A stretch of 64,000 nucleotides of DNA from Bdellovibrionales bacterium (lineage in GTDB: Bacteria > Bdellovibrionota > Bdellovibrionia > Bdellovibrionales > UBA1609): contig JBFWON010000004.1 of assembly GCA_050250515.1 (NCBI GenBank), forward strand, positions 3,248-67,247. Direction: 5' to 3'. Below are positions 1 through 64,000 of the stretch, in pieces. The notes beneath the pieces are model-generated. The model searched no databases, was not told where the DNA came from, and saw only the letters and a list, made by a program, of their open reading frames with translations. How positions within the stretch are numbered: position 1 is the stretch's first letter; each line of letters opens with the position of its first letter. Position numbers and translations under genes: made by a program.

Positions 1-2
1 CC

Positions 3-296
3 CAAATTTCCATGCATCATCATGAAAATATCACGGGCAGAGGATTTCCTTACCGGCTGTTGAAATCAAAAATTCACCCTTTAGCAAAACTTATTTCCGT
101 GGTCGACGAGTTCTGCCTCTTAGTGCTGAAATCCCCCGGGATGCCGGAACCAATCTCAGCTCAAGATGCGCTGGGACGGATTTACTCGTTGAAACGGGAG
201 GAATTAGACATGAGTTTTCTGCGAGCATTGATGCAACTTTTTGATTACCCGATCCCACTGGATATGCCAGTTTCAAGCCTGCCGAAGTTGAACTAG
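3..296 (+). CDS. HD-GYP domain protein, C-terminal part (5' truncated by window edge)
   Basis: HHHENITGRGFP resembles the HHExxDGxGYP motif; followed by AKLISVVDEF; frame is open to the left edge. Confidence 0.75.
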   Translation, partial: QISMHHHENITGRGFPYRLLKSKIHPLAKLISVVDEFCLLVLKSPGMPEPISAQDALGRIYSLKREELDMSFLRALMQLFDYPIPLDMPVSSLPKLN

Positions 297-372
297 TGGG
301 AGCATCAAACTATTGTTTATCGACGTCTTTGATGCGCTCCCTGTCCATGTGGTACATGTCTGCCGCGAGTAA

Positions 373-398
373 TGAAGGGCTCAATCTTGAACCCTTCA
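373..398. terminator. Hairpin between convergent genes, possible bidirectional terminator
   Basis: tgaagggctcaa-tc-ttgaacccttca imperfect inverted repeat; no strong U-tract. Confidence 0.35.
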
Positions 399-406
399 CA
401 CTCTGA

Positions 407-1324
407 CTACTTACAAATCTTAAAGAGCTGATCGATTTTGCCAACGTTTTCAAGGAAGTAACAGGGGCCGGAGTTTCCATTGATCACGCCCATCGCAGAT
501 CGTGGAAAACCCGAGGTCTGCAGACCCGTGCCTGAATCCCAAGTCTCGATCCCATCGCGGCCAAAACCAGTGTCGAGAGATTTCATCTGCGGATAACCCG
601 CACGCAAAGTGACTTCGACTCTAAACGTGCCATCGACCCAAGGACGCGGCTGAGCCTCTGAACAAGTCTGCGAAGTGATTTTCATGCGACCGGCGCCATT
701 GGCCGTCAATTGCACTTGTGTCAGGTCCATCACCCAAATATTACCCTGAGCATTACAAATGGCATAGCGAGCCTGCGTGTACTGCTCGGCAATTTTGGCT
801 TCTTGCTGTGGTTTCGGATCCGGGAGCGAACCTCGCGCATACAACGGCTCTTCCGTAAGAACACCCATTCCTTCACCCGCCGCAAAGTCAGCGATGTAGA
901 ATACGTTTTTATCTAACCTAACATTCTCCTTGGTCAATTGGTGGGCTCCGCCGTCCAATTCGAAAGCATATTGAACGGTGTAGATGTCTTGGTTGAGTTT
1001 CTCAACAAAGCGATAGGGCCCCGCTAACTTCTTACTCTCAATTAATCGGGTGCATTTTTTGTCGCCAAAAGTCGTCGTCGTGCGCTCAACTCGGTCGGCC
1101 GTGTACACAATCGCGAATTTGCGAAAGGTGCCTGCTGACTTCCAATTGGGATTGCACTCTGAGTCCCACGCGCCCTGGATATTGGGACCGGGAACGGAAG
1201 GCGTCTCATCACCAAAAAAGGTGACCTTGGGATTTCCCTTACCACCTGGATCGTCTTTCTTTTTGCCGCATGCACCGATAACGAAGACCGCGACGACCGC
1301 CACGGCCAAATTTAGCTTTGACAT
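407..1324 (-). CDS. Hypothetical lipoprotein
   Basis: 305 aa ORF; lipobox-like signal VFVIGAC; AAGGAG RBS upstream. Confidence 0.75.
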   Translation of the reverse strand: MSKLNLAVAVVAVFVIGACGKKKDDPGGKGNPKVTFFGDETPSVPGPNIQGAWDSECNPNWKSAGTFRKFAIVYTADRVERTTTTFGDKKCTRLIESKKLAGPYRFVEKLNQDIYTVQYAFELDGGAHQLTKENVRLDKNVFYIADFAAGEGMGVLTEEPLYARGSLPDPKPQQEAKIAEQYTQARYAICNAQGNIWVMDLTQVQLTANGAGRMKITSQTCSEAQPRPWVDGTFRVEVTLRAGYPQMKSLDTGFGRDGIETWDSGTGLQTSGFPRSAMGVINGNSGPCYFLENVGKIDQLFKICK

Positions 1325-1452
1325 ATTCTCTCCTTACGAACGTTTTTAATTCTTTTGGAGATACAGCAAGGCGAAGGTCCATTTCTATTAAACTTACACC
1401 GGTAGACCAAAAGAATGTTCGGCAATGTTTGTTCCAGTAGCGGCCGTTAGGC

Positions 1453-2976
1453 CTACAAACGGTGCATCGTGATCAAGCGCGCGCGCTTTTGCGAATCGAT
1501 TGTGAACAACAGGCGATATCTCTTCCGCTCGCCTCGAACCTCGCTACGATAAATGGCCTCCGAGGTCGGTTGCGCCTGACTGACAAATCTCAAAGCTCGC
1601 GTGATTTCATCATCATCTAGATTTTCTTTAATCGCGAGTCTTGCCGCCACCGGACCTGAAACGGTGATCCGATCGTACGGGTGGCCCGCAATTACAACGG
1701 GCTGGACCCCAAGACGGTACTGACTTGTGCGAAAGTGAAACTGGACAGCCACATCACGCCAGTAGCTTCGCTGTTCTTCCTGACTAAACTCTTCGAAACT
1801 CTGCACAGTCACGACGGCCACATTTCCGCCCCGTGGATCAAATGCAAAGGTGAAGTAACTATGATCATCCAACTTGTGTTCTGGCAGTGGTGAGTAATGC
1901 AATTGATAGCGACCCCCTTCAATCGGCAAGGCCCAGTGAATTTTGTTTTTTAGAAATTCAGCGAAGTGGTCCGCATTAGAAACAAAGTTGCGCCATTGAA
2001 CATTGGGATGAAACTCGATTCCCAGTTGCCACTTCCGATCTTCTATGGGCTCAGGTCTGGGCAATCTGGCTTGTGGATTTGGGGGAGTGTCGACCGAGGT
2101 GGCTTCATTTTCGGCCGGGCCAAATGGAATCAAGGGAACAACGACAACCATCTGCTCCCCAAGGTCGCTGCCCAAGCGCAACCCACGGCTCGTGACCAAT
2201 GCCGCTTCGGTCGAGTCGGTCAGCTCTTGCAAATTCTCGGGACCCTTAGATCCCATGAAACGATTCATGGGTACCGGATCTTTCTGCATTATGCCCGGCA
2301 CCTTCTGCGGCAGGTTTGGTAGGGCCGCCCGCCCCGTCAATCGGTAAAGCTCCCTAAACAACTCAGGGCGGCCCGCCCAAGAGGGATGAACGACAGCCCA
2401 TGCCGGCTTTTCATAGTAAGTAATGAGAGCAATGGGTCGCTCAGGCGTGAGTCGAGTTTCAAATGGATCAAAAACGCTTCGCCCGGCCCGCCGGTAAGCC
2501 CAGTCGGTTAGCGTAATTAAGGTTGGTTCAAAAGCACCGATGGTCACGTCATCGGCATTCGCCGCGGCCGACGGAGTCTCGACCTGGCGTGAAGGGACAT
2601 CCACCCACATAAGCCGATCAAATTTTTCCTGTAGGTCGTACAAGACGACAATCAAGTTTCGACGGCTACCTCGCACCGTTAGAGAAAAAATAATGGATTG
2701 TTCGTCGTGCAGAAAAGGTAGAAAGCGCAATTCCACCTGCCGCGCGGCGGCCTGATCCTGCATCTTCTTCAGGTCGGCTGAGGTCTTTAATAGAGTCGTA
2801 CGCCCCCGAAGCTCACCCGCTATGACTTCATCCAAATGCGAATGATCGGACTCCGCCAACCATTTGGTTACCGTTTCACTGAGGCGCGCCACCAGGCGTT
2901 GTTCACAATTTTCAATCTCGACTGCGAACGACACGGTTGGCTTTAATAGCGCTAGAAAGATGAAATACGACAACAC
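1453..2976 (-). CDS. Secreted hypothetical protein with N-terminal CEQRL tag and possible tandem DUF4258/BECR-like C-terminal domains
   Basis: 507 aa ORF; signal peptide ending VSFA, then VEIENCEQRL; fold call is inference. Confidence 0.65.
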   Translation of the reverse strand: MLSYFIFLALLKPTVSFAVEIENCEQRLVARLSETVTKWLAESDHSHLDEVIAGELRGRTTLLKTSADLKKMQDQAAARQVELRFLPFLHDEQSIIFSLTVRGSRRNLIVVLYDLQEKFDRLMWVDVPSRQVETPSAAANADDVTIGAFEPTLITLTDWAYRRAGRSVFDPFETRLTPERPIALITYYEKPAWAVVHPSWAGRPELFRELYRLTGRAALPNLPQKVPGIMQKDPVPMNRFMGSKGPENLQELTDSTEAALVTSRGLRLGSDLGEQMVVVVPLIPFGPAENEATSVDTPPNPQARLPRPEPIEDRKWQLGIEFHPNVQWRNFVSNADHFAEFLKNKIHWALPIEGGRYQLHYSPLPEHKLDDHSYFTFAFDPRGGNVAVVTVQSFEEFSQEEQRSYWRDVAVQFHFRTSQYRLGVQPVVIAGHPYDRITVSGPVAARLAIKENLDDDEITRALRFVSQAQPTSEAIYRSEVRGERKRYRLLFTIDSQKRARLITMHRL

Positions 2977-2992
2977 AACTCAAAGACACCTA

Positions 2993-3008
2993 AGCAAGTG
3001 GTGTGCCG
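2993..3008 (-). promoter_or_regulatory. Putative sigma54 -24/-12 promoter
   Basis: Minus strand CGGCAC-ACCAC-TTGCT, exact GG-N10-GC spacing, just upstream of the 2976 start. Confidence 0.65.
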
Positions 3009-3182
3009 CGATCGCGGTGGACAGCCGGTGTGTGAAACACTCCTGGTCCACCGTGAATTTTTATTCGGGGCGAAAAGAGCCTAGCTTCGGGAATTTTGCA
3101 CCCCCCACCTGGCACTTTTTGTCCGCTACAGTTTTGCTTTATTTTTTTCTTGCCGAGCGTCTCCTCGCGGCGCTCCTGGAAA

Positions 3183-4187
3183 TCACTCCGTCAGAATATA
3201 GTTGATGGGATCAACTGCGATACCGTGAATGCGGACTTCGTAATGCAAATGCGGGCCGGTGGATCGGCCGGTGCTACCAACTGCCGAGATCACGTCCCAA
3301 CGGTGCACTTTTTGACCTTGCTCTACGAATACGCGCGAGTTGTGACCAAAACGAGTGACCACACCATAGCCGTGATCAACGGATACTAACTTACCATAGC
3401 CACTTTCATAACCGACATAGGACACCACCCCGTCGGCCGGAGCATAAACAGGTGTCCCAGACGGAGCCGCCATATCAATGCCCGCATGCATCTCGGGACG
3501 GTTGGTGTAGGGATCCACTCGATAACCAAATCGTGAAGTGAACCATCCCCGGGTCGGCTTAATCGAAGGTGTCGACAGAAGTAAGGTTTGGCGCTCGGAC
3601 AAAGAATCCCAAAGCTGCAACACCCCTTGCTCGCGAAGCTGCGATTCACGCAGAGCCCGGTCGACTCGCACAGAGAGAGAAGCAAAATCTTTGTTGGAAT
3701 CGCGCGATAGACTTAGCTCACCGGATTTTTCATCGGTCACCGGCTTTTCTGCAGGCACTGGATCGCGAATCATAAACTCGCTAGAGGGAAGACGGTTCAC
3801 AGAGGGTGGCTCCACGTCCATCGCGCCACCACGGGTGGCAGGACTGAGCGCCAGCTTTAGTACGCGCTCTTCATCCTCGACACTGGTGATCAGATTCAAT
3901 TTTTTAGTGAAGTTTTGAATACGCTCGAGCGAGGCTTCGAGGACGGTCAGTTTGCCCTCAGCCACTTCAAACTGCTTTTTGAGCATGGCATTCTCGGCCC
4001 TTAGGGAAGCATTTTCGTTGATCTTCAAAAGCAGTCCGAAATAATCCAAAGTAGCCGATGCTGCCAAAAGCAGCATAATAAAGGCTAAAAAGCTAAACGC
4101 CTTCACCCAGCTCGCCTTTAGGCTAAGCTTCCAGGTGTCGCCGTGCCGATTACTTGCCACTAAGACTGTGTAAATCTTGTTTTCCAT
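3183..4187 (-). CDS. M23 family metallopeptidase with N-terminal TM helix and coiled coil
   Basis: HAGIDM and STGPHLHYEV zinc motifs. Confidence 0.93.
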   Translation of the reverse strand: MENKIYTVLVASNRHGDTWKLSLKASWVKAFSFLAFIMLLLAASATLDYFGLLLKINENASLRAENAMLKKQFEVAEGKLTVLEASLERIQNFTKKLNLITSVEDEERVLKLALSPATRGGAMDVEPPSVNRLPSSEFMIRDPVPAEKPVTDEKSGELSLSRDSNKDFASLSVRVDRALRESQLREQGVLQLWDSLSERQTLLLSTPSIKPTRGWFTSRFGYRVDPYTNRPEMHAGIDMAAPSGTPVYAPADGVVSYVGYESGYGKLVSVDHGYGVVTRFGHNSRVFVEQGQKVHRWDVISAVGSTGRSTGPHLHYEVRIHGIAVDPINYILTE

Positions 4188-4241
4188 AGCCCCTTAATTG
4201 TGACCCAAGAACCTCAATCTAGGGGTAATTAGCAAAATGCG

Positions 4242-4976
4242 TCAACCGTCAATTCGGGGCCGAATAAGAATGACTGAAATATTGTCGTCGCCGCCCGCTA
4301 ATTTGGCCTCTTTGATGCAGTTCGGCACGACCTCTTCGGGGCGGCTTTGTTTGAAAATTTCCGCGATTTTCTCAGGAGCTACCATCGATGTTAGACCATC
4401 GGAGCATAGAAGGTAGAGCTCCTCCTTAGCGGGCTCCCGCTCCAAAATATCGACCAGGACATCGCGCTCAAATCCGACGCTTCGGGTGATCACATTTCGT
4501 CCCACCACGTGGGGGGCTTCTTCTTCCGAAATGACCCCGGCCCGGACCTGCTCGTTGATCAAGGAATGATCCTCGGTCAATTGCCATAAACCTGAGGGGA
4601 CATAGAGGTAGGCCCTGGAATCGCCCACATTCCCAATAAAAATTCGGCCACGAGTCTCCCAAAACAGGACCATGGTCGTGCCCATTCCCATCAGTTCCGG
4701 GGACTCAAAAGTACTTTTGTGATGAATGCGGCTACTCGCTTCGCGGTAGGCATCCCCAATAATTTTTCGAGGAGTCAATTTGTTATCGCCGCTCTTTCTG
4801 GCGACTATTTCCTGGACAGTCTCAATGGCTATAGCCGAAGCGACCTCACCCCCCTTATGTCCGCCCATACCATCGGCCACCACATAAAGATTGTGATCAT
4901 GGTCCACCAGGATCGCGTCCTGGTTTATATCGCGCTTTAAGCCAACATCAGTTTGTCCCCAGACATCAAACTTCAT
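4242..4976 (-). CDS. PP2C-family (Stp1/PrpC-like) Ser/Thr protein phosphatase
   Basis: NQD, VADGMGGH, NVGDSR, CSDGL, GGDDNIS motifs. Confidence 0.95.
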   Translation of the reverse strand: MKFDVWGQTDVGLKRDINQDAILVDHDHNLYVVADGMGGHKGGEVASAIAIETVQEIVARKSGDNKLTPRKIIGDAYREASSRIHHKSTFESPELMGMGTTMVLFWETRGRIFIGNVGDSRAYLYVPSGLWQLTEDHSLINEQVRAGVISEEEAPHVVGRNVITRSVGFERDVLVDILEREPAKEELYLLCSDGLTSMVAPEKIAEIFKQSRPEEVVPNCIKEAKLAGGDDNISVILIRPRIDG

Positions 4977-5088
4977 GTCAGCAGTTTGACACGTCCAAGT
5001 TTCATCTGTCGAGGGAAAGCTTGGCCAATAGCCATTAAGCCCGGAACATTTCCAGCCGATAAAAAAAGACGTGATTCGAGGTCTAAGG

Positions 5089-6006
5089 ATGCAGAAAAAG
5101 TCCCGTAAGAAGTATCCCGTTTTTCTTCTGCTGTCGGTGGTACTGCACCTTTTAATTGCCCTTTATTTGTCTCAGTCTGAGGCACCTCCCATTATTCGAA
5201 CCACCAAAGTGGAGGTTGAATACGTTACGCCAGAAGATTTGGCTCCCGTAGAAGAGGGCAAAAAGTCACCGAATCGGAAGATCAAAGAAAAAATGATGAA
5301 TCAGGTCGTTGAGCAGGAAAAGCGCATCAATGACGAGAAAGACGAAAAGACGCACCTACTCAGCGCCTTTGATCAAAAAGTTGTGAAACAAACGCGGGCC
5401 CAAGAATCGGGCAAATTTCGCAATACGGCTGCTGGAGGCAAGACGGACACCGGCCGTAAAGACGGCGACAAAATGTCGGCCAACGAAGAAGAACAAAAGC
5501 ATAAAAGGAAAGCCCACGATAAAGGCGATTTGCCGGATCTAAAAGACCTCACACCAAAATTTTCTCTGAATCCGGGGCAAAAAGGTTTGAACGTGGACAC
5601 TTCTGGCGATCCATCACGGACGGATGACTATTTGAAAGACGTTCAGTCCGGGTTGCAAACTTTGTTGAGCACGCGCGAATTTATTTACTACACCTACTAC
5701 AGTCGAATCAAAGATGCCCTTCGCCAGCACTGGGAACCCAACGTAAAAGAAAAGGTGAAAATCATTTATCGTAAGGGTCGAAACATCGCCTCAGCCAAAG
5801 ATCGAATTACGCAAGTCATGGTCACCCTCGACAAACAAGGTGAGCTGATCAAGGTCGAGGTTCTCTCTCGTAGTGGCGTCGATTCTTTGGACGATGCGGC
5901 CGTGGAAGCTTTTCGATCGGCCGCGCCGTTCCCCAATCCGCCTCACGGCATGATCGAGCAAGACGGCACAATCAAAATTCGATGGGATTTCGTGTTGGAA
6001 GCATGA
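5089..6006 (+). CDS. TonB/TolA C-terminal domain protein
   Basis: N-terminal TM with SVVLH; C-terminal SRSGVDSLDDAAVEAFRSAAPFPNPP; ATG 5089 preferred over GTG 5071. Confidence 0.85.
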   Translation: MQKKSRKKYPVFLLLSVVLHLLIALYLSQSEAPPIIRTTKVEVEYVTPEDLAPVEEGKKSPNRKIKEKMMNQVVEQEKRINDEKDEKTHLLSAFDQKVVKQTRAQESGKFRNTAAGGKTDTGRKDGDKMSANEEEQKHKRKAHDKGDLPDLKDLTPKFSLNPGQKGLNVDTSGDPSRTDDYLKDVQSGLQTLLSTREFIYYTYYSRIKDALRQHWEPNVKEKVKIIYRKGRNIASAKDRITQVMVTLDKQGELIKVEVLSRSGVDSLDDAAVEAFRSAAPFPNPPHGMIEQDGTIKIRWDFVLEA

Positions 6007-6572
6007 AGGTACTATTGTTGAGCGGTTACCGCACCAGTGAGAATCAGGAAGATCCGCTTGGAGTGGGACGCACGCCCACCGGCGAGCGTCTTTTGGACCG
6101 CCAGATTCACCTTCTCAGTCAGCTGGGGATGGAAGTCATCTGTGTTTTGGCGGGTCACTCGGCCGATGAGCAACTTCGACTTTGCCCTCGCATTGCCAAC
6201 ACCGAACTCGTGTTCGACTCAAACGAAACCACAACCTTGGCCACCAACGCCAAATCAGGACTCGCCGCAGCACCAGGTGAGAGCTGTTTTATCATGCCCA
6301 TCGAAATTTCGATTCCTCCAGGTGACCTCTGGCGGGCTCTAAAACAGGAAGGCTTTAAGTTTAAGAACACCGAGGCCTGCCATGTGCTGCAGGCCATCAA
6401 TGATGGGGGCTCACCGTGGCACTATGGTTTTCCCTTATTTGTTACGCCATTCGGCAATCGACAGATTCGGGAGCTCAACCAATTCGTCAGCCTCACGGAC
6501 CCTCGCCTGCTGTTTCATAAGGTTGTCTTCGACACCGAGACAGACCTTGCGCCGATCGCAAAGGCCTCCTAA
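6003..6572 (+). CDS. Divergent MobA-like NTP-transferase-fold protein
   Basis: MKVLLLSG start overlapping the upstream stop (ATGA); LLDRQI..L, VICVLAG, FIMPIE and HYGFP resemble a degenerate NTP_transf_3 fold. Confidence 0.5.
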   Translation: MKVLLLSGYRTSENQEDPLGVGRTPTGERLLDRQIHLLSQLGMEVICVLAGHSADEQLRLCPRIANTELVFDSNETTTLATNAKSGLAAAPGESCFIMPIEISIPPGDLWRALKQEGFKFKNTEACHVLQAINDGGSPWHYGFPLFVTPFGNRQIRELNQFVSLTDPRLLFHKVVFDTETDLAPIAKAS

Positions 6573-6583
6573 ATTGTTCCCCT

Positions 6584-9352
6584 ATGCCCAAAAAACTGGA
6601 TTTTTCCGTATTAGATTCAATAGCTAGACGCGCGCACTATCTGGCCAACAAGATGATCCACGTTGCCAATCACCGCAACAATGTGGAAAAAGGCGACCCC
6701 AAAGTGGGGGGCCACTCCTCCGCCAGCTCAAGCGCGCTTCACGTACTTGGCTGCCTGCATTTGGTGATGCGTAGTGGATATGATTGGATCGCCAACAAGC
6801 CGCACGCGGCGCCGGCCGATCATGCGTACAATTATTTGTTAGAGCTTTTACTCAATCCCGATTTATCGAAGCTCACCTTGGAAGAGGCCAACACGGCCAT
6901 GGGCAACTTGCGGGCCTTCCCGCGTGGCGATGAATGGGTCTTTCAATCCTATCATTCGGCTTACGATCCCGATCACCACAACTTCTTCCCCTCTGGAACC
7001 GTGGGGATTCCACCCGTCAATGCCGGTTACCTGGCCCTGGCCTACTCGTACGCGGCTCGCCACGGGTATGACGTCCCCAAAGCTCATTTCTGGGCCATTA
7101 TGGGGGACTCAGAATTTCGCGAAGGCTCCCTCGCCGAGGCGATCCCCGACTTCGCTGAGCGTGAGTTAGGCAATCTCACCTGGATCTTAGATTTCAATCG
7201 CCAAAGCTTAGACGGCCATCGCATCACCAATCAGAAAATCATGTCGGCCAACGATGATGTGCGAATTCAACGAATGATGGAGGCCAATGGCTGGCACGTC
7301 GTACATGCCCGCCATGGTCGTTTTCGAACTGAACTTTTTAATAACGATGGGGGTAAGCGCTTTCAGGAGATCTTTGAAGGCCGCTTAAGTGATTATGAGC
7401 TGCAAGTTCTGCTGCTACTCCCCGACGGCAAGGCCATTCGCCAACTGCTGATGGAACATGATGCTCAACTCGAGAAGTTTCTCAAAAAAGTTTCGGATCC
7501 AGATCTGCATAAAGCCGTTCACGATTTTGGCGGCCATGATTTTCACACTTTGATGACGGCCTTTGAAGAGTCAAAGGCAGAAACCAAACGCCCGACTATG
7601 GTGCTCGCCCACACAATTAAAGGTTGGGGCCTCAAAATGGCAGCCAATCCGGGCAATCACTCGGCCATTCCGGATGAGGACGAATTGCAAATCCTCGCGG
7701 ATCGCACGAAAATGCCGAAAGGTGAAGCCTTCGCTCGCTTCGACGCCAAATCACCCGAGGGCGAATATCTGCGTCAGCGCGGTCAAACCATCTTGGAGGA
7801 AATCAAGGGGCAAAAGTTACTGAAGGAGAAGAATGAGAAATTCTTCGCCTCGATGGCCGATACGTTGGGCGAAATGGGAAGTTCCCTCGACATCAACTAT
7901 AAAATGGCCAGTTACCCCCACACTCAGTGGATGTTGGGTCAATTGACCGCCAAACTCACCCGCATAGCCAACACGCCCCTGGATGAAAAGGATTTGCGCG
8001 AAAGACAAAAGCCCCTAAACGAACTGGAAAAATCTTTTAAACTGGCTGGAGAGATGATTGTCTCCATGGCGCCCGACGTGGGAACAAGCACCAACTTGAA
8101 TCCTTCGATGGATGGCAAGATATACAGCGCCAATGATGTGGAAGATGTCGAGACCGAAATGGGCGTCAAAGACAAAACAGTCCCCGATTTGGTGCCGGGT
8201 GAGGATGTGACCGATCGATTTTTGCGCTTCGATATAGTCGAAGGCAACGTCATGTCGTGCATGGGTTCATTTGGAAAAATCAGAGACACATTAGGCATTC
8301 CGCTGATTCCTCTAATGACGGTCTACGACTTTTTTATTAAGCGCGCCCTCGACCAATTGTTTTACAACCTCTACTGGCGTTCGGCTTTTATTCTGGTTGG
8401 CACGCCCTCTGGAGTGACCCTGTCGCCCGAAGGGGCTCAGCATGGCTGGAAGTCCGATATTCAAATTCCAAACCAAATCACTTGGGAGCCTTACTTTGTC
8501 CAGGAGCTCGACTGGATCTTGGTGGAAAGTCTTCGTCGTCTGCTGAAGCAAGACGATCACGATCGAAGCGGCGTAATCATTCGTGGAGTCACCCGCGGCG
8601 CGGATCAAAAGAACTTTCTCAAATATCTGAAGATGCAAAGACGATTCAAAACTGGTGTTGGCTCTGAAGCCCTGAGTGTGGCCGGCATGGCCACAGCCGG
8701 TGGTGTGGAAGAAAATTCGTTTGAATCTCAGTCAGAAGTCGAAATTTTGAACACGATCCGCCAAGAAGTTTTGGCTGGAGCCTATAAGTTGATCGACTTT
8801 GAAGGTTACGCCGGCTATGAGCCCGGCGACAATGTGGTTCATCTATTTGCGATGGGTGCCCTTGTCACAGAAGCCATTGAGGCCTCCACGCAATTACTTG
8901 AGCGCGGAATCTACGCCAACGTTATCGTGGTCACTTGTCCGGATCTATTAGTCGGAAACTTAGGCCACACCGATGGCTATCAGCATCTTCGCCAAGACCT
9001 GGGCATCAATGCCAACCTCTTCGTAAGTGGTTTTGATATGAACTCGCCGGGAGACTTGGCCACCATGGCCGGGCGAAGGATTCCGATTGTGAGTGTGCAT
9101 GATGGTGAACCTGGTCTGCTGGACAATATCGGCTCCCTGATCGGAGTCCGGCAAGAGAGCTTGGCGGTCCGCAAGCACAGCAAATGTGGCCGCCCGCGCG
9201 ATGTCTATGAATACCATAGTTTGGATGCGGCTTCTATTGTTGAGTCTGCGATGCAAGTGCTGACCGAGACCGCCTTGGAAAATCTCACGGCAGGGGCGAA
9301 GCCGACTTCGTGGGGCCATTCAGACAATGACGAAATTCCTAGCCATCTTTAG
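6584..9352 (+). CDS. aceE: Pyruvate dehydrogenase E1 component, homodimeric AceE type
   Basis: KVGGH, TPP motif MGDSEFREG...LDFNRQSLDG, SGVTLSPEGAQH; 922 aa. Confidence 0.85.
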   Translation: MPKKLDFSVLDSIARRAHYLANKMIHVANHRNNVEKGDPKVGGHSSASSSALHVLGCLHLVMRSGYDWIANKPHAAPADHAYNYLLELLLNPDLSKLTLEEANTAMGNLRAFPRGDEWVFQSYHSAYDPDHHNFFPSGTVGIPPVNAGYLALAYSYAARHGYDVPKAHFWAIMGDSEFREGSLAEAIPDFAERELGNLTWILDFNRQSLDGHRITNQKIMSANDDVRIQRMMEANGWHVVHARHGRFRTELFNNDGGKRFQEIFEGRLSDYELQVLLLLPDGKAIRQLLMEHDAQLEKFLKKVSDPDLHKAVHDFGGHDFHTLMTAFEESKAETKRPTMVLAHTIKGWGLKMAANPGNHSAIPDEDELQILADRTKMPKGEAFARFDAKSPEGEYLRQRGQTILEEIKGQKLLKEKNEKFFASMADTLGEMGSSLDINYKMASYPHTQWMLGQLTAKLTRIANTPLDEKDLRERQKPLNELEKSFKLAGEMIVSMAPDVGTSTNLNPSMDGKIYSANDVEDVETEMGVKDKTVPDLVPGEDVTDRFLRFDIVEGNVMSCMGSFGKIRDTLGIPLIPLMTVYDFFIKRALDQLFYNLYWRSAFILVGTPSGVTLSPEGAQHGWKSDIQIPNQITWEPYFVQELDWILVESLRRLLKQDDHDRSGVIIRGVTRGADQKNFLKYLKMQRRFKTGVGSEALSVAGMATAGGVEENSFESQSEVEILNTIRQEVLAGAYKLIDFEGYAGYEPGDNVVHLFAMGALVTEAIEASTQLLERGIYANVIVVTCPDLLVGNLGHTDGYQHLRQDLGINANLFVSGFDMNSPGDLATMAGRRIPIVSVHDGEPGLLDNIGSLIGVRQESLAVRKHSKCGRPRDVYEYHSLDAASIVESAMQVLTETALENLTAGAKPTSWGHSDNDEIPSHL

Positions 9353-10715
9353 TCTTGATGTACGATCGGTTCGACTTTTTCGTTTCAGTCTTGGAATTTT
9401 AATTTTAGTCGACTTGGCCAGTCGGCTTGAAAATTTCACCGATCATTACTTGTCTTCAGGGCTTCTGCCCCTGAGTTCCGTGCCGTATCGGAACAGCTAT
9501 TTTGCCCAGATCAATCCCTTTATGTGGAGCAGTTCTCCCATTTGGGTGGGGGCTCTCTTCGGCACCATCGGACTGTTGGCACTTATACTGATTGCCGATA
9601 GATTCCCTCGCACCACCAGCTTTGCTCTGTGGTTTATGTTGCTTAGTCTTAGTCGGCGCAATCCCTTCATCGGTTACAGTGCGGATAGTTTAATGCAATT
9701 GGGTTTGCTCTGGTCCGCCTTCATTCCCCGCGCAAAAAAAGGTGAATCGTCTATCTTGAGCGTCGGGACTGCCGCCGTGGTTTTACAAGTGGTGATGCTC
9801 TATTTTTCAGCTGGATTGCATAAGGACATTCGCGACTGGTGGTACTTCCCCCACGCCACCTACCTGGCGGTCTCAAGCGATATGTATGGACGCCCCTTCG
9901 GGCGCCTGTTGATGGGCTTTCCCAATCTCATGCAGTACTCCACCATGGCTGTGTTTTTGATTGAACGATTCGCCTATTTTCTGTTTCTTTCACCTTGGCG
10001 TAATGGGGCCTGCCGGATTTTGGGAATCGCAGTATTCGGGGGCATGCACATGGCCTTCACCGTGTTTATGAATCTTGGCTTTTTCCCCTACATCGACGTC
10101 GCGATTCTGCTCGCTCTTTTGCCAAGATCTTTTTGGGACCGACTTGGGGTTGCGGCCGATTTTAAATGGAATCGAAGTCTCCCTAACCTTGAATACGCTC
10201 TGCAATCGGGAGCATTCGCTCTTCTTGCCGTGTCGATTTTTAAGTCGGCGGTCAGCGTTCCGATGTTTAGAAAGGAACCACCCAGAATCATTCAAAATCC
10301 TGCGCAATTTTTTAACCTTCGGCAACAATGGGCGATGTTTTACCCATCACACGCCATCCCTGATGGATACTACAAAATTATAGGCTATTCGGAAGATGAT
10401 CGGGCCTTCGACTTGCTGGAAAAAAAATCGGTCGAAACCTGGATTGAAAAACCAGAAAACCTTTATCGAGATTTAGGCGGCATGCGGCCCCTCCGCTTGC
10501 TGGATTACGCCCGGCATGGAGAACTCAAAGACCTGCTCACCAGGTATGGAAGAAAATATTGTCGTGAACTTTTGGAGATGGCTCCCCCACCTGCCAATTG
10601 GTCCCGGGTTGAAATCATGTTTGTTAGGGAGAACACGGTCTCGCCTCAACTTCCGGTCGCCGTCGAAATGGATCGAACTTTTTCAGCCAATTGCTTAGAT
10701 GCGGCCTATCGATGA
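9327..10715 (+). CDS. HTTM domain membrane protein (vitamin K-dependent gamma-carboxylase-like)
   Basis: LDVRSVRLFRFSLG, RNP, YFSAGLHK and QQWAMF motifs; multiple TM segments. Confidence 0.8.
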   Translation: MTKFLAIFSLDVRSVRLFRFSLGILILVDLASRLENFTDHYLSSGLLPLSSVPYRNSYFAQINPFMWSSSPIWVGALFGTIGLLALILIADRFPRTTSFALWFMLLSLSRRNPFIGYSADSLMQLGLLWSAFIPRAKKGESSILSVGTAAVVLQVVMLYFSAGLHKDIRDWWYFPHATYLAVSSDMYGRPFGRLLMGFPNLMQYSTMAVFLIERFAYFLFLSPWRNGACRILGIAVFGGMHMAFTVFMNLGFFPYIDVAILLALLPRSFWDRLGVAADFKWNRSLPNLEYALQSGAFALLAVSIFKSAVSVPMFRKEPPRIIQNPAQFFNLRQQWAMFYPSHAIPDGYYKIIGYSEDDRAFDLLEKKSVETWIEKPENLYRDLGGMRPLRLLDYARHGELKDLLTRYGRKYCRELLEMAPPPANWSRVEIMFVRENTVSPQLPVAVEMDRTFSANCLDAAYR

Positions 10716-11989
10716 CGGCGACGGTAAGCCTTGCGAAGCTCCCTGGCGAATGAAGAGTCCAAGCGAGCGCGATTGAGTGTTTCGATTCGCCGAGACGACA
10801 AATCCAGTGACTTTCGAATCTCCTTTGAATTTGCCGCCTGATCATAAATCCAGTTGATCGCTTCGATCGTTTCGTGCTCGGCGCTGTAAGAGAATTCAGC
10901 GATTCCATCGGCAAATGTTTTGCCAGGTTGCGCTGCCGCCGCTAGGGCTTGGTCAATCCGGGCCAAGACCAGCTGCCATTGTTGAACAAATGCCACTTCC
11001 CGATCCTCAAGGCCTTTGGTGCGGGAAGAACCGAAAGTTGCCACATAAACCGTGCGCTTGTGATCATCGGCCCGAATCCATTTCGGATCGTCATCGACGA
11101 TCATGACTCGCTGGCCAGATTCATCGAGAATGCGAAGGTCTTTAAAGTAGCCGTACCCTGCTGAGCCGTAGGAATAGCCGCCCCCATAGCCATATCCACC
11201 ACTATATTGAGTAGACATATGGAAATCCGTCAAGACTCCATCGACAAAATGCCGAAGTCGCTTATCCCCAATTTTGGCCGTATCCGCGATAGCCTGAATG
11301 AGGTGATCATCATTACGTGAAAAGAGAACAATTCCCAAGTTTCGATTTCTGAGCTGCTGAAAGAACCAATCCCAACCTGGCGACATTCCTACGAAAATGG
11401 GGCGGCCTCCCCACTTATTGTTAAAGGAAAATGTGGTGCCTTCGTTTGGAGCACTTCGCTGGTCCAGCAAAGTACCGTCAACATCGATTGCAATGACCGC
11501 TTGATACTTCGTCAGCTTTTCCGCATTGAGACCCGATCGACCCTTACCGGCCTTAACATCGGATACTAATGAGTAGGCCGCAGAATAGGAAACTCTCATC
11601 TCAGCCCTTAGGTCCGCCGCCTCAAGACGAGTCAACTTGTGCTCGCGCATGACGAGATCCAAATTGGTTGGATCGGGCCCAAGGGGCGAAAGCGGCTCAG
11701 GAGGCTTCGGCGGTTTGCTCGCACCGGACGGTTTGTACTCCGATACCTTGCTGGATTTTGTTTCCTTGGCCTTAGACCCAAACATATTGTCGGTCCAAAT
11801 CGCGAGGTACTGTTCACAGGCTTCGGTCCAAAGTTTGTCCATGGTCTCTGGCTTAGCAGTCAGGGGCGTCTCCTGCTTGGCGGCTTGGGCTTCTTTCTCT
11901 TTTTTCTTCTTTTTTGATTTGGATGAGGCCTGAGCTGTTGAAGTCAGCGCCAGAGAAATCAAAATGAGAAGAGCTCGCTTCATGTTCAC
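10706..11989 (-). CDS. Secreted HAD-superfamily (NIF/FCP1-like) phosphatase, family A copy 1
   Basis: Signal peptide ending TAQA; DVDGTL, LFSRN, KDLR and IVDDDP (HAD motifs I-IV). Confidence 0.8.
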   Translation of the reverse strand: MNMKRALLILISLALTSTAQASSKSKKKKKEKEAQAAKQETPLTAKPETMDKLWTEACEQYLAIWTDNMFGSKAKETKSSKVSEYKPSGASKPPKPPEPLSPLGPDPTNLDLVMREHKLTRLEAADLRAEMRVSYSAAYSLVSDVKAGKGRSGLNAEKLTKYQAVIAIDVDGTLLDQRSAPNEGTTFSFNNKWGGRPIFVGMSPGWDWFFQQLRNRNLGIVLFSRNDDHLIQAIADTAKIGDKRLRHFVDGVLTDFHMSTQYSGGYGYGGGYSYGSAGYGYFKDLRILDESGQRVMIVDDDPKWIRADDHKRTVYVATFGSSRTKGLEDREVAFVQQWQLVLARIDQALAAAAQPGKTFADGIAEFSYSAEHETIEAINWIYDQAANSKEIRKSLDLSSRRIETLNRARLDSSFARELRKAYRRRHR

Positions 11990-11991
11990 GA

Positions 11992-13371
11992 TTAGTCCTT
12001 GTCGTCTTTGTCTATGTCGTCTTTGCTGGAGAACCAGCCAAACATACCCGTCGATGTCTTTGCTTTCTTTTTGTTCTCTTTACCAATCAGGGCTATGGCC
12101 TCTTTAGGATTCTTTCGAATCCAGTCGCGCACATCCTTATATTCCTTAAATTTGGGTATCTTTTCGTAGTCCAGCTCACGATGCTCCTCGAGAAGCTTCC
12201 GAACCACATCTTCCATCAGATAGGTGTAAGGAAGGAGCGCATGTGCCATGGTCACCTGGGGATATTTTCTTACCAATTCAACCGAATCTTCGATTAGGCT
12301 AGCCACGATTTCGAAATCGTTGGCATGCTCCTGCATAAGCTCCTGAACCAAGGAGGGCAGTCGACTGTCTTTTGGCTTTTTGCCTCGTTTGGCAAAATAC
12401 CGATCCTCGGCATCTTTCTCCATCTTGCGTACATCAAATTCTCGGGCGCGAATCACCTGCAGGTGATCTTCTGTTCGAATGTAAATGGGTTCATCATCAA
12501 TGAAGACAATATTTGAGTCCCCCAGAAGACGACGGTCCTTGCGGGCGAATTTGTGCGAATTTTCGACTTGATCTTCCGTCGACGCCGCCGCCAGAAGTCC
12601 TGTGTCTACCATATAACTACCACTCAACACGCCCGCCACATAATGACGTAACGGCTTTCCATCGAGGGTGATAATGTCGGCCAAAGCGTGGATCCGGTAG
12701 TCACTGTTGCGTGAATACAGCACGATCGGCACTTTTAGTTTCAGCAGGCGCCGCAAAAAGTGATCCCAACCCGGCGCCATGGCTACATAAATAGTCTGCT
12801 CTTTGTTCTTGGCCTTCAGTGAAAAGGTGGTTATCCCATCCTTCCATGAGCTTCGGTCCTGATCCAATATGGTTCCGTCAATGTCGAGTGCTATGACTGC
12901 CTTTTCGTGTGCCAGCTTTTTAGGATCCAAACCCGACATGTAGTGGCCGGCCCTTACATTGTTCACAATGCGCAGAAATTCAACATCAGAGGTGATTAAC
13001 TTATGCATTCTTCGATATTGGGCCTGAACTTCGGCGGCTTCAAATCGAGTCAGTTTGAAATCCTTCATCAATTCGTCGATTTTGAAGCGATCGGACTTTT
13101 CAATCCACTGCTCGCGACTTCCCGAACTGACGATTTGAGCTCCACTGTCCACCCGATCAACTGTAAATCTTGAGTAAGTTTTCGACTCTCCAAAAAGATA
13201 GTTCCAATGCCGGGGAAGCGGTTCTCCGGAAGACGTCGGGGCCAAATAGGTCGTAGAAGAGTTCAGGAAAGCTTGGCAATTCAACCAATGATCCTTATCA
13301 AAATCGGCCGCCGACACCACAGCCGGCAGCAAAATTCCCAATATGGTTAGGAGCGAAGCCAGATTTTTCAT
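11992..13371 (-). CDS. Secreted HAD-superfamily phosphatase, family A copy 2
   Basis: Start at MKNLASLL gives a clean signal peptide; DIDGTIL, LYSRN, RKDRR, FIDDE. Confidence 0.8.
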   Translation of the reverse strand: MKNLASLLTILGILLPAVVSAADFDKDHWLNCQAFLNSSTTYLAPTSSGEPLPRHWNYLFGESKTYSRFTVDRVDSGAQIVSSGSREQWIEKSDRFKIDELMKDFKLTRFEAAEVQAQYRRMHKLITSDVEFLRIVNNVRAGHYMSGLDPKKLAHEKAVIALDIDGTILDQDRSSWKDGITTFSLKAKNKEQTIYVAMAPGWDHFLRRLLKLKVPIVLYSRNSDYRIHALADIITLDGKPLRHYVAGVLSGSYMVDTGLLAAASTEDQVENSHKFARKDRRLLGDSNIVFIDDEPIYIRTEDHLQVIRAREFDVRKMEKDAEDRYFAKRGKKPKDSRLPSLVQELMQEHANDFEIVASLIEDSVELVRKYPQVTMAHALLPYTYLMEDVVRKLLEEHRELDYEKIPKFKEYKDVRDWIRKNPKEAIALIGKENKKKAKTSTGMFGWFSSKDDIDKDDKD

Positions 13372-13536
13372 ATTCGGCCAGTTTGTATGCAAAGGTTGTG
13401 CTTCATCAAGAACCACAAGGAAACGGGCCCGTACATTTCCCGCCCAAAATTGGCAGCACGGTTACGAAATTGAGCCTGAAAAGTGATCTAAACGTGCGAT
13501 TTAGGCTCCCTCTTTCAAAAAAGCGGACAATGAACC

Positions 13537-13552
13537 CGGTACCGGCTTTGCT
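13537..13552 (+). promoter_or_regulatory. Putative sigma54 -24/-12 promoter for the 13623-19854 unit
   Basis: CGGTAC-CGGCT-TTGCT, GG-N10-GC, in the divergent intergenic region. Confidence 0.5.
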
Positions 13553-13622
13553 CTCTAGCACCACGATCTAACATTTGAGCCGCACGAGGTTTGTTTTGGA
13601 ACGTTATGTGCCGAGGAAGGCC

Positions 13623-15206
13623 ATGGGCCTAAATTTAGTCGCCTTGCTGTGTGTGGGAGCCCTCCATCTCACTTCGGCCGCTGCATCCATATCCAGCCTG
13701 CTGAACCAAGAGGATCGGCCTGATATTATGGAGGTCAGCAAAATTCCCGAAAAGGAGTGGATTGAGTTCTATGGCTCTGGTGCTCTCACTGCTGATGGCA
13801 AAACTGAAAAGGTTTTTCCGTTGGTCAGAGCCCTTCAACAAATTTTAAGCTCCTCCTATTCTGGCCAAGATATCTACATATTAGGTCGCGACGGCGAGCC
13901 CATTTTCGATGCTCTCCGAGTCAGCGCAAAAAGCTCCGCTCAGCGCGAGCGCATACATCTGATTCAAATTAGCCGAAAGGTCGTGCAGACCACCAACGCC
14001 GCGCAGATTCTTGGCTATCTCAAGCACCACGGATTTGATCTGCCATCGATAACTAGTGGCCATCAATCGGCCGTCTTTATCGACACAGGATATTCTGGAA
14101 CTATTTATCGTAGCCTCCTATCCACCTTTACCGCGCGTCTCAAACAGGCCGGCGTTGATGGGGCAGGTTTAAGAAATTTCTTTTCGAATGTTGATTTTCG
14201 ACTTATCGCTTCGGAAAATTCTGAGAATCCGAGCTTTGACACTCTCAAAGAAAAAGTCGTTACCAACGGCCCTAACTATGCCTGGAGCTTGGTTCAGTCA
14301 GCCAACGTAAGCGGCCTCAGCTTTGGGACCATTCCCAGCGGAAGCTGGCGAAGCAAAGCTGGATTGCCCAGCGACAATCACTCCTCTTGGCAATGGGTTG
14401 TAACAAATTTGGAATACACCGCCAAATGGATGGGACGATGTCAGTCCGTCACCGCCAGCGGCGTTGAGAATTTTATGCCGGACGGGAAAGACCACCAGTA
14501 TCTAGATCGAAAAGCTTACTTGAAACGAATGGCCACGATTGTGGCTGAGTTCTCAGCCTTTCAGAAGCCGATCGAAAAGGTAACGCCGATAAAGGCCGCT
14601 CTCACCCCGCTCGATGCCGAGCAACTGGTCGGACAGGATTTAGGCCCTGGAGATTTAATTAAGGCGGATTCGCAAGTGTTCTCAGTTGTAAAGGAACTCG
14701 AGAGTACGGACGACGCCCGCTATTTCCTTATCAACGAAGTTAAGACCGACAAGGCACGCGTTCTAAAAGTCATGGCTGATGGAGCCGACCCAGAGGTCAT
14801 TGCAGTCGATGTCCGCAATGCCCGCCGATTCAAGAAATTCAATGTTCCTCATTCGCGCGTCGTTGCCCACGGAGAATCTTACCTGATTCGCAGTCACGTT
14901 GAAGGCACCCTTGCCCGCGACTGGGTGAAGTCGTGGATAAAGGCGGGAGAGCCGCAAAGCAATTCAGCGCTTAAGGCGTTAAGGGTTTTAATAAAAGACC
15001 TCGCGAGTCAGGGCGTCTACATCGGCAACCTTAATCTGAATGGCACCGTTTGGTCGGGATCTGAATGGGTGGTAATCGAATCCGGAAAAGTTCGAACGGG
15101 TAAGGCTTCCGCTGAAGTCATGGCAGACTATGTGGAAAACATCAATCGTCGATGGCTCAAGCACTCCAAATGTGAAAAGCTGCTCGAACTTAAGGAAGCC
15201 GCATGA
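13623..15206 (+). CDS. Secreted PRTase-like domain + degenerate kinase-like domain protein, family B copy 1
   Basis: ATG 13623 after GAGGAAGG; signal peptide; YILGRDGE and VFIDTGYSGTI; kinase-like C-terminus VLKV...YIGNLN...VIESG; ends CEKLLELKEAA. Confidence 0.7.
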   Translation: MGLNLVALLCVGALHLTSAAASISSLLNQEDRPDIMEVSKIPEKEWIEFYGSGALTADGKTEKVFPLVRALQQILSSSYSGQDIYILGRDGEPIFDALRVSAKSSAQRERIHLIQISRKVVQTTNAAQILGYLKHHGFDLPSITSGHQSAVFIDTGYSGTIYRSLLSTFTARLKQAGVDGAGLRNFFSNVDFRLIASENSENPSFDTLKEKVVTNGPNYAWSLVQSANVSGLSFGTIPSGSWRSKAGLPSDNHSSWQWVVTNLEYTAKWMGRCQSVTASGVENFMPDGKDHQYLDRKAYLKRMATIVAEFSAFQKPIEKVTPIKAALTPLDAEQLVGQDLGPGDLIKADSQVFSVVKELESTDDARYFLINEVKTDKARVLKVMADGADPEVIAVDVRNARRFKKFNVPHSRVVAHGESYLIRSHVEGTLARDWVKSWIKAGEPQSNSALKALRVLIKDLASQGVYIGNLNLNGTVWSGSEWVVIESGKVRTGKASAEVMADYVENINRRWLKHSKCEKLLELKEAA

Positions 15207-16666
15207 AGCTTTGGATTGCCCTTGCGCTATGGTCGTCCACCGGGTTTGCCTCGGACTGGAATAACCCCTCCACTGGCCACCAAGACCCCCCGTTTTTTCA
15301 AGAATGTCAGGCGTTCTTGGCTTCCGTTTCTCCTTTTCGGGGATCTGTTTCTCAATTCCAACAGCTTCCCCATCACTGGCAGTATTTGTATGGCGAATCC
15401 GAGCCCACCCCCCGATTTACGATTCAACGGGCCCATGAAGACCACATTCCCAATGCCTCCTCTGTTAGCGATGAGCTTTACATAGAAAAATCAGAACGCT
15501 TTAATATTGATGCCCTTATGCGCGACTTCAGCCTATCGCGCTTGCAGGCCGCTGAAGTCCAGGCCCAATACCGAAGGGCACATAAACTGATCGCTTCTGA
15601 TTTGGAATTCACGCGCATCGTTTCGGACGTGCGCGCGGGTCGCTTTATGTCGGGTATTAATGAGCAAGACCTGCTCCGCAACCCCACCGTCGTCGTTTTA
15701 GATGTAGATGGTACGCTTTTGGACCAAGACCATAGCTCGTGGAAAGACGGCCTGACCACCTTTTCCTTTCGCGATGAGGGCAAGTACAAAACCGTTCACG
15801 TGTCGATGACTCCAGGTTGGGACATTTTGATCAAAAAATTGGTCGAACTAAAAGTTCCTGTCGTTCTTTATTCGAGAAATTCGGATTATTTGATCCAAGC
15901 CCTTGTGGATTTCATTCAACTCGACGGACGTCCCCTACGCTCATATGTTGCCGGGGTCCTCTCCTCAAGTCATATGGTTGACACCGGGCAATTTGCAACC
16001 GCCACGATTCGTGAGCAAATTTCGAATCAATCTAGGCTCGTTCGCAAAGATCTTCGGATGCTGGGTGGGTCGAACGTAATCTTGATAGACGACGATGAAA
16101 AATACATTCGCGAAGACGACTACCTGCAAGTGCGAAAAGTGAAAAAGTTTGATCCGAGTTATGCCAGGCCAGAGGAGTTTGTCGATCAGTTTCGGCGTGT
16201 TTCCCTTGAGATTGCTGAGTCAGTGTCCGTGGTCCGCAAATACGGCATTGAGTTTTCGCGCGCCCACCTACCCTTTGCATTTGAAATGAAATCAGTGATG
16301 CTTTCATTGTTAGAGATCGATCGATTTGGTGAGTTTAAGGGAATTCCGCGATTCAAAACGCCCGTCGAGGCCCGAATTTGGGTTCGCACGCATCCGGAAA
16401 AAGCGATTGCACTCATTGGCAAGTCCAACAAACGACCAGAACTTAAGTACATTCCCAAACCCTCTTCTTGGTTCGGCGGATGGCTGGGTCGCCCATGGGG
16501 CTCGACCGGCAATGACCATGAGGCGGTAGTGAAGCCATCGGAAACTGGACCGCGCCCGAATACACCTCCCTCTACTAGCGGCTCGGGTTGGGATTCTCGC
16601 TTAGACACTACCGTTCCCAGACCACGTCCCAAACTGATTTTACCAGGAGATGGCGATGGGTCTTAG
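15203..16666 (+). CDS. Secreted HAD-superfamily phosphatase, family A copy 3
   Basis: ATGA-coupled to upstream gene; signal peptide; DVDGTLL, LYSRN, RKDLR, LIDDD. Confidence 0.8.
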   Translation: MKLWIALALWSSTGFASDWNNPSTGHQDPPFFQECQAFLASVSPFRGSVSQFQQLPHHWQYLYGESEPTPRFTIQRAHEDHIPNASSVSDELYIEKSERFNIDALMRDFSLSRLQAAEVQAQYRRAHKLIASDLEFTRIVSDVRAGRFMSGINEQDLLRNPTVVVLDVDGTLLDQDHSSWKDGLTTFSFRDEGKYKTVHVSMTPGWDILIKKLVELKVPVVLYSRNSDYLIQALVDFIQLDGRPLRSYVAGVLSSSHMVDTGQFATATIREQISNQSRLVRKDLRMLGGSNVILIDDDEKYIREDDYLQVRKVKKFDPSYARPEEFVDQFRRVSLEIAESVSVVRKYGIEFSRAHLPFAFEMKSVMLSLLEIDRFGEFKGIPRFKTPVEARIWVRTHPEKAIALIGKSNKRPELKYIPKPSSWFGGWLGRPWGSTGNDHEAVVKPSETGPRPNTPPSTSGSGWDSRLDTTVPRPRPKLILPGDGDGS

Positions 16667-18467
16667 ACTTTTTCGCCTCTTGTTAGGAAGCAGCCTCCTA
16701 CTCATTAGTTTCTCTTCTTATGCTGGCTACTTTTCACAAATGCGACCCCACATCCTAAATGTGGCACCGAGCGCGGCAACAGTCGAAACCCCAGCTGGTT
16801 GGAATGCCCTCCGACGGGGTTACATGCTTTTGATGGCCGAGTTAATGGCCTTTTTCCCTGACGACGACTACTACTTTCTCGCAAGGGACATTGAGTATCT
16901 TCATGACGTCGCGGTCGTGTTGCTCAAGAACGATCCCAAGCTTAGTGCACGCCTTCACCTGGTGCCCGTGAGTAGCAATGTCAGCCAAAGCGGTTACCTT
17001 AAGCAATATCTGACTCAGGAGGGAATCAATACGGCCAATCTGCAAGGGCGATCAGCGCTCGTCATTGACTCGTGCTGCGCCGGATCCATCCCTAAAAAGA
17101 TCATCAACTATTTCGCCGGCGTCCAAAAGGTCAGAGGGTTTCTTATTTCGACGACTGCTTTTCCGAAGAGCAATCTGTTTGAAAACTACTCTGGATACAC
17201 CGGAAACAGCATCGAGGGGCACCCGCATTACACCGCCTCAGCCTCGCACATTGAGAACGTCGGTGGAAAGCTTGAAGTCGTGGTTAACCAGTACGAAAAC
17301 CAAAAAGCGTCGGAAAAGATAATGGCCAGTATCCGTTATCATCTAGACAATGAAGGCGCACGCCAAGAATTTTTTGAAATCACCGGCTTAATGCGAGACG
17401 TGTTTGATTTCATCACGGGAAAAACGGGACACGCCTCAACAGCATCCGCCGCCTACTTTAAACTCAAGAACACTCATGGCATTCCCATGGAGCATTTCGA
17501 AGCCGACATTCGCACGATGGGGATGTACGCCACGATTCACGAGGAACGATTTCCAGTTTTGACAGCACCTAAAACCTCCACTGCAGAGGTGATCCCGACT
17601 CCTGTCTTTATGCCGGCGCCTGTGCCAGCGGCGGTCTCTCCGCTGGAACACCTTCTTCCACCGAAAGGGCTCGTAGTCGGACAATACGGCGAGACCGTAG
17701 CCCAAGGGTTGAAGATGCTTGTCAAGAGCGTCGACGTAATAATCAAAGATCCCGGTTATTCAAATGCGCCTTTGAAATGGTTCTCGTTACTTCCGCAAGC
17801 GCTGAAGGAAAACCCCTCTAGCACCATGGTTCGAAATGCCCTCTTAGTTGGGGAAAAGGCCGGAGTCTTAGATCAAGCCTTAAAATGGTTGATAAAATCC
17901 CTGCCCGCTTCCGCTTTCGAAGACTCAGATGAGGATCATCCTGTAGCCGATGACATCACCAGTGCGGTGGCCTCGGGAATAACCACTGCAGCTGGCACGC
18001 AGGGGTTTGACCCGGATGGCTCCATCATGAAAGCGACGTGGAAACTAGAACTAACCGCTTCTCCCTTCATTATGAAGCGCCTCTTTCACAAGGCAATGGA
18101 AGAAGTGGGCGAACAAGATTTGCACAAGTTACTTTATAATATCCTGACGGATGGAAACCTTGTCAAAAATCGGCGACTCGCCCGTTGGATCAAGAACTCT
18201 CTAGAACGCTTCACCAATATAGCTCCTGTGTTGGTTAAAAGAATCTTAGACGTAGCCGTGTTGCAGAAGCAAAATCGAATTTTGCGACGCCTATACGACG
18301 CCCGAAACAAGATTTCGGAAAAGGGACTGGCCCTCCCGATTTCAAAAGAGGTCGCCAAAGGTTTGCACATCAAATTTGTCGAGGGCATGACCCTAAAAAA
18401 TGCATTTGCCGAATACGAAAAGGTTCTAAAAAAGAAAAAATGTGAAGAGGCGCTGGATGCAGCCTAA
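16656..18467 (+). CDS. Secreted PRTase-like domain protein with helical C-terminal extension, family C copy 1
   Basis: Start 16656 (or 16650) after AGGAG; YYFLARDIEYL, VIDSCCAGSIP, EGHPHYT; ends CEEALDAA. Confidence 0.7.
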   Translation: MGLRLFRLLLGSSLLLISFSSYAGYFSQMRPHILNVAPSAATVETPAGWNALRRGYMLLMAELMAFFPDDDYYFLARDIEYLHDVAVVLLKNDPKLSARLHLVPVSSNVSQSGYLKQYLTQEGINTANLQGRSALVIDSCCAGSIPKKIINYFAGVQKVRGFLISTTAFPKSNLFENYSGYTGNSIEGHPHYTASASHIENVGGKLEVVVNQYENQKASEKIMASIRYHLDNEGARQEFFEITGLMRDVFDFITGKTGHASTASAAYFKLKNTHGIPMEHFEADIRTMGMYATIHEERFPVLTAPKTSTAEVIPTPVFMPAPVPAAVSPLEHLLPPKGLVVGQYGETVAQGLKMLVKSVDVIIKDPGYSNAPLKWFSLLPQALKENPSSTMVRNALLVGEKAGVLDQALKWLIKSLPASAFEDSDEDHPVADDITSAVASGITTAAGTQGFDPDGSIMKATWKLELTASPFIMKRLFHKAMEEVGEQDLHKLLYNILTDGNLVKNRRLARWIKNSLERFTNIAPVLVKRILDVAVLQKQNRILRRLYDARNKISEKGLALPISKEVAKGLHIKFVEGMTLKNAFAEYEKVLKKKKCEEALDAA

Positions 18468-18480
18468 GGAGTATAGTGTC

Positions 18481-19854
18481 ATGTCCATTCGAGGGATGCT
18501 GCTGGTCGGACTGATCGCGGGAGGTTTTTCATCCTGGGCCCAGAATGAATATGTGACCGGCACTCGGTCCAACTATGACGAGGTGACCACCACAGCTCGG
18601 GATAGGGGCAAACTCCTGCTTGAGAAAGAAGTGGGCGAGTTTGCCAATGGAAATACTTATGTTCGCCTGTCAAAGGATGTGGCAGCCGACAACGTCGACT
18701 TTATGCTGCCAACGAAATTAACCTCTGATTCGCTGATGGAGGCTTTGATCACGATTTTCACATTGAAGCGCAACGGAGCCCATCAAGTACGTGTACATAT
18801 GGCCGGCCGAGCGGCGCGAGTCGAAGTGACGGATTTGCCGGAATTCGAGTCCATAGCCGTTGATAATTGGCTTAAGGCCGCGGGCGCCGACGAACTTATT
18901 GTAGGTGGAACCAGACGAAGCCTGCGCCGATATCCCATCGCAAAAGCTCAAGCCGCGCGAGGCCGCCCCGCTATTGTGCAGATCAACCACTCTCGCTTGG
19001 CTCGAAGCCTTGGCGACCTGCTGGATATTGAGGTGCTGCACCGGCTTTCTCGCGAAAACATTCGTGGACGAGCGATTCAGTTGGTCGGTCCGGCGCCAGA
19101 GCCGGTCAACGCCAGCTTCTTTCGTGTGCTGATGACCGCAGTGAAAATTCATCGCTTAGGTCCGGCGAGCCTGGAACTTTTGACTCCCTACCTACCGTAC
19201 TCGAGGTCGGATAAGGTCGACAGCCCTGGAACAGCTGTGGTCGGCAAGCTCATCGCCTCTTTGATTGAGGCGAGCGGAGTCACTTCTGTCTCCTTTGTTC
19301 GATCCCACGCCGCTCAAGCCGTGGGATTCTTCAATATTCCGGCGGACAATATCTCAGGTCGAAAAACGATCAATCGATACCTAAAATCCCTTGGTGTTGA
19401 AACTGTCACCTCACCTGACACCGGGTTTGAGAAAGATGCCACGTTGTTCGCCGACGAAAACTCGATGCTTTTGTCGGTGATCAACAAACAACGCGATCCT
19501 GTCACTGGAAAGTTGCGAATCGTAGGGATTTCCGGTGCCGAGCATGTGAAAGGGCGAAAAGTGGTGATCATCGATGACGAAACGGCTTCTGGTGGGACGC
19601 TCGCGGAGGCGGCTGAATACTTGGTGAACCTTGGCGCTGAGGAAGTCTATGCGGTCGTGACTCACCTGGCGGGGCACGCGAAATCCGCATTGAATTCCCC
19701 TCATATCAAGCAAATCATCGTTACCAATACTTTGCCCGTGACGGCGGAGAGTCCGAAACTCAAGGTGTTGGATATCTCTGAAGAGCTGGCCCGCAATCTT
19801 CGCTTGTTTCGTAAGAGCGCGCGCACCCTAATTTGCGACGGAGCCCTGGAATAA
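18481..19854 (+). CDS. Ribose-phosphate pyrophosphokinase-like protein with signal peptide and duplicated N-terminal domain
   Basis: FANGNTYVRL, PYLPYSRSDK, SHAAQ, SPDTG, INKQR, IIDDETASGGTL, YAVVTH; AAGGAG RBS before 18481. Confidence 0.85.
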   Translation: MSIRGMLLVGLIAGGFSSWAQNEYVTGTRSNYDEVTTTARDRGKLLLEKEVGEFANGNTYVRLSKDVAADNVDFMLPTKLTSDSLMEALITIFTLKRNGAHQVRVHMAGRAARVEVTDLPEFESIAVDNWLKAAGADELIVGGTRRSLRRYPIAKAQAARGRPAIVQINHSRLARSLGDLLDIEVLHRLSRENIRGRAIQLVGPAPEPVNASFFRVLMTAVKIHRLGPASLELLTPYLPYSRSDKVDSPGTAVVGKLIASLIEASGVTSVSFVRSHAAQAVGFFNIPADNISGRKTINRYLKSLGVETVTSPDTGFEKDATLFADENSMLLSVINKQRDPVTGKLRIVGISGAEHVKGRKVVIIDDETASGGTLAEAAEYLVNLGAEEVYAVVTHLAGHAKSALNSPHIKQIIVTNTLPVTAESPKLKVLDISEELARNLRLFRKSARTLICDGALE

Positions 19855-19921
19855 AAGGCCTCCAATGGTCACCTAAAGTGCTGAAAATTATAGCGAAAAT
19901 TGTCTCCAATTGACCAGAAAG

Positions 19922-19947
19922 GGCGCCTCAAAGGCGCCTGGTTTTTT
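19922..19947 (+). terminator. Rho-independent terminator
   Basis: ggcgcct-caa-aggcgcc stem followed by tggtttttt, downstream of the PRPP synthetase-like gene. Confidence 0.7.
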
Positions 19948-19994
19948 GCCGGCGACCTCAGGTCCAATTCGTTTCACTTGGCTCAAGCTTCTTT

Positions 19995-20010
19995 TGGCAC
20001 AAGGCCTGCT
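19995..20010 (+). promoter_or_regulatory. Putative sigma54 -24/-12 promoter for the 20058-28046 unit
   Basis: TGGCAC-AAGGC-CTGCT, GG-N10-GC. Confidence 0.6.
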
Positions 20011-20057
20011 TTATCTCTCCTCGTCCATAAAACTTTAAGAATTTGAGAGGTCGACCC

Positions 20058-21023
20058 ATGCAGCGCCCGGTTTGTCTTTGCCTTGCCCTCGCCATTGGAC
20101 TGTCTACGGCTCCCGCCTTCGCGGCCCGAGCCAAAAAACCCAAGGCACCGCCGGCCCAGCCGATCGCTCAAGACGTCTGTGAGCCCGCCCTTGCGACGGC
20201 TGCCACAAGCAACGGGGCGCCGTCTGAGGTTTCGCTGATCGCGGACTCAGTTGATCGTATGGCGAACTTCAAAAAACTATTCGGCACCTCAAAACCCATC
20301 ATCGCTATGGTTCACCTAGCTGGCAAAGACACTTGGGACATTTTAAAGCGAGTTGAAGAAGAATTAGATATTTTTGTCCGCCAGGGCGTCGAAGCAGTGA
20401 TTGTGGAAAACTATCACAGCAAAGACGTGAACGTCATGCACCTGGCTCTCCACCTTTTCGTCAAACGCTACCCACAATTGGTCTTTGGCGTAAATGTTCT
20501 CCCCAACGAAATTGAAGTAGCCTACGAAATGGCGGCTGCCCATGGTGCCAAATTTATCCAATTTGACCACGTGGCTGGCACCTACATGGGATTTGGGTAC
20601 AGCGGCGCAACTCGAAAAGCCGACCGAAAAAAACTGGAAGAAATGCGAAAGAAGTATCCTCAAATCCAAATTCTGGGTGGGGTTCACCCCAAATACTACG
20701 ATCCCGTTCCTGGATCAGACCTCGGAAAAGATTTGCGTCGAGGTGTTCGCCGGTCTGACGCGATCGTGGTCACGGGTACGGGAACTGGCATCGCCACTCC
20801 TTTAGATAAGATCAAAATTTTTCGTCAAGAAATCGGAGCTAAGGTCCCTTTGGTGGTCGGAGCCGGCGTCGACATTCAAAATGTCCGAAGTCAACTAGCC
20901 ATAGCGGACGGAGTGATCATTGGAAGTTACTTCAAGGGAGGTGAAACCTTCAACAAGACTGACGAAGGTCTCGTAGCTGGTTTTATGAAAGTGGTGCGTG
21001 AAATCCGGGATCAAAATCCGTGA
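20058..21023 (+). CDS. BtpA/SgcQ family TIM-barrel protein with signal peptide
   Basis: KPIIAMVHL, VIVENY, GVNVL, DAIVVTGTGTG, ADGVIIGSYFK; signal ending APAFA. Confidence 0.85.
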   Translation: MQRPVCLCLALAIGLSTAPAFAARAKKPKAPPAQPIAQDVCEPALATAATSNGAPSEVSLIADSVDRMANFKKLFGTSKPIIAMVHLAGKDTWDILKRVEEELDIFVRQGVEAVIVENYHSKDVNVMHLALHLFVKRYPQLVFGVNVLPNEIEVAYEMAAAHGAKFIQFDHVAGTYMGFGYSGATRKADRKKLEEMRKKYPQIQILGGVHPKYYDPVPGSDLGKDLRRGVRRSDAIVVTGTGTGIATPLDKIKIFRQEIGAKVPLVVGAGVDIQNVRSQLAIADGVIIGSYFKGGETFNKTDEGLVAGFMKVVREIRDQNP

Positions 21024-22600
21024 CGATCTTACGCTCATTTCTTCTTGTCCTCGCTATGGTCACTGGTGTCGCCCACGGCGCCACGATTGCTCAGCTGTTA
21101 AAGCAAGAGGAGCGACCGACTATTGAACAGGTCATGGAGATTTCGGAAGCGGATTTCATCAAACACTATGGAGCCGGCGCCTACACAACAGATCCCAAAA
21201 TGTCCGCCATGTTCAACGTCTTTAAAGCCATCCGTACGACAATCGACTCCGAGTATGTCGATTACGACGTTTTTATCCTAGGCCGTGACGGTGAGTCTTT
21301 GTTCGACGCTATGAGGGCTTCTCTAAAAGGGGCGGCCAAAGAGCGTGTTCATCTCGTTCAAATCAGTCGAAAGGTCGTCACGCAGAGTCTGCCTAACGAA
21401 ATCCTCGGCTATCTGGGGCTCAGTGGATTTAATATTGAAGCCCTAAGAACATCAAAGAAGAAAGCCCTTTTTATCGACACCGGATTCAAGGGTAGAATCT
21501 ATCGAAGTCTCTTGAACATATTTTTGACTCAACTCTATCAGAATGGGACATCCGATCACAGCAGTCTAAAAACTTTCCTATCCAACCTCGAATTCAGACT
21601 GATCGCCTCGGAGCAGCCCGCCGGATCCAGCTATCTGACGAGTCGTCAGTATGTCCTGAATGGACAATATGCCATTCAACACATGCTTCAGGTGGCGGGA
21701 CAACTTTACTTCCCCACGATTCCTGAAAAAGATCGGGAAAAGCATGGCCTTCCTGTTGGCCCTAAAGAGTCCTGGAAGTGGGTGGTCGATCACATGGAAC
21801 ACACCGCTAAGTGGACGGGACGCGCCCAGACGGTCTCTTCAACTGGTCAGGTCACCTATCAAGTAGAAGAAAAAGATAAACCGCTTCTCAACAAGCCGGA
21901 GTACCTACGGCGAATGGCCATCTTGGCGAATGAATTTGGTGTCCCAAAAAAGTCAAAGAAGTCCGATGGCAAGGCCGAGATCCGCACCTTTCATTTTCCC
22001 GATTTGGCTCTGATTGGTGAGACCTTATTAGAAGGCGATGTCATTCACATTTCCGGCACAACTTATCACGTACACGCCCACATAGACACTGGCAAGCGAG
22101 GCACAGTTTACAAAATCTCAAATGAGAAAGGCGATCTCTTTGCCCTGAAAGTGGCCAATGAACCCACTGAGGAATGCCTACAGTCCCTGCAGAAAGATGT
22201 TGTCAAATCCGGTCTGTATGCCGCTCTTGGCATCGGATACGCCGAAGTTGTGGCCCACGGCGAAGGTTTCGTGCTGAAGAAATTCATCGAGGGTCAAAGA
22301 GCCGATGAATGGGTTCAAGCCTGGATCGCCGGCGGAAAAAAACAAAACGACAAGGGGTTAAAGGCTCTACGTGCGTGGATCCAACACATCGCAGATCAAG
22401 GATACTATATCGGCGACCTCAACCGCAAAAACGCCATCTGGACCGGTTCTCAATGGGTCATTATCGATGGCGGAGAACCCCGCAGCGATTTGGGCCCCCA
22501 AAAAGCCGCCGAAAAGTTCAGGGAATCCATCAATCACCGCTGGCTCAAACATGTTGATGATGTCGAGTGTGAGTTGATTTTAGTGAAGGAGGCCGCATGA
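21020..22600 (+). CDS. Secreted PRTase-like domain + protein-kinase-like domain protein, family B copy 2
   Basis: FILGRDGE, LFIDTGFKGRI; kinase motifs GKRGTVY, ALKVA, GDLNRKN, IDGG; ends CELILVKEAA. Confidence 0.75.
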   Translation: MTILRSFLLVLAMVTGVAHGATIAQLLKQEERPTIEQVMEISEADFIKHYGAGAYTTDPKMSAMFNVFKAIRTTIDSEYVDYDVFILGRDGESLFDAMRASLKGAAKERVHLVQISRKVVTQSLPNEILGYLGLSGFNIEALRTSKKKALFIDTGFKGRIYRSLLNIFLTQLYQNGTSDHSSLKTFLSNLEFRLIASEQPAGSSYLTSRQYVLNGQYAIQHMLQVAGQLYFPTIPEKDREKHGLPVGPKESWKWVVDHMEHTAKWTGRAQTVSSTGQVTYQVEEKDKPLLNKPEYLRRMAILANEFGVPKKSKKSDGKAEIRTFHFPDLALIGETLLEGDVIHISGTTYHVHAHIDTGKRGTVYKISNEKGDLFALKVANEPTEECLQSLQKDVVKSGLYAALGIGYAEVVAHGEGFVLKKFIEGQRADEWVQAWIAGGKKQNDKGLKALRAWIQHIADQGYYIGDLNRKNAIWTGSQWVIIDGGEPRSDLGPQKAAEKFRESINHRWLKHVDDVECELILVKEAA

Positions 22601-24084
22601 CCCGCCTATTCGTAGTGCTCGGACTGGCCGCACTATCTTCTCAAACCGTTTTGGCCGGCGATAAACCTCATCGACCGAGCGCCTGTGAAGTGTACGCCAC
22701 GACTTCAAATCCCTACGTGCACGCTTCAAAACCTGGCGAAAAAATTCCCAAACATTGGCAGTATCTCTTTGGCGAGGACGAGACCTATCCCCGCTTTAAA
22801 ATTGACCGTGTCGACAAAAGCCAAGACATCGTCGCGCAAGAATCGAGTTCGGAGCACTGGATTGAAAAATCAGATCGCTTCAAAATTGATGAGTTAATGA
22901 AGGATTACAATTTGACTCGACTCGAAGCTGCCGAGGTACAGGCGCAGTACCGTCGCAAGCACAAATTGATCAGTTCCGACTTTGAATTCGAGGCTATTGT
23001 GAATCGAGTTCGGGCCGGCCACTATATGTCGGGTCTCAATCCCAAACAGCTGGCCAAGGCGCCGGCCGTCATTGTGCTCGACATTGATGGGACCTTGCTC
23101 GATCAGGACAGCTCGAAGTGGCATGACGATCTGACTAGTTTTTCCTTTCGATACAACGACAAACTCAAAGGCGTGAATGTCGCAATGGCGCCCGGTTGGG
23201 ATGATTTTCTAAGAAGAATCATGAAGCTCGATCTACCTATAGTTTTGTATTCACGTAATAGCGATTATTTGGTTCATGCTTTAGCCGATTTCATCAAACT
23301 TGATGGCAAGCCCATTTCTCAAGTGGTGTCAGGTATTTTGAGTTCAAGCCACATGGTCGACACCGGGTCTCTGGCCAAGGCCAGCGTCTTTGAACAGACA
23401 AGTTCGGCCTACAAATTTGTTCGCAAAGATTTGCGCCTGATTGGCAATCCCAACATGATTTTAGTCGATGACGATGCCACTTACATTCGAAGAGAAAATC
23501 GCTGGCAAATGCATCAGATTCCAAAATTTGATGTGGAAGACCTAGTGGAGCGGGCCCAAAAAGCCAATCGATCGTCTTTTTCTACTTTTGACAGGGACCG
23601 AGAGGAGCGTGACAAGGGCAAACACGGGCGCAAAAATAAGCGCCGAAAAGAAAAGAAGGATCGCGGATCCCTGATCTTAATGAAGGATTTTATTGAGGCA
23701 GAGAAAGCCGCCCATCGCGACGCCTTTGACCAAGCCGCGGCGGCGATTGAAGAATCCCTCGCGCTCGTGCACAGCCAAGGCCTTAGTCTGTTAGAGGCTC
23801 ACCTACCCTATTCCTATCCGATGCAGGAAGTGATTGAAGAGCTCCTCGACGACGAGCGCAGCGGCGATTTCCAAGATCTTCCCACCTTCAAAGATGAAAC
23901 TGAAGTTTTCAACTGGATAAGACAAAATCCTGAGCAAGCGCGGAATTTGGTCGGAAAAAAGAAGAAAAAGAAAGAATTCAAAAAGCACGACAGCTTTGGC
24001 CCCTTATTTCCTCCCTGGACCTACTTCGGATTAGGGTCCTATGGGAAAGACGATGATGGAGACAAAGGCGATGGCGGGAATTAA
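22597..24084 (+). CDS. Secreted HAD-superfamily phosphatase, family A copy 4
   Basis: ATGA-coupled; signal peptide; DIDGTLL, LYSRN, RKDLR, LVDDD. Confidence 0.8.
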   Translation: MTRLFVVLGLAALSSQTVLAGDKPHRPSACEVYATTSNPYVHASKPGEKIPKHWQYLFGEDETYPRFKIDRVDKSQDIVAQESSSEHWIEKSDRFKIDELMKDYNLTRLEAAEVQAQYRRKHKLISSDFEFEAIVNRVRAGHYMSGLNPKQLAKAPAVIVLDIDGTLLDQDSSKWHDDLTSFSFRYNDKLKGVNVAMAPGWDDFLRRIMKLDLPIVLYSRNSDYLVHALADFIKLDGKPISQVVSGILSSSHMVDTGSLAKASVFEQTSSAYKFVRKDLRLIGNPNMILVDDDATYIRRENRWQMHQIPKFDVEDLVERAQKANRSSFSTFDRDREERDKGKHGRKNKRRKEKKDRGSLILMKDFIEAEKAAHRDAFDQAAAAIEESLALVHSQGLSLLEAHLPYSYPMQEVIEELLDDERSGDFQDLPTFKDETEVFNWIRQNPEQARNLVGKKKKKKEFKKHDSFGPLFPPWTYFGLGSYGKDDDGDKGDGGN

Positions 24085-25933
24085 ACAGGCCCTTGTTTTT
24101 TTGATCCTATTCGTCAGCACCGCTCGGGCGACGGAGTTTTACTCTTCGCGCCCCGACGTCTTAACTCTTAAAGCCGAACAAGTCGGTGCAGAATCCGGCA
24201 TCGCCAGCTCCCATAAGGTTCGCCGTGGTTATATGGTGCTGCTCGCGCAACTTATGACCTTTTTCCCAGACTCCGAGTATTACTTTTTGGCCCGTGACAT
24301 TGAATACCTGTACGACACGGCTCGAGTTTTGTTTCGAAACCAGCCCGCCATGCTAAAGCGATTCCACGTGGTTCCAATCAGCACCGTTTTGTCAAAGTCT
24401 TCGGGCCTGAAAGAATATTTGACCTCCCATGGAGTGACGAAAGCCAAACTCAAAGGGCGGCCCGCCCTGTTTGTGGACTCCTGTTGCGCAGGCACGGTTC
24501 CCGACAACATTAAGGCAGTCCTCCATTACACCGGCGTAAAAGTCCAAGGCTTTTTAATTCAAAACACCAAATACCCGGAAAGCGCGTTGTTCGCCACAAT
24601 CGCGGCAACCGGAAGCGCCATTGAAAAACATCCGCACTATACTCTTTCAGGGACAGGATTTGTGGCCAAGACAGGTATGCCCTACGATGTCTCCACCAGT
24701 GGTCTAGATAAACCGACTCAATCCGTCGCTTTTATGAAATCCATTCGCCATGATTTTGACAACGCATCGGCTCGCAAAGAATTCGCTGATATTTTGAAAC
24801 AAATGCGGATTGTTTATGCTTATCTGACAAAATCGATGGGCATGCACACCGCCCAAGCGGCGAATGCCCTACTCAAGCTCAAGAAGGTGCACGATCTTCC
24901 TGCAGATGAATTGCTAAGTGACATGGTAAGTACGGAGCGTGAAGGCTATGCGTCCGTTGATTCCGCTCGAGTCGAGGCCCTTAAAGAAAAGGTCGCCGGG
25001 GGAATCTATGACCCCGCTATGAAAATGCCCGCGGTCGATACGATGAAAAGCGAATCATCACTTATTGTGAAGGACCTATACAAATACTCGAAGGAAGACC
25101 AGATTGCCATGTCCAAGAGTTCGATGGGTGATTTGGCTGACGACTCAATGGACGATCTGGCGCCAGATCTAGAGCAAGATTTCTCAGGCGGGGATCTCCA
25201 ATCCAAGTATAAGAAAGCCGTGCTGTTTTGGATGAAAGCCCTCGAGCCCTCGTGGATCGAAGCAGAAAAAAGTACTGGTCGCCATTTGATCGTCGCCTCC
25301 GAGCGCGCCGGAACTTTGCCTGAGGCCCTGGATCTCTTGTTCGGCATGATTCCCAATGACTCCTATCTTGAGACCAACGAGCCCCCGGCGATCGTGAAGG
25401 CGGTGGCCTCCAGCGTCACTAGAGCGGCCTCCCACTATCAGTTCACCTTAAGCAGCTCGACTCCCCTGCAAGAAATTTTGCGCCACGATCTGATGCGAAG
25501 CCACTACTTGGCGAAAAAACTGATCCGACAGATTTTGACGGAGGGCAATCCTAAGTATTTTGATCGCCTGGCCCGCACTATCATACAGTCCGCTCCTCAC
25601 CTCGTGGAAAACCCACGCGTATTGCGATGGATGAAGTCGGCGATCGAATCTATGGACAGCATTTCACCATTGCTGTTTCAAGCGATCTGGAACTCAAAAG
25701 ATCTGCCCAAGCATGAAAAGTACAATGGCTTCATTCGCTTCGTACTTTCACAAAAAAAGAAGTTTCAAGACAAGGTGATGAGCTTGGCAGTCTCCTCCAA
25801 GGATCAGGCCTTTCAGGCTTTTCATATGGAAGCCAAATCAGAAAAGATGAGCGTCAAAGAGTTGATCGAGTTGTGGAAAGACCATACAGAGAAAAAAGAC
25901 TGCGAAGAAGCCTTGCTTGAGGAGGCCGCATGA
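24071..25933 (+). CDS. Secreted PRTase-like domain protein with helical C-terminal extension, family C copy 2
   Basis: Start MAGIKQ gives a signal peptide; YYFLARDIEYL, FVDSCCAGTVP, EKHPHYT; ends CEEALLEEAA. Confidence 0.7.
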   Translation: MAGIKQALVFLILFVSTARATEFYSSRPDVLTLKAEQVGAESGIASSHKVRRGYMVLLAQLMTFFPDSEYYFLARDIEYLYDTARVLFRNQPAMLKRFHVVPISTVLSKSSGLKEYLTSHGVTKAKLKGRPALFVDSCCAGTVPDNIKAVLHYTGVKVQGFLIQNTKYPESALFATIAATGSAIEKHPHYTLSGTGFVAKTGMPYDVSTSGLDKPTQSVAFMKSIRHDFDNASARKEFADILKQMRIVYAYLTKSMGMHTAQAANALLKLKKVHDLPADELLSDMVSTEREGYASVDSARVEALKEKVAGGIYDPAMKMPAVDTMKSESSLIVKDLYKYSKEDQIAMSKSSMGDLADDSMDDLAPDLEQDFSGGDLQSKYKKAVLFWMKALEPSWIEAEKSTGRHLIVASERAGTLPEALDLLFGMIPNDSYLETNEPPAIVKAVASSVTRAASHYQFTLSSSTPLQEILRHDLMRSHYLAKKLIRQILTEGNPKYFDRLARTIIQSAPHLVENPRVLRWMKSAIESMDSISPLLFQAIWNSKDLPKHEKYNGFIRFVLSQKKKFQDKVMSLAVSSKDQAFQAFHMEAKSEKMSVKELIELWKDHTEKKDCEEALLEEAA

Positions 25934-26994
25934 TCCGATTCGTTTTGGCTCTTACACTCTTCTTCCATCTGGCTGCGCAGGCGCAAACCGAGGCCCCCAA
26001 GTATTACGATGAGCGCCCTGACGTTTTGACTGTGCAACCGGACCCCAACGGCAAGCGATACTTTCAGCAAGGTGGTTTCAACTACTCGTTGTATGAAAAA
26101 GCGGCGATGGCCTATGGCCCACTCTTAGCCGAGATCATGACTTTCTTTCCCGACGACGAGTATTATTTTTTAGCCCGTGACATTGAGTACCTTTACGACA
26201 CCGCTCGGGTCTTGTTTCAATTCGACGAAGTCACGTCCAAACGTTTTCATCTTTTACCAGTTGGACGCCTCAACGCGACTAGGGCAAACATAGATGAATA
26301 TCTGGCCCAAGAAGGTTTGACTCAAGCCAACCTACAAGGCCGGCAGGCCCTGGCCATTGATTCCTGTTGCTCTGGCAGTATCCCGAAGCACATTGCCGCC
26401 ACGGTGAGAAATCGCGGCGTTCAAGTCCGAGGCTTTTTAATCGAAACTGACGATTTCCCAAAAAGTACACTTTTCAAAAGTATGGCGCTGCGTGGTCGAC
26501 ACATCGAGGATTTTCCCCACTACACGGGGACCGCAAATGGATTTGAACGCGATGCGACCGGTCGCCTTCGGGTCACCACTGAGGGGGAGGAATTCCACCC
26601 TGCGGCTGCGAGCAAGTTGATGTTTGAAATTCGCAAACTCTATGAAAGCGCCGACGCCCGCCGAAGATTTCAAGATATGCGGGAGAAAATGACGACCGCG
26701 TATGAATACTTGAAAGGCGGGTCGAGGTCTCGCGCCGCTGCGATCCAGGCTCTCTTGAGTTTGCGGGACGAGCATAATCTACCGGCTCAAGCGTTTCTCG
26801 ACGATGCCTTCTTAACCAATAAAAGAAATCCACTCTATCTCGTCGATAAATCGCTTTATCAGGACCTCGCCACTTATCTCATGCAACATCCGAAAGAGGT
26901 CCCAGCACCACAGTCTGCCCCCCTGCAAGTCAGCGTTAGCATTTCGATTGGCAACGTCCAAGTTCACTCCTGTCAGGTCGCATTGACACAGTAG
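25930..26994 (+). CDS. Secreted PRTase-like domain protein, family C copy 3 (short)
   Basis: ATGA-coupled; YYFLARDIEYL, AIDSCCSGSIP, EDFPHYT; ends CQVALTQ. Confidence 0.7.
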   Translation: MIRFVLALTLFFHLAAQAQTEAPKYYDERPDVLTVQPDPNGKRYFQQGGFNYSLYEKAAMAYGPLLAEIMTFFPDDEYYFLARDIEYLYDTARVLFQFDEVTSKRFHLLPVGRLNATRANIDEYLAQEGLTQANLQGRQALAIDSCCSGSIPKHIAATVRNRGVQVRGFLIETDDFPKSTLFKSMALRGRHIEDFPHYTGTANGFERDATGRLRVTTEGEEFHPAAASKLMFEIRKLYESADARRRFQDMREKMTTAYEYLKGGSRSRAAAIQALLSLRDEHNLPAQAFLDDAFLTNKRNPLYLVDKSLYQDLATYLMQHPKEVPAPQSAPLQVSVSISIGNVQVHSCQVALTQ

Positions 26995-27002
26995 GAGTGA
27001 TT

Positions 27003-28046
27003 ATGACTTTACAACAACTTCGATCCGCCACGGTCGCATTCTTAGCGGGATTCTTACTATCACTCACACTCCCCGTCGGGGCTGCGACCCTGTACTATGA
27101 CCAACGACCCGACATTTTAGATGTGGGTCCGTCTCCCCAGCCGACGTTGATGTCGCGACTGACTGGATGGCTGGAAAAAAGTAGACGGAACCCTCCGCCT
27201 GATTTCAGTCGCTCTGTTCGCGCCTACCCTGTCCTGTTGGCGCAAATCATGGCTTTCTTTCCGGAAGACGAATACTATTTTCTAGCCCGGGACATTGAAT
27301 ATCTCTACGACACCGCTCGAGTGATTTTTAAGGACGACCCCAACATGCTCAAGCGATTTCACCTTTTGCCGCTTGGAAGACGCTTGGTTCGCGATCCAAT
27401 GTTGAACGATTATCTCGCCACCCAAGGGTTGACGAAAGACAATCTGGGAAATCGCTCCGTCCTGGCTATTGATTCCTGTTGCATCGGGACCATCCCCGAT
27501 TTTTTGGCCCGCAACCTAGAGACTCAAGGGATTGACGTTCGCGGGTTTCTGGTGACCTCTTCCCAGTACCCGAGCAGCAAGGTCTATGAACGGATGGGCG
27601 CCGAAGGGCCTGTTTTGGAAGAGCAGCCCCATTACACCGGAACTGCGATTGGACTCGATTGGAGTGAAGAGGGCCGATTTCGAGTGCGGACGCACGAAGA
27701 AGGTGCCAATCCAGAGATAGCAAGTTCCATGATGGAAAGGATTCGAGATCTTCACGACAACGATGAAATCCGCCGCCAGTTTTTTGATTTGAAAGAAAAT
27801 ATGAGCACCGTGTTCCGCTACCTCACCAACCTGGCGCCAACTGGCCATGTGGCCTCAGCGCAAGCCTCCAAAGCAGCCCAAGCTTTGGTTCGCCTGCGAG
27901 GTGTTCATCATTTGCCCATTTACGATTTTTTAGATGACGCCCTTAATATGAATCGAAAGAATTACGTTAGAATCGACTACGAGCGCATCATCACTTTGCG
28001 AACACTGTCGGCCAGTATGATATGTCAATCCGCGCTGACGCGGTAA
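27003..28046 (+). CDS. Secreted PRTase-like domain protein, family C copy 4 (short)
   Basis: ATG 27003 after AGGAG; YYFLARDIEYL, AIDSCCIGTIP, EEQPHYT; ends CQSALTR. Confidence 0.7.
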   Translation: MTLQQLRSATVAFLAGFLLSLTLPVGAATLYYDQRPDILDVGPSPQPTLMSRLTGWLEKSRRNPPPDFSRSVRAYPVLLAQIMAFFPEDEYYFLARDIEYLYDTARVIFKDDPNMLKRFHLLPLGRRLVRDPMLNDYLATQGLTKDNLGNRSVLAIDSCCIGTIPDFLARNLETQGIDVRGFLVTSSQYPSSKVYERMGAEGPVLEEQPHYTGTAIGLDWSEEGRFRVRTHEEGANPEIASSMMERIRDLHDNDEIRRQFFDLKENMSTVFRYLTNLAPTGHVASAQASKAAQALVRLRGVHHLPIYDFLDDALNMNRKNYVRIDYERIITLRTLSASMICQSALTR

Positions 28047-28058
28047 TCGCATGACCCT

Positions 28059-29336
28059 CTACAGGTCCGCCAACGTTCCATTGCTATCCCCAAAGCTCGA
28101 GCGAGCCACGCCGTATTTGTTTAAGAGAGTCAGCATGAAATTAGCCAAGCGAACATTACTCTTGTTCAACACACGACCTCTATTCGGAAACAGACCTTTC
28201 GCCGAACCGGCCATGACCAGGGGAACATTTTTTGTCGTGTGATCTTCGCCTGGATTTCCACCAGATCCGCTCCCTAAAATCACACAACTATTGGCTAACA
28301 TCGTACCACCGGCTTCTTGAATGGTATTCATTTTTCCAATTAGGTAAGCGTATTGCTCCACATACCAACGATCGATTTCTTGCAAGATTTGCGGATAGGT
28401 TGAGTTGTCATTAAAATGAGAAACCGAATGATGGTTGCGATAACCGTTGCCCACTTCTGGATCCATAATATAAGTGACCACATCGTTACGACCACATTGT
28501 AAAGCTTTGATCAGTAGATCCATCATCAGTCGTGTGTGAGTTTCGAAACCGTTGCTCGCAGCGGGTCGAGCTATGTCCTCGTTGCATGTCATTGGGGTGC
28601 TCGTTACCGTACCCAGCTTAACCTCAATCTCCCGCACGCCTGTCAGATACTCATCCAACTTCGCTTTGTCCGTGGTCCCCAGCGACGCCATCTTCCGGTT
28701 AGCTTCGTCCTTCACGTAATCCAAAATACTTTTTTTATAGACTTGATTGATAATTTCCGAAGACGGCGTGCCACCGCCTCCTGCTGTGGCAAAAATCTGA
28801 TCAAACAACGCCCGTGGACTCATAATGCGGGTGTCAGCCCGTGGCCCCACCCATGACAAACTGCTGAAGTACTCACCATTGAAACCGTTGTCCGTTCCAT
28901 GCGAAAAAGGCCCAGACAAAGTTAGGGCGTCAGATCCTCTGGAATCGGCAATGATTTGGTCTATCGACTTCGGCGCTGTGATGGTGGAGGTTGACGGCGT
29001 TATCGGACCTCCGGTTAAAAAGCAGCTCAAGCGTGGCGCATGACCATCGTCATAAGAGGCCGAGGCCGAATTGTTCATCCCTTGCACAACCGTGATTTCC
29101 GAGCGCATTGCATTGAGCGGTTGAAGCACGGACGGCAAGGCGTTGATATTGTTCACTGTCCACGAGCCGGGATAATAACCATTGGGCTTATACAGAATCA
29201 CCAAACGAGGACCGCCAACCGCTTGGGCCATCGCTTTTTCTGAAAAGCCCGGCAGCATGCAATCGAGCAAGGGAAGGCCGATGGTGACACCCATGCCTCG
29301 CAGCACGGTTCTTCGGTTGAGAGTTTTCTTTATCAT
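28059..29336 (-). CDS. DUF1552 domain protein
   Basis: LNRRTVLRGMGVTIGLPLLDCM N-terminus; SILDYV, KLDEYLTGVREIE, HHSVSH, FGDSNG. Confidence 0.9.
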   Translation of the reverse strand: MIKKTLNRRTVLRGMGVTIGLPLLDCMLPGFSEKAMAQAVGGPRLVILYKPNGYYPGSWTVNNINALPSVLQPLNAMRSEITVVQGMNNSASASYDDGHAPRLSCFLTGGPITPSTSTITAPKSIDQIIADSRGSDALTLSGPFSHGTDNGFNGEYFSSLSWVGPRADTRIMSPRALFDQIFATAGGGGTPSSEIINQVYKKSILDYVKDEANRKMASLGTTDKAKLDEYLTGVREIEVKLGTVTSTPMTCNEDIARPAASNGFETHTRLMMDLLIKALQCGRNDVVTYIMDPEVGNGYRNHHSVSHFNDNSTYPQILQEIDRWYVEQYAYLIGKMNTIQEAGGTMLANSCVILGSGSGGNPGEDHTTKNVPLVMAGSAKGLFPNRGRVLNKSNVRLANFMLTLLNKYGVARSSFGDSNGTLADL

Positions 29337-31048
29337 GGTGTCCCTCCATCACCCGCCTGCTTGCGGAAGACTTGGTTACTGACGACTCCGTAAATCAATT
29401 CCGAGAATGATTTGTTGTCGTCAGAAAACGCGGCGACTTGGCTAACGGCACAGTCATCCTGGGTTGATAAATCTCTTGCCAACGCGAAGGCTAAGAGCTT
29501 CTTCGAGATACAGCTTCCAAATCGCTGATCCGCGGCCACCACATTGCTGAGCTCAATCGGCCCTTTGAAGGGTTCACCAGTATAGAGCTGGCCGCGATCA
29601 TCGATGCTCAGCCCATTTTCATCTACGGTTCTTGGCTTTCCGAGGCCGTCAAAGGTCTGTAAAGCGTAACCGATCGGATCCATCCGACGGTGACAGCCCA
29701 TGCAGCGATTGTCGGCCAGGCGTCCTTGAGATTGTTGAAGCTCGGACCCTGGGAGGGTTGGGATATTCGGCGGCGGTGGAGGTGGCGGATCGCACATCAA
29801 GTTCTTGATCACCAATTTTCCCCGGAAAACGATCGAGGGCTCATCCGTATGCGAAGTAAGGGTTAACAATCCCGCATGCCCTAAAACACCTTGACGATTT
29901 GTACCCGCAAGACTGACGCGGCGAAACTGCGTTCCCGTCACACCGGAAATTCCATAAAGCAGGGCCAGGCGTGAATTCATAAAGCTGTAATTGGCCTTCA
30001 GCAAATGGCTTGGATTCGCGTCCGTGGCGATCATGTCCTGAATTAACATCTTCGTTTCCATGACCATGTCGTCGCGAAGAGTCGCATTGTACTCGGGAAA
30101 TTTGGTGGGATTCGGCTGCGCACTCCCGATATTGTTCAGCCCTAGCCACTGCATTGCAAATGTGTCGATCAAGCCCTGAGATTTAGTGTCTTTCAACATT
30201 CGCTTCACTTGCGCTTGCAAGGTCGCGGGTTGAAGTAGCGAGCCATCTTTTGCCGCCGCGAAGAGCGAGTCATCCGGCATGCTGCTCCAAATAAAGTAAG
30301 AAACTCGAGACGCCAACTCATAAGCGTCTAAGTTGACGATACTGGTGGGGCTGTTCGGGGCCGGATTGCGAATGGTTCGAAACAAGAAGTCAGGCGCCAC
30401 CAAGGCGGCCCGCATGGCAAGCTTGATGCCGACCTCAAAACTCTCGTTTTGTCCTTGTGCAACGGCGACTAAAGCGGCCAGTCGAGATACTTCTTCGCTT
30501 GTGACGGGCCGACGGAAAGCCTTTTCTGCAAACGCCGTTAGAATTTGCGTGGCGCAGGCCGTAGTCGTTTGAGCGCAGATTATAAATCGAGTGCGGTTGA
30601 GGGTGAATGCCTCATTCACAGCCGCTTCAGCCGCGGCGATGTACATGTCCAATTGGCTGGTCGTGAGATTGAGCACGTCAGCGTTCGTGTTGAAGGTTTC
30701 ACCGGCCGGATCCGCCGGAAAATCGTCTGCAGGACGACTTTGAATTCCTAAAAGATCTCTTAATGTATTGTTGTATTCAGCCCGGTTCAGACGCTGGACC
30801 GTGGTTCGTCCAATAGCAGGCGCGGTTTGGCAGACTTTGCGAGAGGCCGATGTGGGAATGGGGAATGGATCCGCCCCCCCCGATTTTGACGATAAGCTGG
30901 CGGACTTGTAGCCAGAACAGCCCGCATTCAATAAGGCCAGTCCCAATAGACCGGCGAAGCCGACTTTCAAATTTAATTTTACCAAGAATGACCTAACCCT
31001 TTTGCCTACCTCGAAGAAGTGCAAACTAAGGACCGCAGTTTTCTTCAT
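29333..31048 (-). CDS. DUF1592/DUF1588/DUF1587/DUF1585 multi-domain lipoprotein with CxxCH motif
   Basis: RLNRAEYNNTLRDLLG, ELASRVSYFIWSSMPD, CMGCHRRMDPIG; lipobox LLNAGC. Confidence 0.9.
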   Translation of the reverse strand: MKKTAVLSLHFFEVGKRVRSFLVKLNLKVGFAGLLGLALLNAGCSGYKSASLSSKSGGADPFPIPTSASRKVCQTAPAIGRTTVQRLNRAEYNNTLRDLLGIQSRPADDFPADPAGETFNTNADVLNLTTSQLDMYIAAAEAAVNEAFTLNRTRFIICAQTTTACATQILTAFAEKAFRRPVTSEEVSRLAALVAVAQGQNESFEVGIKLAMRAALVAPDFLFRTIRNPAPNSPTSIVNLDAYELASRVSYFIWSSMPDDSLFAAAKDGSLLQPATLQAQVKRMLKDTKSQGLIDTFAMQWLGLNNIGSAQPNPTKFPEYNATLRDDMVMETKMLIQDMIATDANPSHLLKANYSFMNSRLALLYGISGVTGTQFRRVSLAGTNRQGVLGHAGLLTLTSHTDEPSIVFRGKLVIKNLMCDPPPPPPPNIPTLPGSELQQSQGRLADNRCMGCHRRMDPIGYALQTFDGLGKPRTVDENGLSIDDRGQLYTGEPFKGPIELSNVVAADQRFGSCISKKLLAFALARDLSTQDDCAVSQVAAFSDDNKSFSELIYGVVSNQVFRKQAGDGGTP

Positions 31049-31183
31049 GGACTAATTGCGCTTAGAGACAGAAACGGCCTATTTTGGCACGCATACCTTA
31101 ACTACACCTTCACAGGGTTTGACACCGTCAAACTTTTTGACCACCCATCTCAGTTGCAGTTTGAGACATCGGCTCCAAAAACG

Positions 31184-31831
31184 TTATAGCTTCTGCGCGA
31201 CGAGAAGACCTTCCTCGGTGGGAAAAAAGATCGAATTGTACTTAGAAGAATCGGCCAGACGCCGATTGAATTCTTTCATGACGGCGATTTGATGGGCGCC
31301 CACGTTGGGCCGCTGGCATTCATCCCAAACCCCGCCCCACAAAAAGGTGTTGTCTCCCACAATCAGGCCGCCCGGACGCACATGGGCTTCGGCCCAATTC
31401 AGGTACTCCACGTAGCCGGTCTTTTCCGCATCGATAAAAACCATATCAAAGGGTCCATCCGTCAAATCACCCAGTAAAGCGTGGGCATCTCCACACAAGG
31501 ATCGAATCTTCACCCCATGAGCCGATGATTCAAAGTGCACCTTTGCCAAAGCCTGACGTTTGGGATTGGCTTCCAATGTGACAATCGTTCCATCCTCAGG
31601 CAGCACTTGGGCCATCGCCAAAGCCGAATACCCATACAAAGTTCCGATCTCCACGACTTTACGCACATCGAAGCTTTTGATCAAAAACTGCAAGATCCTT
31701 GCTTCAAAGGCCGAAATAGACATAAAGCCAACTTCATCCTCTTTCAGCCTTTTCGAGATCCGGTCAAACTCCTCGCCGCGTAGGCCAAACATGGCATTTA
31801 AATAGTTTTCTTTTGACGTCGTCACTCGCAT
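31184..31831 (-). CDS. SAM-dependent O-methyltransferase (Methyltransf_3 family)
   Basis: VEIGTLYGYSA, FDMVFIDAEK, GDN motifs. Confidence 0.9.
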   Translation of the reverse strand: MRVTTSKENYLNAMFGLRGEEFDRISKRLKEDEVGFMSISAFEARILQFLIKSFDVRKVVEIGTLYGYSALAMAQVLPEDGTIVTLEANPKRQALAKVHFESSAHGVKIRSLCGDAHALLGDLTDGPFDMVFIDAEKTGYVEYLNWAEAHVRPGGLIVGDNTFLWGGVWDECQRPNVGAHQIAVMKEFNRRLADSSKYNSIFFPTEEGLLVAQKL

Positions 31832-31857
31832 GCCGACAATTTAGGTCTGTGCTGTGG

Positions 31858-32520
31858 ATGAAGTCAAAAATTCAACTGGTGATGTTTGATTTTGACGGAA
31901 CTCTGGTCGACACCGCCCCGGACTTGATTCGGGCGACCAACAGGTTCCTCGAGTCCAAAGGGGTCGAGGCCCTACCAGAGTCGCGTATCCGGCGGGAAAT
32001 CGGCCGGGGCCTTAAGCGCCTCCTGGCCCAGGTCGTGCCTGACGAATTGAAAAAAGAAGAAAATCTACCCCAGCTCGAAAAAGAGTTCTTAGAGGTCTAC
32101 GATCAGGAGGTCCTCAATACTCCGGTCCTCTACGAGGGCGCCCTCGAGTTTTTAGAAGAATACGAGGGGCGAATCGCCATTCTTTCGAACAAGCGCGAGC
32201 GTTTTATAAAAAAAATACTCGGTCACCTTGGCCTAGATCGCCTACCTTGGGTGGGGGTGATCGGCGGGGACACGCTGGCCAACATGAAACCTCACCCCGA
32301 ACCCTTCCTCCATGTTCTGGCGCTCGCCGGATTGGACCCTGAGGAAGCCGTGATTGTCGGCGATGGACAACCGGACGTGGTGGGCGCCCTTGGAGTCGGA
32401 ATGCGCTCGATCGCCGTGGATTTTGGCTACACTTCGTCCGAAGAGCTCATGGGACTCGGTGCCACTTACGCAATTGAGTCGTTTCATGAACTTTTTCCGT
32501 TACTAAAATCAATAACATAG
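31858..32520 (+). CDS. Phosphoglycolate phosphatase-like HAD hydrolase
   Basis: FDFDGTLVDT, LSNK, KPHPEP, VGD; start at MKSKIQ. Confidence 0.85.
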   Translation: MKSKIQLVMFDFDGTLVDTAPDLIRATNRFLESKGVEALPESRIRREIGRGLKRLLAQVVPDELKKEENLPQLEKEFLEVYDQEVLNTPVLYEGALEFLEEYEGRIAILSNKRERFIKKILGHLGLDRLPWVGVIGGDTLANMKPHPEPFLHVLALAGLDPEEAVIVGDGQPDVVGALGVGMRSIAVDFGYTSSEELMGLGATYAIESFHELFPLLKSIT

Positions 32521-32596
32521 TGCTTCCCAAGCCCTGCCAGTTTGACTTGCCCTGCCTGATAACGCTACACAACATGAGGGATTTTTGGAGGTATTC

Positions 32597-34354
32597 ATGA
32601 TCAATCGTTTGGTTTTGGTTTTTTTGTCGCTTGTGATTGTCGCGGGATGTACGAAGAAATCCGATAAAATAGAAAATTCAATTCAGTACGCGCTCAATTC
32701 CAACATCAAGTCGTTGGATCCGTCGCAGGCTGCGGACCTTTACACAAATGAAGTGGTTTCCAATATTTTTGAAACCCTAATGGAGTACCACTACCTCAAG
32801 CGTCCGCTCGAAGTTCAACCCCTTCTCGCGGAAGCCATGCCGACCGTTTCCAAAGATGGTTTGATTCACACCTTTAAACTGAAAAAAGGCGTGAAATTTC
32901 AAGATTCCGAAGTCTTCCCTGGTGGGAAGGGTCGTGATCTTGTGGCTTCCGACTTCGTCTACTCGTGGAAGCGTTTGGCCGATCCGAAGGGCAAAGGCGA
33001 AGGCTTTTGGATCTTTGATGGCAAAATCAAAGGCATGAATGAATGGCGCGACAAGCTCGCCAAAGGTGAAGGCAAGTTCGAAGATCCGATCGAAGGCCTA
33101 ACGGCGGTCGATGATCAAACTCTTAAGATCACTTTGGTCGCCCCGTACTACCAGCTGAACTATGTTCTCGCGATGTCTTACGCAGCCGCAGTTCCCCACG
33201 AAGCTGTCGAAAAGTATGGCGAAGAGTTCATGAACCACCCGGTCGGCACCGGCCCCTTCAAATTCGACAGCTGGACGCGCGGAAGCAAGGTGGTCTTACT
33301 TAAAAACCCAACCTGGCACGGTGGGACTTACCCCACCGAGGGTGAGCCCGGCGACAAAGAAAACGGACTACTGGCCGACGCTGGCAAGTCACTTCCCTTT
33401 GTTGATAAATTGGTCTTTCACGAAATTCCCGAGGATCAACCCCGTTGGTTGAATTTTATGAAGGGAACTTTTGATTACGCAGGGATTCCCAAAGACAACT
33501 TCGACGGCGCCATTGTCGACGGCAAGTTGAAGCCCGAACTCGCAGCTAAGGGTATTGAACTCTACAAGTATGCTATGCCCGACGTGGTTTACATCTCTTT
33601 CAACATGGAAGATCCCGTGGTTGGAAAAGGTAAAGACTACCTTCGCAAAGCCATGGCCCTTGCCTACGACACCGCCACTTCGATGAAGGTGTTTTACAAC
33701 GACCGAGCGATTTTAGCTCAGTCCCCCATCGGCCCCGATATGGACGGCTATGATCCTGGATTTAAAAATCCTTACAAAGAGTACAATGTCGAAAAAGCCA
33801 AAGAGATGTTGAAGAAAGCCGGCCATCCGGACGGCAAAGGCATCCCGGAAATCGAGTATGCCTCAACCAGCTCCACCACTGCTCGTCAAATGGCGGAATA
33901 CACAGCGGAACAGTTTGCCAAAATCGGCATTAAGATGAAGATCACCAACAACTCTTGGCCGCAATTTCAAGAGAAGCTTCGCACCAAAAAGGCCCAAATG
34001 TTTGGAATCGCTTGGAGCGCCGACTATCCCGATGCGGAAAACATGTTGCAGCTTCTGTACAGCAAGAACATCAGCCCAGGCCCGAACAACGCCAACTATC
34101 AGAACAAAGAGTTTGATGCTCTTTATGATAAGGCACGTAAACTTCCGCCCGGCCCCGAGCGAACCGCATTGTACAAACAAATGCGCGATATCTTTGTTAA
34201 AGATATGCCCTGGATCCCCACGGTTCACCGGATTGCTTACCTGGTTGAACACGGCTGGCTGAAGAACCTGAAACGCCATGAAACCATTAACGGCTTTTAC
34301 AAATACCTGCGCGTCGACATGCAGGAAAAAGCCAAGTTGATCGAGAAACTTTAA
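32597..34354 (+). CDS. Peptide ABC transporter substrate-binding lipoprotein (SBP family 5)
   Basis: Lipobox IVAGC; SLDP, PVGTGPF, WSADYPD; GGAGG RBS before 32597. Confidence 0.92.
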   Translation: MINRLVLVFLSLVIVAGCTKKSDKIENSIQYALNSNIKSLDPSQAADLYTNEVVSNIFETLMEYHYLKRPLEVQPLLAEAMPTVSKDGLIHTFKLKKGVKFQDSEVFPGGKGRDLVASDFVYSWKRLADPKGKGEGFWIFDGKIKGMNEWRDKLAKGEGKFEDPIEGLTAVDDQTLKITLVAPYYQLNYVLAMSYAAAVPHEAVEKYGEEFMNHPVGTGPFKFDSWTRGSKVVLLKNPTWHGGTYPTEGEPGDKENGLLADAGKSLPFVDKLVFHEIPEDQPRWLNFMKGTFDYAGIPKDNFDGAIVDGKLKPELAAKGIELYKYAMPDVVYISFNMEDPVVGKGKDYLRKAMALAYDTATSMKVFYNDRAILAQSPIGPDMDGYDPGFKNPYKEYNVEKAKEMLKKAGHPDGKGIPEIEYASTSSTTARQMAEYTAEQFAKIGIKMKITNNSWPQFQEKLRTKKAQMFGIAWSADYPDAENMLQLLYSKNISPGPNNANYQNKEFDALYDKARKLPPGPERTALYKQMRDIFVKDMPWIPTVHRIAYLVEHGWLKNLKRHETINGFYKYLRVDMQEKAKLIEKL

Positions 34355-35289
34355 TGGCGAAGTACATTCTACGTCGGGTCCTTTATATGGTCCCGATTCT
34401 CTTCGGAATCACTCTGGTGACTTTTCTACTGTTCAACGTGGCGGGGGGCGATCCCGCCGCGGCTGCGGCTGGCCGCTACGCCACGCCCGAGCAGATTGCC
34501 CAGATTCGAAAGCAGATGGGCTTGGATCAACCCCTACCGATTCAGTACATCAATTCCGTGAAGCAAATTCTCACTTTTGATTTCGGTCGAAGCTGGGCCA
34601 ACCGGCAGTTGATCTCGGATCGAATAGTTAGCGGCATTGGACCGTCGCTGACCGTAACATTGCCCGGTTTTATGCTTTCGTTATTGATCACCATCCCGCT
34701 TTCTTTGCTGCTCGCCTTTAAGCGAAACTCAGCCTTCGATAAAGCCACTATGATCTTCTGCCTCGCCATGATCTCGATTAGTTCGGTGGTTTATGTTTTG
34801 GCCGGTCAATACTTCTTAAGTTACAAGGCCGACCTGTTCCCGGTCTCGGGGTGGGACTCAAGTCTCAACGGTCGCTGGGAGTATGCCATTCTACCCATTA
34901 TAATTATGGTGGCCTTGTCCCTCGGGACCTATATTCTGTTTTTTCGCACCATCTTCTTGGACGAAATGTATCAGGACTATGTTCGAACCGCTCGCAGCAA
35001 GGGCCTGCCCAATCACACAATTCTTTTGAAACATGTGCTACGCAATGCTTTGATCCCGATCATCACTTTGGTGGTCCTGCAAATCCCATTTTTGATCGTG
35101 GGATCTCTTTTGATCGAGTCGTTCTTCGGCATCCCTGGCCTTGGTGGATTGATTTTTCAAGCCATTCAGGAAGCCGATTTTCCGGTTATTAAGGCAATGA
35201 CGGTCCTCAGCGCACTTCTTTATATGGGATTTCAGCTGTTGAGTGATATTCTTTACGCCGCCGTCGATCCCAAGATTAGGCTCAGCTAA
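34354..35289 (+). CDS. Peptide ABC transporter permease (OppB/DppB-like)
   Basis: QDYVRTARSKGL...KHVLRNALIP loop. Confidence 0.93.
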   Translation: MAKYILRRVLYMVPILFGITLVTFLLFNVAGGDPAAAAAGRYATPEQIAQIRKQMGLDQPLPIQYINSVKQILTFDFGRSWANRQLISDRIVSGIGPSLTVTLPGFMLSLLITIPLSLLLAFKRNSAFDKATMIFCLAMISISSVVYVLAGQYFLSYKADLFPVSGWDSSLNGRWEYAILPIIIMVALSLGTYILFFRTIFLDEMYQDYVRTARSKGLPNHTILLKHVLRNALIPIITLVVLQIPFLIVGSLLIESFFGIPGLGGLIFQAIQEADFPVIKAMTVLSALLYMGFQLLSDILYAAVDPKIRLS

Positions 35290-36200
35290 TGAAGGAGCAT
35301 ACGATCGAATCCGTTCCTGTCGCCCCACCCAAACATCAAATGGCCGAAGGCCGAAGCCTGTGGGCGGACGCCGTCATTCGTCTCAAACGTGACCGAATCG
35401 CGGTGATCAGTTTTGTCGTGATTTGCGCCTACTTGCTAATGGCTCTGCTTTGTTCCGTCGGCATTATGTTCCCCAACTACGATGTGACCGACAAGACGAT
35501 TGCTTACCAGGCCCCGAGCCTCCAGCATTGGATGGGCACCGATATTTTCGGTCGTGATGTGTTGTCTCGAGCCGCCCATGGGACCATTACCTCATTGGTG
35601 GTTGGTTTTTTTGGTTCGGCTTTGGCCGTTTTGATCGGAACTGTCTTTGGCGCCTTGGCGGGTTATTTTGGCGGATGGGTCGACGAGATGATCGTTTGGT
35701 TTTACACCACGATTGATACGATCCCTTACATTTTACTGGTTGTGGCTTTTTCTTTTGTCATGGGACCAAGCCTTGGCACCCTTTGCCTCGCCATTGGCTT
35801 AAGCAGCTGGATTGGCCATTGCCGCATTATTCGCGGTGAATTTATGAAGCATCGAGATCGCGAGTACGTGCACGGAGCCCAAGCCCTCGGAGCCGGCCAC
35901 AGCCGTCGTATTTTCCTGCACATTCTGCCGAACACCTTTCACCTCGTATTAATCAACTTCAGTCTGGGTTTTGTTTCCGCGGTGAAAGCCGAAGTGATTT
36001 TCAGCTACCTTGGCATTGGTGTGAAACCGGGGACCCCGAGCTGGGGTATGATGATTTCGGATGCCAAGCTTGAACTGGCTCGGGAAGTCTGGTGGGGTGG
36101 CGCTGCGGCCACGCTCTTAATGTTTTTTCTAGTGCTTGCATTTACGTTATTTAACGATGCTTTGCGGGATGCATTGGATCCCAAGCTGAAGAGTCGATAA
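35289..36200 (+). CDS. Peptide ABC transporter permease (OppC/DppC-like)
   Basis: HWMGTDIFGRD, HILPN, PSWGMMI, LRDALDP. Confidence 0.93.
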   Translation: MKEHTIESVPVAPPKHQMAEGRSLWADAVIRLKRDRIAVISFVVICAYLLMALLCSVGIMFPNYDVTDKTIAYQAPSLQHWMGTDIFGRDVLSRAAHGTITSLVVGFFGSALAVLIGTVFGALAGYFGGWVDEMIVWFYTTIDTIPYILLVVAFSFVMGPSLGTLCLAIGLSSWIGHCRIIRGEFMKHRDREYVHGAQALGAGHSRRIFLHILPNTFHLVLINFSLGFVSAVKAEVIFSYLGIGVKPGTPSWGMMISDAKLELAREVWWGGAAATLLMFFLVLAFTLFNDALRDALDPKLKSR

Positions 36201-36213
36201 GGGGAGCTCATAA

Positions 36214-37914
36214 ATGTCCGACACTTTGATTCAAGTCAAAAACCTGTCCGTCGAATTTGGCACGGACGAGGGCATTGTTAAGGCTGTCAAAAATATTTCA
36301 TTCGATATTCCTCGAGGTAAAACTGTAGGTTTGGTGGGCGAATCTGGATCTGGAAAAAGTGTGTCCTCACTTGCGATCATGCGCTTGATCCCCAATCCCC
36401 CAGGTAAAGTGACCTCGGGTGAAATTCTGTTTGAAGGCAAAGATCTGCTGAAGTTATCTGAGCCCGAAATGCGCAAAGTCCGTGGGAACAAGATCTCGAT
36501 GATCTTTCAAGAGCCCATGACGAGCTTGAACCCCGTGTTCACCGTGGGGGATCAAATTTCCGAAACTCTGATTCTACATCAGAAACTTTCGAAAAAAGAC
36601 GCCATGGCAAAGGCGCTGGATCTGCTCAGCCAGGTGGGCATTCCGAATCCCAAAGAGCGCATCAACAGCTATCCGCATGAAATGAGCGGTGGACAGCGCC
36701 AGCGAGTGATGATCGCTATGGCCATTGCGTGTGAGCCCGATCTGCTGATTGCGGACGAGCCCACCACAGCGTTGGACGTGACCATTCAAAAACAAATCTT
36801 GGAACTTCTGGCTAAACTGCAAAAGCAATACAACATGTCCGTACTCTTTATCACCCATGATTTGGGTGTAATTGCGGACATCGCCGACGATGTAGTGGTC
36901 ATGTACCGTGGCGACATTGTTGAAAAAGGGACCACCCAACAGCTTTTTCATCAGCCGAAGCACCCTTATACAAAAGGTCTTCTGGCTTGCCGCCCCTCCT
37001 TGGACAAAAACCCACGCCGCCTTCCGGTGGTCAGCGATTTTATGAACCCGGATGGCTCAGAAAGATCGGTTTCGACCGAAGGTGCGAAACACCATAAGCA
37101 AACACGCGAAGTTGCAAGCAACCAGCCCGTTTTGCTGAGAATCAAAGGCGTCAAGAAACACTTTCCGTTGAAGAAGGGCTTCTTTGGTGGTGTCAAAGAA
37201 TGGGTCAAGGCCGTTGATGATGTGACTTTAGAAGTGCGCAAGGGACGAACATTGGGTTTGGTGGGTGAATCCGGCTGCGGAAAAACCACCTTGGGCCGAA
37301 CGATTTTGCGTTTGATCGAACCTACCGAGGGCCAAATTCTTTATGGCGACACCGACATCACCGGCTTGGATCGCGAAGCGATGCGAGCCATGCGCCGAAA
37401 GATGCAGATTATCTTTCAAGACCCCTATGCCTCGTTAAATCCCAGAATGACGGTCGGCGCGGCTTTAATGGAGCCAATGATTATCCACGGCCTCGGCTCG
37501 ACTCGTGAAGAGCGCCTCGAGATGGCGGGCGATCTGATGAAGCGCGTGGGCTTGGACCGCGCCATGCTGAATCGGTATCCACACGAGTTTTCAGGTGGCC
37601 AGCGCCAAAGGATTTGCATTGCACGAGCTTTGGCCGTGAAGCCTGAGTTTATTATCTGCGATGAATCGGTTTCGGCATTGGACGTGTCCATTCAGGCGCA
37701 AATCTTAAATTTACTCTTGGATCTACAAGAGGAAATGAATCTGACCTACGTTTTCATTTCTCACGACTTGGCCGTGGTGAAATTTATTTCGGACGAAGTC
37801 GCCGTGATGTACAACGGTCGAGTCGTCGAAATGAATGATGCCATTGGGATTTATGAAAATCCCCAACACGACTATACGAAAAAGCTCTTAAGCGCGATCC
37901 CGAAAGGGCTTTAG
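36214..37914 (+). CDS. Peptide ABC transporter ATPase with two fused nucleotide-binding domains
   Basis: Two Walker A ([16 protein letters not shown]) and two SGGQRQR signatures. Confidence 0.95.
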
Positions 37915-37921
37915 GCTTTGA

Positions 37922-38674
37922 ATGGCAGGCGGTGTATTTCGAAAATCCACCGCCTTTGCCCAGGAAGAAGCCTTCGGCCTGGACCGTTTACGGGAAATCG
38001 GCGCCATCCAAATCGTAAAAGTCATCGAATGTGACGATGCCGAAATCCAATTGGAGTCAATCGTCTCGGAGAGAACGACTCCGGCCTTTTGGGAGCGATT
38101 CGGCCGAGAACTGGCCGCTCTTCATACGCCTCGCTTTGAGTCTTTTGGCTTCCCCATTCACAATCACATTGGAGCCACCCCCCAACCCAATCCCCAAATT
38201 CCTACCAGCAAGATCAGTTGGGCCGACTATTTTATTCGCTACCGCTTAGGATCCATGGCCTTGCACGCTGACATCGCAGAAGATGTTCAGCTTACACGAT
38301 CGCTTAGTCTCGCCACCCCTGGAATTCGCGAAATTTTGAGTGAGGTCAACGAAGGCCCGTCGCTTGTGCATGGGGATCTTTGGAGTGGGAATTATCTGTG
38401 TAGTTCGGGCCAGACTCCTGTCCTGATCGATCCCGCACCCTACTTTGGTCATAGGGAAGTGGATCTAGCTATGTCGGAACTATTTGGCGGATTTGACCCC
38501 CTCTTCTATCAAAGTTACGGCGCCGCCTTACCGCTTGAGCCCGGTTATGAAGTCCGTCGAGAGATCTACAATCTCTATCACGAGCTCAATCATTTTATCC
38601 TGTTTGGCACTCACCGTAGCCAAGCCCTCTTGACCTTGGAGCAGATTATCTCGGGTCGTTTTACAGGATCTTGA
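37922..38674 (+). CDS. Fructosamine kinase family protein
   Basis: LVHGDLWSGN, IDPAPYFGHREVDLAMSELFGGF. Confidence 0.92.
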   Translation: MAGGVFRKSTAFAQEEAFGLDRLREIGAIQIVKVIECDDAEIQLESIVSERTTPAFWERFGRELAALHTPRFESFGFPIHNHIGATPQPNPQIPTSKISWADYFIRYRLGSMALHADIAEDVQLTRSLSLATPGIREILSEVNEGPSLVHGDLWSGNYLCSSGQTPVLIDPAPYFGHREVDLAMSELFGGFDPLFYQSYGAALPLEPGYEVRREIYNLYHELNHFILFGTHRSQALLTLEQIISGRFTGS

Positions 38675-38694
38675 TAACCAATTAACCTATCGAA

Positions 38695-39579
38695 ATGCGC
38701 GGCGTTCTTCTGGTGTTGGCGGTCTTTTCCCTCTCGGCCCTTGGCGAACTCAATTTATCGAGCGGGATTCAACCCGAGGACTCACCGGCCTCGACCAATC
38801 CCGATCCACAGAATGAAGCTCCTCCTGGTCGGCAACTCGCACCACACCTTGGGCACAATGTTTCAGGAACTTCTTATCTATTGCCGAAATGGGATTGCAC
38901 CATCGGCATTCAGGTGACCGGATGCGGACTCTCAAGCAAGTGGATGCTGGCGACGGTTCCCTGGCTTTATATGAACTACAACATGTACAGCATCGTGAAT
39001 CGAATTCGGCTTTATACCTTTCAGGACGGCAGCAGTTGGACGGCCCAGGTTTCTTACTTCAAAACCTTTCCCGAAGATTTTGATAGTAAGTACATCACTT
39101 TTCCCTACGATATGGAGGCCTACTGGCTGCAAATGATTCGTTCTTACTTCTTGGCCCGCCACTATCGCATGTATTTAAACGTGGCCACGAACTATTACGC
39201 CAACGATCATCGCCCGTTTTCACTTAGGCGCCCCATCCCCGGTCGAAATCAAGGACAGTTAAACATCACCACTTTGCACGAAGTGGCACTGGTCAATCGA
39301 TTTTATACGATGTTTGAGCTTGGCGCGGTCGACTTAGCGCAGCCTTCGCCCTATGTTCACATCGGATTTTCCTTCGGACGGTCTGGGTTTTACTACGAGT
39401 GGCACCTGGGGATGTCGATCACCTCCACTCCTTTGGCCTTGTTTAACCCCCGCTCAAGGCGAGACTACCAACAAGAACTCCGGGACACGTCCGAAGGCTT
39501 CAATCAGCATCTCGACCGGGAGAAAACCAAGCGCGACTACGCCATACATCCCGAATTCGCTTTGCAGGCGTTCTTCTAA
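38695..39579 (+). CDS. Secreted hypothetical protein, possibly outer-membrane beta-barrel
   Basis: Signal peptide; aromatic alternating strands; terminal Phe (EFALQAFF). Confidence 0.55.
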   Translation: MRGVLLVLAVFSLSALGELNLSSGIQPEDSPASTNPDPQNEAPPGRQLAPHLGHNVSGTSYLLPKWDCTIGIQVTGCGLSSKWMLATVPWLYMNYNMYSIVNRIRLYTFQDGSSWTAQVSYFKTFPEDFDSKYITFPYDMEAYWLQMIRSYFLARHYRMYLNVATNYYANDHRPFSLRRPIPGRNQGQLNITTLHEVALVNRFYTMFELGAVDLAQPSPYVHIGFSFGRSGFYYEWHLGMSITSTPLALFNPRSRRDYQQELRDTSEGFNQHLDREKTKRDYAIHPEFALQAFF

Positions 39580-39666
39580 CCGCAGCATTCAATCTCTCCC
39601 TCAACGCAGGTGATCTTGCCACGCGAGTGGGAGTTTGCCAGCGTGGCAGATAGAACGAGGGCCCCT

Positions 39667-40770
39667 TTGAAAAGAAGAAATTTTTTACTCTTAGTGTTGG
39701 TTCAGACTGCGGTCTTGGCTACGGGCCTTTGGCTATGGAAACAACCAGATCCTCGGATCAAACGGGGCGTTCAGAACTCGAGAAGCCCCGATCAACTTTT
39801 GATTGGCTACTTTCATGGTGGCCGCACCATGATGATGTACAGAGCGAAAATATTTGGCGAGTTCGATCGAGTCGGAGCCAACGTCAAACTGATCACGAAA
39901 AATTTAGGGGGCTCGACTTACTTTGAAATGCCCGATTATCTTCAAAATCCAGATCTCGACAGTCGCGGAGTGGGTAAGGCCACCGGAGACGAACTCATTG
40001 AACTTCTGGTCAAAGGCGAGGTCGATGGGGCTACAATTGGTGAGACCGCATTTATCAAAGCCTTACGCGAAGGTCATGATATCGTAGCTGTGGCCGAACT
40101 CGGTCACGACCGAAAAGATGGCGCCGGACATGTCATAGCACTTCATAACGACGTGAAACTGACGGACCCCAAGTCCTTTCGTGGATTGAAGTTCGGCACA
40201 AGGCGCTCCTCGGGCGGTGACGAAGTCATGTTGCGCGAATTTCTGCTCCACTCGGGCGTAGACCCGGACAAAGACGTAACAATTATTCCCAGCATTTCGG
40301 ATGACGCCTACGGGTTGATGTTGGCCAATCGTGAAGTTGATGGTCTCTATGCGCATGTGATGGGTGCACAGAAGTGGGTGCGCAAATACAAATTTCCTGT
40401 TTACCTGCATCGGGCTTTAGATTGGGTCAATCCAGAGCTCAGTCAGTCCGTTTTAGTTTTTTCGAAGTCAGTCGTGGCATCCAAGCCAGAGCTGGTTCAG
40501 AAGGTCGTGCAGGGCTACGTACAACGAGTTCACCATGAGCACACGATTCCCCATCACGAAAAAACCAAGCCGGACAAGAAAGGCCTTCAAATCAATATCG
40601 ATTTTGAAGGATTGAATTTGCCCGGATACCGGGACACTCCGACGGTGCGAACGGCCTTATTGAATGAGTGGCAAGACCTACTAATTAAACATAAAAAATT
40701 AGATCAAAGAGTCGACATCGATCATCACGTTGACAATCGTTTCGTCGAAAACGTCAAATCAACAAAATAG
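39667..40770 (+). CDS. SsuA/NMT1-like ABC substrate-binding protein
   Basis: GEVDGATIGE, GLKFGTRRSSG, GVDPDKDVTII; TTG 39667 after GAGGG preferred over GTG 39610. Confidence 0.75.
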   Translation: MKRRNFLLLVLVQTAVLATGLWLWKQPDPRIKRGVQNSRSPDQLLIGYFHGGRTMMMYRAKIFGEFDRVGANVKLITKNLGGSTYFEMPDYLQNPDLDSRGVGKATGDELIELLVKGEVDGATIGETAFIKALREGHDIVAVAELGHDRKDGAGHVIALHNDVKLTDPKSFRGLKFGTRRSSGGDEVMLREFLLHSGVDPDKDVTIIPSISDDAYGLMLANREVDGLYAHVMGAQKWVRKYKFPVYLHRALDWVNPELSQSVLVFSKSVVASKPELVQKVVQGYVQRVHHEHTIPHHEKTKPDKKGLQINIDFEGLNLPGYRDTPTVRTALLNEWQDLLIKHKKLDQRVDIDHHVDNRFVENVKSTK

Positions 40771-40771
40771 C

Positions 40772-41269
40772 CTAATCGTTGGCAAGGTGAATGAGGGTGC
40801 GGACGGTTCTCTTCACTTTTTCCACATCGAACGGCTTGGTGATGTAGTCATCAGCGCCCACATCGAATCCTCGTTTGATATCGGCGTCGCTGGTTCGACC
40901 TGATAAGAAAACCAAAGGAATTTCCTTTAGGTCTTCGTGGGCCTTCATCATCTCCGCCAATTCATAGCCATTGATCCAAGGCAGCCCCACATCGAGCAAA
41001 ATAAGATCCACCGGCTGATCGTCGAGCACATTCGACAGTTGAGTCCCATCGGCCGCGGCCAGCACGCGAAAATCATCGGCCTCAAACACCCGCTTAAGGG
41101 CCCCACGAATGGTTTCGTCATCTTCGATCAGCAAAATGGTGCGCTGAACTTTCTTTTCTTTGAGCTTGCGCAGATCACCCATGTCCACAACGGATCGCTT
41201 GGACATTCGTTCCTTGGTGAGTTGTTCAATTTTTCGCACCAGATCCTTGGTGTCGATCTTGCGGCTCAA
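40772..41269 (-). CDS. Single-domain response regulator with N-terminal extension
   Basis: LIEDD, LILLDVGLP, GADDYITKPF. Confidence 0.92.
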   Translation of the reverse strand: MSRKIDTKDLVRKIEQLTKERMSKRSVVDMGDLRKLKEKKVQRTILLIEDDETIRGALKRVFEADDFRVLAAADGTQLSNVLDDQPVDLILLDVGLPWINGYELAEMMKAHEDLKEIPLVFLSGRTSDADIKRGFDVGADDYITKPFDVEKVKRTVRTLIHLAND

Positions 41270-42207
41270 GTCGCGTGTTCCTGTTTTTCAAGCCAGCGTT
41301 CGCAATCAATAGCCGCCATACATCCGGTTCCAGCCGCCGTGACGGCCTGTCGGTAAATGGGATCCTGCACATCTCCCGAAGCGAAGACGCCCTCTACCGA
41401 GGTGTAGGTGCTTTTGTCTTTGGTTAGCAAATAACCAACGTCATTCATAGCCAACAGGCCCTTGAACAATTCGGTGTTAGGTTTATGTCCAATGGCAACA
41501 AATACGCCTTCTACATCTAAAGACGACTCCTCGCCGGTGGACGTATTGCGCAGCTTCAGTCCTTTAACACCCTTATCCCCGAGGACATCGATCATTTCGG
41601 TGTTCCATAGCACTTGAACTTTTGGATTCTTGAGAACCCGATCGGCCATAATCTTAGAGGCACGAAAAGAGTCTCGGCGATGAATCACGTAAACCTTCGA
41701 AGCAAAGCGAGTGAGGAAATTGGTCTCCTCCATGGCCGTGTCACCACCACCAATCACAGCCACCGGGACATTCTTAAAGAAGGCCCCATCACAGGTGGCG
41801 CAGGCCGAAACACCTCGGCCGAGAAGTCGCTTTTCGTTTTCCAACCCCAGATACTTGGCCGTCGCACCCGTGCTGATTATGACCGCGCGAGCGGAATGCT
41901 CTTCGTTCTCTACCCAAATCTTAAATGGGCGCTTGGAAAAATCCACTTTGGTGACATTGCGAGTGATGAAACGAGTGCCGAAGCGGGCCGCCTGCTCGCG
42001 CATGACTTTCATCAATTCGGGGCCCTGAATACCATCAGCGAAACCAGGATAATTTTCCACTTCGGTGGTGGTCATCAGTTGTCCGCCGGTTTCATAGCCT
42101 TCGATCATCAATGGCGCCAGATTGGCGCGGGCCGCATAAATCGCGGCTGTCAGGCCGGCAGGTCCCGAGCCAATAATCACCACATTTTCGGTTTTCGATG
42201 TGCTCAA
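41266..42207 (-). CDS. trxB: Thioredoxin reductase
   Basis: GSGPAG, CATCDG, GGGDTA, HRRDSFRAS. Confidence 0.97.
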   Translation of the reverse strand: MSTSKTENVVIIGSGPAGLTAAIYAARANLAPLMIEGYETGGQLMTTTEVENYPGFADGIQGPELMKVMREQAARFGTRFITRNVTKVDFSKRPFKIWVENEEHSARAVIISTGATAKYLGLENEKRLLGRGVSACATCDGAFFKNVPVAVIGGGDTAMEETNFLTRFASKVYVIHRRDSFRASKIMADRVLKNPKVQVLWNTEMIDVLGDKGVKGLKLRNTSTGEESSLDVEGVFVAIGHKPNTELFKGLLAMNDVGYLLTKDKSTYTSVEGVFASGDVQDPIYRQAVTAAGTGCMAAIDCERWLEKQEHAT

Positions 42208-42221
42208 GAAAACTCCTATTG

Positions 42222-42878
42222 TCAGGGATGTTTCGGGTGCATCTTATGTCCCCCGTGCTCTTCCGTCAAAGACCAGCGCCACAGGTCTTGCGCCACCAAT
42301 TCCAAGTCGTGTACACCCAAATTGCGCACAGCCGCATTGACCGGTAAAAGTTCCGTGTCCATGTAACCGGGCGAAAAGAGTCTAAGATCCCACTGAGGGT
42401 ATTCGACCTGGAGGGTCTTCACCAGCCCGTTCAGCGCATGTTTGGCGGCGCAGTAACTGGCTGCCCCCGGATCAGGCGCGGCTTCCGCCACGGAACTTCC
42501 AATGATTACCGTCTGGACCTGGGGCTGACGATTCGCCAACAAGTGCAAAATCCGAGCGGGAAAGCGAAAGCTCACCTCAAGAGCCCAGTCATGGGCGGCC
42601 CAGCTCTTCGAATGAAAGGGTCCAAACGGTCCACCACCGGCCACATAGAACAACTTGTCGAAGGGCAATGAACCCAGCTCTTCGAGAACGCGTGTTTGGT
42701 CTTCTTCAACGGAAAAGTCGGCAATTCGATAAGAAAAAGTAGGGCTTTGCCTCTGAATTTCCTCTAAGCGGTCTTTTTTGCGGCTCCAGCCAAGGACGGT
42801 ATTTCCGGCTTTCGCCGCGAGACGGCTCAAGCTTGCGCCTAATCCTCGACTCGCACCTAAAATGACGACCGTTTCCAT
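42222..42878 (-). CDS. Short-chain dehydrogenase/reductase
   Basis: GASRGLG, YCAAK, PGYMDT; start at METVV. Confidence 0.9.
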   Translation of the reverse strand: METVVILGASRGLGASLSRLAAKAGNTVLGWSRKKDRLEEIQRQSPTFSYRIADFSVEEDQTRVLEELGSLPFDKLFYVAGGGPFGPFHSKSWAAHDWALEVSFRFPARILHLLANRQPQVQTVIIGSSVAEAAPDPGAASYCAAKHALNGLVKTLQVEYPQWDLRLFSPGYMDTELLPVNAAVRNLGVHDLELVAQDLWRWSLTEEHGGHKMHPKHP

Positions 42879-42925
42879 AGACCGCAATTTGCCTAATCTC
42901 GCTCCCTCACGCAATATGAAAGCCT

Positions 42926-43213
42926 GTGGCTAAGATCGAGTTCGCAAAAAAAATTCAGCCGATAGAGGTCGCTTCGGGGGCCAATTTGATGGAAACCCTT
43001 CTAGCGGCGGAACTGCCCGTCGCGAGCTCCTGCCATGGCGATGGAATTTGTGGAAAATGCCGGGTCCAAGTCCTTGCCGGGCAAGAGCATCTCTCCCCCC
43101 CGACCGAGCTTGAGAAGATCTTGCGGGATCGCCTTAAGGTTCCACGAGATTACCGCATTTCCTGTCAGACTTGTGTCTTAGGTGATGTTCGAATTGATAC
43201 CAGCTACTGGTGA
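42926..43213 (+). CDS. 2Fe-2S ferredoxin
   Basis: CHGDGICGKC...RISCQ. Confidence 0.92.
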   Translation: MAKIEFAKKIQPIEVASGANLMETLLAAELPVASSCHGDGICGKCRVQVLAGQEHLSPPTELEKILRDRLKVPRDYRISCQTCVLGDVRIDTSYW

Positions 43214-43289
43214 TGGTGTATCAGAATGAGTCAAGTGCACCTCCGAATGTCGCCGCAAAGGTCAATTGACTGTATTCTGAGTGCGGTAG

Positions 43290-44306
43290 GTGAACGGGGG
43301 ATCGGTGTTTCGACGAATATCTGCTTCGGCCATATTGTTGTTTGGACTCGTAGTTGGCTTTCAAAACTGCACCAATAGCACGGATTTCAACGGACAAGAT
43401 CAGCGCATTCAAAATAATGGCAATGGCTGGCCCTACGAAGGTAAACTCTATGTCTCCACGGACACCTGCCCAGCAGATACCTCGCCGGTGGCAAAATTAA
43501 AAATGCTCGCTAGCCAAGACGCACTCTTAGTTAAAGAGAATTGCCAGATCCTAAAAAATCCAGTGACCATACCAAACGCGGAACTTCAACTCAATGCGGA
43601 CCAGCCCCAAACGATTTACTATCAGGGGCGCGAATTTGTACTTGAACCCGTACCTGCTAATAAAGTGGCTTACGGTCAACAGACACAATATTGGTCTACT
43701 GTGGCCGGGACATCGATCAATAGTGCACCCTTCCCCAACCCGACAATCGCCGGTGATCTAATCATCTGTACTGTTCTGTACAATTCTCCCAATGGAGTCG
43801 CCCAAGTCTCTTCTTTGACCGACAACCTTGGAAACTTATATCAGCGGGCCGTCAATCCGATCAACTCAGCTCGTGCCCTCGGTCAGGGCAATGGCAATGG
43901 ATACACCTCAGAGGCTTGGTACGCAGAAAATGTGAACGCGGGAGTGGGCCATCAAGCCACCGCCACCTTCAGCGAGACCATGCCCTCCAACCAGCACATT
44001 GCCTGTTATGAATACAGTGGCATCGCCGCCCAGAATTCTTTGGATCAAGTCGTGGGCGATTATTCGATTCCGGGAACGAAGCCCAACATCACATTGGGCC
44101 CAGTTTCTCCGAATTGGTCGAATGAATTGGTTTTTGTTTTGTACTACGGAAACGTCGATCCGTTGCCGTCGGCTTTTACTGCCCGATCCACTCCGCAGGA
44201 TGGAGCCTCCGATCAATTCATTACCCAACCCGATTCCGTTCAACTCTCGATCCCGACTTCATCTGGTTCGGCCGCCGCCATTTTGACTTTTAAGGCGAGT
44301 GACTAA
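43290..44306 (+). CDS. Hypothetical lipoprotein with C-terminal beta-rich domain
   Basis: GLVVGFQNC lipoprotein-type signal; Ser/Thr/Asn-rich C-terminal half. Confidence 0.7.
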   Translation: MNGGSVFRRISASAILLFGLVVGFQNCTNSTDFNGQDQRIQNNGNGWPYEGKLYVSTDTCPADTSPVAKLKMLASQDALLVKENCQILKNPVTIPNAELQLNADQPQTIYYQGREFVLEPVPANKVAYGQQTQYWSTVAGTSINSAPFPNPTIAGDLIICTVLYNSPNGVAQVSSLTDNLGNLYQRAVNPINSARALGQGNGNGYTSEAWYAENVNAGVGHQATATFSETMPSNQHIACYEYSGIAAQNSLDQVVGDYSIPGTKPNITLGPVSPNWSNELVFVLYYGNVDPLPSAFTARSTPQDGASDQFITQPDSVQLSIPTSSGSAAAILTFKASD

Positions 44307-44998
44307 TTTCGTAAGAGCTCGGCATATCCGATTTTGAGACCTTGGCGAATAAAGATTCGCTCGAACTGCGTGATGAAATTGGGGCGCGCCTGTCCATCCC
44401 CATGGAGATCGCTGGTCCAATCTTGTAGATGAAAGGGAGAGCGTTTGAATCTCTCAGTAGACCAAGCAAAGTAATCAGCACTATCGGTCTTGAACAAGAG
44501 GCGAGAACCGGGTCGCATCACACGATAAAGACTTTTTAAGAAATCATCTTGAATCAGACGATGTTTATGCTGGCGACCTTTTTCCCAAGGATCGGGAAAA
44601 AAAATAAAGACGTCGTCGATTTCCCCTTCGGCCAAATAAGACTCAAGCAAATAGGCATTGTACCTGGCCACGCGCGCATTCGAAGAGCCTTCTCGAAGCG
44701 CCCGGCGAATCGATTGGATGAGGGGTTTGTAGCGAAGCTCCACTCCTAGTAAACATCGATTTGGATAACTCTGGGCTCGGGCCGCAAAGTGAAGACCATT
44801 GCCCACCCCAATTTCCAAATCCAAGGGAGTTTCCGCCGAAGCATTAAAAATTTTCTCACGCCATTGTCCCTTAAATTGAGGCGTCGCTTCTTCGTCCAAA
44901 CTCCATTCGCGAAACTCACCATAAATCGCCTTCACATAGGCGTTGGGCTGCGGAATGCTGCGAGTTTTAGATATGGTCAATTGGCCGCTTTTCGACAT
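44303..44998 (-). CDS. trmB: tRNA (guanine-N7)-methyltransferase
   Basis: LEIGVGNG, FPDPW..KHRL, KTD, TQFE. Confidence 0.93.
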   Translation of the reverse strand: MSKSGQLTISKTRSIPQPNAYVKAIYGEFREWSLDEEATPQFKGQWREKIFNASAETPLDLEIGVGNGLHFAARAQSYPNRCLLGVELRYKPLIQSIRRALREGSSNARVARYNAYLLESYLAEGEIDDVFIFFPDPWEKGRQHKHRLIQDDFLKSLYRVMRPGSRLLFKTDSADYFAWSTERFKRSPFHLQDWTSDLHGDGQARPNFITQFERIFIRQGLKIGYAELLRN

Positions 44999-45077
44999 AG
45001 AGAGTCGGAATTATCATATGTTCTGATTTTATGCCATGGTGCCTAGGATTCTTTTTATTGCAGGAGCGGAGGCCGCG

Positions 45078-46718
45078 ATGAGCGCGATTAAATACTTATT
45101 ATTGTTCGTCTTTTCCTTCCAAGTGGGAGCCGTTCCGCGCGAAGGCCAGCGACTCATGATCTCCGCCGCAAGCCCCGAGGCCGTGGCCGTTGGGGAAAAA
45201 ATCGGTTTGGCCGGTGGGAACGTGGTCGACGTAGCCGTGGCGGTGGGCATGGTGATGGCGGTGACTTCGCCCTATTTTGCGGCCCTCGGTGGGGGCGGAT
45301 TTGCCATGCTCAAAATGGGTAAGGATGTTGAGGTCTTAGATTTTCGTGAAATCGCGCCAAAGGCCACTGATCCTTCTCATTTTCTGAAGCTCGAGAAAAC
45401 AGCGTCCACGGTGGGTGGTCACGCGGTCGCCGTACCGGGCATGCTGGCGGGTTGGTGGAGCCTCCACAAAAAGTATGGAAAATTAAAGTGGTCTCGAATC
45501 GTAGATGAAGCCATTCGAATTGCGAATTCTGGTTTTCGAGTGGGCGGCGAATGGGTTCGCAAAACCACGGATTCCAAAGAAAATTTCAACGCCGCCGGAA
45601 TGAAGTACCTATTCAAGGCCGATAAATCCCCGCTGAAGGCCGGTGACCAGCTTCGACAACCCCAACTGGCCCATGCCTTGCGATTGATTCGCGACAAGGG
45701 CGACAAAGGATTTTATCAAGGCCCTGTAGCCAAAGACATCGTGGCCTCGGTCAAGCAATCGGGCGGTGTTATGTCGACGCAGGACTTGGCCGAATACCGG
45801 GTGCGTTGGTTAAAGCCTCTGACGACCGACTTTGCCGGTTACAAATTGTATCTGATGCCTCCGCCAAGTTCAGGAGGTGTGGTTATTCAGCAGGCCCTTC
45901 GATTAATCACCGATCTCCGAGTGCTAGAAAAGCCCGCGCTCTCGGCCGATGAATTTCATTTTTTGGGAGAGATTCAATCACGGGCCTTTCGTGGTCGATC
46001 GTTACTCGGCGATCCAGACTTTCACAAAAACCCCCTCACCTATTTGTCTTCTGATGCGTACATGACTCAAATGCGAAAATCGATTTCGGCCCGGCAGACA
46101 GCGGAGCTTAAGCCATTGGACGAGAAGACGCTGACGGAATCGACGGAAACAACCCATTTCTCAGTCATGGACAACCAGGGGCACGCCGTCGCCATCACTA
46201 TTACTTTGAATGGGAACTATGGCAGTGGCGTGGTCTCGAATCGGTATGGAATCGCACTCAATAATGAGATGGACGATTTCACTACACGGCCGGGTGAACC
46301 CAACATGTTTGGTCTGGTGCAGGGGCAAGGAAATGTGGTGGAGGCCGGTAAGAGACCGCTCAGTAGCATGAGCCCCGCCCTAGCCAGCCTTGATGACAAA
46401 GTCGTTATGAGCCTCGGTGCACCTGGAGGTCCCCGGATTATTTCGAGTGTCTTGCAAGTTCTCTATCGAACTTTGGGCCGCAAGATGGATTTGGATATGG
46501 CGATTCAAGCTCCACGCGTGCACCACCAATTTTTACCGAACATTCTTTATGTCGATGCCCATCGCTTTTCTCCTGAAATCCTTGAAGACCTCAAGCGACG
46601 TGGACATAAGATTGAAGACGGCTGGATGGCCCGCGTGTATGCCGTTCGCCTGCGCGACGACGGGATTCTCGAAGCGGCCTACGACGCCCGCGGTGAAGGC
46701 GCCGTCGGCGGCTACTAA
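45078..46718 (+). CDS. ggt: Gamma-glutamyltransferase
   Basis: GGGGF, DFRE, PPPSSGG, ETTHFSV, NNEMDDF, KRPLSSM, GAPGGPRI. Confidence 0.95.
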   Translation: MSAIKYLLLFVFSFQVGAVPREGQRLMISAASPEAVAVGEKIGLAGGNVVDVAVAVGMVMAVTSPYFAALGGGGFAMLKMGKDVEVLDFREIAPKATDPSHFLKLEKTASTVGGHAVAVPGMLAGWWSLHKKYGKLKWSRIVDEAIRIANSGFRVGGEWVRKTTDSKENFNAAGMKYLFKADKSPLKAGDQLRQPQLAHALRLIRDKGDKGFYQGPVAKDIVASVKQSGGVMSTQDLAEYRVRWLKPLTTDFAGYKLYLMPPPSSGGVVIQQALRLITDLRVLEKPALSADEFHFLGEIQSRAFRGRSLLGDPDFHKNPLTYLSSDAYMTQMRKSISARQTAELKPLDEKTLTESTETTHFSVMDNQGHAVAITITLNGNYGSGVVSNRYGIALNNEMDDFTTRPGEPNMFGLVQGQGNVVEAGKRPLSSMSPALASLDDKVVMSLGAPGGPRIISSVLQVLYRTLGRKMDLDMAIQAPRVHHQFLPNILYVDAHRFSPEILEDLKRRGHKIEDGWMARVYAVRLRDDGILEAAYDARGEGAVGGY

Positions 46719-46861
46719 AAAGGGATAATTGGGGAAAACTGTCGATATTTTCGACTGGACCTGACAGAAGTTTTTCGCTCCTAAAAACATCTCAAAACAC
46801 ATCGGATAGAGTTGAGACCAGGTATTGGGAATGCTGCGGCGTGCTGTTATTCTGCAGTCCA

Positions 46862-47338
46862 ATGACGGCTAGGATTTGCATCTTACTTCTGGCGTTGATG
46901 ACGGTGAATTGCTCCATGATAACAGAGCCACCGACGGAGACCGAAAACAAAGCCTGCGCGGGAGCCACACCTCCCTCGGAGATCAACATATCCATACAAA
47001 GCGCAGACCCACTACCCATCTATTTTGGTGCCACGGTCGCGGACTCTCTCATATTAGATGAGTGCGCCCCCACCTCCGAAGATCGATTTGTCTTCGTTCG
47101 GCACAATGCTCACAATGCCACTCTCACTATATTTGCGGTTAAAGGCACACCGGCTTACGCCAAGTTTTTCAATGCCGATGGAACGCCCATCACGCCGGCA
47201 ACGTTGAAGGCTGTGATTGTAGGGCGCCCAGCCTGTGATTCCGACAATATCTTGATTTCACAAATCGAGAAACCGTTGACCTGGGTGCCGATGGCTAGCC
47301 CGCCGAACTGCACTGTGGATGGCTACTCAGGATTTTAA
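46862..47338 (+). CDS. Hypothetical lipoprotein
   Basis: MTARICILLLALMTVNC lipobox-like signal; four further Cys. Confidence 0.6.
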   Translation: MTARICILLLALMTVNCSMITEPPTETENKACAGATPPSEINISIQSADPLPIYFGATVADSLILDECAPTSEDRFVFVRHNAHNATLTIFAVKGTPAYAKFFNADGTPITPATLKAVIVGRPACDSDNILISQIEKPLTWVPMASPPNCTVDGYSGF

Positions 47339-47462
47339 TGATCGAAAATGCTTCGACTTTGAAACGGGAATACTTTCCTTTTGAGAGTCTGGACCTTCCT
47401 CCGATTCCGTTCGCTAAATCTCTAGGGTAATCTTATGGCGACTCATCACAAGGAGAGGGCTC

Positions 47463-47921
47463 TTGAAAGTTTTGATTCTACCATATTTATTCCTAATATC
47501 CTGGCAAGCGGCAGCCTCGTCGTGCCCCGACCTTAAGGGTGAGTTTGTCCTGAATTGTCCGACCGCAGGCCGAAGTTTTTCGACCTTCATTCTCAATCAG
47601 GTGGGCTGCAATAGCTTTGGAGTTCGGATCCAGTACTACAATTCGTCAGGTGCACCCACTATCTCCGCCTCACAGTTTACGTGGATACCTATCTCTTCTT
47701 CAAGGGTGCAACTGTCCGAGACTCCAACCCACCGGGAAGAAGTTGAGAGTTTCTACGACGCCGACTCTCTCTACAGATACTTCTATAGAATCAACAAAAG
47801 TAGTGGGCAGCCCGAAAGTCAAAGAATCGAAATCGTGGATAAACTAAAGGACGGCCAACTGTTCGTCTCACTAGCAGTGATTGGATCAGGTCACGCCAAG
47901 CCGCTCAGTTCTTGTCCGTAG
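47463..47921 (+). CDS. Small secreted hypothetical protein
   Basis: AGGAGAGG RBS before TTG; signal ending QAAA, then SSCPDLKG. Confidence 0.65.
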   Translation: MKVLILPYLFLISWQAAASSCPDLKGEFVLNCPTAGRSFSTFILNQVGCNSFGVRIQYYNSSGAPTISASQFTWIPISSSRVQLSETPTHREEVESFYDADSLYRYFYRINKSSGQPESQRIEIVDKLKDGQLFVSLAVIGSGHAKPLSSCP

Positions 47922-47931
47922 TGCAAGCTCG

Positions 47932-50900
47932 CTATGCCTTTTTTCGGCTAAAATCGTCTAAGACGGACAAGGCCGCAGGGAAAATGAAGGTCGTCATCAG
48001 TGAGCCAAACATAATGCCCCAGCCGAGCGCCATCGCGATGGGTACGACGAATTTGTCCAGGCCACCCACACCATAGGCGGTCGGCAAAATGCCGAACACG
48101 GTGGTCATAGTGGTGAGGAAAATGGGTCGCAGACGATCTCGAGCGGCGGCGAGAATACTTTCATTGTGATCCAAACCTTCTTCTCGCTTTTGATTCACAA
48201 AATCCACCATCACAATGGCATTGTTCACAATGACACCGGCCAGAGCCACAATCCCCATCATTGCCAGAAAGCTGAGGGGCATCCCGTGAATAAAGAACGC
48301 AATAATGACGGCGATCAAACCGATCGGGATGGTCATCATGACTACCAGAGGCTGCAATAGGCTTTTAAACGTACTCACCAAGATCAACAAAATTCCAAGA
48401 GCCGCGACTCCGAAAGCACGCAGCAAAGAACGAAAGCTCTCTTGCGTGTCTTCGTCTTCACCGCCGAAGACAATCTTGAGACCAGGAAACTTTTGGCTCA
48501 ATTCCGGTAGAAGATCACGAATCTTTCCATTCACTTCAAGAGAACTGGTCTTTTTCACATCCACATCGGCTGTGACCCTGACTTGTCGCGAGTTTCCTTC
48601 ATGCTCATGAAAAGCCACATCGCGCGTGACCGCGGTTCTCGCGATCTGTTGCAGGGGAATTAAGCTTCCCTGCGGATTGGGAATAAATAGATTTTCAAGA
48701 GCCGCGCTGGAAGCTCTCTGTTCTGCTGGGAAAATCACTCGAACATCGACTTCATCGTCAATCTCCCGTATCGTGGTGGCTACAATGCCCTCATAAACGG
48801 CCCGAACCGTGTTGCCAATCGCCGCCGCTGACAAATTGGCGGCCGCAGCCTCGCTGGCCTTCACCGAGATTCGGATTTCCTCCTTACCCATGACGTAGCT
48901 GTCCCCGATGTCCATGACACCATCAATTCCTTCGAGAATCTTTTTGAGATCCGCCACCGCCGGAAGAATATCTTCATACTTTGGTCCCCGAATCGATAAG
49001 CTCACGGGCTTTCCTGTAGGCGGGCCGGGGTTCACCCGATTGAAGGTGACTTTTTTAAAACCAAGGCGTTCCGCCTCACCCGCCTGGGCCCGTAGATCTT
49101 CGATGATCTGAGCCGCATTGCGATCGCGCTCGTTCTCCGGCGTCAGAAAGACGGCAATTTGGCCATACTCACTGCCCCGGCGTGTGTTCGGGTCGTTAGG
49201 GTCCTGTTGAACAATACCAATGGTCGTCGTAAAGTTCTTTAGCTCCTCAGGCTTAAGTCCTTGCACTAGCTTTTCGAGGGGGCGAATCAGTTCACTATGC
49301 TGGGCTAAGCTTGTACCCACATGGGTCTCAGTCCGAATGAAGAAAATTTCCACACCTTCTGGTGGAAACAAAATGAACCGCATTCCCTTGGTCGCAAGCA
49401 AAAGACTCCCCGCTAAAGTCACGACCAACCCAGCCATTACCCAATACCGATGGCGAAGAAAGCGCGCGAGGATTTTGACATAAAGCTCAGTGACCTGATT
49501 GTCCCAAAAGCTCTGGAACGCCACTTTGAATTTAGCAAGAGGGTTCGTCGGCTCGTAGGTTTTTAGCCTTTGGATGTACTCTGGCGTGATCCAACTGGCG
49601 ATATGTCCAGGCAAAACAAAGAACGCTTCGAACAAACTCACGATCAGAGCAAAGATGACTCCCATCGGGATGAACTTAACGAATTTTCCAAAAATCCCAC
49701 TCATAAACATCAACGGTGCAAAGGCCACGATCGTCGTCAAAACGGAAGCGGTCACCGACAGCGCCACTTGCGAAGCGCCCTTTATTGCGGCTTCTTTGGG
49801 ATCCATGCCTTGCTCGACAAAGCGAGCGGCGTTCTCCGTTACAACGATGGCGTCATCCACCAACATCCCCACCACGATGATCAATCCAATCATGGTGAGC
49901 AAGTTGATCGTTACACCCATATTGTAGAAAAGAATAATCGCCCCAAGAAAAGCGAATGGCACCCCAAGAGAAATAATGAACGAGAATCGGAAAGGCAGAA
50001 AAAATGGCAAGAGCAAGACCACCAGGATCAAACCCACCGCCATATTGCCGGTCAAAACTTTCAGACGATTGCGCACGTATTCGGAAATATCGTTCACATA
50101 GCCAATCTGATAATCGGGACCAATGTTGGCCTTTAATTCCACCATGCGCTCTTTGATCTTGTTTACCAAGTCGATCGCATCGGCTTTTTCCTTCTTGAGG
50201 ACTGTTAAAGTAAGCGCCGTTTGTCCGTTCGCCCGATTAACGATCGTGGACCTTTCTAATTCGTAGGTGACGTCGGCCACATCTCCCACCGTAATGGAAG
50301 ATCCCAATTCATTCGAGCGCACGACTGTCTTTCGAACATCATCGAGAGTTTTGAACTCACCGTAGGTTCGAACAAATTTTTCGCGCGAATCCGCCACTCC
50401 GGCCCTGGCATCCAGGATTCCGGCTGGGATTGAGACGTTCTGTTTTTTCAATGCGGCGACCAGCTCGTCCACGCTGACTCGGTAGCGAGCCAGCTTTTGA
50501 ACCGTCGGCACGACTCGAATTTCGAGATCTCGCATGCCCCGATGAACGATTTTAGCCACACCCGAAATGGCCTCGATCTCTTTTTCCAAATATTTGGCCA
50601 TTTTTCGAAGTTCCATCTGATCCACATCGGCCGCCAAAGTGACCTCGATCAGGGGAGCCCGTCTGGATTCAATTGCGGTCACTAAGGGATCCTCGGCTCC
50701 TTCCGGAAGATCGGTAAACTTGTCGACTACGTTTTGAATGTCTTCTTTACCTTTGGCCTCAGTGGTCTGATCGGGATCCAAAAAGATCGTCAACATGGAC
50801 TGATTTTCAACTGAGACGGAAAGAAGCTTCTTGATGCCATCCACTTCGAGCATGTCTTGCTCCAGTGGATTCGAAATCAACTTTTCAGTATCATCTGGAG

Positions 50901-51066
50901 TCGCGCCCGGGAAAATGGTCTGTACGGTCACGACGTCGAAATTAATATTGGGAAAAGCTTCTCGGCGGATCAAAAGGATGGAAGCAATGCCAACGATCAT
51001 CACCGCGATGGTGAGTAAATTGCCAAACAAACTCTGTCTGACGAAAAATTCGATTAAATTCTTCAT
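47932..51066 (-). CDS. RND efflux transporter permease (AcrB/AcrD/AcrF family)
   Basis: 1044 aa; GMLVDDAIVVTEN, GVIVNNAI, RLRPIFLT. Confidence 0.95.
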   Translation of the reverse strand: MKNLIEFFVRQSLFGNLLTIAVMIVGIASILLIRREAFPNINFDVVTVQTIFPGATPDDTEKLISNPLEQDMLEVDGIKKLLSVSVENQSMLTIFLDPDQTTEAKGKEDIQNVVDKFTDLPEGAEDPLVTAIESRRAPLIEVTLAADVDQMELRKMAKYLEKEIEAISGVAKIVHRGMRDLEIRVVPTVQKLARYRVSVDELVAALKKQNVSIPAGILDARAGVADSREKFVRTYGEFKTLDDVRKTVVRSNELGSSITVGDVADVTYELERSTIVNRANGQTALTLTVLKKEKADAIDLVNKIKERMVELKANIGPDYQIGYVNDISEYVRNRLKVLTGNMAVGLILVVLLLPFFLPFRFSFIISLGVPFAFLGAIILFYNMGVTINLLTMIGLIIVVGMLVDDAIVVTENAARFVEQGMDPKEAAIKGASQVALSVTASVLTTIVAFAPLMFMSGIFGKFVKFIPMGVIFALIVSLFEAFFVLPGHIASWITPEYIQRLKTYEPTNPLAKFKVAFQSFWDNQVTELYVKILARFLRHRYWVMAGLVVTLAGSLLLATKGMRFILFPPEGVEIFFIRTETHVGTSLAQHSELIRPLEKLVQGLKPEELKNFTTTIGIVQQDPNDPNTRRGSEYGQIAVFLTPENERDRNAAQIIEDLRAQAGEAERLGFKKVTFNRVNPGPPTGKPVSLSIRGPKYEDILPAVADLKKILEGIDGVMDIGDSYVMGKEEIRISVKASEAAAANLSAAAIGNTVRAVYEGIVATTIREIDDEVDVRVIFPAEQRASSAALENLFIPNPQGSLIPLQQIARTAVTRDVAFHEHEGNSRQVRVTADVDVKKTSSLEVNGKIRDLLPELSQKFPGLKIVFGGEDEDTQESFRSLLRAFGVAALGILLILVSTFKSLLQPLVVMMTIPIGLIAVIIAFFIHGMPLSFLAMMGIVALAGVIVNNAIVMVDFVNQKREEGLDHNESILAAARDRLRPIFLTTMTTVFGILPTAYGVGGLDKFVVPIAMALGWGIMFGSLMTTFIFPAALSVLDDFSRKKA

Positions 51067-52589
51067 AGACCAGGGATCTCCAAATTCTGCAGTTTCGTCA
51101 GATAGGACTTCAATCCGTCAAACTGTCGACGAACAGTCCAGGCGGCCAACCTGAGTTGGACTTCCGTACCTCGCAAAGTGAGATCCGCCGTCGTCGCATC
51201 GTCACCCGCCTGGACCACCGACAAGATGGAGCTTCGTCCGATTCCGAAGCGGCGCTCGTCCAACTGGGCTCGTCGATCTTGGTTTTTGAGTGCTTCCCTC
51301 ATCATTTCAGCGGTGGAGGCCAACCGGCGGACGGTTTCACATCCCGTCAGCCACCTCAGCCGCCACTCGGAAATCGCCTGGTCGGCCACCGCTCGGGTGC
51401 GATTTTTTTCTGCCAATTTGGTGCGATAATCGGCCTCCTTCTGTCGCGACAGCAAAGGCATGCTCAGTTCCACACCAAGAAAGTAAGCTGGGTCGTTGAA
51501 ATTGCGATTTTCTTCCAAAGTGCGTGCGCGGTCGGTCATATCGATTCCGTTGGACGCAGCCGAAGCCTTTAGTTTCAAGTCTGGATGGGACTGGCTACTC
51601 GAGGCGATAAACTGACTTTCGGCCGCGGAAGCTGACGCTTTGGCTTGGCGAATGTTCGCGGGCTCGTTGTCGTCATTCAGTTCCGCCGGGGCCTCCTTAC
51701 AAATTCGCAGCGCTTCGGGCACAGGATCATCAATCGAAATCGGAATCAGAACCGGATCAATTTTGAGCCAATCCACCGGAAGCTTTAGGGTTATCACCAA
51801 TCCCTGCCAACGGTCGGCTAAGTTCTGCCGGGCTTCTGCTTCTTGCGCCTGAGCACCTATCAACGCACTTTTGACCTGTAGGAGATCGGGCTCTTCCGCC
51901 GTTCCTCTTCGGGTCTTAATGCGCAAGATTTTTTCCAAGCGTTCGCGTCGCTTGGTGTTTTCAATCATCGCGTTCACGCGCATCTTGGCGAGCCACGCGT
52001 TATAAAAAACCTCCATCATGCCCATGGCCCAAGACTCCACTGAGTTTTCCAATCCGGCCGTGGTGGCTCGATCCGCCGCAATCCCCGCTTGAACCTGTGA
52101 TCTTGTCGCGCGGCCAAAGGCATTGGCCCAGAGGCTTTGCTCCACTCCGAAACTAAGTTTACTCTCATAGTAGGAGGTCGAGCCGGTCGAGAACGCATAA
52201 GAGTTCGAGGCCGTAGTAAAATCGGCCGTAATGTCCGTTCCCGTCGGTAGGCGCGCCTTAGCACCAAGTCCATAGGTGCTGTTCTTGATTTTTCCCGGAA
52301 CAAAGACATTGGCGACCTCATTCCGATTGTCGCCCCACTGATATTTGGCCGTCACCGTCGGGTCATAACTAGCCCGAGCCGAAAGAGAGCTCACTTCGGC
52401 TAGCGGGCGCTGACTCGCCACCGCCTCGAAGCTATCCGAAGACTTCATGGCACGGGATAAAACCACGTCCAACGAGATCGTTTTGCCTGGCAATTTACCA
52501 AGAAGCTCTTTGGCGTCTGCGGGCAATTCAGCGGCCCTCACTCCGAAAGAATAGGTGAGGATTCCCATGATGACGCACAAGTTGATCAC
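51063..52589 (-). CDS. TolC family outer-membrane channel
   Basis: Signal peptide; OEP-repeat-like segments (ERRFGIGRSSILSVVQA, GVELSMPL); coupled to the RND gene. Confidence 0.8.
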   Translation of the reverse strand: MINLCVIMGILTYSFGVRAAELPADAKELLGKLPGKTISLDVVLSRAMKSSDSFEAVASQRPLAEVSSLSARASYDPTVTAKYQWGDNRNEVANVFVPGKIKNSTYGLGAKARLPTGTDITADFTTASNSYAFSTGSTSYYESKLSFGVEQSLWANAFGRATRSQVQAGIAADRATTAGLENSVESWAMGMMEVFYNAWLAKMRVNAMIENTKRRERLEKILRIKTRRGTAEEPDLLQVKSALIGAQAQEAEARQNLADRWQGLVITLKLPVDWLKIDPVLIPISIDDPVPEALRICKEAPAELNDDNEPANIRQAKASASAAESQFIASSSQSHPDLKLKASAASNGIDMTDRARTLEENRNFNDPAYFLGVELSMPLLSRQKEADYRTKLAEKNRTRAVADQAISEWRLRWLTGCETVRRLASTAEMMREALKNQDRRAQLDERRFGIGRSSILSVVQAGDDATTADLTLRGTEVQLRLAAWTVRRQFDGLKSYLTKLQNLEIPGL

Positions 52590-52668
52590 GCTCTACCCCC
52601 CCCCAAAGAATTCAAAGTTTTTTGATCTTATTGAGGCCGCAGAGCGTTTGCAAGTAGACTTAGAGTCT

Positions 52669-53208
52669 ATGAATTCTGACGAGATCTTGAAATTTTGGTT
52701 TGAAGAGTTAACTCCGAAGCAATGGTTCGCGAAGGACACTTTGCTCGATCGCACCATTGAGAAACGCTTCGGGGCCCTTCATCACAAAGCCGCCTTGGGA
52801 GAAATGCACATTTGGCGTGCAAGCCCGAAAGGTCGCCTGGCCGAGATCCTGGTTCTTGATCAATTCAGCCGAAATCTGTTTCGAGATCAGGCCAAAGCCT
52901 TTGCCCAGGACGGGATGGCTTTGGTCCTGGCTCAGGAAGCCGTGGCTCGGGGTTTCGATGCGGAGCTTCCGCTGGTGCAACGCAAATTCGTTTACATGCC
53001 TTACATGCACAGCGAGTCACCTGCTATCCACGAAATCGCAGTGAAGCTTTTTTCCATAGCAGGCCTTGAGGACAATCTGAAATTTGAGATGATGCATAAA
53101 AAAATCATTGATCGATTTGGACGCTATCCTCATCGCAACGCGGTTCTTGGCCGCGAATCCACCCCGGAGGAAATTGAGTTTTTGAAGCAGCCCGGATCGG
53201 GGTTTTAG
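52669..53208 (+). CDS. DUF924 family protein
   Basis: ILKFWF, LDQFSRN, YMPYMHSE, FGRYPHRN. Confidence 0.92.
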   Translation: MNSDEILKFWFEELTPKQWFAKDTLLDRTIEKRFGALHHKAALGEMHIWRASPKGRLAEILVLDQFSRNLFRDQAKAFAQDGMALVLAQEAVARGFDAELPLVQRKFVYMPYMHSESPAIHEIAVKLFSIAGLEDNLKFEMMHKKIIDRFGRYPHRNAVLGRESTPEEIEFLKQPGSGF

Positions 53209-53319
53209 GCGGCTGTGGCATCAAACTTGATGAAAAACTGATAAGGTGCTGGGCCAACCTTCGCCAGATTCCATGATATTGCCTAAGGCGATGCCCACAG
53301 ACACTTTCCAACTTAAGCC

Positions 53320-53445
53320 CTAGTGGTGAGTCTGGACTAGATGAACGACTAAGATCAAAATCTTGAGCAGATAAATCTGCGTCCACAACAGGACTCGAAA
53401 CGTCATCCAGTTCAGCCGAAATGAAAGACAGTTGTGTTCTTTCAT
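53320..53445 (-). CDS. Putative 41-aa small hydrophobic peptide (not in the ORF track)
   Basis: AAGGGAGG RBS 5 nt before ATG; MKEHNCLSFRLNWMTFRVLLWTQIYLLKILILVVHLVQTHH*. Confidence 0.45.
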   Translation of the reverse strand: MKEHNCLSFRLNWMTFRVLLWTQIYLLKILILVVHLVQTHH

Positions 53446-53614
53446 TTATGCCTCCCTTCTAGGTCGAACCCAACAGAGGTGGCCCAGCGGGGAGGAGCTA
53501 TTGCAAACGTGCCAAGGGCGGCAAAATCAACAGATTGAAAATAACGAAGTGGTCCGGTCCGATCCGCGAATAGTCCGACGAAAATCGGACAATGTCTCAG
53601 TAACAGTGCTGGAT

Positions 53615-54154
53615 CTAGCGCAGACTTAAGACCATCGCGATGTCGGTTATTTTTTGGCCAAAGACGCGAAACATGTCGGCATGACGACCGACTTCGGTGA
53701 AGCCGAACTTCTTGTAGAGCGCTTGGGCCGCCTCGTTGTTGGAAAAAACAAAAAGATCTATCCACGATAGCGACGGTTGAGTGCGCGCCCACTCGATGGC
53801 GGTCGCCACCATTTTCGATCCCCAACCTTTACCCCGATGGCTTCGCTCAATTCCCATCATCAAAGTGGTACGGTGCAGACAACTTTTCAATGGTGGCCGG
53901 TGCACCAGCTGACATTCGCCAAAAACTTCTTTTTCATCCGTCAGAATCCAGGCTCGCTCCCAATCGCATTCGGTCACAGCACGCGCCCATTGCTCGGTCT
54001 GACGAGAAGCAAATTTCTCAAAAGGGATGTTCCAAGGCTCCTCATTCGGTGAGAACACAATGTCGCCATCTCGACCGGACTCGAGACCCGCTCGCTGATA
54101 ATGGCGGGCAAAGGCCGGTAAATCGGCGGTGGTGGCAAGACGAACTTGTTCCAT
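53615..54154 (-). CDS. GNAT family N-acetyltransferase
   Basis: HRGKGWG, NEAAQALYKKFGF; start MEQVRL overlaps the upstream stop (TGATG). Confidence 0.9.
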   Translation of the reverse strand: MEQVRLATTADLPAFARHYQRAGLESGRDGDIVFSPNEEPWNIPFEKFASRQTEQWARAVTECDWERAWILTDEKEVFGECQLVHRPPLKSCLHRTTLMMGIERSHRGKGWGSKMVATAIEWARTQPSLSWIDLFVFSNNEAAQALYKKFGFTEVGRHADMFRVFGQKITDIAMVLSLR

Positions 54155-55116
54155 CAAGGGGGCGCTTGTGAGCCGTCGTAAACTTCGACGCGATTGCGAC
54201 CGTTTGCCTTTGCCGAGTAAAGGGCGCGATCGGCAAAGCGTACCAAGGTGCGAGCATCCACGTTCACTTCCGTAGGATTCACTACACAAAGACCAAGGCT
54301 AGCCGTCAATTTCATCGTGAAGTTGTCATTTTTAAAAACGGCCTCTTCGATGCGCCCACGTAAACGGTTGGCGAAAGTTTTCGCCCCTTCCAAATTGATT
54401 TCCGTCAAGACAACGAGGAACTCGTCACCCCCGTACCTGGCGCCAAAGTCGACCTTGCGGATATTACCCCGAATCATTTTGCCCACTTCGCCGAGCACAA
54501 AGCTTCCAAAAAGATGGTCGTGCTGGTCATTCACCTTTTTGAAGTGGTCAAGATCCATCATGATCGCCCCAACGGAGCGATTGTACCTGCGGGCTCGATC
54601 GAGCTCGAAATCCAACCTTTTGTAAAGAGAGCGCATGTTAAACAAGCCGGTCAGATCATCGATATCCACCAGCTCTTTCAGTCGATCATTGGCCCGCTTC
54701 AAGCTGTCATTCAAATCTTTGATCCGCAGTTGAGAGCGGACCCGAGACATCAGTTCTAAGACATCAAAAGGCTTGCAAACATAGTCGTCGGCGCCGGCAT
54801 CAAGACCCCGCACAATATCGTCTCTCAAACAATCGGCGGAGACGAAAATGACCGAGACATACTCATCCCGCAGTCGAAGACGAGACAAGGTTTCAATCCC
54901 ATTCATTCCCGGCATGTTGACGTCGAGCAAAATGAGATGAGGCCCCCATTCGTCCAGCTTATTCAGGCCTTCCATGCCATTTTCAGCCTGCCGAACCTGA
55001 TATCCCTCGTATTCCAGAGCTTTCGCCACAATGGCACGAGAAGACGAATCATCGTCCACGACTAAGATCTTACGTTCCTCATTGTTAACCGCTGCAATAA
55101 TGGGCTTATTTTCCAT
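54154..55116 (-). CDS. Response regulator diguanylate cyclase (REC-GGDEF)
   Basis: VVDDD, LLDVNMP receiver; RKVD I-site; YGGDEF. Confidence 0.95.
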   Translation of the reverse strand: MENKPIIAAVNNEERKILVVDDDSSSRAIVAKALEYEGYQVRQAENGMEGLNKLDEWGPHLILLDVNMPGMNGIETLSRLRLRDEYVSVIFVSADCLRDDIVRGLDAGADDYVCKPFDVLELMSRVRSQLRIKDLNDSLKRANDRLKELVDIDDLTGLFNMRSLYKRLDFELDRARRYNRSVGAIMMDLDHFKKVNDQHDHLFGSFVLGEVGKMIRGNIRKVDFGARYGGDEFLVVLTEINLEGAKTFANRLRGRIEEAVFKNDNFTMKLTASLGLCVVNPTEVNVDARTLVRFADRALYSAKANGRNRVEVYDGSQAPP

Positions 55117-57223
55117 GGCCTTCTACCATCAGTATAAAGGCGAACTCCTTAGCCCACAATTTCAAAGCTTCATATCGTCCAGTTGCTCCGGAATGCCCAG
55201 CGTCTAGCTCCGTGTAAAACAGCAATAAATTCGAATCTGTTTTGAGATCGCGCAATTTGGCCACCCATTTGGCTGGCTCCCAGTACTGCACCTGCGAGTC
55301 GTGGTAACCCGTATCCACAAAGACGTTGGGATAGGCCTTGGCCTCGACATTATCATAGGGCGAGTACTGCCTCATGTAATGATAATCCTTAGCCACCCGC
55401 GGGTCCCCCCACTCCTGGTACTCGCTAGTGGTCAGGGGGATGGATTCATCCAACATAGTGGTGAGAACATCAACAAAGGGCACTGAAGCCGTCACCGACT
55501 TGAACAAGTCGGGTCGCATGTTCATCACCGCACCCATCAAAAGGCCGCCCGCACTCCCCCCCATCACATGCAAATGCTCAGGAGAAGTGTAGCTTTCTCG
55601 GATTAAAGTCTCTGCGGCGTCGATAAAATCTGTAAAAGTGTTCATTTTCTGCTGCAACCGACCTTGATCGTACCAATCCCGCCCCATTTCAGAACCGCCT
55701 CTGATATGGGGGATTGCAAAGACAAACCCGCGATCCACCAGTGAAAAAATCGCGCTCCAAAAGTGAGGGGCATTATTCAAGCCGTATGATCCGTAGCCAT
55801 AAAGCAAAAGTGGATTTAGACCGTTTAACGTGGCACCCTTTGGGACAAGCACCGAAATCGGAATTCGAGCGCCATCGCGAGCCTTAGCCCAAACCCGCCT
55901 GGATTCGTACTTGGATTTGTCAAAGCCAGGGACCTCTTTTTCTTTCCGCAAAACTCGTTCGCGCGAAGTGAAATTTTCATCAAAGACCGAACGAGGACGG
56001 TTCAAACTCTCATAGATGAAGCGAAAATAGGGGCTATTATATTCGGGTAAGTCGTCCGCCGAAACCTCATAAACTGGATCTGGAAACTGCACCAATCGCT
56101 GGGTGCCCGTCTTTCTCTCGATCAGTCGAATTTGGGGAAGTCCCTCGGTCCGCTCGCTGATGACCAAATGGGTGCGATAGGCGGCCACGCCCTCGCGCAA
56201 AATCTTCGGGTCATGGGCCAAAACTTCACGCCATTGAGCCTTGCCGGGGTTGTCATATCGACCCTCCAACAAGCGAAAATTCTTAGCCTGCCAATTGGAG
56301 AGCACGTAAAAACTCTCGCCCGCATCCTCGATCGCGTATTCATGACCCTCAGAGCGAGGTTCCATCACCTGCCATTGACCATTCGGTTCATGCGCATTGA
56401 GCACTCGCCATTCAGAAGTCTGCGTCTTTGCGATATTCATAAAGAGCTTTTCGCCATTTTTCGAGGAATGAAGCTCTACACTAAAAGTCGGGTCCATCTC
56501 CTCGTACACAAGCTCAGGCGCCTGCGCGCTTCCAATCTGATAGCGAAAGACTTGAAACGCGCGCAAAGTTTGAGGGTCTTGTTTGACAAAAAAGACCGTT
56601 TTGTTGTCGGCTGCCCAAACAAAGCTGGGCGTGATGTTCTCGACTCGATCCGTAAGCAATTGCCCCGTCCTTAGATCTTTAAATTTCAGCTCGTAAAAGC
56701 GCCGGCCAACTGTGTCCACCGTGTAAGCTAAAATCTGATGGTTCGGGCTCGCCATGGCATCAGCCATATCGTAATACGACTGCCCTTCGGCTTCTTGATT
56801 TTCATCCAAGAGAATGACTTCCGGAGACTCGAGCGAGCTCTGTTTACGCGCATGAATGGCGTACTCTTTTCCGGCTTCCACTTTGGTGTAATAGAAGTAA
56901 TCCCCATCTTGCACAGGAACGGATTGATCCGATTCTTTGATCCTCGATTTCATCTCTTCAAAAAGGGTCTTTTCTAACGCCTCTACGGGCTTTAAGGCTT
57001 GCCGGACCCTCTGATTCTCTTGCCGAAGGTAGTCCAGAACCGGCTTTGAATCCCGCTCACGCATCCAGTAGTAATCGTCGACCCGGCGTTCCCCATGAAT
57101 CTCCATGACGAAGGGTTTTTTTTCGGGGGATTTGAACATCGGCGCCTCCGTTTCTGATCGCCCCATGAAGAGCGACAACCCAATCCCAAGCATCAGTAGT
57201 GGAAGAAGAAAGCGCACGTTCAT
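55106..57223 (-). CDS. ptrB: Oligopeptidase B (S9A)
   Basis: DDYYWMR, GGSAGG nucleophile, DSQVQYWEPAKW, DAGH; start at MNVRFLL. Confidence 0.93.
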   Translation of the reverse strand: MNVRFLLPLLMLGIGLSLFMGRSETEAPMFKSPEKKPFVMEIHGERRVDDYYWMRERDSKPVLDYLRQENQRVRQALKPVEALEKTLFEEMKSRIKESDQSVPVQDGDYFYYTKVEAGKEYAIHARKQSSLESPEVILLDENQEAEGQSYYDMADAMASPNHQILAYTVDTVGRRFYELKFKDLRTGQLLTDRVENITPSFVWAADNKTVFFVKQDPQTLRAFQVFRYQIGSAQAPELVYEEMDPTFSVELHSSKNGEKLFMNIAKTQTSEWRVLNAHEPNGQWQVMEPRSEGHEYAIEDAGESFYVLSNWQAKNFRLLEGRYDNPGKAQWREVLAHDPKILREGVAAYRTHLVISERTEGLPQIRLIERKTGTQRLVQFPDPVYEVSADDLPEYNSPYFRFIYESLNRPRSVFDENFTSRERVLRKEKEVPGFDKSKYESRRVWAKARDGARIPISVLVPKGATLNGLNPLLLYGYGSYGLNNAPHFWSAIFSLVDRGFVFAIPHIRGGSEMGRDWYDQGRLQQKMNTFTDFIDAAETLIRESYTSPEHLHVMGGSAGGLLMGAVMNMRPDLFKSVTASVPFVDVLTTMLDESIPLTTSEYQEWGDPRVAKDYHYMRQYSPYDNVEAKAYPNVFVDTGYHDSQVQYWEPAKWVAKLRDLKTDSNLLLFYTELDAGHSGATGRYEALKLWAKEFAFILMVEGHGK

Positions 57224-57305
57224 CGAACCCGCCATCCTCCGGGTCAGGGAAGGCGAAGTCAATTTGTTGACTCCTGGCGGCGAGTCCCCTATTCCTGATC
57301 TTCAA

Positions 57306-59726
57306 ATGGCGTATTTACACAACGAAATCGACCGCAAATGGCAGGCCACGTGGGAAGAAGCAAAATGCTTCCAGGCCCAAGACAACTCGAACCAGCCAAA
57401 GTATTACGCACTCGACATGTTTCCCTATCCTTCGGGAGCTGGCCTACATGTGGGGCATATGGCCTCCTACACTCCGACCGACATTGTCTCCCGCTTCAAG
57501 CGGGCGCAGGGGTTCAATGTGCTTCATCCGATGGGTTACGACGCCTTTGGCCTACCCGCCGAGCAGTACGCCATTCAAACCGGCATTCACCCGGCTGAAA
57601 CGACCCGTAAGTCGATTGAAAGTTTTCGCGCCACCCTAAAAAGCTTTGGTTTTAGCTTTGACTGGAGCCGAGAGATCTCGACGTGCGAACCCGATTTTTA
57701 CAAGTGGACGCAGTTTATCTTTTTAAAGCTTTTTGAGAAAGGGCTCGCTTACCAAAAAGAAGTTCCCGTGAATTGGTGCCCAGCTCTTCGCACCGTTTTG
57801 GCCAACGAAGAAGTCGTCGACGGCAAGAGCGAGCGCGGGGGACACCCCGTTATGCGCGTCCCGATGAAGCAGTGGATGCTGAAAATCACCGCCTATGCCG
57901 AACGTCTTTTGCAGGACCTTGAAACCGTGGACTGGCCCGAGCGCACCAAAGAGGGGCAACGCAATTGGATCGGCAAAAGCGAAGGCGCCCGTGTCTTCTT
58001 CCCCTTAGAAGGGGTCAGCCAAAGACTTGAGATTTTCACCACCCGGCCCGACACTTTGTTCGGTGCCACCTTTATGGTGATTGCTCCCGAACACCCATAC
58101 GTGCAGCAATTGACGAGCGCTCAGCAGAAAACTGCGGTTGAGGCCTATTTGCAAAAGTCCGCCGCCAAGTCCGAGGTCGACCGAAAGGCGGCCACGGAAA
58201 AAACGGGCGTTTTTACCGGTGGCTTTGCGTTGAATCCGCTACTTCCCCCGAACGATCCCCAGGCGCGCATTCCCATTTGGATCGCCGACTATGTTTTAAT
58301 GGATTATGGAACAGGCGCCATCATGGCGGTCCCCGGCCACGACACCCGGGATTTTGAGTTCGCCCAGACCTTTGATTTGCCCGTTCTTCGAGTCTTAGAT
58401 GGCCCCGGTGATTTGCCCTTTGAGGGCGACGGCCGGCTGATCAACTCCGATTTCCTCAATGGCCTCGACAAAACCGCCGCCATCGAAACCATGATTCAAG
58501 CTCTCGAAAAACGACAGCTGGGTGAGCGACAGGTGCAGTACAAACTGCGGGACTGGCTGTTTTCTCGCCAGCGCTATTGGGGCGAGCCGTTTCCCATGGT
58601 GCAAATGGAAAAGTCGGGACTCAAAGGTGTGCCGCCCGACGAACTTCCCGTCCTCCTGCCGCCGGTCGCAGACTATCAGCCATCCGAAAAAGGGGAGCCT
58701 CCCCTGGCGCGAGTGAAAGAATTTGTTGAATACAAAGACCAGAACACCGGTGAGCGAGGCATGCGCATCACCGACACCATGCCGGGCAGCGCTGGGTCCT
58801 CCTGGTATTTTTTGCGCTACACCGATCCCCATAACAGCGACGCGGCCTTTGATTTCGCTAAGCAAAAGTACTGGATGCCCGTTGATCTGTACGTGGGTGG
58901 CCCCGAACATACGGTGGGGCACTTGCTCTACGCTCGGTTTTGGCAAAAAGTTCTCTTCGATGCCGGACTCGTTAGCCATCCAGAGCCATTTAAGAAACTC
59001 GCTCACCAAGGTACGATTATGGGACCCGACGGACTGCGAATGTCCAAATCTCGTGGCAACGTGATCAACCCAGACGACGTCCGCGAGCAGTATGGCGCCG
59101 ATGCCCTGCGACTCTACATTTGCTTTTTGGGACCGTTTGATAAGGATAAACCGTGGTCTACCTCTGGGATTGACGGGGTTCGCCGCTTTCTAGAGCGCAT
59201 TTGGCGCTTGGTCGTGGATGAAGAAGGCAAGAATCGACCACTTGAAGAAGCCGCCCTGCCCGAAGATTTTGCCAAGCTCTTGCACAAAACCATCAAAAAG
59301 GTGGGCGAGGATTACGACTCCATGAGCTTCAACACCGCCATCAGCGCTATGATGATTCTGGTCAATGAAATCTACGCCCAAAATATCAAGAGCCCGTCCG
59401 TCCTGCGTACCCTCGCCCAGCTTTTGGCCCCCATGGGGCCTCATCTCGCCGAGGAGCTCTGGTCCCGCTTAGGCGGCACCGGCCTCGTGGCACTCGCAAA
59501 ATGGCCTCAGTTCGACGCCCAGCTGGTGGTCGATCAAGAGGTTGTCATTGGGGTCCAAGTGAACGGAAAAACTAGGGGTGATATTAAGATTGCTGTGGAC
59601 GCGACCGAAGAGTCTGCCGTACAAACGGCCCTTGGTATTCAAGCGGTAAAAAATGCCTTGGCTGGCAAAACTGTTGCAAAGGTGATTTACAAACCCGGTA
59701 AGATCTTGAACATTATCGGGAAGTAG
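57306..59726 (+). CDS. leuS: Leucine--tRNA ligase
   Basis: MFPYPSG..HVGH, FTTRPDT, GTGAIMAVP, RMSKS; start at MAYLHNE. Confidence 0.97.
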   Translation: MAYLHNEIDRKWQATWEEAKCFQAQDNSNQPKYYALDMFPYPSGAGLHVGHMASYTPTDIVSRFKRAQGFNVLHPMGYDAFGLPAEQYAIQTGIHPAETTRKSIESFRATLKSFGFSFDWSREISTCEPDFYKWTQFIFLKLFEKGLAYQKEVPVNWCPALRTVLANEEVVDGKSERGGHPVMRVPMKQWMLKITAYAERLLQDLETVDWPERTKEGQRNWIGKSEGARVFFPLEGVSQRLEIFTTRPDTLFGATFMVIAPEHPYVQQLTSAQQKTAVEAYLQKSAAKSEVDRKAATEKTGVFTGGFALNPLLPPNDPQARIPIWIADYVLMDYGTGAIMAVPGHDTRDFEFAQTFDLPVLRVLDGPGDLPFEGDGRLINSDFLNGLDKTAAIETMIQALEKRQLGERQVQYKLRDWLFSRQRYWGEPFPMVQMEKSGLKGVPPDELPVLLPPVADYQPSEKGEPPLARVKEFVEYKDQNTGERGMRITDTMPGSAGSSWYFLRYTDPHNSDAAFDFAKQKYWMPVDLYVGGPEHTVGHLLYARFWQKVLFDAGLVSHPEPFKKLAHQGTIMGPDGLRMSKSRGNVINPDDVREQYGADALRLYICFLGPFDKDKPWSTSGIDGVRRFLERIWRLVVDEEGKNRPLEEAALPEDFAKLLHKTIKKVGEDYDSMSFNTAISAMMILVNEIYAQNIKSPSVLRTLAQLLAPMGPHLAEELWSRLGGTGLVALAKWPQFDAQLVVDQEVVIGVQVNGKTRGDIKIAVDATEESAVQTALGIQAVKNALAGKTVAKVIYKPGKILNIIGK

Positions 59727-59739
59727 GTGGGGATAAAAA

Positions 59740-61725
59740 ATGGCTGAATGGTCGACAAAAAAATCAGCTGATCTTTACGGAATCAACTACTGGGGCGCCA
59801 ACTTCTTTCGTATCAACGAAGAAGGTCACGTCGAAGTCCAGCCCGCGGGGGCTAACGGTCCCGCGCTGGATTTATACAGCCTGATTCAGGACTTGCAGGA
59901 GCGCGGAATTAGAATGCCGATCCTGCTGCGCTTTCCCGACATTATTAAATCCCGCATCGAGCTTTTGTTTGGCTGCTTTACCCGCGCCATGGAGGAGGCC
60001 AAATACACAGGAACCTATCGAGGCGTGTATCCCATCAAAGTGAATCAGCAAAAGCATTTGGTCGAAGAGATCTTGGACTACGGCCGGGATTTTAATTTGG
60101 GCCTCGAGGCGGGAAGTAAGCCGGAGCTGCTGATTTCTCTCGCACAAGTCGACAACCCGAATGGTCTGATTATCTGCAACGGCTTCAAAGACCAAGAGTA
60201 TATTGAAATGGCGTTGATCGCGCTCAAGCTTGGGCGCAATACGGTGATTGTGGTCGATCGGTATTCTGAACTGCCGATGATCATTCAGGCGTCGAAACGT
60301 CTGGGCATCAAACCTAACATTGGCTTTCGCTCCAAGCTCAACACGCCCAGCAGTGGACGTTGGGCTGAGACTTCTGGGTCGAAATCCAAATTTGGCTTAA
60401 CACCATCTGAAATCGTTCGCGGCGTTGAACTCCTGCGCAACGAAAATATGCTGGATTGCTTGCAACTGATTCATTTCCATATCGGATCGCAAATCCCCTC
60501 AATTCAGGCCATTAAAGCGGCCATTAAAGAGGGCGCCCGATTTTACGCTGAGATTTATGCGATGGGTGCCAATCTAAAATACATTGATGTGGGTGGCGGA
60601 CTCGGTGTCGATTACGACGGCTCAGGACGCTCGCATTCTTCGACCAACTACAGCGAGCAAGAGTACGCCAATGACATAGTGGCCATCCTGCAATCCATTT
60701 GTGAGGAAAAGAAAATTCCACACCCGGATATCATTTCTGAAAGTGGCCGGGCTTTGGTGGCCCATTCCACCGCTTTGATTTTCGATGTCCTGGGACATAA
60801 CGAGGTCACTTTAAACGACTATGCTCTTAGCCAACCCGATCGAGATTCTAGACTGGTGGTCGATCTCTTCGAAATTTATCGATCTTTGTCGAAAGATAAT
60901 GTGAACGAGTACTACAACGACTTGATTGAGAAAAAGCGCGACACGCTTCAGCTGTTCACCTACGGCGTTTTGAGTCTTGAGCAACGGGCCAAGGCGGAGG
61001 ATCTGTTTCGCGCCATTGCTACCAAGATCGTGCAATTGGCTCGCGAGAATCCGGAGTTGGAAGACATTCGCTATGCCCTCGAGCAAGAGTTGTCCGACAC
61101 CTATTTTTGCAATTTCTCAGTGTTCCAGTCTCTACCTGATTCGTGGGCCTTGGATCAGCTGTTCCCTATCCTGCCGATCCACCGGCTGAATGAGCGCCCT
61201 GATCGTCGAGCGGTTCTCGTGGACCTGACTTGCGATTCGGATGGTCATATTTCGAACTTTATCGACGTCGAAACGGGCGGAGAGCAGAAGTATTTAGAGG
61301 TTCACTCGCTCGAGCATGGCCGCCCTTACTACCTGGCCGTGTTTTTGACTGGAGCCTACCAGGAGATCCTTGGCGACCTGCACAATCTGTTCGGCGACAC
61401 AGACGCTGTTCATATCTCCCTTACCGAAAGCGGCGGATATCAGATTGACCATGTGGTTGAAGGAGATGATGTTAAAGAGGTCTTGCAATACGTTGAGTAT
61501 CAGCGCGCCGATTTGTTAGAGCGCGTGCGCAAGGCGACCGAAACCAGCATTTTAAAAGGTACGATTTCTCGATCAGAGGCTCGGCTCTTGCTTGAGCATT
61601 ATGAACGCGGACTTTCGAGCTACACATATCTTACCGAGGAATCCGCGATGCCTTTTATGCCACAACGTAAGGAGCTTTCGAATGGCACCAACGGCGATGG
61701 GACCGATAACCCAGTTCATCAATAA
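59740..61725 (+). CDS. speA: Biosynthetic arginine decarboxylase
   Basis: VYPIKVNQ PLP lysine, GLEAGSKPEL, HFHIGSQ, DLTCDSDG, GAYQEILG. Confidence 0.96.
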   Translation: MAEWSTKKSADLYGINYWGANFFRINEEGHVEVQPAGANGPALDLYSLIQDLQERGIRMPILLRFPDIIKSRIELLFGCFTRAMEEAKYTGTYRGVYPIKVNQQKHLVEEILDYGRDFNLGLEAGSKPELLISLAQVDNPNGLIICNGFKDQEYIEMALIALKLGRNTVIVVDRYSELPMIIQASKRLGIKPNIGFRSKLNTPSSGRWAETSGSKSKFGLTPSEIVRGVELLRNENMLDCLQLIHFHIGSQIPSIQAIKAAIKEGARFYAEIYAMGANLKYIDVGGGLGVDYDGSGRSHSSTNYSEQEYANDIVAILQSICEEKKIPHPDIISESGRALVAHSTALIFDVLGHNEVTLNDYALSQPDRDSRLVVDLFEIYRSLSKDNVNEYYNDLIEKKRDTLQLFTYGVLSLEQRAKAEDLFRAIATKIVQLARENPELEDIRYALEQELSDTYFCNFSVFQSLPDSWALDQLFPILPIHRLNERPDRRAVLVDLTCDSDGHISNFIDVETGGEQKYLEVHSLEHGRPYYLAVFLTGAYQEILGDLHNLFGDTDAVHISLTESGGYQIDHVVEGDDVKEVLQYVEYQRADLLERVRKATETSILKGTISRSEARLLLEHYERGLSSYTYLTEESAMPFMPQRKELSNGTNGDGTDNPVHQ

Positions 61726-62662
61726 GAATTATTTGCATTTCAATGCCGCTGCCTTGAAAGATGCGGCTGAAGGTTACAAACAGCACGTCGAAAAAGGCGG
61801 CAAAATGTTTGTAACTGTCGCGGGCGCCATGAGCACCGCAGAGCTTGGCATCTCGTTGGCGGAGATGATCCGCCAAGACAAGATCCATGGGATCTCTTGC
61901 ACCGGCGCTAATCTAGAAGAGGACATTTTCAATCTTGTCGCGCACGAAGATTATGTGCGAATCCCCAAGTGGCGAGAGCTCACTCCTGATGATGAAACTA
62001 AATTATTAGACCGACATCTGAACCGTGTAACCGACACTTGCATTCCCGAACACGAGGCCATTCGAAAGATTGAGAAATTTGTTCTCGCCAAGTGGGACCA
62101 AGCCTCGAAGGAAGGAAAGTCCTACTTCCCACATGAGTATTTGTATCAGGTTTTGCGCGATCCCAAATTTTCTGCCAATTATCAGATTGATCCTAAGCAC
62201 TCATGGATGCTTGCGGCTTGTGAGAAGAATTTGCCAATCTTTGTTCCCGGTTGGGAGGATTCCACTCTCGGAAACATCTTTGCAGGCCGCATGCTGCAAG
62301 GGAAAATTAAACCTGAGTGTTTAAGACGTGGCGTTGAATACATGGTCGAGCTCGCCAACTGGTATCAAAAGACGGAATGTCCGCAAGGCATTGGCTTTTT
62401 TCAGATCGGTGGCGGCATTGCGGGGGATTTCCCCATTTGCGTCGTCCCCATGCTCGAGCAAGACATGGAGCGCACCACGCCTAAGTGGTCTTACTTTTGC
62501 CAAATCGGCGATTCGACCACTTCTTACGGCTCCTATTCAGGCGCTGTGCCAAATGAAAAAATCACCTGGGGCAAACTGGACAAAGAGTCGAAGTCCTACA
62601 TGATTGAGTCCGACGCCACAATCGTAGCCCCCCTTATCTTCGCCTACGTATTAGGGCAATAA
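61682..62662 (+). CDS. Deoxyhypusine synthase-like protein
   Basis: AGAMSTAELG, CTGANLEED, GSYSGA, EKITWGK, SDATIVAP; AAGGAG RBS before 61682. Confidence 0.9.
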   Translation: MAPTAMGPITQFINKNYLHFNAAALKDAAEGYKQHVEKGGKMFVTVAGAMSTAELGISLAEMIRQDKIHGISCTGANLEEDIFNLVAHEDYVRIPKWRELTPDDETKLLDRHLNRVTDTCIPEHEAIRKIEKFVLAKWDQASKEGKSYFPHEYLYQVLRDPKFSANYQIDPKHSWMLAACEKNLPIFVPGWEDSTLGNIFAGRMLQGKIKPECLRRGVEYMVELANWYQKTECPQGIGFFQIGGGIAGDFPICVVPMLEQDMERTTPKWSYFCQIGDSTTSYGSYSGAVPNEKITWGKLDKESKSYMIESDATIVAPLIFAYVLGQ

Positions 62663-62775
62663 AGGTCAATAAAGGAGTCCGCACCTGTAGCGGCGTCGGC
62701 GCGTCATGCGCCGGCGTGATCTAGACCTTGCCAACACCTACCTCGGACCTCAAACTTCAGAAGCGGAGGTAACCG

Positions 62776-63153
62776 ATGAAGACGACAATACTATCTTTTG
62801 TTCTTGCACTAGGCCTTGGATTCTCCTTTGGCGCGCAAGCCGATCACCACGGAAAAGGTGAACATGGAAAGATGATGGGCAAGGTCATGCCGCCCATGAA
62901 AGAGCCCACCAAAGAAGAGCGCACCAAGATGGCAGAGATGCACACCAAAATGGCCGCCTGTCTCGGCACAGATAAGCCATTTGCCGATTGCCATAAGGAA
63001 ATGGCGGACAGCTGTCCGATGAAAGGCGGCGATGGCATGTGTCCTATGATGGGCATGGGTGGTCCCCACCATGGAATGAAAATTCATGGCAAGGGCATGC
63101 CGATGGGGAAGGGTAAAGGCAAGCCCGGCGAAACCGAAAAAACGTCCGAGTAG
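62776..63153 (+). CDS. Small secreted Met/His/Cys-rich hypothetical protein
   Basis: GGAGG RBS; signal ending AQA; KMAACL...CHKEM...CPM. Confidence 0.75.
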   Translation: MKTTILSFVLALGLGFSFGAQADHHGKGEHGKMMGKVMPPMKEPTKEERTKMAEMHTKMAACLGTDKPFADCHKEMADSCPMKGGDGMCPMMGMGGPHHGMKIHGKGMPMGKGKGKPGETEKTSE

Positions 63154-63159
63154 TCCCTT

Positions 63160-63201
63160 TTCAACGATGGTGAAAGGATTGATGCGTTCACCATCGTTGA
63201 A
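63160..63201. terminator. 15-bp perfect inverted repeat between convergent genes, probable bidirectional terminator
   Basis: ttcaacgatggtgaa-N12-ttcaccatcgttgaa. Confidence 0.65.
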
Positions 63202-63207
63202 TCGACC

Positions 63208-63999
63208 TCAAAAGTAATAATGCGTTAGCAGGTAAGCCGAGTCCGCATCTTGAATTTTGGTAATCACCCGACTCCACTGCCCCTGAACTTCAAAGTGTGG
63301 CCTAGGAAAAAATTGCAAGCCCAAACCAGGATATAAGACTCGGTCTTTCGATTCATCCGCTTTTGAGCGTTGAATTTGGGCGTACGGGATCAGTCCTTGA
63401 ACCAGCTCGTACCCGAAGCGCAAGAATTCATATTCGGATCGCACGTCACCCACCCTCATTCGATCGACTTCTACGAGCGCGAAAAAATCTTTGGTAATTC
63501 CCACGATGGCATGAGCCGATCTTATTTCTTTATCTTTACCGGCCAATTGTCCCCGCCAGACAGACAGGCCATAACGAGACTTTTCACCGGGTGTATAGAG
63601 AGCCGTCAACGTCGCACCTTTATCATGGGCCTCGGCATTCTCGGAAAATGCGAAGGAGCCTGACCATTTCTCACTTGTCAAAAATCCTTCCGCCGTGTCG
63701 AATTGGGCCCCGGGACCAAATCCAAGAGAGCTTCGAGTCACCAAGGTGTGATCAGGCAGTCTTAGACCGAACTGGGGCCAGTACCTCCCACCCCGCACAG
63801 TCAAGAAATCTGTGGCCGACCACTGCGCGAAGTACTCACTCGCGTAAAGATTTCCGCGAAACACTTTGTCCTGTGGGCGCTCGATTTCACCGATAGAAAG
63901 ACCGAAAACGACTCGCTCCAATTGAATCGCGACATCTAAGCTTGCCTCCATCAGAAAAAATTTTCCCCGTCTCACGCGCGCATCTTCATAATGAGTTTG
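63208..63999 (-). CDS. Probable outer-membrane beta-barrel protein, C-terminal part (5' end beyond window)
   Basis: Frame open to the right edge; PQFGLRLPDH, GLQFFPRPHFEV, terminal HYYF. Confidence 0.65.
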   Translation of the reverse strand, partial: QTHYEDARVRRGKFFLMEASLDVAIQLERVVFGLSIGEIERPQDKVFRGNLYASEYFAQWSATDFLTVRGGRYWPQFGLRLPDHTLVTRSSLGFGPGAQFDTAEGFLTSEKWSGSFAFSENAEAHDKGATLTALYTPGEKSRYGLSVWRGQLAGKDKEIRSAHAIVGITKDFFALVEVDRMRVGDVRSEYEFLRFGYELVQGLIPYAQIQRSKADESKDRVLYPGLGLQFFPRPHFEVQGQWSRVITKIQDADSAYLLTHYYF

Positions 64000-64000
64000 G

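Follow-up and report, generated by a model that had tools for sequence, protein, structure and literature searches.

The 64-kb window that we analyse here, by which we mean the whole stretch of DNA to which all coordinates refer, comes from a Bdellovibrio-like bacterium and contains a 17-kb island of twelve adjacent open reading frames (10706-28046), numbered G1 to G12. These encode four NIF-type HAD phosphatases, six paralogs of one unnamed domain, a homolog of PRPP synthetase and a BtpA barrel; both the reading frames and the family matches confirm an earlier note on this DNA, which had described a twelve-gene cluster of this composition. G1 (10706-11989) and G2 (11992-13416) lie on the minus strand and G3 to G12 on the plus strand. 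The 158 bp between G2 and G3 (13417-13574) form a divergent intergenic region, presumed to be the promoter region of both arms, in which no consensus promoter was scored. A terminator-like hairpin followed by a T-run (19921-19949, plus strand), situated in the 188-nt gap between G6 and G7, divides the plus-strand genes into G3-G6 and G7-G12.

The six paralogs are encoded by G3 (13575-15206, shared domain at about 13683-14594), G5 (16650-18467, domain at about 16722-17609), G8 (21020-22600, about 21077-21979), G10 (24041-25933, about 24128-25030), G11 (25930-26994, 354 aa) and G12 (26997-28046, 349 aa), the last two consisting of the shared domain alone. They align with one another with 22 invariant columns, including L-x-R-D-x-E...D...D-x4-G, and match no Pfam or NCBIfam family. 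We chose G11 for an AF2 model (pLDDT 90.8, pTM 0.86), which has a PRT-like five-stranded alpha/beta core with flanking helical bundles, and compared it with 48,161 chains using VIA-align. The best matches are 8a0c_A 639-939, Bcs3-CriT of Hib (Z 13.7 over 196 residues, rmsd 3.5), and 7shg_B 261-579, the transferase part of a Thermobacillus enzyme (Z 12.9, 205 residues aligned); the next among these chains are type I and nucleobase PRTases, at Z 5.8 to 4. This separation agrees with the earlier suggestion that the domain resembles a PRTase or ribofuranosyltransferase. The model supports the view that the shared domain is a fold relative of the PRPP-dependent glycan phosphoribosyltransferases, and we call it gPRT-like below; the evidence for this is the result of a single structural aligner and an analogy of motifs by secondary-structure order. 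Foldseek searches with the domain found nothing, and neither CriT nor 7shg came up when profiles were run against PDB sequences.

An invariant R-D, a near-invariant S(-R) and D-T-G-x-x-G-T follow strands 1, 2 and 3 of the G11 model, respectively. According to the Hib paper, PRPP is bound by the loops S678-R679-D680, S707-R708 and E818...T825, with a split acidic pair D680/E818 and phosphate binding by 821-825/T825. The invariant R-D and D and the near-invariant S and G of the island proteins fall in the equivalent loops, as placed by secondary-structure order only; in the alignment, the Arg after the conserved Ser is missing in G5 and G10. The island proteins thus share with CriT (8A0C) and 7SHG, their sole strong fold matches, the PRT-like core with its helical bundles, comparable polar loops, by secondary-structure order, behind each of strands 1-3 ((S/A)RD, SR and (E/D)..TGxxGT), and a HAD phosphatase encoded beside the transferase. 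However, sequence similarity to these enzymes is undetectable; the island transferase-like proteins are separate polypeptides, whereas CriT and 7SHG are fused to their phosphatase; and the phosphatase itself belongs to another HAD clade. The island proteins further differ in C-terminal regions that vary between paralogs, in bearing a Cys tag at one terminus, and in being linked to a Prs-like gene of their own. Finally, CriT and 7SHG are cytoplasmic enzymes; the island proteins carry signal peptides by prediction and, unlike the cytoplasmic gPRT enzymes of capsule or O-antigen loci, are accompanied by no glycan-assembly genes that family searches could find within the island.

Behind the gPRT-like domain, G5 and G10 continue into C-terminal regions of about 300 aa (without assignment in G5), while two of the six paralogs, G3 and G8, carry a minimal protein-kinase-like domain (at about 14625-15203 and 22007-22597, respectively). 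These kinase-like C-termini and long extensions had been overlooked in the earlier note, as had the terminal Cys motif described below. The kinase part of G8 retains, by eye, K (FALKV), D..N (IGDLNRKN) and D (IIDGG). It matches an OspG-family kinase cluster of the ESM Atlas at 0.97 and Pkinase clusters at TM 0.67-0.79, the Atlas being a resource not validated for protein parts, and it gives weak matches to TTK; no Pfam kinase model matches an island protein at E 0.01. The C-terminal ~195 aa of G8 resemble the minimal effector kinases OspG/NleH in size and features, but they are fused behind a gPRT-like domain, and the protein has a predicted Sec signal where OspG/NleH have a type III signal. 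The corresponding part of G3, which is 34% identical to that of G8, has N/G/E at the catalytic D/N/D positions and is probably a pseudokinase.

G6 (18442-19854, plus strand, 470 aa) is the putatively exported homolog of PRPP synthetase, with its Prs core at about 19051-19806. It scores 201 bits against the ribose-phosphate diphosphokinase model TIGR01251 (cut-off 113) and also matches Pfam, and its residues 204-450 align to B. subtilis Prs (1dkr) with E 1.9e-31. The alignment retains SHAAQ, NKQRD and DDETASGGT, which we take to be the His, the flexible-loop K-x-R and the ribose-5-P loop DD..SGGT of Prs. Unlike the class I enzyme 1DKR, G6 has a predicted signal peptide, a single C-terminal Cys tag and some 170 extra N-terminal residues, which contain the N-half of Prs once more, in degenerate form. 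A housekeeping prs without a signal peptide lies on contig C31 of the same genome; G6 is only 29% identical to it, and 32-42% identical to ten relatives in other genomes, with which it forms a clade.

The HAD proteins are G1 (427 aa, 33.8 bits against Pfam NIF, PF03031), G2 (474 aa by longest ORF, 28.6 bits), G4 (15203-16666, plus strand, 487 aa, 32.9 bits) and G9 (22597-24084, plus strand, 495 aa, 38.2 bits, NIF core at about 23068-23529). All four exceed the cut-off of 21.8, and all four contain the DxDxT nucleophile motif as an invariant D[VI]DGT (DVDGT in G1). The AF2 model of G9 (pLDDT 66.7, higher in the core) has a cap-less SCP-like fold, with best matches to SCP1 (1t9z, Z 17.5), UBLCP1 (15.8), CTDNEP1 (15.7), Fcp1 (15.4) and TIM50 (14.6); neither 8a0c nor 7shg is among the best 50 matches, all of which have Z of at least 10.1. 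We therefore rule out a phosphoribose phosphatase of PRP/CrpP type, as had been proposed by analogy with the Hib enzyme, in favour of the SCP1/FCP1/Dullard clade, its members here being separate polypeptides. Compared with SCP1, FCP1, Dullard and UBLCP1, with which they share the Pfam family, the motif and the fold, the island proteins differ in being bacterial and, by prediction, exported, and in having helical extensions of about 130 aa at the N-terminus and 150 aa at the C-terminus. HADs of the cap-less SCP/FCP type are known to have macromolecules as substrates. Together with the kinase domains, these SCP/FCP-like domains would suit proteins as targets no less than glycans. The remaining gene, G7 (20043-21023, plus strand, 326 aa), encodes a TIM barrel of the BtpA/SgcQ family that is exported by prediction; at 103.4 bits it clears the cut-off of 30 for BtpA (PF03437), and the match spans positions 2-252 of the 254-position profile.

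Signal peptides were assessed by home-made rules only. By eye, each of the twelve proteins begins with K/R, a hydrophobic stretch and a small-x-small site, as a Sec-type signal would; under a stricter rule eleven pass, and G2 fails only with its longest-ORF start. From the internal Met16, the likely start, G2 begins MKNLASLLTILGILLPAVVSAA. Genome-wide, 1070 of 3169 proxy genes pass the strict rule, and the longest run of positives is twelve consecutive genes (G3-G12 and two neighbours), the next being seven. The proteins are also very poor in Cys (0.37%), and each of the twelve has a single terminal Cys motif, which across the genome is over-represented among exported proteins. This motif is N-terminal in G1 (C58, its only Cys, ..EACEQYL), G2 (C47, ..NCQAFL), G4 (C35, ..ECQAFL) and G9 (C30, ..ACEVYA), again as the sole Cys in each, and in G7 (C46, the only mature Cys, ..VCEPAL). 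It is C-terminal in G6 (C465, the sole Cys, ICDGALE), G3 (..KCEKLL), G5 (KKKKCEEAL), G8 (..ECELIL), G10 (..DCEEAL), G11 (..SCQVAL) and G12 (..ICQSAL). This common motif points to one shared fate for the twelve proteins.

We surveyed 301 genomes of the phylum, defining exported-type Prs-like genes by E<=1e-45 to G6. Such genes occur in 11 of the 301, including the genome studied here. Five of the ten others, which belong to four taxonomic families, have gPRT-like genes interspersed with the Prs-like gene in a single locus; in four of these loci the two kinds of gene share a strand, and in G152 they occupy both. The gPRT-like gene is more widespread (26 genomes versus 11), and most genomes that have it lack an exported Prs-like gene. 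In the loci of other genomes, 15 of 15 gPRT-like and 10 of 10 Prs-like ORFs are signal-peptide-like by the home-made rules, and so are 128 of the 150 representatives of the families; genome G047, too, has gPRT-like proteins that carry kinase-like regions. The conserved third partner, forming a triad with the Prs-like and gPRT-like genes in five other genomes, is LOG/SLOG-like: all eight members match both PF18306 and PF03641, seven of them above at least one family cut-off, and by the same rules they too are signal-peptide-like. The NIF phosphatase profile, by contrast, has matches in only 3 of the 301 genomes, and these three lack any match to the shared domain; both NIF phosphatase and BtpA are absent from the nine other Prs-linked loci, and no HAD gene turned up in the other clusters. 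Thus, dephosphorylation is not a conserved step. Of the co-occurrence that the earlier note had predicted, the association of the shared domain with the Prs-like gene stands, whereas the phosphatases and BtpA do not belong to the other clusters; the three steps that it combined are thus an arrangement peculiar to this genome rather than a conserved core.

Relative to two congeners, the segment 10706-31100 is an insertion, comprising the twelve genes and an adjoining pair of exported proteins, DUF1552/DUF1592 (28059-31048, minus strand). In the congeners (G008 and G004), a transketolase-like gene (6584-9352 in the window) is followed directly by a methyltransferase gene (31184-31831 in the window), with an HTTM-like gene between the two in G008 only. 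DUF1552 is found in none of 17 congeners at E<=1e-60.

Our reading of the island starts from what is directly observed, namely the domain identities, the fold relationship, the signal-peptide-like N-termini, the gene linkage elsewhere and the island status, and we put it forward tentatively, as possible rather than probable: an exported enzyme set centred on PRPP, which is made, spent on acceptors and followed by removal of phosphate inside an attacked cell. G6, as a divergent PRPP synthetase, would convert ribose-5-phosphate and ATP to PRPP. With PRPP as the presumed donor, for which the linkage to Prs-like genes offers indirect support, the six gPRT-like proteins would, like known gPRT enzymes that form an O-linked ribofuranose-5-phosphate, transfer ribose-5-phosphate to acceptors, probably chosen by their differing C-terminal parts, and the four cap-less SCP/FCP-type phosphatases would then take the phosphate off the modified macromolecule; the G8 mini-kinase, active-looking by prediction, and the BtpA barrel may be accessory. 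Because the normal periplasm and the medium are without ATP and PRPP, the enzymes would have to work in a compartment that holds both, most likely the cytoplasm or a leaky periplasm of the attacked cell. We know of no route by which proteins of these bacteria enter the prey cytoplasm.

Another account, which we consider unlikely, makes the genes a toxin module that destroys the victim's nucleotide pool. Here the Prs-like protein would turn ATP and ribose-5-phosphate into AMP and PRPP, the gPRT-like protein would consume the PRPP and free PPi, its acceptor perhaps being water or a small molecule, and, in the other genomes, a LOG-like phosphoribohydrolase would split AMP into adenine and ribose-5-phosphate and re-prime the cycle; adenylates would be lost catalytically, and ribosylation of polymers would be incidental. 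The reactions of Prs and of LOG/PpnN are known, and on their basis the chemistry would close to a cycle; the triad is conserved in five other genomes, with all its proteins signal-peptide-like. But tblastn finds no LOG-like homolog in this genome, six paralogs with distinct large C-terminal parts exceed the needs of a simple cycle, the fold is much nearer to glycan transferases than to nucleobase PRTases, and the NIF phosphatases and kinase domains are left without a role. The last two families would find a role if the effectors acted on proteins, the gPRT-like proteins phosphoribosylating Ser/Thr/Tyr or phospho-sites while, on those very targets, mini-kinases add phosphates and SCP/FCP phosphatases strip them; the setting might be a eukaryotic host instead of bacterial prey. 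The G8 C-terminus, which resembles OspG-type kinases and Pkinase models and keeps the catalytic K/D/N/D, the protein phosphatases SCP1, UBLCP1, CTDNEP1 and Fcp1 as best fold matches of the NIF family, and the kinase-like regions in G047 all favour this view. It is nonetheless quite improbable: no PRPP-dependent phosphoribosylation of proteins is known, the G3 kinase domain looks dead, and the 64-kb window shows no sign of a eukaryotic host. The nearest solved relatives of the gPRT-like domain, moreover, act on glycans.

The enzymes might instead serve the bacterium itself, acting on its own periplasmic or surface glycans or making an extracytoplasmic ribosylated small molecule, with donors delivered by some exporter. 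The gPRT enzymes described so far modify capsules and O-antigens; the island proteins have predicted signal peptides, and their genes adjoin those of other exported proteins, DUF1552/DUF1592. Yet a periplasm free of ATP would leave an exported ATP-dependent Prs and an exported kinase without purpose, and family searches of the island find neither a transporter nor a polyprenyl-phosphate enzyme nor a GT gene. In the extracytoplasmic ribofuranosylation that is known, GT-C enzymes take the sugar from lipid-linked donors instead of PRPP. The three-component pentofuranosylation system (polyprenyl-phosphoribose synthase, MATE flippase and a GT136 GT-C) also yields extracytoplasmic ribofuranose with PRPP as ultimate donor, but its PRPP chemistry is cytoplasmic and the sugar leaves on a lipid; none of the three components is in the island. 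Self-directed chemistry is accordingly very unlikely. We give least credence, and very little of it, to the proteins not being exported at all. In that case the hydrophobic segments at their N-termini would anchor them in the membrane or result from misplaced start codons, and the enzymes, like canonical ribofuranosyltransferases, would be active at the cytoplasmic side. The home-made rules, Lys-rich stretches just past the hydrophobic segment in G1 and G7, and the acidic N-terminus of the longest G2 ORF leave some room for it. Against it stand the K/R-hydrophobic-AxA architecture of all twelve proteins, kept in distant relatives, the scarcity of Cys with one terminal residue, the separate cytoplasmic prs, and the genome's longest run of signal-peptide-like genes.

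We return, then, to the exported PRPP-centred enzyme set as the preferred reading. Our literature search found no published description of such a cluster, and twelve proteins with predicted signal peptides, grouped around the synthesis and use of PRPP and of kinds that are normally intracellular, suggest an undescribed way to chemically attack or mark another cell.

The twelve adjacent ORFs that the earlier note had described as a cluster (G1-G12) were found at exactly window positions 10706-28046. The minus strand encodes G1 and G2, the plus strand G3-G12, with 158 bp between the divergent G2 and G3. The plus-strand genes abut or overlap (gaps of -44 to +2 nt), with the exception of 188 nt between G6 and G7, and that gap contains a strong terminator-like hairpin (19921-19939) followed by a T-run. 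The overlaps and the hairpin therefore divide the cluster into three units. Writing A for the NIF-type HAD phosphatases and B or C for proteins resembling PRPP-dependent glycan phosphoribosyltransferases (gPRT-like), these units are G2-G1 (A-A), G3-G6 (B-A-C-Prs) and G7-G12 (BtpA-B-A-C-C-C). The B-A-C module is present in two copies whose proteins share only 38-47% identity, and the duplication is therefore old. A promoter scan returned sites no commoner than in shuffled sequence (12 versus 15.4). Among the listed sequencing runs, those that contain the stretch are all DNA runs, with no RNA run among them.

Signal peptides were called with home-made rules. A Sec-type signal peptide had been claimed for all twelve proteins, and by eye a K/R, a hydrophobic stretch and a small-x-small site are indeed seen in 12 of 12; under a stricter home-made rule 11 of 12 pass, G2 failing only when the longest-ORF start is used. 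Applied across the genome, the stricter rule passes 1070 of 3169 proxy genes. The longest run of consecutive rule-positive genes in the genome is twelve and lies here, taking in G3-G12 and two adjoining genes; the second longest is seven.

To the left of the cluster, a transketolase-like gene (6584-9352) occurs in 17 of 17 congeners, with full-length matches at 69-77% identity; to its right, a DUF1552 gene (28059-29336) is matched in none of the 17 at E<=1e-60. In two congeners, G008 and G004, the transketolase-like gene directly precedes the methyltransferase gene (window 31184-31831) and the remaining right-hand genes of the window, an HTTM-like gene lying between them in G008 only. Since the flanks adjoin in these genomes, we regard approximately 10706-31100 as an insertion. 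The G+C content is flat, at about 0.50, and the proteins carry a cysteine motif that is found genome-wide (described below), so that the donor was probably a related organism. The insertion also contains a gene pair, DUF1552 (HXXSHH) plus DUF1592/1587/1588/1595/1585 (28059-31048, minus strand), which falls outside all of the cluster families. The gene immediately upstream (9327-10715, plus strand) encodes a membrane protein that ends in ..FSANCLDAAYR; its HTTM (vitamin-K carboxylase-like) match is weak, 19.5 bits where the cut-off is 27.7, and 10 nt of the gene coincide with the 3' end of G1. We left this gene out of the system because a 35%-identical homolog occupies the same place in G008, a congener without the island. 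Immediately upstream of the conserved left flank are genes for a PP2C protein phosphatase (4242-4976, minus strand) and an M23 peptidase (3183-4187, minus strand), and no link between these and the island was seen.

All six B/C proteins (G3, G5, G8, G10, G11 and G12) share an N-terminal domain of about 280 aa, and none of them has a match in Pfam or NCBIfam. A profile of the six domains, searched against 1.84 billion representatives, retrieved 460 proteins at E<=1e-3, of which 343 reach E<=1e-10. Among the best 150 of these, 128 have a signal-peptide-like start, and most share the motifs (E)SYxxRPDIL, FLARD[SGA]E and DTGFxGT; the C-terminal regions beyond differ greatly in length. When ten long members were compared with Pfam, eight had no family and two had short, unconvincing matches. 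Of ten members whose names were looked up, three are called 'hypothetical protein' and seven are nameless.

The relationship of this domain to known enzymes emerges from its predicted fold. An AlphaFold2 model of G11, built from a 98-row alignment, has a pLDDT of 90.8 and a pTM of 0.86. An exhaustive VIA-align comparison of the model with 48,161 chains gave two outliers: 8a0c_A, which contains CriT of Bcs3 (residues 639-939; Z 13.7, rmsd 3.5, 196 residues aligned), and 7shg_B, the Thermobacillus enzyme (residues 261-579; Z 12.9, rmsd 3.6, 205 residues aligned). Next, at Z 5.8-3.9, come type I nucleobase phosphoribosyltransferases and Prs. A Foldseek search of the PDB with the same model returned nothing meaningful (best E 1.7e-3, TM <= 0.20, aminotransferases). 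Profile and sequence searches of PDB sequences with three queries (A3, A4 and A6) never reached 8a0c or 7shg, and the matches that they did give, such as haemagglutinin and designed helical repeats, are of the chance type. The proposal that the B/C domain is a relative of phosphoribosyltransferases and ribofuranosyltransferases is supported by the two fold outliers; sequence profiles never linked the families.

According to the CriT study, residues 599-1036 of Bcs3 form CriT, a PRPP-dependent ribofuranosyltransferase in which D680 and E818 stand in place of the phosphoribosyltransferase DD motif, and in which phosphate is held by S678/R679, S707/R708/R712 and residues 821-825 with T825 (PMC10299916). 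In the gPRT-like family an invariant R-D, a near-invariant S(-R) and an invariant D followed by TGxxGT come after strands 1, 2 and 3 of the model, respectively. We tentatively read this as the same active-site plan as that of CriT, the correspondence being placed by strand order in the model.

Beyond the shared domain the B/C proteins diverge. G3 and G8 each have a further domain, about 195 aa long, at the C-terminus. In the ESM Atlas, a tool not validated for parts of proteins, that of G8 falls in an OspG-family cluster (0.97), with TM 0.67-0.79 to Pkinase clusters. G8 retains the Lys, Asp/Asn and Asp needed for catalysis; the same columns of G3 read Asn, Gly and Glu, and its kinase-like domain is therefore probably a pseudokinase, judging from these residues. 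Elsewhere in the same genome, contig C19:22915-23601 (plus strand) encodes a stand-alone 228-aa paralog of this domain that begins like a signal peptide and has one Cys only, within a CELEL motif at the N-terminal end. G5 and G10 have C-terminal regions of about 300 aa, and an Atlas search with that of G10 gave no usable match.

Among the remaining proteins, G6 matches three Prs/PRT models in Pfam and scores 201 bits against TIGR01251 of NCBIfam (cut-off 113). The genome also has an ordinary prs gene on contig C31, whose 315-aa product lacks a signal-peptide-like N-terminus and is 29% identical to G6. G7 is a full-length BtpA match. The Pfam model NIF (PF03031) is matched above cut-off in G1, G2, G4 and G9. 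An AlphaFold2 model of G9 from a shallow alignment of six rows has a pLDDT of 66.7, with most of the HAD core at 80-95. Its nearest folds are SCP1 (Z 17.5), UBLCP1 (15.8), CTDNEP1 (15.7), Fcp1 (15.4) and TIM50 (14.6); generic HADs reach at most 12.9, and 8a0c and 7shg lie outside the top 50. The suggestion that these HADs are the phosphoribose phosphatase of the known two-domain type is not sustained by this ranking, from which we take the A family, by its modelled fold, to be a bacterial branch, with predicted export, of the cap-less SCP/FCP clade and not of the PRP/CrpP type. Such a placement fits a macromolecular phospho-substrate. In the known two-domain ribofuranosyltransferases the phosphatase is of the PRP/CrpP type, whereas those of the island group with the SCP/FCP clade and on testing did not group with that type. 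A predicted complex of G11 with G9, made without controls, gave a score of 0.02 and a mark of 0.32 and is evidence neither way.

Whether these families travel together can be judged from a sample of 301 genomes of the same phylum. The gPRT-like profile matches 26 genomes, mostly with one or two copies; the present genome has eight, the two outside the island being at C2:90034-91929 and C10:9-1406, with C-terminal Cys tags ..VCEKALAAGE and ..RCEQALAA. Ten other genomes contain a strong relative of G6 (E 2.5e-83 to 1.3e-52), in each case spanning the N-terminal extension, and G7 has only distant relatives (best 33% identity). The expectation that the families co-occur elsewhere holds in part. 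It stands for the B/C and Prs-like genes, which are interleaved in five of the ten loci (G278, G175, G047, G152 and G025, from four taxonomic families); it fails for NIF, whose profile matches three of the 301 genomes, none with a gPRT-like match. By HMMs each linked locus has one to four gPRT-like genes, on the same strand as the Prs-like gene in four of five and on both strands in G152. In the other five fetched loci no gPRT-like gene was seen; in G244 one lies on the same contig, 68 kb from the Prs-like gene. All-against-all BLAST revealed a third conserved family in the five linked loci. All eight of its members match SLOG cluster 4 and LOG (PF18306, PF03641), seven clearing the cut-off of at least one of these families, and the present genome has no homolog. 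Signal-peptide-like ORFs are again the rule in these loci (gPRT-like 15/15, Prs-like 10/10, LOG-like 7/8).

A search with A3 found related loci in three named genome records (Oligoflexia, Bdellovibrionales and Bdellovibrionia MAGs) and one 1.3-kb metagenome contig; a metagenome scan with A2 gave 590 pattern matches and no relative; and a word-index homolog search returned only own-genome paralogs for G11 (three proteins) and G9 (three). Some of the fetched Prs-like loci have neighbours of their own. In two genomes of another taxonomic family, a pair of signal-peptide-like homologs (L034 3567-5630, minus strand; L031 6847-8877, plus strand) lies beside the exported-type Prs-like gene, and the L034 member scans as a glutamine-dependent NAD synthetase (CN_hydrolase + NAD_synthase). 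In L031 an aldehyde dehydrogenase gene (10340-12136) adjoins the Prs-like gene. These neighbours are further 'cytoplasmic' nucleotide enzymes with export-like N-termini. In two other genomes the Prs-like region sits inside a 1002-aa signal-peptide-like ORF (L032 9797-12805 and L035 751-3759, both minus strand), which looks like a fusion with a second part.

A second feature shared by the cluster is a cysteine motif, C-[EQD]-x-x-[LA], at one end of the protein in 12 of 12 cases. It lies near the mature N-terminus in BtpA and the four NIF proteins, where it holds the only Cys of the whole protein in each NIF protein. In the six gPRT-like proteins and G6 it falls among the final 6-11 residues (again the only Cys in G6). 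Among the best 150 gPRT-like representatives, 120 have a Cys in the last 25 residues, versus 9% expected from a Cys frequency of 0.37%, and 58 of these 120 have no other mature Cys. In the other clusters the Cys is C-terminal in gPRT-like (15/15) and Prs-like (7/10) proteins and N-terminal in LOG-like ones (7/8).

We also searched crude ORFs of >=200 aa genome-wide for C[EQ]xx[LF], comparing terminal with equal-sized internal zones. In signal-peptide-like ORFs outside the cluster (n=1308) the motif occurs 32 times in the first 50 mature residues, versus 5 and 9 internally, and 19 times in the last 20 residues, versus 2 and 2. No enrichment is seen in the 1598 ORFs that lack such N-termini (14 versus 14 and 13 in the N-terminal zone, 6 versus 3 and 6 in the C-terminal zone). 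About 50 further signal-peptide-like ORFs thus carry the motif, an enrichment of 4- to 10-fold, and some exceed 1000 aa with a single Cys (examples of motif-bearing ORFs are C1:64007-67882, C85:3474-7340, C140:661-3675 and C81:12794-14494). The N-terminal form is often A-H-A|H-x2-5-C-E-x-P/A-L, the C-terminal form falls within the last 20 residues, and a His often stands 2-7 residues upstream of the Cys. In the window itself, a 507-aa ORF at 1453-2976 (minus strand), with a signal-peptide-like start and no Pfam family, has its only Cys within the same N-terminal motif as the cluster proteins (..VEIENCEQRLVA). A lipobox was rejected, since the Cys lies 6-37 residues past the predicted cleavage site or at the C-terminus. 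The motif could serve as a tag for sorting or tethering, form a disulfide between molecules, bind a metal or be lipidated.

The best-founded part of our reading is that the B/C domain is probably a relative of PRPP-type phosphoribosyltransferases that works together with an exported Prs-like enzyme. We hold the full scheme more tentatively, as somewhat short of an even chance: PRPP would be made first, ribose-5-P would then be transferred to macromolecular acceptors and the phosphate would be removed, all in a compartment that contains ATP, for example an attacked cell. For the gPRT-like family, whose signal peptides are predicted, all the indications favour export, and we consider it very improbable that the proteins are not exported. 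The same enzymes might instead run a cycle that destroys adenylates, which we judge unlikely, or act as effectors directed at proteins, which seems to us distinctly unlikely; that they perform chemistry on the producer's own envelope we would call improbable.

The gPRT and PRP modules were reportedly first described in a 2022 paper on ribofuranose. To our knowledge, accounts of PRPP-dependent glycan ribosylation date only from 2022-2023 and treat it solely as a step in capsule and O-antigen synthesis that takes place in the cytoplasm. The known modules, named gPRT and PRP, are called cytoplasmic (PMC11127046), whereas the family here has the same fold, predicted export and a repeated link to its own exported-type Prs. 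No description of such a system was found in the searchable literature, to which supplements of the cited papers do not belong. Within it, work on glycan phosphoribosyltransferases concerned cytoplasmic enzymes only; nothing relevant appeared on Bdellovibrio secreted proteins with a signal peptide and a conserved cysteine, only unrelated work on secreted phosphoribosyl chemistry of Bdellovibrio against prey, and, among the papers listed, nothing on a periplasmic or signal-peptide-bearing PRPP synthetase in predators.

A broader and speculative proposal, which we think unlikely as a whole, is that Bdellovibrio-like predators possess an unrecognised class of exported effectors, a PRPP-centred kit that would turn the victim's nucleotides into donor and phosphoribosylate its polymers. 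A LOG-like nucleotide splitter, or another supplier of ribose-P, would feed the exported PRPP synthetase, and this in turn many gPRT-like transferases with interchangeable targeting regions; the terminal motif C-[EQ]-x-x-[LF], N- or C-terminal and also present on several dozen exported proteins besides these, would be a new kind of tag by which proteins are sorted, tethered or translocated.

The gPRT-like proteins constitute a large unnamed family of 460 representatives at E<=1e-3, for which Pfam and NCBIfam have no model and whose members are labelled 'hypothetical protein' wherever a name is given. Should the proposed chemistry hold, it would give predatory bacteria a weapon, or a means of marking, of a new sort, and would be one of the rare instances in which enzymes that depend on ATP and PRPP act outside their producer; the terminal Cys motif may offer a handle on how such proteins are sorted.

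Follow-up and report, generated by a model that had tools for sequence, protein, structure and literature searches.

A three-domain PRPP synthetase-like protein with a predicted signal peptide, encoded beside candidate PRPP-using enzymes in Bdellovibrionota

A reading frame of a Bdellovibrionales bacterium, a relative of bacterial predators (positions 18481-19854, forward strand; 457 amino acids and a stop codon, as read from the sequence) encodes a PRPP synthetase (Prs)-like protein in which a predicted signal peptide precedes three alpha/beta domains, termed N' (residues 22-150), N (residues 161-278), and C (residues 279-448). Nucleotide positions are those of the window, i.e., the whole stretch of 64,000 nucleotides that was analyzed. 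The protein is a variant of a known enzyme, Prs, in an unexpected setting. We infer its activity, its export, the completion of its active site in cis, and its place of action, and the full statement, an exported, single-chain, and unregulated PRPP synthase that feeds exported PRPP-using enzymes, has in our judgment about an even chance of holding. Such an enzyme would convert ATP and ribose 5-phosphate into PRPP and AMP and would be a Sec-exported, single-chain copy of the "bent dimer" of Prs. Residues 161-448 would act as a normal Prs protomer that has its own flag hairpin deleted, N' would occupy the place of the N-domain of the partner subunit, and the flag residues F54, N56, and N58 of N' would close the ATP site against R242, D244, and H276.

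Domain architecture, start codon, and signal peptide

The whole protein scored 201.2 bits with TIGR01251 (curated cut-off, 113), which bears out the preliminary description of a PRPP synthetase-like protein of ~457 amino acids, and all NCBIfam equivalog/subfamily PRK models remained below their cut-offs (e.g., NF002320, 177.9 versus 297). TIGR01251 matched the reading frame twice, at positions 42-298 (173.5 bits) and 14-85 (25.9 bits; E value, 4e-6). Furthermore, the family profile of N' aligned with columns 4-133 of canonical Prs (hhalign probability, 98.9%; E value, 1.4e-17), and a PDB profile search placed N' on residues 10-128 of human PRPS1 (E value, 2.3e-12). Thus, the first ~150 amino acids do align with the Prs N-domain, and the duplication of this domain, which had been proposed from the letters alone, lies far beyond chance at the level of sequence profiles. 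The first copy had been described as a segment that keeps the flag and lacks the ATP loop; the keeping and the loss are right, but the copy is a whole N-domain according to hhalign. An AF2 model of the protein had a pLDDT of 93.4 and a pTM of 0.91, with low confidence over the signal-peptide residues 1-20. Residues 161-448 superposed on residues 2-308 of human PRPS1 with a Z score of 31.5 and an rmsd of 2.0 Å over 284 aligned residues, and this part is, as modeled, a complete Prs protomer.

The ATG at 18481 is a credible start, because a Shine-Dalgarno-like AAGGAG lies nine bases before it and overlaps the stop codon of the upstream reading frame. A mis-called start was rejected: the alternative that would lengthen the protein, a GTG at 18442, falls within the upstream gene and is not preceded by a ribosome-binding site. 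By inspection, residues 1-20 (MSIRGMLLVGLIAGGFSSWA, followed by Q21) run from a basic residue through a hydrophobic core to S-W-A, and by this heuristic they have the layout of a Sec signal cut by signal peptidase I, lacking a lipobox and carrying small residues at -3 and -1. A lipoprotein or Tat signal was rejected, since the surroundings of the cut site lack a Cys and the twin-arginine motif is absent. A hydropathy rule, which together with inspection served as a heuristic rather than a trained predictor for all signal-peptide calls, found a hydrophobic N-terminus in 57 of 64 family members versus 1 of 56 canonical Prs proteins; three of the seven family members failing the rule are truncated sequences. 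The signal peptide noted at the outset therefore stands, and export of the three-domain protein by the Sec pathway is highly probable on these sequence features.

It is very unlikely that the protein stays in the cytoplasm, with an N-terminus that is an uncleaved anchor or functionless, as a second, pathway-dedicated Prs resembling the prs-nadV paralogues. ATP and ribose 5-phosphate are cytoplasmic, dedicated second prs genes are known (PMC2330246, as excerpted), and the export call is heuristic, all of which would suit such a protein. Against it, the n-h-c layout with small -3 and -1 residues is followed by no later transmembrane segment, and the hydrophobic N-terminus is kept in the family as a feature and not as a sequence. 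Besides, unrelated neighbors (LOG-like, phosphoribosyltransferase [PRTase], NAD-salvage, and RPD proteins) share export-type N-termini, including 138 of 150 RPD representatives that passed the hydropathy rule, and a positive-inside N-terminal helix would itself place the enzyme outside.

A separate canonical prs, for which a check had been suggested, was found elsewhere in the genome (391.5 bits; full-length, 315 amino acids; no hydrophobic N-terminus), and the three-domain protein is thus not the sole cytoplasmic Prs of this bacterium. The three-domain form, hereafter the long form, has at least 63 relatives, the named records being mostly Bdellovibrionota MAGs, and occurred in 14 of 401 sampled Bdellovibrionota genomes. 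Among the literature matches listed for Bdellovibrio or exported PRPP synthetase, none treated an exported or three-domain bacterial Prs.

Table 1. Coordinates of the three-domain Prs-like gene, its parts, and its neighbors in the window
Feature	Position	Strand	Basis or remarks
Two more NIF-like phosphatase paralogues, hydrophobic N-termini	10706..13416	-	
First gene of the operon: RPD with kinase-like C-terminal domain, predicted signal peptide	13575..15206	+	RPD family profile
NIF-like HAD phosphatase, predicted signal peptide	15203..16666	+	PF03031, E 6.3e-8; DVDGT motif; start overlaps preceding stop
605-aa RPD (CriT/gPRT-like) protein, predicted exported	16650..18467	+	Same operon, upstream; 203 bits to family profile
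Shine-Dalgarno-like AAGGAG	18466..18471	+	Direct sequence reading
Predicted Sec signal peptide, residues 1-20	18481..18540	+	Likely cut after S-W-A; inspection and hydropathy rule
N' domain, residues 22-150	18544..18930	+	Extra full Prs N-domain copy without RQDR loop; AF2 strands/helices 23-147
Flag hairpin motif EFANGNTYVRL, residues 53-63	18637..18669	+	Aligns to PRPS1 flag KKFSNQETCVEI
N domain, residues 161-278	18961..19314	+	12-residue deletion at flag site, ATP loop kept; hhalign 99.8%, E 2.4e-27
PYLPYSRSDK loop, residues 236-245	19186..19215	+	Matches E. coli R96, Q97, D98
C domain, residues 279-448	19315..19824	+	Type I PRTase fold; SPDTG 311-315, KQR 336-338, IIDDETASGGT 363-373
C-terminal tail ICDGALE	19831..19851	+	Only cysteine of the protein (C452); replaces canonical SVSxLF tail
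Terminator-like hairpin, then T run	19921..19939	+	8 pairs, 6 G-C
Second operon, predicted exported proteins	20043..28046	+	BtpA-like; RPD + kinase-like 21020-22600; NIF-like 22597-24084; RPD of 630, 354, and 349 aa

Reciprocal losses in the two N-domains and the putative active site

All motifs quoted in the preliminary description are present, i.e., the flag motif, DSLMEALITIFTLKRNGA (residues 83-100), the PYLPYSRSDK loop, and SHAAQ (residues 275-279) in the N-domains and SPDTG, KQR, and IIDDETASGGT in the C domain. In the alignments, a gap of 12 columns in N coincides exactly with the flag, and N keeps the RSDK loop, whereas N' keeps the flag and no longer has the RQDR loop; when aligned with the canonical Prs of this genome, N likewise shows its 12-residue deletion at the flag. 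The lack of the FxxGE segment in the second copy can thus be refined to a clean deletion of 12 residues, and the functional split between the copies, suggested earlier, is real and conserved across the family. The flag (F35, D37, and E39 in E. coli Prs) is missing from the protomer's own N-domain and occurs only in N', as F54, N56, and N58; these three residues and V61 are nearly invariant in the family. In E. coli Prs, the flag residues act from the neighboring chain, according to the accessible part of PMC6332680. The pattern of reciprocal loss is the one expected if N' acts as the neighboring subunit of a Prs dimer, and it is fairly probable from the alignments that the N' flag completes the ATP site within the same chain.

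A different role of N' has to be considered, in which the protein is still a PRPP synthase and N' is a docking or regulatory module that binds nucleotide or the neighboring transferases, the ATP site being completed otherwise or across two chains. Conserved positions of N' outside the flag (E87, L89, A134, and G135) could serve another interface, and the flag departs from the canonical D and E. We regard such a module as rather improbable, since the loss is exactly reciprocal (flag only in N' and ATP loop only in N), no stretch of N' is more conserved than the flag in the family alignment, and the pTM value of the model indicates one fixed three-domain body.

R242, D244, and K245 of the PYLPYSRSDK loop are invariant in the family alignment, and R242, D244, H276, D313, K336, R338, D365, and D366 are invariant both among 44 aligned family members and in an eight-sequence alignment with canonical enzymes. 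These include the ATP-site equivalents of E. coli R96, D98, and H131 and the catalytic-loop Lys and Arg (K336 and R338) of the KxR loop. In the loop for ribose 5-phosphate and PRPP (DD-x-x-D-T-G-G-T in Prs), D365, D366, and S370-G-G-T373 are kept, but the equivalents of D224-T225 are A-S; the general PRTase form is retained. The PRPP synthetase-associated proteins PAP39 and PAP41 scored Z values of 29.1 and 27.9 in the fold comparison, almost as high as the true synthases, and fold alone is therefore no proof of activity; a noncatalytic relative that binds only nucleotides or partners would resemble these proteins. PRPP synthetase-associated proteins have lost catalytic residues. In the family of the three-domain protein, all catalytic and substrate-binding positions examined are invariant, which would be unexpected in a scaffold protein and makes a noncatalytic role extremely improbable. 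The invariant residues correspond to those of E. coli Prs named in the accessible part of PMC6332680, and PRPP synthase activity of the three-domain protein is quite probable on the basis of this conservation.

The C terminus departs from that of class I enzymes. The S-x-S..F motif that belongs to their allosteric ADP/Pi site is absent, the SVSALF of the canonical enzyme of the same genome being replaced by ...ICDGALE. With the three-chain allosteric site and the C-terminal motif gone, activity without a hexamer and without control by ADP or Pi would be expected. Of 64 family members, 46 have a Cys within their last 15 residues, versus none of 56 canonical Prs proteins, and a Cys-containing C-terminal tag, common to proteins of these loci, may direct their delivery.

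Gene neighborhoods and the acceptor of the diphosphate

Eleven of the 12 reading frames between 10706 and 28046 passed the hydropathy rule, and the window holds six RPD paralogues. The hairpin at 19921..19939 is likely the end of the operon 13575-19854, whose first gene product has a homologue with a weak Pkinase match. The fold assignment of the RPD protein directly upstream was taken from a paralogue (25930-26994), the model of which matched only CriT (8a0c_A, residues 639-935; Z, 14.7) and, with a Z score of 13.0, a ribofuranosyl transferase (7shg_B); the entry ranked next dropped to a Z score of 7.4. In this comparison of models, the RPD fold is a PRTase-like core with helical bundles that matches the solved CriT/gPRT structures, and RPD proteins as modeled resemble PRPP-dependent ribofuranosyl-phosphate transferases (CriT/gPRT). 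The likeness to CriT is at the fold level alone, as a search of the RPD profile against PDB sequences yielded chance-level rows only. A Foldseek comparison of the model with the PDB gave nothing above a TM score of ~0.2, Pfam gave no family in 97 + 30 members, and the PRTase and HAD leads from a protein-atlas look-up all lay below threshold. A word-based homologue search with 25930-26994 recovered itself and two paralogues from the window only. D84, D90, and D144 are invariant or nearly so in the RPD family; the catalytic acids of CriT are D680 and E818. CriT comprises residues 592-1036 of Bcs3 and uses PRPP, as given in the excerpt of PMC10299916. The RPD family, an undescribed one, amounts to 829 clusters, and for this large family without a Pfam model the assignment would open a first approach to function. 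The neighbors of the three-domain Prs are predicted exported enzymes that probably use PRPP, and the gene setting is a hint of PRPP chemistry beyond the cytoplasm of the producing cell.

Related loci were surveyed mainly by profile searches, which found far more than tblastn of the window neighbors (matches in 3 of 26 loci, one in L013 and two weak ones in L018 and L019). RPD genes were present in 10 of 22 long-form loci and absent from 12, LOG-like genes were present in 9 of 22, and NIF-like phosphatases were present in only 1 of 22. At the genome level, RPD genes occurred in 9 of 14 genomes with the long form versus 30 of 387 without it, related genomes not being independent. This uneven context and the 30 genomes that carry RPD genes without a long-form Prs count against the exported PRPP synthase proposed here. 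Exported PRTase fusions adjoin the long form or are fused to it in four loci (L012, L020, L026, and L041), an exported NAPRTase-NMNAT-nicotinamidase and NadE adjoin it in L028, and NrtR adjoins it in L026 and L027.

These neighborhoods bear on the acceptor of the diphosphate. The same scaffold and chemistry might serve a diphosphate transfer from ATP to another acceptor than ribose 5-phosphate, such as ADP-ribose (ADPR), as in phage Adps, or the ribosylated product of the neighboring transferases. The PRPS fold of Adps takes ADPR with the equivalent Arg, His, and Asp kept (PMC13586617, as excerpted), NrtR is an ADPR-responsive regulator (PMC2330246, as excerpted) and stands beside the gene in two loci, the equivalog models are all below cut-off, and family-specific variants (the DDETASGGT loop, DLH to RAH or RSH, and the flag) are conserved. 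We nevertheless consider another acceptor unlikely. No NadV/Namat-type partner was found among 97 neighbors in 20 scanned loci, which cover part of each genome, and the recurring neighbors (type I PRTase fusions, NAPRTase, and CriT-like proteins) use PRPP itself. Besides, Adps is, in the excerpt of PMC13586617, a two-domain hexamer without an extra domain, and the phosphate-binding loop of the three-domain protein retains the general PRTase form. The preliminary description had proposed that substitutions may alter specificity: the ribose 5-phosphate loop is ETASGGT against the canonical (I/M)IDT(A/G)GT, DLH has become RSH, and flag position 39 is N instead of E. This proposal is weakly founded, because the gene context also points to ordinary PRPP production; moreover, N at flag position 37 is found in human PRPS1 too, and N at both flag positions occurs in a relative of canonical length (P0065).

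As a PRPP synthase, the three-domain protein would supply PRPP in the compartment of the other exported PRPP-using enzymes encoded at the same loci. The users would be CriT/gPRT-like phosphoribosyl transferases and HAD phosphatases in the window, related loci having PRTase fusions or NAD-salvage enzymes in this role, and the LOG-type nucleosidases of many loci might provide ribose 5-phosphate from nucleotides. We know of no ATP pool in the bacterial periplasm or outside cells, so that an exported ATP-using enzyme requires a special setting. Most likely, the enzyme would act in prey or host cells, or in contents leaking from them, and would draw its ATP from this source. We put forward only tentatively, as a possible but doubtful extension, that some Bdellovibrionota export a self-contained PRPP pathway that (phospho)ribosylates a target of the prey or host, either within the cell or in the envelope. 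In such a pathway, the victim would provide both the nucleotides from which LOG-type nucleosidases release ribose 5-phosphate and the ATP with which the single-chain Prs makes PRPP, and CriT-like transferases, HAD phosphatases, and kinase-like domains would then modify the target. If true, this pathway would be the first case of PRPP-dependent chemistry beyond the cytoplasm of the producing cell, and exported PRPP users beside an exported PRPP source would suggest that certain predatory or host-associated bacteria bring nucleotide-sugar chemistry into their victims.

Comparison with known systems

PRPP synthase is regarded as a strictly cytoplasmic housekeeping enzyme, oligomeric and under allosteric control, that requires two chains for its active site, and the known PRPP-dependent glycan transferases are described as bound to the cytoplasm, PRPP being there. 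A natural single-chain Prs would show a composite active site internalized by duplication and reciprocal loss and could provide a minimal, unregulated PRPP synthase of practical use. The class I enzymes (E. coli, B. subtilis, and human PRPS1) have the two-domain fold found in residues 161-448, and their R96, D98, H131, KxR loop, PRPP-loop DD, and SPD positions are conserved in the three-domain protein, as is a flag hairpin with an aromatic residue. The three-domain protein differs from them in that its flag is on the extra third domain, the protomer's own flag being deleted, in its lack of the SVSxLF motif, and in its predicted signal peptide; identity is 27 to 29%. The class III archaeal Prs of M. 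jannaschii (1u9y) is a fold match with a Z score of 24.5. This enzyme is tetrameric, two-domain, and cytoplasmic, with no allosteric inhibition and with sites completed between chains, and Kadziola and colleagues are said to have reported in 2005 that it has no ADP allosteric site, a lack shared with the three-domain protein. It has neither a third domain nor a signal peptide, whereas the three-domain protein has the former and, by prediction, the latter.

Phage Adps (NARP1), an ADP-ribose diphosphokinase, is, like the three-domain Prs, a pathway-recruited paralogue with the Arg/His/Asp set; it has two domains (residues 1-136 and 137-280), forms a hexamer, and works with Namat, as far as the excerpt of PMC13586617 goes. 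The three-domain Prs has, in contrast, a third domain, a predicted export signal, and no Namat/NadV neighbor among those scanned. The NrtR-regulated prs-nadV operons likewise contain a second prs committed to one PRPP-using pathway, but, as far as the excerpt of PMC2330246 goes, these paralogues are ordinary cytoplasmic two-domain Prs proteins, for which it describes no export signal or extra domain. The PRPP-dependent ribofuranosylation modules gPRT-PRP and CriT-CrpP (Hib Bcs3) have a donor-transferase-phosphatase logic in common with the window operons, according to the accessible parts of PMC10299916 and PMC11127046. In the window, a putative PRPP source is combined with six CriT/gPRT-like proteins and with HAD-family phosphatases, the genes of which overlap the CriT/gPRT-like genes. 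The likeness to the gPRT/CriT modules is at the fold level only, and the window system differs from them in that every part carries a predicted signal peptide and in having its own putative PRPP synthase.

The long-form gene and its duplicated N-terminal domain

The gene for the three-domain, "long-form" Prs-like protein is preceded by AAGGAG at 18466-18471, nine bases 5' of the ATG and overlapping the stop of the upstream ORF. A longer GTG frame from 18442 was rejected, as it lies inside the upstream gene. All motifs quoted in the preliminary description were located, at residues 53-63, 83-100, 236-245, 275-279, 311-315, 336-338, and 363-373. The product matched Pribosyltran_N (E 2.1e-18, two stretches), Pribosyl_synth, and Pribosyltran in Pfam, and reached 201.2 bits with TIGR01251 (cut-off, 113). 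Among solved structures, PRPP synthases match best (1dkr, E 1.9e-31), but over no more than residues ~152-445. The genome (96% complete) carries a separate, full-length canonical prs, located on a different contig and scoring 391.5 bits over profile positions 1-309. Within the long-form frame, a genome-wide search with the Prs profile gave two matches, one to positions 42-298 (173.5 bits) and, further upstream, one to positions 14-85 (25.9 bits, E 4e-6).

Segments of a family alignment of 44 sequences (A1) were each compared with a set of 54 canonical Prs. The extra copy, N' (residues 22-150), corresponds to the entire canonical N-domain (columns 4-133; probability, 98.9%; E 1.4e-17); thus, the first ~150 aa align to the Prs N-domain, and the duplication proposed earlier is borne out. 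The second copy, N (residues 155-278), corresponds to columns 3-132 (99.8%, E 2.4e-27), with a single 12-column gap exactly at the flag, the ATP-binding hairpin of Prs. N' against N gave 96.4% (E 1.1e-9) versus 1% for N' against the C-domain. Besides, a second N' profile, built from 17 sequences (A2), matched human PRPS1 residues 10-128 (E 2.3e-12), aligning the family's "keFeNgntfvrl" onto "KKFSNQETCVEI". AlphaFold2 on A1 (pLDDT 93.4, pTM 0.91) predicted alpha/beta domains at 23-147, 164-273, and 288-445, and residues 161-448 superposed on whole Prs chains (for 8dbo_A residues 2-308, Z 31.5 and rmsd 2.0 A over 284 residues), with Foldseek E-values of ~1e-21. The N-domain duplication is real and complete.

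Division of active-site residues between the copies

In an alignment with the canonical Prs of the same genome (L001:1492-2439, 315 aa), N shows "HRLS------------RENIRG" opposite "IGRFADGEVQVEIHESVRG". The flag is kept in N', where F54, N56, N58, and V61 are nearly invariant (A1, 44 sequences) and PYxGYARQDR has no counterpart. PYLPYSRSDK is kept in N, with R242, D244, and K245 invariant. The suggested functional split therefore holds: the flag occurs only in N' and the PYLPYSRSDK loop only in N. R242, D244, H276, D313, K336, R338, D365, and D366 do not vary within the family and also occur in canonical enzymes. According to PMC6332680, the adenine in E. coli Prs is sandwiched between F35 of the neighboring chain and R96; the neighbor also donates D37 and E39, and the chain itself supplies Q97, D98, and H131. 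Thus, N' retains the partner-subunit contribution and N that of the catalytic subunit.

In place of the canonical SVSxLF tail, part of a three-chain allosteric site, the long form has a short tail containing a single Cys. As to membership, the long form scores above the cut-off of the Prs subfamily model and has the fold; it falls below the cut-offs of all equivalog models and lacks the flag in its own N-domain and the allosteric motif. P0065, a relative of canonical length (315 aa), contains "KFANDNSFVQ", "YSRSDKKDQ", and "DDEVSTAGT", implying that the N-for-D/E flag, RSDK, and DDE variants are older than the duplication and unconnected to export.

Distribution and genomic setting

Another 63 long forms, 385-769 aa in length, were found among 5.8 billion proteins (200-430 bits, 34-50% identity), below which scores fall to 124 bits for ~315-aa proteins. 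A1 took in 44 of the 64; the 20 omitted include P0038, P0040, and P0057 (N-terminally truncated) and the 769-aa fusion P0064. By a hydropathy rule, 57 of 64 long forms have a hydrophobic N-terminal stretch versus 1 of 56 canonical Prs (three of the seven misses are truncated). Species-representative genomes encode the long form at 22 loci, 18 with Bdellovibrionota-lineage names (Bdellovibrionales, Bdellovibrio sp., Pseudobdellovibrionaceae, Oligoflexia/-ales, and Bacteriovoracaceae) and 4 named vaguely as (delta)proteobacterial only. Strong matches to the N' profile (at least 79 bits, frames of 433-1007 aa) occurred in 14 of 401 genomes of the phylum; weaker ones (45-55 bits) are canonical prs genes. 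At two Bacteriovoracaceae-type loci (L022:8258-11266 and L024:8258-11266), the three-domain unit forms the C-terminal part of a 1002-aa protein, whose first ~580 residues include a predicted signal peptide and matched neither Pfam nor our local profiles.

Features of the island around the long-form gene
Feature	Position	Remarks
Long-form Prs-like ORF	18481-19854 (+)	open frame, 457 codons
NIF-like (FCP/SCP-type HAD) phosphatase paralogues	10706-11989 (-), 11992-13416 (-), 15203-16666, 22597-24084	signal-peptide-like starts
BtpA-family TIM-barrel protein	20043-21023	PF03437, E 1.9e-29; signal-peptide-like start; first gene of putative second operon
RPD paralogues, six	13575-15206, 16650-18467, 21020-22600, 24041-25933, 25930-26994, 26997-28046	shared domain
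C-terminal Cys motif	19831-19851 (long form); RPD C-termini, e.g., 26970-26994, 18440-18467	

A terminator-like hairpin at 19921-19939, 3' of the long-form gene, suggests two operons, 13575-19854 and 20043-28046. The hydropathy rule holds for all but one of the 12 ORFs from 10706 to 28046, and that one has a shorter hydrophobic start. DVDGT or DIDGT is visible in the four NIF-like phosphatases, a domain that is mainly eukaryotic, and two of their starts overlap the stop of an RPD-kinase gene. The island (~10706-28046; G+C, 0.49-0.52, not standing out) is accessory, since profile searches found neither the long form nor the RPD family in four other same-genus genomes (97-100% complete). Just upstream lie genes for a 922-aa transketolase-like protein that lacks a hydrophobic start (6584-9352) and an HTTM-domain membrane protein (9327-10715; weak match, E 8e-4).

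In the RPD domain, which defines a neighboring, putatively exported family, an invariant "RP" directly follows the predicted signal peptide, accompanied by "GRD" and an Asp further on (A3 alignment). The family profile matched 829, 665, and 184 of 1.84 billion representatives at E up to 1e-3, 1e-10, and 1e-30, respectively; 138 of 150 RPD representatives have a hydrophobic N-terminus. No Pfam family was found in 97 plus 30 members scanned. Two RPD proteins of the window carry a kinase-like C-terminal domain; homologues match Pkinase weakly. The profile matched no PDB sequence, and Foldseek gave nothing useful for the AF2 model of protein 25930-26994 (97 sequences; pLDDT 88.7, pTM 0.85). For this model, an all-against-representatives aligner gave two matches that stand well clear of the others: residues 639-935 of 8a0c_A, the multienzyme of the Hib capsule (Z 14.7, rmsd 3.0 A over 184 aligned positions), and residues 261-579 of 7shg_B, the polysaccharide ribofuranosyl transferase of Thermobacillus composti (Z 13.0). 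The next match had Z 7.4, and type I PRTases reached 5.3-6.5. The RPD model resembles only PRPP-dependent ribofuranosyl-phosphate transferases (CriT/gPRT), a likeness confined to the fold. PMC10299916 describes CriT (Bcs3 residues 592-1036) as moving ribofuranose 5-phosphate from PRPP, after which the HAD phosphatase CrpP strips the 5-phosphate.

The long form and RPD, unrelated and putatively exported families, share a C-terminal motif of Cys 6-12 residues before the end, then x-x-[ALF]-[LFY]. Although only 0.3-0.6% of residues are Cys, one falls within the last 15 in 46 of 64 long forms and in 126 of 150 RPD representatives, but in none of the 56 canonical Prs. The motif may be a sorting or processing tag.

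Local profiles run over all ORFs of the 22 loci detected RPD genes at 10, LOG-like genes at 9, kinase-like domains at 4, and NIF-like genes at 1. Pfam scans covered 51 plus 46 of 129 neighbors, omitting the outermost genes, with L018 and L023 covered by local profiles only. LOG/SLOG proteins (446-808 aa) adjoin the gene at L011, L014-L017, L019, and L021, and 10 of 11 LOG-like proteins keep PGGxGTxxE, the LOG signature. The scans also revealed NTPase_I-T plus PRTase fusions (L020 and L041), such a module fused to the Prs-like protein itself (L026), NTPase_I-T alone downstream (L012), an APRT-like fragment (L027), NrtR (L026 and L027), and NadE with an NAPRTase-NMNAT-isochorismatase fusion (L028). 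The LOG-like proteins, PRTase fusions, and L028 NAD-salvage enzymes have signal-peptide-like N-termini. RPD genes occur in 9 of 14 genomes with the long form versus 30 of 387 without it, related genomes not being independent, and in 7 of the 14 the distance between the two is under 10 kb. At L020, from an Oligoflexia MAG, a gene close to the Prs-like one (7112-8272, minus strand) encodes a RING-finger protein (zf-RING_2, E 2.2e-11) that ends in an Lcl domain; such a eukaryote-type domain hints at dealings with eukaryotic hosts in some of the carriers.

Proposed role and comparison with known systems

Three unrelated kinds of partner recur (CriT-like, type I PRTase, and NAPRTase), with PRPP as their common substrate. 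On the simplest reading, the long form would be a genuine PRPP synthase serving exported PRPP users; its enzymatic activity, its export, the completion of its ATP site in cis, and the place where it acts are all inferred. LOG-type enzymes would supply ribose 5-phosphate, from which the long form would make PRPP for the exported enzymes. With the partner domain in the same chain, it would be independent of oligomerization, and it would be free of ADP/Pi control; ATP would have to come from a prey or host cell, or its leaking contents.

Among the top-ranked literature matches listed, none describes an exported or three-domain bacterial Prs, and the setting is unexpected. The phage Adps, as described in PMC13586617, is a two-domain hexamer, whereas the long form has three domains. 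For dedicated prs copies, the NrtR-linked second prs genes described in PMC2330246 provide a precedent.
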